This document shows, one piece after another, positions 1 through 33,453 of a DNA stretch of 33,453 bases (position 1 is the stretch's first letter; the number at the start of each line of letters is the position of its first letter). The translations under genes were made by a program, and so were the position numbers. Source of the DNA: Psammoneis japonica. Lineage: Eukaryota. The DNA lies in NCBI GenBank assembly GCA_008632985.1, contig QPGO01000163.1, positions 124,001-157,453 of the forward strand, given 5' to 3'. The notes below the pieces were generated by a model. That model made no database searches, was not told where the DNA came from, and was given only the letters and a program-made list of their open reading frames with translations.

Positions 1-751
1 TTCACCTTTGCAACATGGACGCACAGAGGTTCACAGCTGCAAGTTGGACAGAGAACAAATTTCTTGAAGTTTTTGCTGGGTCGAAGAATGTTCTCTACCT
101 GCAATCTGCGCTGGAGGAATTGGGTGTTCCCCAGCCAGGGCCAAATCCCTTTCTGATTGACAGCTCATCTGCAATTAAGATGACAAATCAATTGGTCCCA
201 GCAGAGGGATTGCGGCACATTGACAGGGATTCCAAACCTTTGAAGCTCACAGCAAAATGCTTTTTTTGCTCTGCTGCAGTTTTCATTGCAACAAATTCTG
301 ACCCGCCAAGAAGTTGAGGACTGCAAGGGACTTCTTTTTCTCATTTCTGTGAATTCTTTTGTCGCAAGCAATGTGCTGCCAGCTCTTTTCACCTTTGCAA
401 CATGGACGCACAGAGGTTCACAGCTGCAAGTTGGACAGAGAACAAATTTCTTGAAGTTTTTGCTGGGTCGAAGAATGTTCTCTACCTGCAATCTGCGCTG
501 GAGGAATTGGGTGTTCCCCAGCCAGGGCCAAATCCCTTTCTGATTGACAGCTCATCTGCAATTAAGATGACAAATCAATTGGTCCCAGCAGAGGGATTGC
601 GGCACATTGACAGGGATTCCAAACCTTTGAAGCTCACAGCAAAATGCTTTTTTTGCTCTGCTGCAGTTTTCATTGCAACAAATTCTGACCCGCCAAGAAG
701 TTGAGGACTGCAAGGGACTTCTTTTTCTCATTTCTGTGAATTCTTTTGTCG
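1..751 (+). repeat. Near-perfect tandem duplication, 387-bp period (first copy truncated by the window edge)
   Basis: ttcacctttgcaacatgg starts at 1 and at 388. ORFs 15..317 and 402..704 translate identically. Confidence 0.95.
15..704 (+). mobile_element. Ty1/copia RNase H fragment (two tandem copies), degenerate
   Basis: KNVLYLQSALEELGVPQPGPNPFLIDSSSAIKMTNQLVPAEGLRHID matches the copia RNase H pattern K.xLYLRSxLxELGxxQxxPTxxxxDNxxAIxMxNxxxPTxRxRHID. Confidence 0.8.
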
Positions 752-833
752 TAATTAACTTAAGCAATGTGCTGCAGCATTTAAGGAAATCCAGGTGTCT
801 TGAAGAACACCCCGCACTATGCTGCTTGCATGC

Positions 834-3437
834 TCATTGCAGCTGACCGTCCAAACTACTTACTCGCGGATTTCCCACTAGTGTTACGGTAGGCCTGGCT
901 TCATTTCTGAGTTCATTGGAAAGAGCCATCAAAATGTCCTTTGCTTCTTCATCTTTCTCCCCTCGTCGGAGAGCGAATTGGGGTTCAAGCACCATTGGCA
1001 CTCCAATGTTCGCACGAATATAAGGATGTGACGCCATAACCTCACTAACCGCTGCTCCACCAGATGTAAGCTTGACAAAAGCATCAGTTACCCCAAAAGA
1101 ATCATCGTCCGGGATGCGAATAATACAAGCCACAGGTTTATTTCCAATGACTTTTTCGGCCAAACACCCATTAAAAGCATAGTCCTCATCGGTAGACGAC
1201 GTTGGCGATCCAAATACAATGAGGAGACACAACGCCTGCGTACAGCCACTCTCGGTAGCCCTGTCCAACATCTTTTCGCATTCTTGTTTCGCTCGCTTCG
1301 GTGAAAAATAGTGATGTGATTTGATGGAAATGAAAAGCGGTGCAAAGGATATCTCACTCGTGATTGAACTGTAAATTCGGATGGCACCTGCCATATCAAT
1401 TAAAGGGCAGCCTCCAAAAACATAAAAAGCGGTAGCGGATTCGTATACGTACTTCAAGAAGCCTTGGTCCTTCAAACCCTCCCAACTGACTCCGTAAGAA
1501 CGAAGGTAGTTGCGGCAGACTTGAATGAAGTTTACCGTCACCTTGGTATTTGAAGAAGGCACAACGGGATTTTTGGGGTGCCCTCCGCACTGCAAAGTAC
1601 CAAGCCAATCGTCCAAGGAAACAGAGAACGTTTCTTCTCGCATGGGTCGACGTAACTCATCCCCACAGAGCAACAAGTAAAAGGCAACCATCACTTCACC
1701 AAAATCACCCTTCTCGGGAATACAGATACCCCGAGAGAATAATTTAGCCATCTTCCCGACCCACCACTGTGGTTTCTTCCCATTGAATAGCCCGCATGCG
1801 AACTCTGGATCCATCAAGCGCATAGCAAGACGGGCGCACACGGGATCGGTCATAAAGCACATTCTGGCAGAACCCGATGAGACCGAGGTAAGGTTTGCAT
1901 ATCCGTTGGCAACGAGATCGGAAGCGATTGAAAAGGTCGTTTGGCCCATTTGCACCCTAGTAGCAAGAACACTGAGACATGCGGGCAAGCTGTTCTCCCA
2001 ATCCAACTTACTTAAGAGCATACGACCAATAATATTCTGCAGCTTTGCTTCAAGTTCATTGTTGGCATCCAAAACTGCAAACAGAGGGCGCCCGTAACGA
2101 ATTGCCTTTTTGTATTCGCTTCCTTCTTTCGTCTTGGTGATACACCCCATAGTGGTCGTCACTGTGAACACCGGAAAGACCTCAGATCCTTTTTTGTAGA
2201 AGCTAGCATCCTTAGCCTTCCAATCACGTGAAGGAGCTGTATTCACCAATCTTTTGTCATCATCAAACTCGAAGCGAATACTATTCAAATTTGCAGTTGT
2301 CCCGGCAAAACAAGCAACAATTCTTACGCCATCAGATCGCTTCTTTCGCAGCCACAAACGAATAATCCTGAAAAGTAGTGACGGGTGCTCTGTTTTCAAC
2401 TTTTCATCTGATTCGTTTGTTTCCTCAAACGAATCCAAATAAGCCTGTGCTTCGTCAAAGCAAAGAAAGACATAGTCGTTTTGGGGAGTTTCCGTGATTT
2501 CCTCCTTTCCAACAGTTGCAGCCACCAGTTCATCCAGTTTCGCAAAGTCTTGACCAACTATTGTGCTAACGGGTGTGTTTTTTGTAAGAACTCCTTCGAG
2601 GCTTATTCGCTTTTTGAAGACGTTTTGTGCATTTGAAGGCGATAAACTTCCCGTCTGGATCTGACTCGGGAGTACCAGGGAGCACCGCCACCTTTGCTTC
2701 TTCTCTAATTCCTTGCAGGCATGGTACATGATCTTGGTCTTGCCCATTCCACTTGATTGAATCAAGCAAAAATATGGGGCATCCTGTAACTGGTTGTTCT
2801 CTTCATACCATTTAGACACCATCACGGCTTGTTTCAAAAACTGGTTGACGTCATGAGTGTGCGAAAGCGCCATCTCTTCAATTTTGTAGTCCAGAGTCGC
2901 CACGCGTTTTCCCCACTCGGTTTTTTTGCTTTCTTCGATAGCATCCACAAAGCGAATGGTTAAGTCTTGGGCTACGTTTTGTGGCAGCTGCAGCGTAACA
3001 AGAAAAACTGCGTTGATATTGAGAATCCTGAGGTCGCGGTTGCTCGACAACCATTCTTTTTCCTTCGTTAGTGACGTCAAACCTTCAATTATTTGCTGCT
3101 GCTTGTCTTCCACAGCACTCTTTGCGACTGGGTCTTTCACGTCCTTTAACCATTCCTGCATAACTTCGGAGGCGATGACTGTGGTCGAGTCATCTATGTC
3201 TTCCACAGCACTCTTTGCGACTGGGTCTTTCACGTCCTTTAACCATTCCTGCATAACTTCGGAGGCGATGACTGTGGTCGAGTCATCTATGACGCTCGCG
3301 GCAGTGTCCACTACGAGCTCCATCGATTCTTGTGCACTTTCTTCACCAATTTCGATTGAGACCTGCTGCATCATTTCAGCCGGATCCACCTCTTTCTTCC
3401 TTTTTCGTTTGCCAAGGATAATTGGTTGTCCGCTCAT
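834..3437 (-). CDS. P-loop NTPase fused to a C-terminal PD-(D/E)xK (REase-fold) nuclease-like domain; Crinkler/CR-effector-related architecture
   Basis: Uninterrupted ORF with normal Tyr and TpA content. First ATG at 3437 (the ORF track starts at a GTG, 3521). Walker A in APYFCLIQSSGMGKT, Walker B FLCFDEA, family-type motifs YGRPLF and KGDFGEVMVAFYLLLCGD, REase-like PLID...FISIK, basic NLS-like KRKRKK. An upstream exon cannot be excluded. Confidence 0.7.
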   Translation of the reverse strand: MSGQPIILGKRKRKKEVDPAEMMQQVSIEIGEESAQESMELVVDTAASVIDDSTTVIASEVMQEWLKDVKDPVAKSAVEDIDDSTTVIASEVMQEWLKDVKDPVAKSAVEDKQQQIIEGLTSLTKEKEWLSSNRDLRILNINAVFLVTLQLPQNVAQDLTIRFVDAIEESKKTEWGKRVATLDYKIEEMALSHTHDVNQFLKQAVMVSKWYEENNQLQDAPYFCLIQSSGMGKTKIMYHACKELEKKQRWRCSLVLPSQIQTGSLSPSNAQNVFKKRISLEGVLTKNTPVSTIVGQDFAKLDELVAATVGKEEITETPQNDYVFLCFDEAQAYLDSFEETNESDEKLKTEHPSLLFRIIRLWLRKKRSDGVRIVACFAGTTANLNSIRFEFDDDKRLVNTAPSRDWKAKDASFYKKGSEVFPVFTVTTTMGCITKTKEGSEYKKAIRYGRPLFAVLDANNELEAKLQNIIGRMLLSKLDWENSLPACLSVLATRVQMGQTTFSIASDLVANGYANLTSVSSGSARMCFMTDPVCARLAMRLMDPEFACGLFNGKKPQWWVGKMAKLFSRGICIPEKGDFGEVMVAFYLLLCGDELRRPMREETFSVSLDDWLGTLQCGGHPKNPVVPSSNTKVTVNFIQVCRNYLRSYGVSWEGLKDQGFLKYVYESATAFYVFGGCPLIDMAGAIRIYSSITSEISFAPLFISIKSHHYFSPKRAKQECEKMLDRATESGCTQALCLLIVFGSPTSSTDEDYAFNGCLAEKVIGNKPVACIIRIPDDDSFGVTDAFVKLTSGGAAVSEVMASHPYIRANIGVPMVLEPQFALRRGEKDEEAKDILMALSNELRNEARPTVTLVGNPRVSSLDGQLQ
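3104..3291. repeat. Exact in-frame 93-bp tandem duplication within the NTPase gene (31 aa)
   Basis: gtcttccacagcactc starts at 3105 and 3198; the peptide DDSTTVIASEVMQEWLKDVKDPVAKSAVED occurs twice. Confidence 0.95.
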
Positions 3438-3771
3438 TCGCAAGAGGGCTAGCCCAAGGTCATGTCGGCAGCGTTGGACCGACCATGAACAAGTGCTGTA
3501 TGATCGATGATAGCACCGCAAACACCATACTTAGCGCAGCTACAGTGTTCAGGGAGTCGCCTCAAATCTACAATGTTGAAACTCGAATAATGAATATCAT
3601 ATTCGTGAATTAATAGATGTATTAATGACAATATTTATCACACATGTTCACAATGTGTGGTCGTTAATTAGGCTGATGCTCAACACACATACACAAATAA
3701 CATATACCGGTAGTGATTCTGTTCTAAAACAGGTATACGTAATCGAGATTATTGAATAAAAGAGTCATTTT

Positions 3772-4397
3772 CGCCGAAAAATTGGCGATAGTTTCAACAA
3801 AAAACTGTTGAAACTTGGAAGTTTCAACAAAAAAAACTGTTGAAACTTGGAAGTTTCAACAACTCGGAAAAAGTTTCAACAGATTTTGTCACCATCAATT
3901 CAGACGATTGACGGGAGGTAGAAAATGCCGAAGATGCTGTCGCAATTGGCACCACAAGGACCGCTAAAGCTCGGCATGTCGGGACCTGCAGTGGAAGCTA
4001 AGACCCGGGCTTTGTCTCGTCAAGAGGCTTTCAATGCCCGCGTCAAGAACTTCGCTTGTCTCTCAGGGACGTTTCGCCACGGCATCGAGAAACACCGCCA
4101 TTGCTTCAAGGCGGTTTGCTTTGTCGTGCAGCATCAGCTTGAATTTGGCTTGCCTGCTTTTTTTTCACGTGTGCAGTGGCTGCCAGAGCAGATGACGTCA
4201 TGCAATGTAGAGAAAGTTTCAACAATTTGTGTGAATTTTTGTTGAAAGTGTTTTTGTTGAAACTCAAACTTTCAACAAAAAATCTGTTGAAACTTTGAAG
4301 TTTCAACAACTCGAAAAAAGTTTCAACTTTTTTTGTTGAAACTTCCAAGTTTCAACAGTTTTTGTTGAAACTTCCAAGTTTCAACAGATTTTCGACA
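3772..4397. mobile_element. Non-autonomous foldback-like TIR element built from GTTTCAAC/GTTGAAAC modules
   Basis: 3800-3860 (ctgttgaaacttggaagtttcaac x2) is the reverse complement of about 4335-4391 (gttgaaacttccaagtttcaacag x2). Many further module copies lie at 3870-3890 and 4215-4330. Outer ends are approximate. Confidence 0.7.
3985..4165 (+). pseudogene. C-terminal fragment of a DDE_Tnp_4 (PIF/Harbinger/ISL2EU-related) transposase
   Basis: RALSRQEAFNARVKNFACLSGTFRHGIEKHRHCFKAVCFVVQHQLEFGLPAF resembles the family C-terminus RARHExFNxRLKxFxxLxxxFRHxxxKHxxxFxAVxxxxQY... Confidence 0.6.
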
Positions 4398-4949
4398 TCC
4401 GTTTGGTTTTTTTGTCTTGTGTGCAGGTGCCTGGACAGATGCAAAATGCAAAGGGCAACAAGCATTTTCACAACGGATTGACAACGGACATCATGCAATT
4501 AGAAATGTCTGTCCCACTTGGTTGCTTTACGCACAATCTGGCTGGTGTTCATTGTGAGCGTGCGAGCGACTTCCACCAACGTGCTTTTAACAGATTTGAG
4601 GCGACTCCTAGAAGTGCAAAAAATTCTCAACGGAGATGCATCAAGCGCGAGCGCGCATCATGAACACTCACCAAAATGGCTCCAACAAGGACAACTTTGA
4701 CATTTCGCATTGTCACACGACAACAATTGGGTGCATTCATCAGGTCTTTTTTGTTCATTGTGTGACTCACTTGAATCGTAGATTCCCTGCCACTGCCTTG
4801 GCTTGGCTGAAACGCCAATGACTGTCACAGTGCAGAGCCACCGAAAAAGGCTTCAACAACCCAGTGCACGAATGTGTCTGATGCATGACACACACACGAG
4901 CATGTGTGTTCATGTGATGCTGCTGAGACAGCAGCCAGAAAAAACGGGA

Positions 4950-6340
4950 ACAAATCTGCAGATTAAATCTGTCCATTTTGTTCCCCAGCACTGCATGAAC
5001 AGAACAAAGGGGAAAAGCTGGTGGACAAAACATCTCCTCACAGCCATGAATCTGCCTGCTCCTGAAGGCTGCATCCCCTGTCAGTCTGCTGGGCATTTTG
5101 GGTTGCTCAGGATCTCCATGCCTGGCTGTGGGGCGCGCCCACATCAGCCAGATTCTTCAGAAGACAAAAGAGTTGCTGCTGCACACACGGCTGAAATCTG
5201 AAAATGGCGCTCATCACAAAAAGAGTGGTGACCCACATTTGGAAAGAACATCAACATCAGCAATCTGCTGGCTCTTGTTGTTGTCAAAAATCTTGACATC
5301 ACTGCCACACACAAAGTGGATCTGATTGAGATTTGGAGATGAGAGGTGATGAGCATTGTGGGCTTGCATGTTGCATCATGGCCATGAATGTTGAACCAAA
5401 GAGGATTGACCTCCTCAAACTCATGCTCTTTTGGCTTGGGAGAAGGCTTGTTTGATGCTTGGTCAACAGCAATGTCATTGGCCATGGCGTTGTTGGTGGT
5501 GTCTTTGCCTGTTGCACAGGGCCATGGCCATTGACAGAAAAAGATGCCATGGTGGGTTGGAAATTCTGTGGTGAGACTGGCATTGAAAACATGCAGGCAA
5601 ACTCAGTGCCATCTTGTCCAGAAAAGCACATGATGTTGCCATGCAATCAGCAGGCTCATCTGGGCTGTGGTCACAACTGGAATTGACATCAGCTTCACAG
5701 TTGCTCAACTCAGTTGGTTTGGCCAGCTCTGATGCTGGCCAGCTGCATTTTGAAGAGGTCAAGGATGCTCTGCACCACTTGGTTTTGGTGCCCACCCTGA
5801 CTTCAGGTTGCAACACCAAGTTGGCAGACTTGGCCTCAAATGTTCTTTCTCACTGCTCCTTCTCCTCTGCCCATCACAGTGCCCCATTGTTGAGCAGAGC
5901 TGCTGCCCCACACTGGCTCACCGATGGAGCTCCTCACTGGGGGTGCACGAGGGTTTGGGCTGGGCTGCTGACACTGGTCATTGTCAATCAACTGCAGGTG
6001 GTGCCATCTTCTTGCTTGCAAGGGTCCAACCCACAGTCTCCATGCTGTCATCACAAGCTGAGTTTGTTGCAGCCTCTGATGCCAAGTTTGTTGTGGCCTC
6101 CAATGGCGCACTCTTGATGAGCCATGCCAACCCACAAAGATGACCTCCCCGCTCATGGCCAGCACCAGCAGTCACCCCCCACCCTGTGCACCCATCATGC
6201 AGATGTCAACCATTTTGCTCTGCAAGAGTGGGTGGAACAAGACCTGCGGTGGAATGCACACCCAGTGGTTGCACACTCACCAATGAATGCAGTGTCAGTT
6301 TTGCTGCTGCCTTGTCGGTCGTCAGAAAAACATTTGTCTC
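4950..6340 (+). mobile_element. Highly degenerate Ty1/copia RT-RNase H remnant, copy 1
   Basis: Fragments HISQIL, LHFEEVKDALHHL, ARVQPTVSMLSSQAEFVAASDA and HFALQEWVEQDL occur in the expected order. Paralogous to 8040-8940. Confidence 0.75.
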
Positions 6341-8039
6341 ATGCAGAAACCATGCTGGATCTTGCACAGAACTGCTGTCACATGCAACAAAAGGACAACC
6401 ATCACTCAGTGATGAAGGAAGACTCACATTGACAATCATCAGCGCCACAACAGAAGAGGCATTTTTGCCAAATAGAGTGAAGCACTTGGTTGGCCGATGG
6501 AGACAAAGAAGGTTGTTGAGAACCGATGGGCATGGGTGCAAGCAGTTTGGAGCATCAACACAGCAGTCGTCAGTGGTTGTTGCTGACACAGGCAGAATTT
6601 GTACAAGAATCTATGTGGAAAATTTCTTGAGTCTGCAGAAAATTACAAAAAAGATCAATGAGCATGCAAACCATGAGGAGTCGATGCCAGTCATTTTCCA
6701 CTTAGAAACATTGCGGGTGTGCCATTGGTTGAAATGGGCAGAATGGTCTCAGGAGACCCAGCAAAGTGCTGTCTGACAAGGGCGACACCAGCACAAGAAG
6801 GTGCACAGAAACACACATGTGTCACGTCAGAGTTCTTGTTTTGCTTCCAGTCGCACGTCAATTGCATGCTCATGTTGTGTTTTGTGCTGTGCTCGCAAGT
6901 GTGGTGCCAAATTCATGATGTGATTTTATGGCGCGATTGCATTGTGTGTGTGAAATCAACATCCTCTGCAAGAAGTGTGAGACATGTGTGATTGTGCAAA
7001 ATGTGCACAAGTGCAATTGTTGCACAATTGAAAAACTCGTCAAGCGGAAGAAAAAAACACAAAGCACTCACAAAAGGAACTTTGTCCGCACGTTTTTGTC
7101 AGCACTTGTCAATTTTGCAGTTCTTGTCCTGGCATGGCCATCCACTGACACTGCAAAAACTTTTTGGTGCTGCAGGTTGCCAATGCACCACATTGCTGTC
7201 TTTGCTCTTGACTCATGTCCACACAACTGCAAGGAGCATGATGGGCCAAGGGGTGCGCAATTTTGAATGAACAAAAGAACCCCCTCCCCCCTCTTTGTGT
7301 GAGAAAACAATGCTTGCAGCTTTCTTTGTGGTTTGCACACACCTTGTTGTTGGGAACTCTTCAAGTGCTGGGCCTTTTGCCCATGAAGTGTTTTGTAGAT
7401 TTTCAGTTGTGTGCTCATGATTTTTGGGAGGCTGCTTCTTGCAAGCACCACAGCCAAGCAAAGTGGCACTGGAAAGCACACCATGACTGCTGGCTTGTCA
7501 AAGGAGGAATTTGCAGAAAAAAGCACTGGCACACAGAGATGTTGCTTTTCATTTTGCCTGCAATCACTCACCTCCAATGCCAGACTCTGTGGGTCTTTGC
7601 AGCTCTTGTTCCTGAGTCAGATTGACCATCATGCCTGCTGCCAAGTGAAGAGACCATGCATGACCCATGTGTCCCCAAAACACACAAGCTTGTTTGGCAG
7701 AAATTGGTCACTCTCAAGATGGTTTCCCACAATGGGAAAAAAGCAAGTTTGAACAACTCTCAATCACTGCCATGACCCCAATGGTGCTGCAGCACTCTCA
7801 ACAAGGCGCAGTCATGTTTTCATGCAAGAACAACCTGGGGGGTGCACCAAGAAAGCCAGCAAACTTTGCAATGATGGAGAGGCCCATGACCCAGGTTCAT
7901 CCAGGTGCTCAACCAAACACATGCAGCACTGGAGGAGCAGCTGAGTGCCTGCCTTTTTTTTGCTCTGGCTGCCCTGAAGAACAAGCATGCATGCAGAGTT
8001 AACATCAGCAGTGTCTTTGCTGAGGTGCCGCCACCCAAT

Positions 8040-8940
8040 CAGACTGTCTGTGTGCAAGTCAACAAAGTGTTTTAAAGCTGGTGGACAAAACATCTTGGCT
8101 GCCAACTGCCTGCTCCCTGAAGGCTGCATCTGCTGGTTTGTTGGGCACTGCAAGGTTGTCTAGAATCTGCACGTCTGTGCAGCACCCACATCAACCAGAT
8201 TTTTCAAAGGATGAGAGTCATTGCTGCACATGATGGTTGAAATCTGAAAAGGGTGCTCATGACAAAGAGTGATGGCAACCCACTTGAGGATCTGAATCAA
8301 GACTTGGAGAACAGAGGTGTCATCATCAACAAAAGAAGATGCCACAGTGGGCTGGAAGTTCTGTGGTGAGCCTGCGGCATTGAAAACATGCAGGCAAACT
8401 TGGCACCACCTTGCACAGAAAAAACATGCATTGCCATGCAATCAGTCAGTGAGCTCATCTGGTGGGCCATGGTCACAACTGGAGTTGACATCAGCCTCAC
8501 AGTCACTGAACTTAGTTGGCTTGGCTTCAACCATGGCCAGCTGCATTTTGAAGAGGCGCCAAGCATGCTCTGCACCATTTGGCTGCACACCGCATTTTCA
8601 GCTTGCAACAAGTTGGCAGACTCAACCCCAAACATCCTTTCTAGCTCTTCTCCTCCTTTTCTGCCAATCACAGTGCCCCATGGTTGAGTGGAGCTGCCTC
8701 CATGGAGCTCACTGGGTGCACCAGGAGTGTTTGGGCTGGGCAGCCGACACTTGTTGTTGTCAATGGATTGTGCGCAGCACTTTTTTCCCACTTGCAGGCA
8801 TGTGTGTTCATGTGGAAAAACAGGTGGGCCCAATCCACTGTCTGCAAAAGCTGAGTTTGTTGCAGCCTCTAATGCCAAATTTGTTGTGGCCTCCAACAGT
8901 GCTCTCTGCTTGCAGCCCATTCTTGTTGACGGGCCATGTC
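8040..8940 (+). mobile_element. Highly degenerate Ty1/copia RT-RNase H remnant, copy 2
   Basis: From 8145 the sequence translates ALQGCLESARLCSTHINQIF (cf. diatom copia ALQGHPESPRLW..HI..IL); LSAKAEFVAASNA follows. It shares DNA blocks with 5015-6100 (aaagctggtggacaaaacatc; gcattgaaaacatgcaggcaaact). Confidence 0.75.
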
Positions 8941-10154
8941 ACCCCGTGAGAAGATGATGTGGCCCCAATGCAAAAACAAGGATGAGGACATTGAAAACAA
9001 TCCTGATGCAGTCAAGGAACCAGCAGCTGCTTCTGCTGGAGTGATTGAAAGGCCCTCATTGCATTGTGTTGAACAACAGAGATCTTAAAAAAGTGAAAAA
9101 AGTGGGCGCAGTTGTCGCCTTTTTGTGTTTGACCTTTTTCAACTGTGTTCTCAACCTTTGCACAGGAATCTGCACTGAATGTGGGGGTGTGTGCTCAGCT
9201 GTGGTGCAGCAAGCAAGCAAAACTGTGCCGCAAAAGTTTGGCACTCTTGACAGTTTCTGCAGCTCCCCTCTCTGCCACCTGCGCCAGCTTTGTTTTGAAA
9301 GTTGTTGCCCAGCTGTTGTCAGGGTGCAGTCAGGAACTGACAAATTCAGTGCACAAGGTCTGTTGACATGCTGAACTTGCATGTGGTCTTGAGCATCATT
9401 GCACTTGTCAAGCGTTGCTCCTTTTGTTCTTTGCCATCTGCACTTTCACAATTTGGGGTGGGGACATGATCCATGTTGACTGCAGCACCTTGGAGGTCAG
9501 CATCATTTGTTGAGCTTGAGCTGCTGCAAGTGTGTTGTGGCAGCCCCAGAAATTTTTAATGAGTCGAGGACAGTGCTTCCAATTTGTCCTGAACCATTTC
9601 TTTCTTTGGGGCTGATTTTTGGAGCACGTCTGCATCATTCGAACAAAGCGACAAGTTTGTTGTGCAGCATGTCTGCGTCTGTGCTCTGTGGCCATCAAAA
9701 GCAGCATTGAACTCACATTTTCACACAAAAAAGAGTGAGCAACGAGGAAGCATCAGACTTCTTTCTTCTTTTGGGGGTCGTGAGGTGATGCCTCATGCTC
9801 GTGTGCCGCCGTGCTGTCAACATCATTTTCATGTCATGTTTTTTATGTTGGCATCTCAGTCGTGTCATTCACACCACACATTCCGTCCTCGATTTTGCGG
9901 GGGGGGGGCGCTGTTTTACTTAAGGCCCCCCCACGAAATTCAACCTCATTTGAGCACCTGTGACATCCCCCCCCCTCATGCAAAAAATCCGTAGAAGTGA
10001 CAGTCGTCGTCGCGCGCCATCTTTTTGGCCTTTTTCTGGAACGCTTTTCACAACAACGACCCTCATCGTTGTTGCAAGTGCGCACTTCATGCTTCATCGA
10101 TGCCTTTCCTTTTCAACAAGGGTTTGTCAAGAGCCCCTTTGCATTCTCATTGCC

Positions 10155-13100
10155 ATGCCTGCACTTGAAACAATGGGGCCGAAAAGCCAGTCAAGTCCTT
10201 CGCGTCTGAAGAAGTTGAAGCAAAATGCATCGAGGCCGACGCCCCACCCCTTGAACAAGCACACGAAAGAGGGTGAAGCGGAGCGACGTAGAAAGCAAAA
10301 GGAAATTGACGAAGCCAACAAATTCAAATGGAGGTGTGATCAACACAAGAAAAGCAAGAAGATTCGTGAAAAAGTCACAACTCGGGTTGACTTCGGAACG
10401 AAAACGTGCAAACGGTGTGTCACAGGGCCGGGTTGCAAGAAGGGTCACGACGACACGTGCCACAAGAATCCAAGTGCTTCAAATTACAAGCCACCAGAGA
10501 AAATTGTCATTCAAGTTCTGAAAGAGGTAGAGCCAGATTTCCTCATGGCACTGCCACAAGATTGCAGAAACAATCTCATCGCGAGGAGCCTTTTGGAAAG
10601 ATCTTTTTTCTCTTCGCCGGAGGGAAGTGCAGAAAGTGTGCAAGAAGCATTTTTCGATGCATCTGAGTCCTCAGTAGATTCTAATCCACCCAGTGACAAC
10701 AACAATTCAGTTGGGGATGCTCTCAGCAGCGTTGAATCCAAGGATGCATTGAAGCCGTTGCTGCACAAGAAAATGACTTCGTCGCATCTAAAAAAAGCGA
10801 TGCCCGCCGTGATGTCGACGTGGAGCACAAGCAAGAAAGAGCAACTCGCTCAAGACAACATAAAAGTGCCGCTTCCAATTTTGGCATTGCTGGAATTCAT
10901 TCACATGCAATGCCCAAGAGTTTGCACCGACTCCAATGGCGCCAAGAAGCTTGGTGGAGGTGAACAACGTATTTCTTGGTGCCGCGACCACTTTCCGCGT
11001 GGAAATGTTGCGTTCACGGTGCCGTTGGCGGGCAGGAAAGAAAATGAAGTTCCCGACCCAATGTGTGAGTCCATTCAAGGCTCAACAACATGTTTGACTC
11101 GGTGGGAACTGAACATGCCAGACTTGCCATTGAAGTGTTTTTCATGCAGCGACGGATTTCTGGAGCACACGAGGGTGGAGTGCGGCGGCACCAGGTTTGC
11201 AAGCAGTGCGACGCCCGTTTTCAGAATAAAAGGTCACACGGGTTGGGAGCATGGCATCACATGCAAGTGCTCTAATTGTGGAGAGCTTGTCAAGTCGTGT
11301 GATGGTAGACTGCTGCGTCATTCTCTACAAGACTGCGCACGTCGAAGCTTCCCAGCAGATCCCTTGTGTTGCTCGAAGCCATCCTTCTTCTTGCTTCACG
11401 AAGAGGTGTCCTTTCTGCTGGAGGAGGCTGCTCTAACAGAATCAAGTGCACAGTGGGTGTCACGAACGCTCTTCCGAAGTCAAAACCATCGGCACGAAGA
11501 ACTGGAACTGTCACATTGCAGCTCTGACAAGAGTTGCGAGGACAAACCTTTTCCAGACTTTCCATCAATTGAAGAGTGGCGAGGACAGTGTCCGCCATCA
11601 AGTGCTCAGTTGCTGGATCTTTGCGAAGCAGCCAACTCCTCCGATCTTGCCGCGTGTGGCGTGAGCGACGACGACCGTCACAAGAGAGAAATGCAGTCAT
11701 GCGGCTGCGAAACTTCTACAGCCTTCGATCACACCCACGCAATGTTGAGCAACTACCCATCATCACTGGGCGCTCAAGCTTGTGCCACTCAGTCAACTGA
11801 TGCGGGATTCATTACCTGGCTTGGACTTGTCGACTCTACCGCAATGTCAGACAGTGCCCACGGCATCGAGCAAACTGCAAGACGGCCAAACTTTAACCCG
11901 AAGCATGTGCACACGGATGCATGGCCCAATCTTGATCCATTCTTCAAGACAACACACGGATTTGCAATGATCGGTCGACTTGGCTTATTCCATGCAATTC
12001 AGCGCGTCACCAAGTTCATGCGGAAAGATCACAAGGATTTCAACAAAGCTCTCCGCTCTTTCTTGAGCTGCCTGTACAGTCTGAACCAAGAGGATGAAGC
12101 AGCCGTAGTGGCAACACTACGAGACGGGACAATGAATGGCCGCATCCACCAGCCTGATGAGATCTCGGATTTGCAGCACAGCAAGAAGTGGATGGACCGC
12201 TGTGGGCAGTACATCCGAAAGATTCCTGTTCCAGGAGAGCTCGCGAGGATTAAGTTGAGGGACTGGTGGTGCCTGTACAAAGTGAGCAACAGTGATGGTG
12301 AGCCAGCAGGACAAGGAGAGCTGGACAATGGAAAAACCCTGTTCATGGAAGGAGCGAGACAAGCAGTGAGAGCGTTGACGGAAAAAGCTCAGCATCTGCC
12401 AGAGATTGTTGGCGACTGCCACAAGAAACTCACCGCATCTGCCCGATCGAAACACAAACTACCGCGATACATTTCTGAAAAGGGTGAGTCTTCATTGGAG
12501 AAGTTTCACCATCTGCTAGCTCATTTTGGAAACATGGGCATGCGGCGAACGCTCGCCGACAGTTTGAACCTCCGCGGCACGTGTCGATGCAATCTCAAGC
12601 TGTGGCACAAACTATTCGGAAGAAATGCACCCGAGATCCCAAGCCATTTTCAAACTGAACCCATTCATTACAACCATCTCAAGTTGCTAGAGATCAACCG
12701 GAGGTCCGCCAAGCATGGATCCAAAGCACCGCGGCATGAGAATCTACGAGATTGCCCGGAGTGCAGGGGCGAAGAGTTTTTGTCCGAGTGCCTTTTGTCG
12801 CAAAGAAAGAGACGAGCACAATATCCACCCCATCCAACCAACAGTCGCTGCCAATGCCCCAAATGTGCTGCAAATCCGATGCCTCTTCCTCACATCCAAC
12901 GAGCCATTTCACGTGAGCAGTCGGCGGCATCTGCAGTGGCGCCAAATGAAACGGCACCTATGAACAATGACACTGGTGACTTTGACGCTGCTGAGTTTGG
13001 TGTCGACTTTGATGAGCAAGAGTATCATTCTGTGTTTGAAGACACTCCTCCTCAAGAGCAACTTCCCCAAGAAACACGAATGATCCGCGACTTCGCCGTA

Positions 13101-13475
13101 CAGGACGCCTTCCAAAGGCATCAAGAATTGAATTCCGTACCGCCTGCCCCAATCCTCCCCATGCCGGCACCAGCTCTACCATTGCTGCCTCTGCTGCCTA
13201 TTCCTGTAACAAATTTACCAATGTCATTGCAGCAACCTTTGGGCCCACCTACTATTGCGTCGTCGATGCCATATTCAACCTACTGCCAACCCGTTTCTCT
13301 TGGGACAGCGAGTTTTGCAGCATCTGCTCCTGTGCTGCCATCCGCTGTCACTCCAGCTACAAAGAGACGAAAGGTCAAAGAAGAAGAATACTGCTGTGAG
13401 GGAAGAAAAACTCATGTCGAAAATGGTCGTCGGGGGCGGGTCGCTCATACCTTGTGGTGCAACCGAGGAAAGTAA
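10155..13475 (+). CDS. Dada/DUF6729-like DDE transposase, copy 1 (frame open, but probably inactivated by Tyr->Cys/His changes)
   Basis: Zn-binding CxxC...CxxC region followed by SCDGRLL..L...ARRSFP (DUF6729-like). Candidate catalytic motifs AFDHT, HTDAWP, RLGLFH (DxxH position) and KGESSLEKFH (cf. RGxxSLExFH). N- and C-terminal Cys/His clusters. ATG at 10155 is in frame with the track ORF 9960..13475. The superfamily assignment is from motif memory only. Confidence 0.6.
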   Translation: MPALETMGPKSQSSPSRLKKLKQNASRPTPHPLNKHTKEGEAERRRKQKEIDEANKFKWRCDQHKKSKKIREKVTTRVDFGTKTCKRCVTGPGCKKGHDDTCHKNPSASNYKPPEKIVIQVLKEVEPDFLMALPQDCRNNLIARSLLERSFFSSPEGSAESVQEAFFDASESSVDSNPPSDNNNSVGDALSSVESKDALKPLLHKKMTSSHLKKAMPAVMSTWSTSKKEQLAQDNIKVPLPILALLEFIHMQCPRVCTDSNGAKKLGGGEQRISWCRDHFPRGNVAFTVPLAGRKENEVPDPMCESIQGSTTCLTRWELNMPDLPLKCFSCSDGFLEHTRVECGGTRFASSATPVFRIKGHTGWEHGITCKCSNCGELVKSCDGRLLRHSLQDCARRSFPADPLCCSKPSFFLLHEEVSFLLEEAALTESSAQWVSRTLFRSQNHRHEELELSHCSSDKSCEDKPFPDFPSIEEWRGQCPPSSAQLLDLCEAANSSDLAACGVSDDDRHKREMQSCGCETSTAFDHTHAMLSNYPSSLGAQACATQSTDAGFITWLGLVDSTAMSDSAHGIEQTARRPNFNPKHVHTDAWPNLDPFFKTTHGFAMIGRLGLFHAIQRVTKFMRKDHKDFNKALRSFLSCLYSLNQEDEAAVVATLRDGTMNGRIHQPDEISDLQHSKKWMDRCGQYIRKIPVPGELARIKLRDWWCLYKVSNSDGEPAGQGELDNGKTLFMEGARQAVRALTEKAQHLPEIVGDCHKKLTASARSKHKLPRYISEKGESSLEKFHHLLAHFGNMGMRRTLADSLNLRGTCRCNLKLWHKLFGRNAPEIPSHFQTEPIHYNHLKLLEINRRSAKHGSKAPRHENLRDCPECRGEEFLSECLLSQRKRRAQYPPHPTNSRCQCPKCAANPMPLPHIQRAISREQSAASAVAPNETAPMNNDTGDFDAAEFGVDFDEQEYHSVFEDTPPQEQLPQETRMIRDFAVQDAFQRHQELNSVPPAPILPMPAPALPLLPLLPIPVTNLPMSLQQPLGPPTIASSMPYSTYCQPVSLGTASFAASAPVLPSAVTPATKRRKVKEEEYCCEGRKTHVENGRRGRVAHTLWCNRGK

Positions 13476-13729
13476 GGCGTTCTTGGTATCTTTTTGTTTT
13501 GTTCTTTTTTCTATTTGTGTTGGTACACATCACATTACCACTTCCCAGCGTAGATGCATTAATTCAGGATTAGGATCCAACACAGTGGCAACAAACATTT
13601 TACACTTGTATAATTACACCGGTCCACCACACCAACCATTACCGTGCCGTACCGACCAACATTAACGGCACGGACAGCACGGACACCGAGGTCCCATAAA
13701 GCCGGTAGCCTGTCGCAGCCCTACAGCAG

Positions 13730-14180
13730 AAACAAAGGAATAGAAACAACAAAATTGAGAACACGACAACAAAGAAACAGACCCATGACACTCGACACAT
13801 TTCTATTACCTTATATCAATGCTTTTGGAGTGCCCTCGTGGTGCTTGTGGTTGATTGTATTAAGCAACACTGTCGGCCGAAAACAAAACAAAACACTGTC
13901 CAATTAAAAGGAATGGAAACAACAGAAATGTAGAAGGTGCCATCAAAGAAACAACCCCATCATACTCGATATATTCATATTACCTTGTCTTAATGATTTC
14001 GGTGCGTCCTCACAGTCCTTATGGTTCATTGTTAGCAGCAATCTTGTCGGCGGCAGAAAACAAAACTCAAAACACACGCTCTATTTAAACACAATAGAAA
14101 CAAAAGAAATTTAGGAGACACCAACAAAAAAATACAACCATCATACTCAACACAGTCTTTATACCTTATATCAATGCTGT
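13730..14180 (+). repeat. Diverged tandem repeat, about 2.5 units of 173-181 bp (also at about 18300-18745)
   Basis: aat[a/g]gaaacaa recurs at about 13739, 13912 and 14093, each followed by cat.a.actc.a and taccttrtmt.aatg. Confidence 0.7.
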
Positions 14181-14474
14181 TAACCCTCGTATCGTCACAG
14201 TGATGGTCGATTCATGAACGGAGCTAGTCGCCATTGTGCTGCGACGGTTCGAGGGTGGTACGGTAAGTGCGCGTGAGGATTTTTCCTACTGCATGCAGTG
14301 TCTTTTCTGTCTGTCCGTTAGCGAGTGGTCTTAAACGTTGCTGAGTCATAAATGGCTTGAAGACAAAATTATTCTTAAATGTTGCATCGTCATAATTGGG
14401 GATTGCTGAGTCATAATTCACTGAAGGCATGATGTGATTGGCTGAAAATACAGCGTACAAGAATGGGACAACGG

Positions 14475-14665
14475 NNNNNNNNNNNNNNNNNNNNNNNNNN
14501 NNNNNNNNNNNNNNNNNNNNNNNNNNNNNNNNNNNNNNNNNNNNNNNNNNNNNNNNNNNNNNNNNNNNNNNNNNNNNNNNNNNNNNNNNNNNNNNNNNNN
14601 NNNNNNNNNNNNNNNNNNNNNNNNNNNNNNNNNNNNNNNNNNNNNNNNNNNNNNNNNNNNNNNNN
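14475..14665. other. Assembly gap (191 N)
   Basis: Run of n characters. Confidence 1.
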
Positions 14666-14735
14666 CTTCACACTTCATTGACACCTTTCCTTTTCAACAA
14701 GGGTTTGTCAAGAGCCCCTTTGTGTTCTCATTGCC

Positions 14736-17700
14736 ATGCCCACACTTGAAACAATGGGGCCGAAAAGCCAGTCAAGTCCTTCGCGTCTGAAGAAGTTGAA
14801 GCAAAATGCATCGAGGCCGACGCCCCACCCCTTGAACAAGTGCACGAAAGAGGGTGAAGCGGAGCGACGTAGAAAGCAAAAGGAAATTGACGAAGCTAAC
14901 AAATTCAAATGGAGGTGCGATCAGTGCAAGAAAAGCAAGAAGATTCGTGAAAAAGTCACAACTCGGGTTGACTTCGGAACGAAAACGTGCAAACGGTGTG
15001 TCACAGGGCCGGGTTGCAAGAAGGGTCACGACGACACGTGCCATGAGAATCCAAATGCTTCAAATTACAAGCCACCAGAGAAAATTGTTGCTCAAGTTCT
15101 GAAAGAGGCAGAGCCAGATTTCCTCATGGCACTGCCACAAGATTGCACAAACAATCTCATCGCGAGGAGCCTTTTGGAAAGATCTTTTTTCTCTTCGCCG
15201 GAGGGAAGTGCAGAAAGTGCACAAGAAGCATTTTTCGATGTGTCTGAGTCCTTGGCAGATTCTAATCCACCCAGTGACAACAACAATTCAGCTGGGGATG
15301 CTCTCAGCAGCGTTGAATCCAAGGATGCATTGAAGCCGTTGCTGTGCAAGAAAATGACTGCGTCGCATCTAAAAAAAGCGACACCCGCCGTGATGTCGAC
15401 GTGGAGCACAAGCAAGAAAGAGCAACTCGCTCAAGACAACATAAAAGTGCCGCCTCCAATTTTGGCATTGCTGGAATTCATTCACATGCAATGCCCAAGA
15501 GTTTGCACCGACTCCAATGGCGCCAAGAAGCTTGGTGGAGGTGAACAACGCATTTCTTGGTGCCGCGACCACTTTCCGCGTGTGGAAATGTTGCGTTCAC
15601 GGCACCGTTGGCGGGTGGGAAAGAAAATGAAGTTCCCGACCCAACGCATGAGTCCATTCAAGGCTCAACAACATGTTTGACTCGGTGGGAACTGAACATG
15701 CCAGACTTGCCATTGAAGTGTTTTTCATGCAGCGACGGATTTCTGGAGCACACGAGGGTAGAGTGCGGCGGCACCAGGTTTGCAAGCAGTGCGACGCCCG
15801 TTTTCAGAACAAAAGGTCACATGGGTTGGAGCACGGCATCACATGCAAGTGCTCCAATTGTGGAGAGCTTGTCAAGTCGTGTGATGGTAGACTGCTGCGT
15901 TGTTCTCTACAAGACTGCGCACGTCGAAGCTTCCCAGTAGATCCCTTGTGTTGCTCGAAGCCATCCTTCTTCTTGCTTCACGAAGAGGTGTCCTTTCTGC
16001 TGGAGGAGGCTGCTCTAACAGAATCAAGTGCACAGTGGGTGTCACGAACGCTCTTCCGAAGTCAAAACCATCGGCACGAAGAACTGGAACTGTCACATTG
16101 CAGCTCTGACAAGAGTTGCGAGGACAAACCTTTTCCAGACTTTCCATCAATTGAAGAGTGGCGAGGACAGTGTCCGCCATCAAGTGCTCAGTTGCCAGAT
16201 CTTTGCAAAGCAGCCAACTCCTCCGATCTCACCGCGTGTGGCGTGAGCGACGACGACCGTCACAAGAGAGAAATGCAGTCATGCGGCTGCGAAACTTCTA
16301 CAGCCTTCGATCATACCCACGCAATGTTGAGCAACTACCCATCATCACTGGGCGCTCAAGCTTGTGCCACTCAGTCAACTGATGCGGGATTCATTGCCTG
16401 GCTTGGACTTGTCGACTCTACCGCAATGTCAGACAGTGCCCACCACATCGAGCAAACTGCAAGACGGCCAAACTTTAACCCGAAGCATGTGCACACGGAT
16501 GCATGGCCCAATCTTGATCCATTCTTCAAGATGACACACGGATTTGCAACAATCGGTCGACTTGGCTCATTCCATGCAATTCAGCCGTCACCAAGTTCAT
16601 GCGGAAAGATCACAAGGATTTCAACAAAGCTCTCTGCTCTTTCTTGAGCTGCCTGTACAGTCTGAACCAAGAGGATGAAGCAGCCGTAGTGGCAACACTG
16701 CGAGACGGGACAATGAATGGCCGCATCCACCAGCCTGATGAGATCTCGGATTTGCAGCACAGCAAGAAGTGGATGGACCGCTGTGGGCAGTGCATCCGAA
16801 AGATTCCTGTTCCAGGAGAGCTCGCGAGGATTAAGTTGAGGGACTGGTGGTGCCCACACAAAGTGAGCAACAGTGATGGTGAGCCAGCAGGACAAGGAGA
16901 GCTGGACAATGGAAAAACCCTGTTCATGGAAGGAGCGAGACAAGCAGTGAGAGCGTTGACGGAAAAAGCTCAGCATCTGCCAGAGATTGTTGGCGACTGC
17001 TGCAAGAAACTCACCGCATCTGCCCGATCGAAACACAAACTACCGCGACACATTTCTGAAAAGGGCGAGTCTTCATTGGAGAAGTTTCACCATCTGCTGG
17101 CTCATTTTGGAAACATGGGCATGTGGCGAACGCTCGCCGACAGTTTGAACCTCCGCGGCACGTGTCGATGCAATCTCAAGCTGTGGCACAAACCATTCGG
17201 AAGAAATGCACCCGAGATCCCAAGCCATTTTCAAACTGAACCCATTCATTGCAACCATCTCAAGTTGCTAGAGATCAACCGGAGGTCCGCCAAGCATGGA
17301 TCCAAAGCACCGCGGCATGAGAATCTACGAGATTGCCCGGAGTGCAGGGCGAAGAGTTTTTGTCCGAGCACCTTTTGTCGCAAAGAAAGAGACGAGCACA
17401 ACATCCACCCCATCCAACCAACAGTCGCTGCCAATGCCCCAAATGTGCTGCAAATCCGATGCCTCTTCCTCACATCCAACGAGCCATTTCACGTGAGCAG
17501 TCGGCGGCATCTGCAGTGGCGCCAAATGAAACGGCACCTGTGAACAATGACACTGGTGACTTGACGCTGCTGAGTTTGGTGTGACTTTGATGAGCAAGAG
17601 TGTCATTCTGTGTTTGAAGACACTCCTCCTCAAGAGCAACTTCCCCAAGAAACACGAATGATCCGCGACTTCGCCACACAGGACGCCTTCCAAAGGCACC

Positions 17701-18050
17701 AAGAATTGAATTCCGTGCCGCCTGCCCCAATCCTCCCCATGCCGGCACCAGCTCTGCCATTGCTGCCTCTGCTGCCTGTTCCTGCAACAAATTGCCAATG
17801 TCATTGCAGCAACCTTTGGGCCCACCCTGTTGCGTCGTCGATGCCATGTTCAACCTGCTGCCAACCCGTTTCTCTTGGGACAGCGAGTTTTGCAGCATCT
17901 GCTCCTGTGCTGCCATCCGCTGTCACTCCAGCTACAAAGAGACGAAAGGTCAAAGAAGAAGAACACTGCTGTGAGGGAAGAAAAAATCATGTCGAAAATG
18001 GTCGTCGGGGGCGGGTCACTCATGCCTTGTGGTGCAACCGAGGAAAGTAA
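14736..18050 (+). pseudogene. Dada/DUF6729-like transposase, copy 2, frameshifted
   Basis: Same protein as copy 1, split over ORFs 14736..15680, 15557..15940, 15673..16647, 16599..17543, 17333..17584 and 17610..18050. Small indels near 15580, 15830, 16585, 17347, 17560 and 17790. Confidence 0.85.
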
Positions 18051-20647
18051 GGCGTTCTTGGCATCTTTTTGTTTTGTTCTTTTTTCCATTTGTGTTGGTG
18101 CACATCACATTGCCACTTCCCAGTGGATGCATTAATTCAGGATTAGGATCCAACACAGTGGCAACAAACATTTTACACTTGTACAATTACACCGGTCCAC
18201 CACACCAACCATTGCCGCACCGCACCGACCAACATTACGGCACGGACAGCACGGACACCGAGGTCCCATAAAGTCCGGCAGCCTGTCGCAGCAGAAAACA
18301 AAGGAACAGAAACAACAAAATTGAGAACACGACAACAAAGAAACAGACCCATGACACTCGACACATTTCTGTTACCTTACATCAATGCTTTTGGAGTGCC
18401 CTCGTGGTGCTTGTGGTTGATTGCATCAAGCAACACTGTCGGCCGAAAACAAAACAAAACACTGTCCAATTAAAAGGAATGGAAACAACAGAAATGTAGA
18501 AGGTGCCATCAAAGAAACAACCCCATCATACTCGACACATTCATATTACCTTGTCTTAATGATTTCGGTGCGTCCTCACAGTCCTTATGGTTCATTGTTA
18601 GCAGCAATCTTGTCGGCGGCAGAAAACAAAACTCAAAACACACGCTCCATTTAAACACAATGGAAACAAAAGAAATTTAGGAGACACCAACAAAAAAATA
18701 CAACCATCATACTCAACAAGTCTTTATACCTTATATCAATGCTGTCAACCCTCGTATCGTCACAGTGATGGTCGATTCATGAACGGAGCTAGTCGCCATT
18801 GTGCTGCGACGGTTCGAGGGTGGTACGGTAAGTGCGCGTGAGGATTTTTCTACTGCATGCAGTGTCTTTTCTGTCTGTCCGTTAGCGAGTGGTCTTAAAC
18901 GTTGCTGAGTCATAAATGGCTTGAAGACAAAATTATTCTTAAATGTTGCATCGTCATAATTGGGGATTGCTGAGTCATAATTCACTGAAGGCATGATGTG
19001 ATTGGCTGAAAATACAGCGTACAAGAATGGGACAACGGAAAGACCTCAAACATAAAGTTTATTAAAGACTAAATAACATATAAATTTGGGTGTTCGCAAA
19101 GATTTGACTAGTTGGACTGCTCAGTTTTTGGTTGTCTCGGCGAAACATCGTTCCGCTGCGACCTGCTCAACAACGACGTCTCAGTAGCTCGACAAATCAT
19201 CAAAAACGAATCAAGCACACTAAGACGCGTCAAATGGTAGTAATTTGTTGAGCCACTGAACCGAATTGACGAAGAAATGATGATTTGCAGTGACGCCTTC
19301 ATGTCTTCGTCGACACGACAAATGATGATGCCATGCACGATCGATGGAAGGCAGATGGAACATTGGCTCCGACATGTTCAACTTCACGGTTGACTTGATG
19401 ACTCTCTATCATCATGCAAGGTGGGAACTTTTTGCAGTGCGATGTCTCAAAACATGAACTTTGCTGCGTGCCCTCACTCAATTTGTGCACGTTGAGTGAA
19501 GAGCAAATTGACATTTGGGCCAATGGCATGGCCCCCATTGACAAGGTTCTCCTGAACGTGCCACCAAGAAGTGCACCTCTTCCGGGGCAGCTGAAGCAGG
19601 TGGCAATGAGGAGTGAGAAATGAAGTTTTTGCTGGTTTTGCTGGTTGCGACTGCAGTGAGTTTTGTCTGTGGAATGTTGGCATTGTTTGCATTGCTGCAG
19701 TTTGGTTTGTCTGGTTAAAGAACCATCTGAGGGTGGGCAAACAAACAGAGTTCATGGTTGCATCTTGCTTGATGCAGTGCTGTAAGGTTCCAAATGACAT
19801 TGGAAGCATCAGAGCAAACTGCATCATCAAAAGCAAAGTCATGGGCCGCTCGTCACTTGGTGCAGTCGTAGTTCGAGAATGCTGTTCACCACCACATGCC
19901 ACACTCGGTTTGTCACAAGCAATTCATGCTGGATGGATTTGATCTGTGCCACATGCTCAATGACAAGACTAGCTGCTCAAGCTTGATGAGAAGAAGCACT
20001 TCAAGTTCAGAGTTGATCTTGAGCTCCATGCCCAAGGGCTCCAACCAGGAGATTTGCTGCTGTGTTAAAAACCATTCTCCTGAAACAATGCGAGGAATTA
20101 AAAGGAACGAGTGTCAGCAGCAGGATTGGCATCAATGCAAAAAGTTCTTTGAAAAAATTTCATCCTCTGTGTCCACTGACATTCAATGTGCAGTGCTGAA
20201 CAATGCACAATCCTCTTCTGCCTGCACTTGCCTTGTTGCTGCCGTGTTGTCGATGGTGGCGATTTAGTCTCTTGGTGATTGTGCCCGTTGCTCATCATCT
20301 TCTCCTCATGTCGTTGCATTGAGCATTGTTGGGTTGATTGATGAGTGATGACAGCACGAGAGTGAAGCCGACATTTTAGTTGGCAGAAAATTTACATTGA
20401 ACATTCATTTTGAATGCACTCTCATGATGGGGTCTTTCAGCACAAAGTTGGAGCCAAGGGATTGACACTAAAGTCTGGGAGCACAGCAAATGGAAGACAA
20501 ACAGAACGCCAGTGCATTTTCTGTGCACTGTGACTTCCGGGTTCTTGCCGACTGTCGTGTGGAGTGCAAGTCACGATTGGTGAGTCGTGGGCAAAAATGT
20601 CTGAAATCTGTCCTTTTGAGAACGAAACAACACGGTGAAGCACGGGG

Positions 20648-20812
20648 CACCATGGCGCTCTTTGGATGCCATCATCTCAAAATCTAATGGGGCGCACGAC
20701 TGTGTCTTGAGCGCAACTCAGCTTTGTAGATAAAATTGTGCCCATTGGCCATGCGACGCTTTCACGCACCCCATTAGATTTGAGATCATGGCGTCCAAAG
20801 AGCGCCATGGTG
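20648..20812. mobile_element. 165-bp hairpin/MITE-like element with about 51-bp inverted arms
   Basis: caccatggcgctctttggatgccatcatctcaaaatctaatgggg ... ccccattagatttgagatcatggcgtccaaagagcgccatggtg. No clear TSD. Confidence 0.7.
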
Positions 20813-21501
20813 AAGTGATTTTGATGTTTTCTGGCTCAGCAGAGATTTCCTTGTAGAAATCCAGTGCAATCACACGCAGAAATTCAAAAATCTCTCGGGT
20901 GCACATCACAAACTGTTGCTTTTCAACAACATTGCTGTTCATCAACGTTTGGGGTGTTGAATGATGGGAGATGGGAGCGAAAGGTCCAGTGCTCATGGAT
21001 GACACTTCCTCAAGTGGACAAATGAAAAGCTGTTGGTTTGAACGTCCTTTACATGCGATTGTCATTTTTTACAACATTGTCAAGACTGTTCTTTCTCTGA
21101 ATGTCACAGCAGCAAGCACACCAACACATGTGCACACACTTGGAGACAAATGGATGCTTCACCCCCACTCAGCCAAGTTGAGCTTGGAAGCTCCCTTTTT
21201 GTTGCCAGACATGAACCTTCTTCTTCAACAACCTTGCTTGCATGCTGTCGAACTGCAATGTGCAGCACCCACTGGTTCAGTGTCATCATCATCGATGCAT
21301 CGTGACCCCTTGCACAAAACACATCTTGCAATGACAAGGTGGACGCGCTGCGCCCGCGTTGTCGGGAGCAAGTGCTGCTCCGATTGACGCATCATTTGCT
21401 CATTTCAACCACAGTGAAGTTCAACATTCTTGAGCACTTCTAAACAAACTTGACGGATTGCCATCCACGAGTCGAATGGGTTGAGCAACACTGGCACGAA
21501 C

Positions 21502-21897
21502 GACGCGTTCCAGACGCAGGTGGGAATCCGTGTGACATTGGGCCCGCAGACTTCTACGTGTGAGTTCCGCAGTAAAATCATGCGGTGATTAAAGTGTCAA
21601 TGATCGCCAACAGAAAATGAGGCAATTTTGCGAACACACAAACTCGCCCATGATTGAAGCACATCATTTTTTACTTGGCCAGTTGCACTCTTCAGACATT
21701 GAAGAATGCAACTGGCACATTGTTGTTTCTATAAATTTGTCACATAAAACGTCTGGGGCTTCGCAAAACAGCGAGTCTGGACAATTTTTTTTAAATGTCA
21801 CACGTAGAAATCTACATGCGAAACATGCGACGGATGACAAAAATCATTTGTGTCACACGTCAGTGCTGCAAGCTCCCACCCAGGGCTGGAATGCGTC
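21502..21897. mobile_element. MITE family copy A (396 bp), 4-bp TSD GAAC
   Basis: gaac|gacgcgttccag..ggtggga ... tcccacccagggctggaatgcgtc|gaac. Confidence 0.85.
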
Positions 21898-22374
21898 GAA
21901 CGAACAAATGTCCAAGACTCATTTGTCCAGCACCATGCTTCGTGGTGTGTCTGTTGCCTTGACCTTCAAACAACCTCTGCCGCATGGAGGACAGCTGAGG
22001 ATCATGGGCGGTGATCTTGCACAGTGCGTTGCTTGTACAAACTTGTCAATGGCACATTCCTTTCCTCTGGCATGCATCAAAAGAAAGACTGATCCAGCTT
22101 CCAACACCGTCCGTGATGCCAGAATGACGTGTGATTTTGAATCGCACAATGGCCACAGCAGCAGAGCAACAACAACGACACGAGCAACAACGGTGCAGAC
22201 ACCACACCGGCTTTGTGTCAGTGTGTGTGAAGCTTCACAAGAGTTTTGCGTGTGTGGTGACCACGCAAGATGATGCGAACACAGAATTCCACACGACGAT
22301 TGGCGGTCTGTCCAACTGTGCATTGCTCCCAGACTTTAGTGTGCAATCCCTTGTTGGAGCCACAGAGTGCTGCA

Positions 22375-22764
22375 GACGGGCTCCAGTCCCAGGTGGGACT
22401 TTTTGTGACATTTGGCCCGTAGAATTCTACGTGCGAGGTCCGCATTACAAGAATTTAATCAATGGATGTTCATGTCTTCAACATCAAACAAACGACCAAG
22501 TTTGTGGTGCAATTGTGACCATTGCCGCTTGACGTTTTCGGCAATCTGCCTGCCCTGCGCCATTCTTGGGACATTTGCAAATGGCGTAGAAGAAAAAAAT
22601 GTCAAAAGTTGTTGGACGGATCGCTCAACAAGTGCACCACAAAATGACACAAAATTTCAGAAAAGTCACGCACCTTTCTACGTGCGCGACACACGGTGCG
22701 ATCCAAAAAACTGTCGACATCACAATTCAGCAGTGCGAGGTCCCACCCAGAGCTGGAACGTGTC
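22375..22764. mobile_element. MITE family copy B (390 bp), 4-bp TSD TGCA
   Basis: tgca|gacgggctccagtcccaggtggga ... tcccacccagagctggaacgtgtc|tgca. Confidence 0.85.
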
Positions 22765-23632
22765 TGCACTGGAAGTTGCCGCAAACACGGGGAAAGTGTG
22801 TCAGATGTTGCCTGGCATGCCATCACGCGTCTCATGTGACATGGATCAAACAACATGCGCAGGACATTTAAATCGCAGAATCTTTCCGTTGAGAAAAGTC
22901 AAATTTCCTTTTCCAGCTGCATGCGCGCATGTTCACATGAACAATTCTTCAATGCCAATCGCATTCAAATCTTCAAATTTAGAGATGATTGATGAGTGGA
23001 CCCCGCAGTCGAATTCTCCATGCCCGAAAACATGGGAACCGACACTTCATCTGCTGAAAAAGTCCCGCTGGTTGTTCTGGTGGCATCTAAAATGTGCTTG
23101 CATTTTCGCGCAATTTTTCACCGATTTCTCCCTCCACCATGGCGGACCCTGTGGCTGCCCCCACCGGGGAAGGACATTCACTCCAGCAACCTTGGACGCC
23201 TGACAACATTGTCAGGGAAATGCCAGATGTGTCAGAATTGCTTGGAGTGGGAACAGACATGTGTTTTGCCTGTTGAAGACATGCCGCGAAACCCGGCACC
23301 ACAGTCTGCTCCCGAAGCACCCTCTGTTCCAGTGCTTCCCCCTTCCCAAGTCTTCCTGAGCAGCCACCAGTGGCCAGAGAGCTTGAATGTGACTCAGCTT
23401 GTCCTGCAAGGCATCACAACAAAGACAAGCCTGAAAAATTCCGAGCGGACTTTGTCGTGATGGCGGATGCCCTTCAGCATTTGTGCTCCATCTTGATGCA
23501 TGCCAAGGGAAGAACCAAAACAACAGCTGCATCAATGAGAGGAACAACCATTAGAAAGAAATTTCTGCAGCAATCTTGCATCTGTTTCATTGGACAGCAA
23601 AATAAAAACCATTGGAACAGTTGAGGAACGAC

Positions 23633-23996
23633 AAAAAAAAAGTCAAACGTTCTCGGCGACATTGTCCCACATGTTGTCACTGTGCAAAAAGCTGACAGAG
23701 ACTGCTTTCAAATCTTTCATGTGTTCCACCTTGTTTTGTTCAATGCACGATAGAATGCCATTTTCGTTTTGCAACGCGACATGCAATTGAGCAACGAAGT
23801 TGCCAAAACTGACATTGTAAAAAAAAGTCAAACGTTCTCAGCGACATTGTCCTGCATGTTGTTGCTGTGTAAAAAGCTGATAGACTGCTTTCAAATGTTT
23901 CACATGTTCCACCTTGTTTGTTCAAAGTGTGACAGAGTGCCGTTTTGTTTCGCGACATGACATGCAATTGAGCAACGAAGTCACCAAAACTGACAC
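23633..23996 (+). repeat. Tandem duplication, 185-bp period
   Basis: gtcaaacgttctc at 23642 and 23827; gcaattgagcaacgaagt is present in both units. Confidence 0.85.
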
Positions 23997-24420
23997 ATTG
24001 TTTGGCATGCATCGTCACAGTCTAATCCATGCTTTCCATTCAGAAGGAGCCCAACGGATTTGCTTTCCAGCATCTTTGTCACTGTCCACAACTGCGGTGA
24101 CACCGTTGTCGGTGGGGATGAACGACACAGTCGGAATGGCCGCTTCCAACTTCAGAACCGCTGTCAAATGCAGCCCAGAATGATGCCATAAAATGGCAGC
24201 TTCAGAAAACAAAAGATGAAAAAGCAGTCTGCAGTTGGCGCAACGACAACAGAGACAATGGCAGAACAACATTCAGCGCCAACAAAAGGACACTCACACA
24301 CGTCATCACATGTGTTCTGCTCACTTTCGCTGTCCATGTCAACAGTGAAAAAATCATGCAAATCACGAGCCATTCGGCCGAATTTGAGCTAAAAAAAGCA
24401 GCAACCAACCACTCTCAAGC

Positions 24421-24527
24421 AAAACGCACAACGATTTTGGCGCGCAACTGCGGGGTCTTTTGGACACGTCGTTGACGATTCCAATCTGCCAGAGGTGTCG
24501 AAACAAAAATGTGCCTTTGGAAAGCTC
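24421..24527 (-). repeat. Solitary inverted partial copy of the 29890-30745 repeat unit
   Basis: The reverse complement reads agagctttccaa...gaccccgcagttgcgcgccaaaatc...cgtttt, as in the array units. Confidence 0.75.
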
Positions 24528-24569
24528 TAACTCTCCAGACAATCAACATAAACTGTAAAATGTGTGTGT

Positions 24570-25960
24570 GTTGTTTGCTGCAGGCACTCTTTGACCGTTG
24601 GTGGCGAAAGGCCGAAGGCACAAATGCCACCAATTTGGTTGTGATTGAAACAAGTGCAGCAACTGGCCAGCAAAAATGAAACCCTCAATTGCTCACATGC
24701 GTGTGGATGCTCGCAACACAGCTTCCAATCACTGAATGCACGACACACCCTGAACAGATTTGCCACCATGCCACAACTCCACTCAACTGCAACGCAAACA
24801 CATTTCATTCGAAAATTCTGTAGAATTTGGATTGGTGCAAGTGGGGCACCTTGAGCAGGTCGACATGCCTGTCTGACACATTGCATGGCCATGAACCCTT
24901 TTTCAGTGTATGCTGCACGGACCTTCCCATTTGGAAACCGGCCTTGTTGGAGCTGCAACAAGCAGTTGTCAATGCCGCTGAGTTCTTGAAGCCTTGCATC
25001 GGCTCTGAGCAGTCAAAAGGGAAAGCAACATTTAGTTTGGGTGTTTTCATGTGACTCATTGGTGCACACAAGGTCGCTGCTTGCCTTCCAGCTGACACTG
25101 GGCCCCACACAATTGAGACTCCATTTGGCAAGGAGATGTTGAGGACCTTTGTGCCATCCAATTTTTTGTGCTGCATGTGCGCTGACCGCTGCACGTCGCA
25201 GGCGTTTGGCTTTCTAGGTGCATGGACCCAATCTCCAATGGGACCTGTTCCTGGGGTCTCCATCTCAAAGATGGAGCTGTCCATGAATCCAAGCATGTTG
25301 AGCACACCATTCGCAAACCTGCAAACCCAGCACCAAACGCTGCACTTGATTCAATGGACATGTCCAACGTGAAGGTGCAGCTAATTTTCGTTCAATTGCA
25401 GCCGCAAATCGTGGAAAGTCATCCACCCATCGCTCAAGACTGTTTCTGTCCAAGAGGTGCCCAAACCGGTGCTCAGTGTGCCGAAGGAACCAAGGGCATC
25501 CATGCAACCACCACCTGGCGTTGCCACCAAAGAAACCTTCACACAATCTGACGTTGTCGAGTCCAGTCGCAATCTTTGTCAAAGAAAACAAAAAGAGCTC
25601 TTCACCTCCAAACACATGCATTTCATTGCCGGCTGCTGGAACTCTTGTGGCTTGTGGCAGACCAAAAAGTGCACACAGGCGGTGCACCTGCTCACGGTCA
25701 AACCGTGTGCAAATCCTGAGCCACACATTGGAGCAGTTGTCAATTGGCCTGTGTCTAACTCACTCAAAGCTTGGATCCATTTCAAGCTCTTCTTGGAATG
25801 GAATGTCAGCAAGGGCTGCATCTTGCCTCACCCAATGATCTGCGAGACGACAACCTGCAACCAAAGCTGTCAACGAGCAAGCCGCACCAAAATTGAAGGG
25901 TTGTTCATCATCCAATTCTTCTCCCAAATCCAAATCTGCAAGGTCATGCTCATGATTGAT
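24570..25960 (-). pseudogene. PIF/Harbinger DDE_Tnp_4 transposase, frameshifted and Tyr-depleted
   Basis: Motifs in the expected order: TRFDREQVHRL, EELFLFSL, LGFMDSS, QRSAHMQHKKLDGTKV..LPNG..VWGPVSAGR, VAVEWSCGMV, LLASCCTCFNHNQ, FGLSPPTVKECL. Confidence 0.85.
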
Positions 25961-26344
25961 CAGAAGAAGAAAAATGGCAAGAAATGCCGTCCAATGAATG
26001 ACTCCTTTCAAGGACATGGACCAAAGCAAATGGCAAGCATGCAACAAAGATTGACCGCCGGCGGGAAGCGCATGATTTCTGCACTGGTGAGAAGTGCACC
26101 TCGTTGCAGCACGGTGGCGATGTCCATTGTGGCGGTGAGGAGCCCTTGGCATTTCCACTGCAGTTGTTTTGTTCTTTCTCCATTTTTTGTACATGCTGGT
26201 TTTGCAAACGGGAAGCCGCTTTGAACAACCCACACGACATGGTCGCTGCTCTTGTCGCACGACTTCGGAGCTTGCGGCTTCACTTGAAGAGATGATTTTC
26301 TCAAATGGCAGAAAATTTCAACACATTTGCGCATGCAGACAGAC

Positions 26345-26475
26345 TTTCCCCTGTTTCCAGGGAAAAGTTTTCACTTTCCCCATTTTCACTTTCCCCGTTT
26401 TTACTTTTCCCGGATTTCTTGGGAAAGTTTGAACTTTTCCCATTTTTGCTTTCCCCGTTTTTTGCTTTCCCCTTT
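26345..26475 (+). repeat. Cluster of about 15-bp TTTT[C/T]RCTTTCCCC repeats, possibly transposon subterminal repeats
   Basis: ttttcactttcccc x2, tttttacttttccc and tttttgctttcccc x2. Lies upstream of the Harbinger ORF; a related motif occurs near 29355. Confidence 0.6.
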
Positions 26476-27305
26476 TTTGCACAACGTTGTAGAAATCTTT
26501 TTTGTTGCAACCATTTGTGTTGAGGCTGGACAGATGTTTGGTGCCATTTTTTTAAATGGCTCGTGATTTTTGAATTTCCCCGCACTTCGCCCATGTTATT
26601 TTGCGAAGCCTCTGAGCACCCCCAAACACATGTGAGAGTGTCCAGGCCCCATCAGGGCTGTCGGACCTTTGTGTGAACTGCACATGTTGACCTTCAAACG
26701 CCAATTGTCATGCTTGCCTTGGTTGTCACATGCGACAAACCGCCACTTTCCACCAAAATTGGACTGTTGCGGTAGACAAGCCACAACTTTCCAGGAAATG
26801 CCGACAATTGGCGTTTGACTGGCTGTTGGCATGTCTGCAGTTGTCAAGCTACACATCGCGCATGGTCGCAACCGTCACATGTGCATTCTATGTTGTCCTG
26901 CAAAGAGACAAAGTTCGACCTGTCGCTGATTTTTTTTTGGCGAACGCGCGCATCATTGGTGTTACAAATCCGGGTTGTTTTTAAACATTTACGAGCTCTA
27001 AATGAAATCGACCACTGAACAACAATCCATCCTTAAAACTGAAACCGTCATTGTAAAAAACATTGTTTTTATTGCGGCAAATCGTTTTTATAAGAACAAA
27101 ACCATTTTTGTCACTTCAACAGTCCCCGCTCGCTCGCATCCACTGTCACCCAGTTTCTCTCTCTCCCCCTCTCTTCAATGCTTGTTGTCTGACCATTCTT
27201 TTGTCATCCAGCTGGCTTGTCATTTCAAGAATGATTTGTTTGCTGGCTCTAGAGCACTCTGCAACATACAGCCCTGTGCAAGCGGGGCTCTCACATTTCT
27301 CAGCT

Positions 27306-27701
27306 GACGGGTTCCAGTCCCAGGTGGGACTTTTTGTGACATTGGGCCCGCAGAATTCTACGTGCGAGCTCTGCAGTAAAATTGTCAAGCAATGCACACA
27401 TGAATGATCGCCAACAGAAAAAGAGGCAATTTTGCGAACGTGTCTTCTCCTCCACACTTGAAGCACATTCTTTGCAGCATGCCCGGGTGTGTTCTTTAGT
27501 CATTAAAGAACACACCCAGTGCATTTTTGTTGACGTGGGTGCAGACAACAGAAAGCCTTTGGCTTCGCAAAACAGGCAGTGTGGAACAATTTTTTACAAT
27601 AGAGCACGTAGAAATGTGCGTGCAAAACATGCGACGGATGACAAAAAATAATTGTGTCACAGTTCAGCAGTGCGAGGTCCCACCTAGAGCTGGAACACGT
27701 C
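27306..27701. mobile_element. MITE family copy C (396 bp), 4-bp TSD AGCT
   Basis: agct|gacgggttccagtcccaggtggga ... tcccacctagagctggaacacgtc|agct. Confidence 0.9.
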
Positions 27702-27712
27702 AGCTCCCCACC

Positions 27713-28540
27713 ATGTCGACAGCTTCTTCTCCTGTCGATTTGTGCTCCTCACCCAAGAATGGTGACGACGGAGCCAACAACAATGTGCCATTGCGCTCTG
27801 CACTAAAAGCAAAAGCAACGCCTCCGAGCTTCTCTGCTCCAAAGGAGAGGCTGCTCCACTCGTCATCTGAGTCTGACAACGATGAGCTGTTTCGTTCATC
27901 TGGATTGAACGTTGCTCGTCCTGGTGCTTCCGAAAAAGTCAAGAAGGAATCTGCCAGGAAGAAGTGCAATGAAAACTGGATGGAGAAGTGCAACCAAGCA
28001 TGGGATCTGATGGAAACTTCAATGCTTGCGTTGCTTTGCCCGACCAATCCTGTTCATGGCTGGACACTGCAACAGCAGGAGGGAGTCGATGAATGCGATG
28101 AGCATGTGTGCCAAGGCCACTCCCCCGACAATTGGGAAAAGCATTTTGGCACCAGCCATGCCTTGACAAGTGATGGGATTCAACTTGTCTGCCCCATCAT
28201 TGCTGCCTTCACAGACGCCAAGCGTGACAGTGCCAAGCGTGATGACAAGACGAGGAAGAAACAACATGGTCACTCCAGCGTCGGTGGCATCCACGCGGCT
28301 TCTGCAGTTGCTTGCCCTCCCACCAAGCGCGGCAAAAGCAACAAGTGTAGATTCTCTTTTGCAGCCAATGGGCTTCCATTGAGTTCTGAGTTTCAATGCA
28401 AAACCTGACTCAATCAGGCATTGTGCCATTCATTCATTGAGTTTGCCAATTGCAAGTTGGAGCATGGAGCATCAGCAAAGAACAGGGGCCACTTTATGGC
28501 AGGCAAGGCGTGGTTGAAAGCTTGCAAGGAAATTCATCGG
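27713..28540 (+). pseudogene. Degenerate protein-like ORF of unknown family
   Basis: MSTASSPVDL... has protein-like composition but no Tyr in about 230 codons. It continues in frame after a TGA at 28406. Possible splice donor gtgagt at 28541. Confidence 0.4.
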
Positions 28541-29889
28541 GTGAGTGTCCACTGCTTGCATCTCATTGCAGTGTTTTCCAATCTTGTGCTCATGCTGATT
28601 TTGGTCTGCTGTTTTCCACAAGAGCGCAAACCATGTTGATTCAGCGGAAAGTGCCTCTCATCCATCTTGAGTTGGTCCTGAAATGATGGAGCATTTGGCT
28701 GTTTACTTTGGCACAGGTGGCTTCCATGAACATGTCTTGCAAATGCAGGCATTGTGCCGGTGGCTTCCCCATGCCATGCTTGACAGCCGGTGCCGCATCT
28801 CTGGCACTTTGCCATTGAAGTTAACTCGAGAACCATCACAGCTGTGCGAGCAACATCATCACACCATTTTGCCAAGCCATTGCAGTGAGATGACATTCCC
28901 ACTCAACATTTTATGAGAAGCTTGCCATTTGCAGTTTAGCATTCCGCAGCTACAATGTTGTGGTCTCCTGCCGTCGCTCCACTGCTGAAGAATTCTTTAC
29001 ATGAAATGCTCGAGTGCACTCCATGCATGCTCCAGTGGCTCTAGCCAGCTGCTCTCTAGCAGCAGCTGCCTCTCCACTGGAGGGCTGCTGCTGGAGCAGA
29101 GAGTGGAGCAGCTGGAGCTTGCTGGCAGCTAAGCTGGTGGCCCCATCTCACAAAGTGCGAGTGCCAAAATCCCATCAGGCAACATGAAAGACTCGTGGCT
29201 CATGATGGCAACCGTGGCTGAGTTGTTTGTTGTGGTTTCTCCCAAGGGAATGGATGAAGGCCAGGCGTCGCATTAAAAACGAGATTTTTTTTAATGATGG
29301 TTTCAATTTTAACATTGATGGTCGCAATGAAAAGATTTCTACAAAATTGTGTTTTCTACTTTCCCCGTTTTCAGGGGCATGCGTTGAATCATGACCTTGT
29401 CATTTGGCGCCATCATGTCAGACGCTTGACGTGCAATTTTGCGGCCCGCATGTGGCCGCAAAATTCTCATCGCAAATTTTTGCGACCCACATGTGGGCCA
29501 CAAATTTGCCATGCTTCTTAAAACAAAGCTTGTCTTGTTGCTGTTTTTGCGTGGGAAAAAATCAATGTTGTGACAGCAGTGTGGCATCCTGTCATTTGCT
29601 TCACCGTGGTGAAAACCGCAAGCCACAAGCATGCGACGGAAGTGTGCCGGCTCCGTGCTCTCATTGGTGCCATGCTCGCCATGCATTGTGTGGTCAGCAT
29701 CAGATGACAGCATGGAGGCGGAACGCTGCATTTTTGAGAAATGTCGACGATTGCATCATCGTCGTGCTTCGATCGCGGTGCGCGGTGCCGATGTGGGAAT
29801 GTGGACAATTTTTGTGTTCAAAAACAAACACTGACAAATGGCCTTGTTCAAATCGCGTGGCAATTCCAGGACAAATGAGGGGGTGACCC

Positions 29890-30745
29890 TCTTAAGCAGG
29901 CGTTGCTTTAGAAGTGATTAGAGTTGTGGGACAATCAATGGCAGTGACATCATCTGCAGAACAAGAGCTTTCTAAAGCTGGTTTTATCATTTCCATGGTC
30001 AGATCCGAATTGGCGCCGAGACATCCAGACGACCCCGCAGCAGCGCCAAAATCGTGGCACGTTTTGCTCAAGCAGGCGTTGCTTTAGAAGCAATTGGAGT
30101 TGTGGGACAATCAATGGCAGTGACATCATCTACAGAGCAAGAGCTTTCCAATGGTGTCTTTGTCATTTCTGTGCCCCTGTCAGATCCGAATCAGCATCGA
30201 GACATCAAGACGACCCCGCAGCTGCGTGCCAAAATCCTGGGGCACGTTTTGCTTAAATGGGCGTTGCTTTAGAAGTGCTCAGAATTGTGGGACAGTCAAT
30301 GGCAGCAAGACACCTGCAGAACAACAGCTTTCCAATGGTGTCTTTTTTATTTCCATGCCCCCAGCAGATCCGAATCAGCATTCATGCATCCAAACGACCC
30401 CGCAGCTGCGCGCCAAATTCCTGTTGCATTTTGCTCAAATGGGCGTTGCTTTAGAAGTGCCCAGAATTGTGGGACAATCAATGGCAACAATTTTGTCTAC
30501 AGAACAAGTGCTTTTCAATGGTGTTGCTTTTGTTTTCATGCCTCAAGCACAACCGAATCAGCGTTCACACATCCAAACGACCCCGCAGTTGCATGCAAAA
30601 TTCCTGGCGTGTTTTCATGAACCAGGCGTTGCTCCAGAAGCACCAACAGCTTTGCAACAATCAATGGCGATGCTTTCACTGCATCTACAGAACGAATGCT
30701 TTCCAATGGTGTCAATTTTGTTTTCACACCTGATGTACATCCGAT
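29890..30745 (+). repeat. Diverged tandem array, about 4.5 units of 176-185 bp
   Basis: cgttgct at 29901, 30077, 30262, 30444 and 30627; units share caatcaatggc, gctttccaatggtg and acgaccccgcag. Confidence 0.9.
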
Positions 30746-30839
30746 CTTGTGGCTTCCTGCAGGTCGAATGCCAAAGTCAGATGAGCCATTGAAAACACGC
30801 TGTTTGACCCAAATGTGAACTTGCTAAACAGCAATTAGA

Positions 30840-31960
30840 TCCAAGCCAACAATGGGAAGAAACCAATCATTTGGAACTTCATTTTGTGGATGGTTTGGTG
30901 GTGGCATTGGATTTGGCAGGCTTTTTGCCCAAAGAAGAAAAAACTTCCTCAAACACGCTCGTCCTCTTTTCTGCTTTTTTCCACATTGCTCTTGAGCATG
31001 CACAGCTCCCGCAACGTTTCCACATCCAGCTTGCACTTCTTGGATGCTTGCAGCTCAGGGGAGCCGAAGGCCACTCCACTTGATAGATTTGAAAACAAGG
31101 ACTCAGCCCCTTTCTGGGCGTCCTCCAAATTCTTCACAAAATCCCTTGACCGACAGTCTCGCTTGCTGATCCATCCAGGTGCCCAACAGCTGCAACTGTG
31201 GTCAGCTCAACGTCACAGCTGCAGGCTGAGTGCTTGCCTCCATTGAAAGGAGCTGGAGGTGTGAGACCAAGCTCCGACTCACACCTCTCGTTTGTTGTTT
31301 TTCTCATCTTGCTGCTGCTTTGTTGCGCTCCTCTTGAGTCTCATCTTTCTTTGCTGCCTGTGCCGAAAGCCATGCTGCATGGAGAGTCTTTGCCAGAACC
31401 TCACATCCCGTTGCGTCCTTGTCAGCTCCTTTCCCCGCCTTTGCATCATGCTTCTTGGCCAAAACACAAATTCTGCGGATGTTTGCTTGGCGAAAATTGC
31501 AAATTTTGCTTTCTGCCTGCTCTGGGGCACTGCAGCCTCTGGCTGGTCCATCAACAGGATCATGGAACAAGCCAAAAACCTCCTGCCATCTTCGATCACT
31601 CTCACCATCTGGCATTGGCAAGTGGGCATTTCGCGTGCTGATCAGCGTCAAAAGATCCCAACACAGCTCTTGGCTGACCTCTTTTGTCAGGTTTGGCAGG
31701 CGCCTCTTTCCAGCCATTGCCCCTCAATGTCAGCCTCCTTTGGGATGTTTGGAACCTCCAACAAAGGTTCTCTGTCAGCCATGTTGTTGCATGCAGAGGG
31801 CTTCACCCCAACAAGTGTCACCTCCCCATCAACACAACCCTCCTCTCCAGCGGCATGCCCAGTTGGTGGAGAGTTTTCATCTCCAACACCAAGTTCATCT
31901 GGGTGCATTAGAGCATCAAGAGCACTGGCGAAGCCACAGGTTGTTTTTTTCTCTGCCATG
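30840..31960 (-). pseudogene. Degenerate ORF, possibly a Myb/SANT-like Harbinger accessory protein
   Basis: Frameshifted protein-like fragments, including DLLTLISTRNAHL...RRWQEVFGLFHDPVDG and a charged KKCKLDVETLREL tail. The family call is weak. Confidence 0.3.
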
Positions 31961-32234
31961 GTGCTGGTGTCACCGCATCTCATGGCCCGTCGACATCTTT
32001 TTTCTTTTTTGGAGCTGAGGGTTCTCGAACAATTCATGTGAGCATCTTACGAGAGGATTGCGCAGGAGATGTGCCACCGATGTTCCGAGAGAAAATGACT
32101 TCAAGTGCTGAAAATCGGCTCACAAGTCATGTGATCGGCAAAATGACGCGACTTCGTTGGACTTCGCACGGCTTCGCGAGGCTGCCCGCCAGCTCATTGA
32201 ATCTAATGACCCAAAATGCCTGATGAGCAGAAAA

Positions 32235-32585
32235 TGTCATGAGTTGTCGAAATTGTCGTGAGTTGTCGTGAGTTGTCATGAGTTGTCGTGAGTTGTCGGA
32301 GTTAAGTGAGAAATGTCGTGAGTTGTCGTGAGTTGTCGGGAGTCAGGTGAGAAATGTCGTGAGTTGTCGGGAGCGCTTGCACATCATGTGCATGCTGCAA
32401 GCAATTAAATTTGACAATTTGTGTCACTTCATCAATGTGCACATCCCAAAGATTTGTCGCGAGTCAAGTGAAATTGTCGTGAGCAGTCGTGAGTTGTTGT
32501 GAGTTGTTGTGAGTTGTCGTGAGTTGTCGTGAGTTGTCGTAAGTTGTCGTGAGTTGTCATGAGTTGTCGTGAGCTGTCGTGAGTC
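32235..32585 (+). repeat. 10-bp minisatellite (GAGTTGTCGT)n in two clusters
   Basis: Clusters at 32235-32372 and 32455-32585 with a short unique spacer between them. Confidence 0.95.
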
Positions 32586-33453
32586 ACAAGTGCCATTTAG
32601 GAGTCATTGTGCTTTCAGCGATGAGAATGCCTCGCCACATCTTTTTTTTTTAATGTGTGTTTTCAACAAATGGAAATTCACACATGTGTGTTGTGCTGTG
32701 CCATTGGTTTAGCGACAAAACACGACAATTGACGGCGATTGTACATTGTCGGGGATTGACAATTTTGAAAAGATGGTCTTGAGATGGCGGATTCGGGTGA
32801 ATGAGACAGGCACATGTGCTCCATGACTGTGTGCCTCTCTGACACATGTGTGTCAACTGACGCGTTGGACACACCGAGAACCGTTGGGTTTGTCCCCATC
32901 AGCGATGATCGGGTCTCTCCTCGGTTTTCTCACAACCTTTGTCAAGTCATCTCAAGCTAGATCTTGCACTGTATTGCAGTCATTGTTGTGGCTTGTTCAT
33001 TGCATTGTCAGTTTTGTGACAACGCGAAGAGTGCTCGTGCAGAAAAATTTCATTCAAAATCGATCAGAATCGCAGCGCAATCATGCTCGTGAAATTGGCG
33101 ATTCGGAGCAACGTTGTTTGAACTCGAGCTCTTGTTGCTGCTGTTGAATTCGTTCTTGTTTGGTTGTTGATTGTTCTCATTGTGGATCAATTGGGAGTGC
33201 CTTGTTTCATTTATCTTGTGGATCATTGATTGTTTGATTGCTGAAATTGTTCATCGCCATTGTAAGAAGCCTTGGAGAAAGCGGTGTTGAGTGTAAGATG
33301 ACCAAAATTCGTGGATTCTGAGTTGCAGGAAGTGAACTCAATCACCTTTGATGATGGCACCAAACTCTCAAAAATGTGTCCTGTTTTACAGGAGAGCATG
33401 GAATTGAATCATCATTGCACGTGGAGGACAGGTTCCGGAAGGTGGCAAGACAA

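Follow-up and report, generated by a model that had tools for sequence, protein, structure and literature searches.

A probable footprint of TpA-directed hypermutation in transposon-derived DNA of a diatom

The 33,453-nt stretch of Psammoneis japonica DNA analysed here, referred to as the window, probably (we would put it at about 80%) carries the long-term footprint of a locally targeted hypermutation that turns A:T into G:C specifically at TpA in transposon-derived DNA. That such DNA is poor in TA and rich in TG and CA had been predicted by eye, and sliding-window counts bear this out: between 4400 and 33453 there are 345 TA dinucleotides against 1923 (1922.8) expected, an observed/expected ratio of 0.18, and GC remains at 0.44-0.53. 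Over the whole window the ratio is 0.22 for TA, compared to 1.27 for AA, 1.29 for TT and 0.86 for AT, while TG and CA reach 1.3-1.9 times expectation. From 4001 on, TA is at or below 0.43 in 26 of 29 one-kb windows, 18 of which also have TG+CA at 1.52 or more. [quoted passage not shown] Conversion is heaviest at 3791-10084, where TA and CpG are both depleted; within this region, positions 5001-9000 show TA at 0.00-0.09, CG at 0.11-0.31 and TG+CA at 1.85-1.94, and the longest TA-free stretch, 1509 bp at 4964-6473, has a TA count of 0 where base composition predicts 91.8. An old internal repeat pair of this region (5534-6114 and 8329-8907) has 20 TG-vs-CA double differences among 118 differing columns. 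Similarly, TA is at 0.04-0.26 in all one-kb windows of the repeat DNA at 19039-33453, which includes tandem repeats of 180 bp (29867-30744) and, at 32243-32626, a 10-bp minisatellite. In each of the three repeat pairs compared there, TG-vs-CA leads the adjacent double differences (12, 5 and 3). The flank at 1-751 has 4 TA against 55.4 expected and carries a 387-bp direct repeat (1-379 and 388-775), the units of which differ at one of 388 columns; that column is TA in one unit and CA in the other. Across 33 one-kb windows, depletion of TA and of CG is correlated (Spearman 0.67, p = 2e-5).

The process can be followed in two plus-strand copies of a 4.4-kb element, at 10085-14474 (copy 1) and 14666-19038 (copy 2). 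Copy 1 has a 1173-aa open frame (9954-13472), with its 5' half converted and its 3' half mostly spared; copy 2 is converted over almost its full length, and its frame is split into three ORFs. The copies lie exactly on either side of an assembly gap (14475-14665, 191 N), and within the window a tandem arrangement, two alleles and an assembly join look the same. Copy 2 is 96.65% identical to copy 1 over 4393 aligned positions, and the alignment of 4395 columns has 4244 identical, 25 gapped and 126 substituted columns. Transitions account for 121 of these 126 and interchanges between TA, TG, CA and CG for 112. At 47 sites TA in copy 1 faces TG or CA in copy 2, the opposite orientation occurs at four, TG faces CA at 25, and CG faces TG or CA at 11; the original prediction's estimate of roughly 20 TA-vs-TG/CA sites at 13440-14190 agrees with the 20 that we counted. 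The change is specific to TA, as had been claimed: TA-derived sites number 51 with a single and 25 with a double change, compared to 11 CpG sites and 14 substituted columns of other types, 3 of which adjoin an indel. CpG sites make up 11 of 87 YR interchanges, and loss of CpG is not the source of the TG/CA excess; decay of 5-methylcytosine (5mC), already thought insufficient, would, at the CpG rate found between the copies, produce about 0.07 TG-vs-CA double sites, compared to the 25 seen.

The changes arose in situ after the two copies had separated, and their distribution is patchy. In a copy-specific tract of about 2 kb (16700-18746, plus strand), 40 TA have been converted in copy 2, 20 to TG and 20 to CA, and none in the counterpart in copy 1 (12118-14181; binomial p = 1.8e-12). 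The 3' half of copy 1 has 45 TA in common with copy 2 and 40 further TA of its own; thirteen of the common TA, counted from kept positions, lie beyond the tract at 14190-14456. The 40-against-0 tract fits an episodic action but is no proof of it. Per site and copy, at least 101 changes in 268 occurred at TA (0.38), compared to 11 in 428 at CpG (0.026) and 11-14 in 8740 at other positions (0.0013-0.0016), from which we estimate that TA changes approximately 240-300 times faster than other positions and approximately 15 times faster than CpG, a ratio within the element and not a rate per generation.

Comparison with outgroup proteins indicates, for two unrelated element families, that the direction is loss of TA towards TG and CA, as predicted and the reverse of repeat-induced point mutation (RIP). 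At 23 columns in which all three relatives of the 4.4-kb element have tyrosine, copy 1 has Tyr at 3, Cys at 8 and His at 4, and copy 2 has Tyr at 2, Cys at 8 and His at 5; in the same comparison, residues other than Tyr are kept at 27-72%. The last nine tyrosines of the copy 1 frame have each given way to Cys or His in copy 2, and the one before them, tenth from the end, is retained, in agreement with the claim that nine of the last ten had been lost. At three Tyr codons (11064, 12420 and 12789) one copy reads TGY where the other reads CAY, all with a TAY ancestor, which shows that both copies were mutated after separating. The second family is represented by a frame-shifted PIF/Harbinger (DDE_Tnp_4) transposase remnant on the minus strand (24530-25759). 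Its direct Pfam match is weak (E = 0.053, 13.6 bits against a cut-off of 24.8), but 91 relatives were found, DDE_Tnp_4 scored above the cut-off in 5 of 6 scanned, and the remnant aligns to them along this domain in three frames. None of 16 cells with Tyr in the consensus is kept (Cys in 5, His in 3), compared to 11 of 17 for Phe and 4 of 4 for Trp, and the nearest relatives (P0073 and P0074) have Tyr where the window shows Cys or His. The three motifs that had been singled out as bearing replaced tyrosines, EWSCG (24770-24784), PPTVKECL (24581-24604) and QRSAH (25177-25191), were located on the minus strand and match the family consensus IExxYG, PPxLExYL and QRxxYxGxKK.

The 4.4-kb element itself had been labelled a transposase, a label that the searches do not confirm: Pfam finds no family in the 1173-aa frame of the copies or in intact relatives, the frame has no sequence match in the PDB, and its fold model is unusable (mean pLDDT 31), so that no transposase domain or fold is recognisable. 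The single hint comes from Atlas features, which match DUF6729 and Mutator-like clusters at a recognition level short of the threshold that the tool sets.

The process is symmetric between strands, as had been proposed, with 21 TG and 26 CA among the TA-derived products between the copies. Products of both kinds are interleaved along single sequences, and a search for strand-coordinated runs of conversions saw none (25 runs against 22.3 expected). There is, furthermore, a preference for TAY. In 35 of 44 changes the A that mutated precedes C or T, whereas the proportion among kept TA is 52 of 114 (p = 1.5e-4); a pyrimidine follows 135 of 422 TA surviving in depleted DNA, while reference DNA has it at 703 of 1318 TA (p = 1.8e-14); and the direction within a site obeys the pyrimidine rule at 20 of 27 informative sites (p = 0.022).

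An island of ordinary composition at 752-3790 (minus strand, TA observed/expected 0.48-0.65) serves as an unmutated internal control. It consists of an intact 898-aa helicase-like ORF (837-3530), the relatives of which have ResIII and Schlafen-group-3 helicase domains, and short flanks. The ORF keeps Tyr in 8 of 9 conserved Tyr columns and has Cys or His in none, and the non-coding flank at 3531-3790 has 26 TA against 27.6 expected. Diverged contigs from the read set X1 also align to the island, which therefore has paralogues in the reads; the depth of these Logan contigs is not copy number. Four metagenome loci encoding relatives of the 4.4-kb element have TA at 0.59-0.73. The original prediction of a repeat-targeted "reverse RIP" is not supported: the helicase-like element has paralogues and yet is unmutated, and one copy has 40 changes in its 3' half as against none in its twin. 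A Harbinger remnant and a multi-copy element are mutated and one intact ORF is spared; "targeted" is based on this one internal island and on relatives from other organisms, in a window without a certain host gene.

TA-free sequence is also present in reads, as far as these were available as Logan contigs from one sample, in which the heterogeneity of raw reads is not visible. Contigs of 2287, 1753 and 1328 nt built from X1 match 4363-6649, 6740-8492 and 8465-9792 with 0 differences, cover 5.4 kb of the TA-free DNA and have a single depth level equal to the local total. The window was probably assembled from this very sample, and this support is therefore not independent. Among the 40 read variants listed (of 386), 7 are TA-related and 39 lie between 369 and 4346.

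A phenomenon of this kind, though not its enzyme, has been described in an unreviewed preprint, contrary to the view that no mechanism had been reported: in Bigelowiella natans, Mettrop et al. 2026 (bioRxiv 10.64898/2026.01.13.699255) saw integrated viral DNA undergo TpA->TpG/CpA hypermutation de novo. According to the accessible part of the preprint, 302 new mutations arose, of which 231 fell in two integrated viral regions; with a single exception these 231 were A->G or T->C, and the AT->GC changes of these regions were all at TpA and occurred in 11 of 15 lines. The main target was single-copy, which likewise lends no support to targeting by homology (10.64898/2026.01.13.699255). As far as the preprint describes it, the likeness to the window extends to changes confined almost wholly to A->G and T->C, which fall on TpA and leave TpG or CpA depending on the strand; to a rate that exceeds, by orders of magnitude, that of other DNA (the remaining genome there, other positions of the element here); to patchy, non-constitutive action; to clustered one-kb windows poor in TpA and rich in CpA+TpG as a long-term footprint; and to an enrichment of DDE endonuclease domains in low-TpA sequences. 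The two systems differ in that B. natans is a chlorarachniophyte (Rhizaria) in which the process was seen de novo in mutation-accumulation lines, whereas the window, from a diatom, shows a footprint alone. In B. natans the targets reported as proven are two inserts, one of a giant virus, single-copy and with rho TpA 0.45, and one of a virophage, compared to transposon remnants with TA at 0.00-0.2 here, and neither the preference at the base after TA nor the link with CpG loss is mentioned in the accessible part of the preprint (10.64898/2026.01.13.699255).

Among better-known systems, RIP of ascomycetes resembles the window in dense transitions confined to mobile-element DNA, a dinucleotide rule, action on both strands and loss of coding capacity. 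However, RIP changes C to T at CpA, makes TpA and leaves AT-rich DNA, the opposite direction, and requires duplicated sequence and a pre-meiotic stage, whereas nothing in the window points to a dependence on homology. Decay of 5mC likewise turns a palindromic YR step into TG/CA and is also at work in the window, as the 11 CG-vs-TG/CA sites and the low CG at 5001-9000 show, but it consumes CpG and not TpA. The AID/APOBEC and ADAR deaminases, which serve animals as defences, similarly edit foreign or repeated nucleic acid by a short context rule. APOBEC, however, deaminates C in single strands in strand-coordinated clusters, and ADAR acts on RNA, while the window shows changes of an A:T pair in chromosomal DNA without such runs. 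ADAR shares the U (T) before the edited A (10.64898/2026.01.13.699255).

The most probable account of the footprint is that a 5'-TA-3' step becomes TG when its top-strand A is altered and CA when the A of the bottom strand is; TG and CA would then be a sink from which CG is never made, since the product is no longer a substrate. For the chemistry our best guess, held at somewhat less than even odds, is that an enzyme deaminates adenine in DNA, and that the resulting inosine is taken for G when the DNA is next replicated. Known ADAT substrates have G, A or C after A34, which the TAY preference does not match. Nor do the conversions form strand-coordinated runs, unlike those of processive single-strand deaminases; both points count against the preferred reading. 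Targeting might be by silent chromatin or by marks of foreign DNA and not by sequence homology, and the process may be the same as that acting de novo in the B. natans mutation-accumulation lines.

Sequence alone cannot separate a change at A from one at the paired T. It is therefore conceivable, if improbable, that the thymine of TpA is modified, for example by TET/JBP-type oxidation to 5-hydroxymethyl- or 5-formyluracil, and mispairs with G, resulting in T->C and, on the other strand, A->G. Symmetric data cannot show which base of the pair was altered, and the context rule can equally be read as R-T-A with the T mutated. In dinoflagellates a thymine modification with a TpA preference is known, and 5-formyluracil is mutagenic. 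On the other side, the authors of the preprint prefer adenine deamination and name an ADAT2-like candidate (10.64898/2026.01.13.699255). Very unlikely, in our view, is a decay of TpA analogous to that of methylated CpG, in which palindromic TA in silent chromatin would carry a mark on its adenine, and this adenine would be deaminated to inosine at a raised rate. TA and CG are both palindromic YR steps with the same sink and their depletion rises together, but this correlation may reflect the age of the DNA alone, and in the young copy pair TA changed approximately 15 times faster than CpG. Moreover, eukaryotic 6mA is known at ApT and not at TpA.

We give hardly any weight to a sequencing or assembly artefact, i.e., a modified base at repeat TA that was misread, or changes introduced during assembly or polishing. 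Read support does come from the probable source sample only, and the copies do flank an assembly gap. However, a modified A misread on both strands predicts a mixture of TG and CA at each site, whereas the contigs match with 0 differences; TG and CA are interleaved along single sequences; and the altered DNA also has frameshifts and old diverged repeats, like real decay. Just as little credence goes to three further processes: A-to-I editing of RNA by an ADAR-like enzyme, fixed by reverse transcription; Pol eta, one of the original candidates, acting as WA->WG; and selection against TA. Pol eta indeed favours WA, but AA and TT are not depleted and AA-vs-AG occurs in at most 2 of the 126 substituted columns. 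ADAR does prefer U before the edited A (10.64898/2026.01.13.699255); yet the products are even on both strands, the changes arose in place after the copies had separated, and a DNA transposon remnant is affected as well. Selection can explain neither why the elements' own proteins have lost conserved Tyr nor an approximately 240-fold rate excess in dead copies. A fungal-type RIP or other C->T process that made the TA of copy 1 from ancestral TG/CA is refuted, for although a two-copy comparison alone, with its 47 sites of TA in copy 1, cannot give direction, outgroups point to an ancestral Tyr (TAY) in two families, TA is nearly absent and not enriched, and TG-vs-CA sites require a TA ancestor. 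Overall, the original interpretation holds for the direction of TA loss, strand symmetry, TA specificity and the insufficiency of 5mC decay, and is not supported for Pol eta, repeat targeting and the undescribed status of the process.

Returning to TpA-specific hypermutation as the preferred reading, it might be speculated, tentatively and against the odds, that distant SAR algae (Rhizaria and diatoms) have in common an ancient genome defence in which chromosomal DNA is edited at TpA. Its target would be silenced mobile DNA at any copy number; it would run alongside cytosine methylation and be carried out by a natural DNA adenine deaminase preferring TAY. If true, this would be the first natural DNA adenine deaminase of this kind, and it could be found by comparing footprint-bearing genomes. 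Wherever a relative of the window's elements is named, it comes from a diatom, with relatives at 34-41% identity and one diatom member of a Harbinger cluster, and the window is therefore probably a second lineage of the TpA hypermutation already described in B. natans.

TA dinucleotides are strongly depleted in the window (33453 bases, GC about 0.47), where they occur at 0.22 of expectation, together with TG at 1.56, CA at 1.54 and CG at 0.65, while the observed/expected values of AA (1.27), TT (1.29) and AT (0.86) are ordinary. From position 4400 to the end, 345 TA are present where 1923 are expected (0.18), the stretch 4964-6473 contains no TA at all with 92 predicted from base composition, and among 29 one-kb windows from 4001 onwards, 26 have TA no higher than 0.43. 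CpG depletion tracks that of TA over 33 one-kb windows (Spearman 0.67), which may reflect common targeting or merely the age of the DNA. As TA-free DNA is devoid of TAA and TAG stops, long false open reading frames arise in it. In the window TAA and TAG are nearly absent, and 33 frames run without a stop over 150 aa or more, many of which overlap on both strands. Gene finders would over-predict genes in such DNA, and the loss of TA hides transposons from domain searches. A scan of the window for tRNA and Rfam families yielded none. A 10-bp minisatellite with a unit near TTGTCGTGAG occupies two blocks within 32243-32626. In addition, a direct repeat of 387 bp (1-379 and 388-775) shows a sole difference in 388 columns, a TA-vs-CA site, which the same process could have produced recently in one event.

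The nature of the changes is most apparent in the two copies of a 4.4-kb element (copy 1, 10085-14474; copy 2, 14666-19038), which are 96.65% identical and exactly flank the single assembly gap of the window (14475-14665, 191 N); the two may genuinely lie in tandem, may be alleles or may have been joined by scaffolding. Of the 4395 columns of the global alignment, 4244 are identical, 25 contain a gap and 126 a substitution, and 121 of the 126 substitutions are transitions. The copies have 58 TA in common. A TA of copy 1 is replaced in copy 2 at 47 sites (21 TG, 26 CA), the reverse is found at 4 sites, and at 25 sites TG in one copy faces CA in the other, where the CpG rate predicts about 0.07 double sites of this type. 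Another 11 sites have CG vs TG or CA, and 14 further columns are substituted, 3 of them adjoining an indel. The original prediction of some 20 TA-type differences at 13440-14190 agrees with the 20 counted in the alignment, and the late tyrosine codons said to be lost in copy 2 are indeed lost, as the last nine of the copy-1 frame all encode Cys or His there. Expressed per site-copy, the frequency of change is 0.38 at TA (at least 101 changes in 268 site-copies), 0.026 at CpG (11 in 428) and 0.0013-0.0016 at all other positions (11-14 in 8740). Thus, the change at TA was some 240-300 times as fast as at other positions and about 15 times as fast as at CpG, which supports the proposed specificity of the process for TA.

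Conversion of TA to TG or CA is patchy along the copies. The 5' half of the element is converted in both, with 21 TG-vs-CA sites and just 13 TA still in common. In the 3' half, 40 TA were lost in copy 2 and none in copy 1 (p = 1.8e-12), and neither copy has lost any of the last thirteen TA of this half (14190-14456). Products of the two types, TG and CA, lie interleaved, and a search for strand-coordinated clusters between the copies detected none (25 runs vs 22.3 expected). The sequence context is biased: C or T follows the mutated A in 35 of 44 changes vs 52 of 114 kept TA (p = 1.5e-4). Similarly, a pyrimidine comes next after 135 of the 422 TA that survive in depleted DNA, compared with 703 of 1318 TA in reference DNA (p = 1.8e-14). 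At sites with the favoured context on one strand only, the change is on the favoured strand in 20 of 27 (p = 0.022).

Two copies alone cannot distinguish a loss of TA from a RIP-like gain, and a TG-vs-CA site may derive from TA or from CG; outgroups were therefore used. For the 4.4-kb element, these were three relatives sharing 39-44% identity with the 1173-aa frame of copy 1. At the 23 columns with Tyr in all relatives present, copy 1 has Tyr in 3, Cys in 8 and His in 4, and copy 2 has Tyr in 2, Cys in 8 and His in 5; non-Tyr residues are kept at 27-72%. At the Tyr codons 11064, 12420 and 12789 the copies disagree, one having TGY and the other CAY, indicating a TAY ancestor from which each copy mutated independently after their separation. 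A second family leads to the same direction. The frame-shifted, probable PIF/Harbinger transposase remnant at 24530-25759 (minus strand) has 91 relatives when its 181-aa ORF (24808-25350) is used as query, and DDE_Tnp_4 is present in five of six relatives scanned. In its 16 Tyr-consensus cells the remnant has no Tyr, five Cys and three His, yet 11 of 17 Phe-consensus and 4 of 4 Trp-consensus cells are unchanged, and at the Cys and His positions of the remnant the nearest relatives still carry Tyr. The three Harbinger motifs in which replaced tyrosines had been proposed from the sequence coincide exactly with the Tyr-to-Cys/His places found by means of the relatives. Tyrosine outgroups in both families hence support a loss of TA as the direction of change.

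The changes are also present in read-derived sequence. Three runs of one sample were found, all as Logan contigs, so that depth is not a copy number. Contigs of one run covering 4363-6649, 6740-8492 and 8465-9792, whose depth equals the local total, match the assembly with 0 differences. Had a base been misread on both strands, TG and CA would be mixed at every site, which is incompatible with these difference-free matches. As the sequenced run probably stems from the sample behind the assembly, an assembly error is better excluded than a chemistry-wide artefact. Among 40 read variants listed out of 386, seven are TA-related and 15 are transversions, and 39 of the 40 reside between 369 and 4346.

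This part of the window includes an island (752-3790) with TA at 0.48-0.65, which harbours an intact 898-aa helicase-like ORF (837-3530, minus strand). Conserved Tyr is kept in eight of nine columns of this ORF, none being Cys or His. Its non-coding flank has 26 TA vs 27.6 expected, and therefore the sparing of the island is not due to codon selection. The flanks on either side of the island are TA-poor, with 4 TA vs 55 expected at 1-751 and 4 vs 52 at 3791-4400. Four metagenome loci encoding relatives of the 4.4-kb element have TA at 0.59-0.73 and TG/CA at 1.05-1.4. One of them, L004:1-1580, is intermediate (TA 0.59, CG 0.48, TG and CA 1.4) and may represent a copy that the process has altered mildly in a different organism.

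The original prediction knew of no described mechanism of this kind, which is out of date. A preprint (Mettrop et al., bioRxiv 10.64898/2026.01.13.699255, dated 2026-04-14) reports TpA hypermutation in Bigelowiella natans. According to its authors, 231 of 302 new mutations in mutation-accumulation lines fell into integrated giant-virus and virophage regions, at a rate of about 6e-7 per site per generation in viral regions; all but one of these were A->G or T->C, every AT->GC change in viral regions was located at TpA, and hypermutation occurred in 11 of 15 lines. DDE endonuclease and reverse transcriptase domains are over-represented among coding sequences low in TpA, and the authors propose adenine deamination, naming an ADAT2-like candidate (bioRxiv 10.64898/2026.01.13.699255). 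When the thresholds of the preprint are applied to our window by plain observed/expected values, three clusters of 6, 7 and 5 one-kb windows result, and this kind of process can thus be regarded as already described. A full-text literature search, in which subscription journals are thinly covered, returned this preprint as the one relevant paper and no report of TpA hypermutation in diatoms. The window is regarded as a new instance, probably from a further lineage, of this kind of process, whose first description is very recent.

We propose, with a probability of roughly 0.45, that the footprint arises through an enzyme that deaminates DNA adenine at 5'-TA-3'. Such an enzyme would prefer TAY and act on either strand, and replication would read the resulting inosine as G. 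Alteration of the paired thymine instead of the adenine would leave an identical footprint, and the two cannot be separated from sequence alone. Error-prone synthesis by Pol eta, originally named as a candidate, is rejected as unlikely because AA is unaffected. RNA editing is likewise unlikely, since both strands are equally changed and the changes arose in place. Homology targeting, as implied by the earlier label "reverse-RIP", is not supported either; it is more likely that targeting follows silent chromatin or a foreign-DNA mark. If the host is a diatom, TpA hypermutation also shapes the repeats of a far larger, ecologically dominant algal group and reaches saturation there, as compared to the first report of 2026 in one chlorarachniophyte. 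The same footprint in two distant lineages makes a comparative search for the enzyme possible, and a natural DNA adenine deaminase would matter for the fields of genome defence and base editing. The window adds testable details, namely the TAY preference, the joint loss of TA and CpG, one-copy-specific kilobase tracts and the sparing of an intact neighbouring element.

With respect to the elements themselves, Pfam scans of 16 and then 136 ORFs gave chance-level matches except for DDE_Tnp_4 (E = 0.053). No Bigelowiella proteins appeared among the relatives of the window's elements, and neither the 898-aa helicase-like ORF nor the 1173-aa frame matched itself in the protein collection, which would be unexpected if the window came from the annotated B. 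natans genome. A cluster of Harbinger relatives includes a member from the diatom Extubocellulus. The region 9954-13472 (plus strand) and its relatives P0001-P0003 define a family of proteins of about 1090 aa whose core is strongly conserved and which carry several Cys-rich motifs, known solely from 2-5 kb contigs of marine metagenomes and Logan. Intact relatives of the 4.4-kb element matched no Pfam family and no PDB sequence, an AlphaFold model of its protein built from four sequences has a mean pLDDT of 31, and Atlas clusters of the DUF6729/Mutator-like type serve as a lead only. Scanning metagenomes with alignment A3 recovered no relative, and a second scan with P0001 as query yielded four loci.

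The helicase-like ORF has a P-loop and relatives with ResIII and Schlafen-group-3 helicase domains. Its named relatives, at 34-41% identity, are all from raphid pennate diatoms (Nitzschia inconspicua, Cylindrotheca, Seminavis). Judged by these and the Harbinger homologues, all of mobile elements, a diatom is the probable source of the window. The helicase family has many paralogues in N. inconspicua and also occurs in marine metagenomes; diverged contigs show paralogues in the present reads as well. In Atlas, only unnamed oomycete and fungal clusters were obtained. The ORF may represent an undescribed mobile element or a defence gene of pennate diatoms. Among 69 helicase-family relatives, examined for the signature in named diatom proteins, Tyr-to-Cys/His replacement affects at most 2 of 13 Tyr-consensus columns in any one protein, which says little as annotated proteins favour intact genes. 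Beside the island, palindromic units of the type TGTTGAAACTT..AAGTTTCAACA are repeated at 3798-3889 and 4277-4336 and may be element ends or hairpins; a read contig omits 3818-4269, between these units.

Follow-up and report, generated by a model that had tools for sequence, protein, structure and literature searches.

Copy-specific edges of TpA loss in a multicopy putative DNA transposon of Psammoneis japonica may mark the front of a silencing domain

Introduction

What decides where a mutated domain ends inside a mobile element? In the 33,453-bp stretch of Psammoneis japonica DNA analysed here (the window), two copies of one element have lost TA dinucleotides to different points along nearly the same sequence. 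A preliminary description attributed this to a chromatin or small-RNA domain of variable spread. To date a single alga is reported to undergo TpA hypermutation, and neither an enzyme nor a targeting rule accompanies that report. The family studied here supplies a testable rule: where the mutator starts, in which direction it moves and where it stops, at copy-specific coordinates where methylation, histone marks and new mutations would be expected to change. We favour, with a probability of roughly 0.58, the reading that TpA was mutated up to a copy-specific edge which would be the front of a domain, silenced and likely methylated at CG, that moved from the 5' half to the 3' end over time.

Results

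The element and its copies

The 4,585-bp putative DNA transposon is present as eight close copies at three assembly loci (Table 1). The ends of copy 1 were set by alignment breaks against six other assembly copies with differing flanks, and the two window copies are 96.7% identical (10085-14474 versus 14666-19038). Element copies form head-to-tail arrays in which a 5-bp spacer duplicates the array's own 3' flank, and the array on contig C75 contains an internal duplication of 11312-12991. Visual inspection of 8 left and 10 right ends showed neither a terminal inverted repeat nor a target-site duplication; obvious terminal repeats are absent from some DDE groups. The 5' stem-loop folds at -13.1 kcal/mol (z = -1.96), but support for this fold is weak since 7 of 200 shuffles folded equally well.

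Genome searches with the left flanks of copy 1 and of the C16 and C75 arrays returned only the assembled copy, and neither a second allele nor an empty site. Read-derived contigs have a depth of 33 in the left flank, 64 in the right flank and 215-276 in the element, compatible with seven to eight element copies, depth not being itself a copy number. The stretch is contained in one DNA run, and no RNA run was listed for it. None of the read-derived contigs listed, which are collapsed, spans the region, and two bins of copy 1 are uncovered; these contigs speak neither for nor against the phase of copy 1.

Table 1. Features of the window, in window coordinates unless stated
Feature	Position	Strand	Remark
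Copy 1 (W1)	9890..14474	+	complete element; ends are alignment breaks
5' terminal G-tract/C-tract stem-loop	9890..9940	+	motif common to family members, 10 places in examined stretches
Uninterrupted ORF, 1106 aa	10155..13475	+	DUF6729-related, probable DDE-type transposase (function predicted from sequence)
Copy 1 erased zone	10085..11716	.	TA kept at 9/41 susceptible sites
Copy 1 transition zone	11717..12821	.	TA kept at 15/23
Copy 1 nearly intact zone	12822..14474	.	TA kept at 62/65
Diverged sub-repeats, ~173-186 bp, in 3' tail	13734..14181	+	71-78% identical, self-BLAST
N run, 191 N	14475..14665	.	between the copies; only N run in examined stretches
Copy 2 (W2)	14666..19038	+	without first 195 bases; many single-base deletions
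Putative natural crossover, copy 2/C16c lineage	16635..17001	+	5' part C16a-like, 3' part C16b-like
Copy 2 fading zone	18428..18746	.	sparse TA losses; change-point 14095-14133 in copy 1 numbering
TA-retaining island	18747..19240	.	3'-most ~290 bp of copy 2 and the adjoining ~200 bp of flank
Right flank	19039..33453	+	matches C16:422830-437275 to contig end, 99.4% identity; probable second haplotype

Read from 9954 to 13475, the open reading frame of copy 1 comprises 1173 aa. Its product is probably a DDE-type transposase, as predicted from D, D, H and E motifs conserved in the protein alignment, and family relatives number 2139 representative proteins at E<=0.001. The likeness to DUF6729-related eukaryotic putative transposases consists of a weak Pfam match (PF20499) in two of the 11 proteins aligned, at E=0.0012 at best, and an Atlas feature match of 0.96 to a cluster with DUF6729 in 16% of its members; the protein of copy 1 itself stays below the Pfam cut-off. 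DDE transposases have an RNase H fold with an acidic triad; among solved structures no match fell below E=0.23. Several Tyr that are invariant in homologs now read Cys or His in copy 1, and TA is kept at only one of the 14 homolog-conserved Tyr codons within 10155-12000. Ordinary family variation was rejected as the origin of these changes, as seven clusters from other organisms hold only 0-2 such columns each (short members left out: 2/9 in cluster 2, 1/10 in cluster 4, 2/9 in cluster 7).

TA is lost on both strands

In the pairwise alignment, TA in copy 1 corresponds to CA (26) or TG (21) in copy 2 at 47 steps, against 4 in the reverse direction; these 51 direct TA differences compare with 4 transversions, and a further 58 other transitions are mostly adjacent CA/TG pairs. 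Among the eight copies there are 161 TA-class variable sites versus 40 other non-CpG substitutions. The TG share in other copies (49/106, 54/105 and 40/68) places the changes on both strands. TA was lost, not gained, by TpA to TpG or CpA, a direction that follows from homolog-conserved Tyr reading Cys or His here. Fungal RIP, which acts as C>T at CpA/TpG and raises TpA, was rejected on the same Tyr changes and on the depletion of TpA. RIP is set off when duplicated DNA pairs ahead of meiosis; the 3' tail of the element is as repeated as its 5' half, yet spared.

The loss is limited to mobile-element DNA, as in hypermutation of foreign or mobile regions: the C16 and C75 arrays are TA-poor blocks next to TA-rich flanks, and a window gene at 834-3530 retains TA at an observed/expected ratio of 0.4-0.65. 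Processive single-strand deaminases leave kataegis-like tracts of adjacent mutations on one strand. Such strand-coordinated tracts were rejected here (same-direction neighbouring changes, 212 observed versus 223.6 expected, p=0.89, 7 rows), with the qualification that repeated rounds could mask them. Enrichment of ApA among A>G changes is a sign of polymerase eta and was likewise rejected; ApA made up 10 of 20 non-TA A>G changes versus 36% expected (p=0.15).

Edges differ between copies

TA loss stops at about 11.7-12.8 kb in copy 1 and at 13.7-14.1 kb in four copies, and two array-upstream copies have no edge. A change-point test on nine copies, restricted to susceptible TA contexts, was significant in five (12.6, 13.73, 13.92, 14.1 and 14.1 kb; 0/2000 permutations each), and no change-point was found in C16a, C75a, C75b and C34 (p 0.24-0.85). 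Per strand, TAC/TAT mutate at a rate of 0.42-0.48 and TAG/TAA at 0.20, and this context does not account for the edge positions.

The Tyr skew reported earlier for copy 1 is present, with Tyr at codons 178 and 601 followed by ten between codons 708 and 1146 (2/707 versus 10/466 codons, Fisher p=0.005, the cut chosen post hoc). A switch to TA-rich sequence also exists, but not at about 13000 as first placed: kept TA starts at about 11750, and losses are interleaved to 12789, including mutated conserved-Tyr codons at 12420, 12588 and 12789. The grading is modest, two steps fitting better than one (bootstrap p=0.02, 300 replicates), whereas in C75c and C16c a single sharp step fits equally well (p=0.75 and 0.21). 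The profile is similar when copy 1 is left out of the site definition (8/25, 11/30, 14/18, 27/29, 39/40); 10 of 11 copy 1 mutations beyond 11700 lie at sites without TA in any copy, three of them backed by conserved Tyr.

In copy 2, losses are dense up to 18427, become sparse as far as 18746 and are absent beyond, which agrees with the earlier account, as does the further reach of loss than in copy 1. Sites with TA only in copy 1 versus only in copy 2 number 7:4 (10085-12000), 8:0 (12000-12950), 22:0 (12950-13730), 9:0 (13730-14100) and 1:0 (14100-14475). TA observed/expected is 0.66 and 0.63 in the 3' island of copy 2, then 0.11 where TA-poor DNA resumes. Small RNA genes were rejected as the cause of this island (0 Rfam matches, 4 sources).

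Copy 2 probably belongs with another locus

Copy 2 and its 14.4-kb flank are 99.3% identical to contig C16, and the right flank of the window is probably a second haplotype of the C16 locus. Substitutions between the two flanks are mostly CpG and TpA transitions, and indel events number 16 in the last bin and 0-6 in the others. Copy 2 has 27/27, 19/19, 20/20 and 21/22 derived states in common with C16c, the third copy on contig C16; copies 1 and 2 agree no more than by chance (7/23 and 7/14) and are, judged by these sites, not sister duplicates. The picture of two neighbours under one variable spread thus gives way, copy 2 being a near-twin of C16c, and the difference between copies 1 and 2 is better read as one of stage or locus. 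Their adjacency is itself doubtful since copy 2 and its flank match another contig and are separated from copy 1 by the N run, which is most likely an assembly gap; the corresponding distance in intact arrays is 200-205 bases. C164:54001-133889 and C16:388-448 kb match in short repeats only. Haplotype duplication is therefore a possible confounder wherever TA is compared between neighbouring copies in this assembly.

A reconstructed time order of TA loss

What is new here is a time order of TA loss across element copies. At jointly mutated sites, C16a and C16b disagree in CA/TG state at 2/44 before 12400 and 11/38 after (p=0.005), chance agreement across loci being 276/544. The two copies split once over their whole length, because CpG differences (11/118 versus 9/99) and other differences (7/1928 versus 6/1696) are equal before and after the midpoint. 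The reconstructed C16 founder retains TA at 0.26, 0.47, 0.69, 0.68 and 0.93, for comparison with 8/27, 11/30, 14/19, 33/35 and 42/43 in copy 1. On this reconstruction the founder of the three-copy C16 array would have been half-erased and copy 1-like, its descendants losing more TA later. Its 5' mutations differ from those of copy 1 (agreement 13/31), and copy 1 is probably a real intermediate rather than a chimera, given that the founder had the same half-erased profile. For C75 the reconstructed founder is largely unmutated along its whole length, so that C75 provides no second half-erased founder.

The family also recombines near 12.05-12.42 kb, the same zone as the copy 1 edge. In the copy 2/C16c lineage, 6 of 7 upstream markers group with C16a, as does 12054, and 14 of 17 from 12420 onward group with C16b (two adjacent rows for one change counted as one).

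Free ends are spared and CpG loss follows the same edge

From 13900 in copy 1 numbering, TA is kept at 62/72 sites in array-terminal versus 25/72 in array-upstream copies, which bears out the earlier statement that targeting does not follow primary sequence alone. At the 5' end TA is kept at 14/16 sites in outer versus 12/24 in inner copies (p=0.02). Free ends are spared and array-internal ends are not, the pattern of spared terminal and erased upstream copies being based on two arrays, with three assembly loci in all. CpG loss, a proxy for 5mC, ends at the same edge as TA loss: 33/484 inside versus 0/110 outside in three lineages (p=0.002), and 0/65 in copy 1 from 12950 onward. Recent TA mutations follow it as well, since after its split from copy 2, C16c was mutated at 9/34 TA inside versus 0/30 outside the edge (p=0.002); copy 2 changed at 2/34 over the same time.

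Discussion

A proposed domain front advancing through the element

It is likely silencing marks, and not the letters alone, that guide the erasure. Following insertion, a silencing domain would start in the 5' half of the element and its front would advance toward the 3' end over time, with TpA inside it turning into TpG or CpA. This would be a 5mC/repressive-histone domain of the kind known on diatom transposons, within which single mutations, scattered across many generations, may come from a DNA-acting adenine deaminase or from an error-prone polymerase engaged in repair. Copy 1 would then represent an early stage at its own locus and copy 2 a later stage, belonging by descent to the C16 locus. 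Two ends restrict this reading. C16b is array-internal, yet keeps 21/22 TA at its end, which fits an advancing front only if C16b became internal recently. The 3' end of copy 1 is array-internal as assembled, yet the best preserved of all, which fits only if its position next to copy 2 is not real or arose recently. Spread inward from erased flanks was rejected as the sole cause, as the left flanks of the erased C16 and C75 arrays are TA-rich, and a C142 element retains TA between erased flanks.

Genome profile matches comprised five MafB19-deam, four A_deamin at two loci and six IMS, and no fused chromatin reader was seen at the three loci read. The candidates include two A_deamin-family genes on C40 and C79, a TadA-like gene on C38 and Y-family polymerases; they are ordinary and would be expected in any eukaryote.

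Alternative explanations

The edge could instead belong to a retreating protection, in which a protein, a promoter or nucleosome-poor DNA shields the 3' tail and termini and the shield shrinks with age or internal position. We regard this as unlikely, although TA islands with erased DNA on both sides occur at the 3' ends of copy 2/C16c and the related C142 element and reach about 200 bp into the flank, and the gradient runs in the same direction beside the erased left flank of copy 1 and beside the TA-rich left flanks of C16 and C75. The spared zone of copy 1 spans 1.7-2.7 kb including GC-rich coding DNA, which is wide for a terminal footprint, and C16a, C75a, C23, C27, C195 and C327 have lost TA in this tail.

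Rather improbable is that natural recombination or conversion between an erased copy and an unmutated donor gave rise to the half-erased copies, with edges as crossover points rather than a moving front. The copy 2/C16c mosaic, whose switch lies close to the copy 1 edge, and the internal duplication in C75 speak for it. However, genome searches found no unmutated donor (match counts being lower bounds), and copy 1 is excluded as donor because other spared ends are derived at 13858, 14082 and 14095, sites at which copy 1 reads TA. Mutated and kept TA are moreover interleaved across about 1.1 kb, and the recent C16c mutations avoid the spared end.

The preliminary description named a chimeric copy 1 as the outcome that would undo it. 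Copy 1 ends exactly at the element terminus beside the N run, and the right part of the window duplicates another contig, signs that the locus was hard to assemble. Still, it is quite improbable that assembly produced a chimera or that polishing merged several copies into a consensus, given the graded profile and the same founder profile, with different 5' mutations, at an independent locus; no unerased donor 5' half was found in the genome search. A majority consensus cannot produce copy 1, since at nine sites beyond 12950 it has TA where all other close copies have one identical derived state.

Purifying selection for TA in an active copy, or a clustering of resistant TA contexts at the 3' end, would suit the open frame of copy 1 and the unequal context rates but is largely refuted and very improbable, as the open frame is expected anyway because TA loss makes no stop codons, erasure falls on the conserved catalytic half, 59 of the 62 TA sites of the non-coding tail are kept, a silent route exists for 19 of 29 kept coding TA, and the edges remain after removal of resistant contexts.

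A wider version of the advancing-front reading is more tentative: a diatom defence mutator that deaminates adenine at TpA in DNA may act on the silencing domain, which would nucleate within the transposon's 5' half and creep outward, the TA profile of each copy may be a dated record of heterochromatin spread, and tandem amplification may drive the front through internal ends. If so, mutation maps of repeats would preserve, like fossils, how far silencing had spread, and diatoms would be a tractable system for finding the enzyme.

Comparison with known systems

In our literature search, with most subscription journals outside its reach, TpA hypermutation was found only for Bigelowiella natans and not for diatoms. 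This closest known case shows, in the accessible part of the report, TpA-specific hypermutation of integrated NCLDV and virophage DNA, with TpA-depleted coding sequences enriched in TE-type domains; A-deamination, possibly RNA- or chromatin-guided, is proposed, the de novo rate is about 1000x background with only some lines active, and an ADAT2-type DNA deaminase is a candidate (bioRxiv 10.64898/2026.01.13.699255). Both cases involve TpA to TpG/CpA on both strands, limited to foreign DNA regions, but the B. natans targets are 25-186-kb viral regions, whereas ours, in a likely diatom host from a different eukaryotic group, is a multicopy element of 4.6 kb. Copy-specific edges, a reconstructed 5'-first order, spared free ends and matched CpG loss set the present family apart; the main text of that paper makes no mention of a gradient, boundary, edge, diatom or polymerase.

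RIP of ascomycetes resembles our case, as far as the available text of its description goes: it hypermutates repeats by transitions on both strands, and its spatial edge is graded and differs from allele to allele (PMC2973834). Its direction is opposite, since RIP makes TA from CA/TG and here TA is destroyed, and its gradients leak outward from repeats into single-copy DNA, whereas the present edge falls within the repeat itself and spares free ends (PMC2973834).

Diatom transposons are described, in the text accessible, as DNMT5-dependent CG-methylated islands overlapping H3K9me/H3K27me3, likewise silencing domains on transposons, with reversible marks and TpA mutation unmentioned there (PMC9998398). 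It is through CpG loss only that the TA pattern may, by analogy, be tied to such islands. For a front in tandem copies, the D4Z4 array offers an analogy: its methylation gradients, in the part of the source available, are length-dependent, asymmetric and set by array position, and its marks are reversible (PMC10620044).

The element and its copies

The two stretches 10085-14474 and 14666-19038 are copies of one repeat; they share 96.7% identity, and a run of 191 N lies between them. Genome searches and fetched stretches place copy 1 within a 4,585-bp element, of which eight close copies (96-98%) occur in three places: the window (copies 1 and 2) and contigs C16 and C75 of the same assembly (see table). 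The single long ORF of the element has eukaryote-type homologs, one of them labelled Cylindrotheca closterium (27% identity), so that the host is probably a diatom. Its product, with a weak relationship to DUF6729 and conserved D, D, H and E motifs, is a putative transposase. The 5 bases that separate tandem copies recur as the first 5 bases of the 3' flank of the same array, and the left end of the array shows no corresponding duplication; this suggests that the array was amplified in place via a circle or by insertion just beyond the element's own end.

Table. Copies of the element and other features in the window and elsewhere in the assembly
Feature	Location	Strand or arrangement	Remarks
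Copy 1	window 9890-14474		full element
Copy 2	window 14666-19038
Copies a, b, c	C16	head-to-tail	close copies
Full copy (a); copy with internal duplication (b, c)	C75		close copies
Diverged element pieces	C34, C23, C27
Older copy	C34:218777-241294		89-92%; interrupted at 12814-12817 by ~22.5 kb of other DNA
Internally deleted relative, 2.2 kb	L078:6060-8252 (C142)		TA kept in 3' kilobase and near 5' end; flanks erased
5-base spacers	C16:413667-413673, C16:418240-418246, C75:203438-203444	between tandem copies
898-aa ORF	window 834-3530	minus	P-loop-like motif; weak ResIII match (E=0.024); TA content normal; contains a perfect tandem duplication of 93 bp (3104-3291); 98% paralog in inverted orientation at C164:58510-60909; several relatives at 80-88%
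387-bp tandem duplication	window 1-775		97.4% identity, in TA-poor DNA; presumably encodes a Copia RNase H-like fragment
Inverted repeats, 76-102 bp	window 3790-4392		80-88% identical; flank sharp TA-normal to TA-erased switch at ~4000
Tandem array, ~180-bp units	window 29891-30744		72-79% identity among units
Two separate A_deamin (ADAT1/ADAR-family) genes	L110:4434-5974, L111:4171-5468		apparently stand-alone deaminase domains; candidates

Origin of the right part of the window

Copies 1 and 2 do not form a pair of sister duplicates, as they agree at only 7/23 and 7/14 derived sites, against 27/27, 19/19, 20/20 and 21/22 for copy 2 and C16c, the last copy of the C16 array. From 14666 to the contig end the sequence is 99.3% identical to C16:418441-437275, the differences being allele-like CpG/TpA transitions and deletion-biased indels (gaps 45 in the window, 9 in C16). 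On the simplest reading, the right part of the window represents the other haplotype of the C16 locus, which the repeat has linked to copy 1, and the N run may be an assembly gap; the corresponding distance in intact arrays is 200-205. A recent real rearrangement could instead have placed copy 2 beside copy 1. Copy 2 is also a natural mosaic of a C16a-like and a C16b-like half, which leaves recombination in play as a rival account of the edges described below. Copy 2 probably owes its frameshifts to sequencing errors: the missing bases are present in contigs of sequencing run X1. The probable alleles are unequal in load, with new TA hits at 9/34 sites in C16c and 2/34 in copy 2, and CpG loss at 19/202 and 8/199 (C16:418441-422829 and window 14666-19038, respectively).

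A copy-specific edge of TA loss

At 47 positions copy 2 has CA or TG in place of a copy 1 TA step; the reverse holds at 4. Where homologs encode Tyr, the element has Cys or His codons (e.g., 12201, 12420 and 12789), and the direction is therefore TA loss. Scoring covered 161 sites: 127 have TA in at least one copy, and 34 show either CA or TG, depending on the copy. A few of these 34 may derive from CG. Both strands are hit, without strand coordination between neighbouring hits (212 vs 223.6 expected). The preliminary description had noted 2 Tyr in the first ~700 codons of copy 1 and 10 in the last ~470, and a loss running further in copy 2; the counts hold, and copy 2 loss is dense up to 18427 and sparse up to 18746.

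TAC and TAT are hit about twice as often as TAG and TAA, and change-points were fitted after removal of the resistant context class. They lie at ~12.6 kb in copy 1 (interval 11717-12959), 13722-13741 in C75c, 13914-13931 in C16b and 14095-14133 in both copy 2 and C16c (copy 1 numbering), each outside all 2000 permutations; the fit gave no edge in C16a, C75a, C75b or C34. The edge is genuine and differs between copies, so that its description as movable is solid. That it also fades has modest support in copy 1, where TA is kept at 9/41, 15/23 and 62/65 sites (bootstrap p=0.02 against a single step), but a single step suffices for C75c and C16c.

Copy 1 is unlikely to be a chimera of a mutated and an unmutated copy. 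At nine sites it has TA while the rest of the close copies are uniform for a derived state, a pattern that polishing to a consensus could not produce; the genome search found no unmutated 5' half, hits and kept TA interleave across 1.1 kb, and the reconstructed founder of the C16 copies has the same profile.

Position of the edge and reconstructed order of erasure

As had been proposed, primary sequence alone does not set the edge: in two arrays, TA retention over the same final 575 bases is 62/72 in terminal copies and 25/72 in first copies. Retention at the 5' end is 14/16 in outer and 12/24 in inner copies. After its split from copy 2, C16c gained hits at 9/34 available TA inside the domain and 0/30 outside. 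CpG loss, the usual trace of 5mC, is bounded likewise: with the edges taken from TA data only, three lineages together lost 33/484 CpG inside and 0/110 outside. Erased flanks are neither necessary nor sufficient for erasure. Diatom transposons have been described as islands with CG methylation and repressive marks (PMC9998398).

A TA can turn into CA or TG, and disagreement between two copies marks separate hits after their split; across loci, agreement is at chance level (276/544). Between C16a and C16b, such disagreement affects 2/44 sites before 12400 and 11/38 beyond it (p=0.005), from which their founder is reconstructed as keeping about 0.26, 0.47, 0.69, 0.68 and 0.93 of its TA in five segments. 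Copy 1 today is close to this profile (8/27, 11/30, 14/19, 33/35, 42/43), with different 5' mutations (13/31 agree), and C16a now keeps 7/27, 10/30, 6/19, 10/35 and 15/43. The series from copy 1 through the C16 founder and C16c to C16a reads as a front moving from the 5' half towards the 3' end. Against this order, a half-erased founder was reconstructed only once, and the C75 founder was largely unmutated at duplication. Later conversion of one half of C16a or C16b does not account for the uneven disagreement, as CpG and other differences are equal across both halves.

Mechanism and comparison with known systems

A silencing domain would nucleate within the element and then widen, with a mutator working inside it. 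The mutator may act by adenine deamination of DNA, with error-prone repair as an alternative. Non-TA A>G changes, with polarity set by one outgroup, lie directly beside mutated TA in 7/20 cases (6.5% expected, p=0.0002; window 10143-14099 in copy 1 numbering, several copies); this clustering is possibly an enzyme fingerprint and fits bystander deamination or a sloppy polymerase alike. Mutator candidate genes are present in the genome and do not discriminate between these mechanisms.

The TpA mutation type is already known from B. natans, in one preprint that proposes adenine deamination of DNA (bioRxiv 10.64898/2026.01.13.699255). Its main text makes no mention of edges, gradients or diatoms, and its supplementary mutation positions may bear on edges. 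No report of TpA hypermutation in diatoms was found in the literature searched. The contribution of this locus lies in a map across several copies, a reconstructed order of erasure and the difference between free ends and internal ones.
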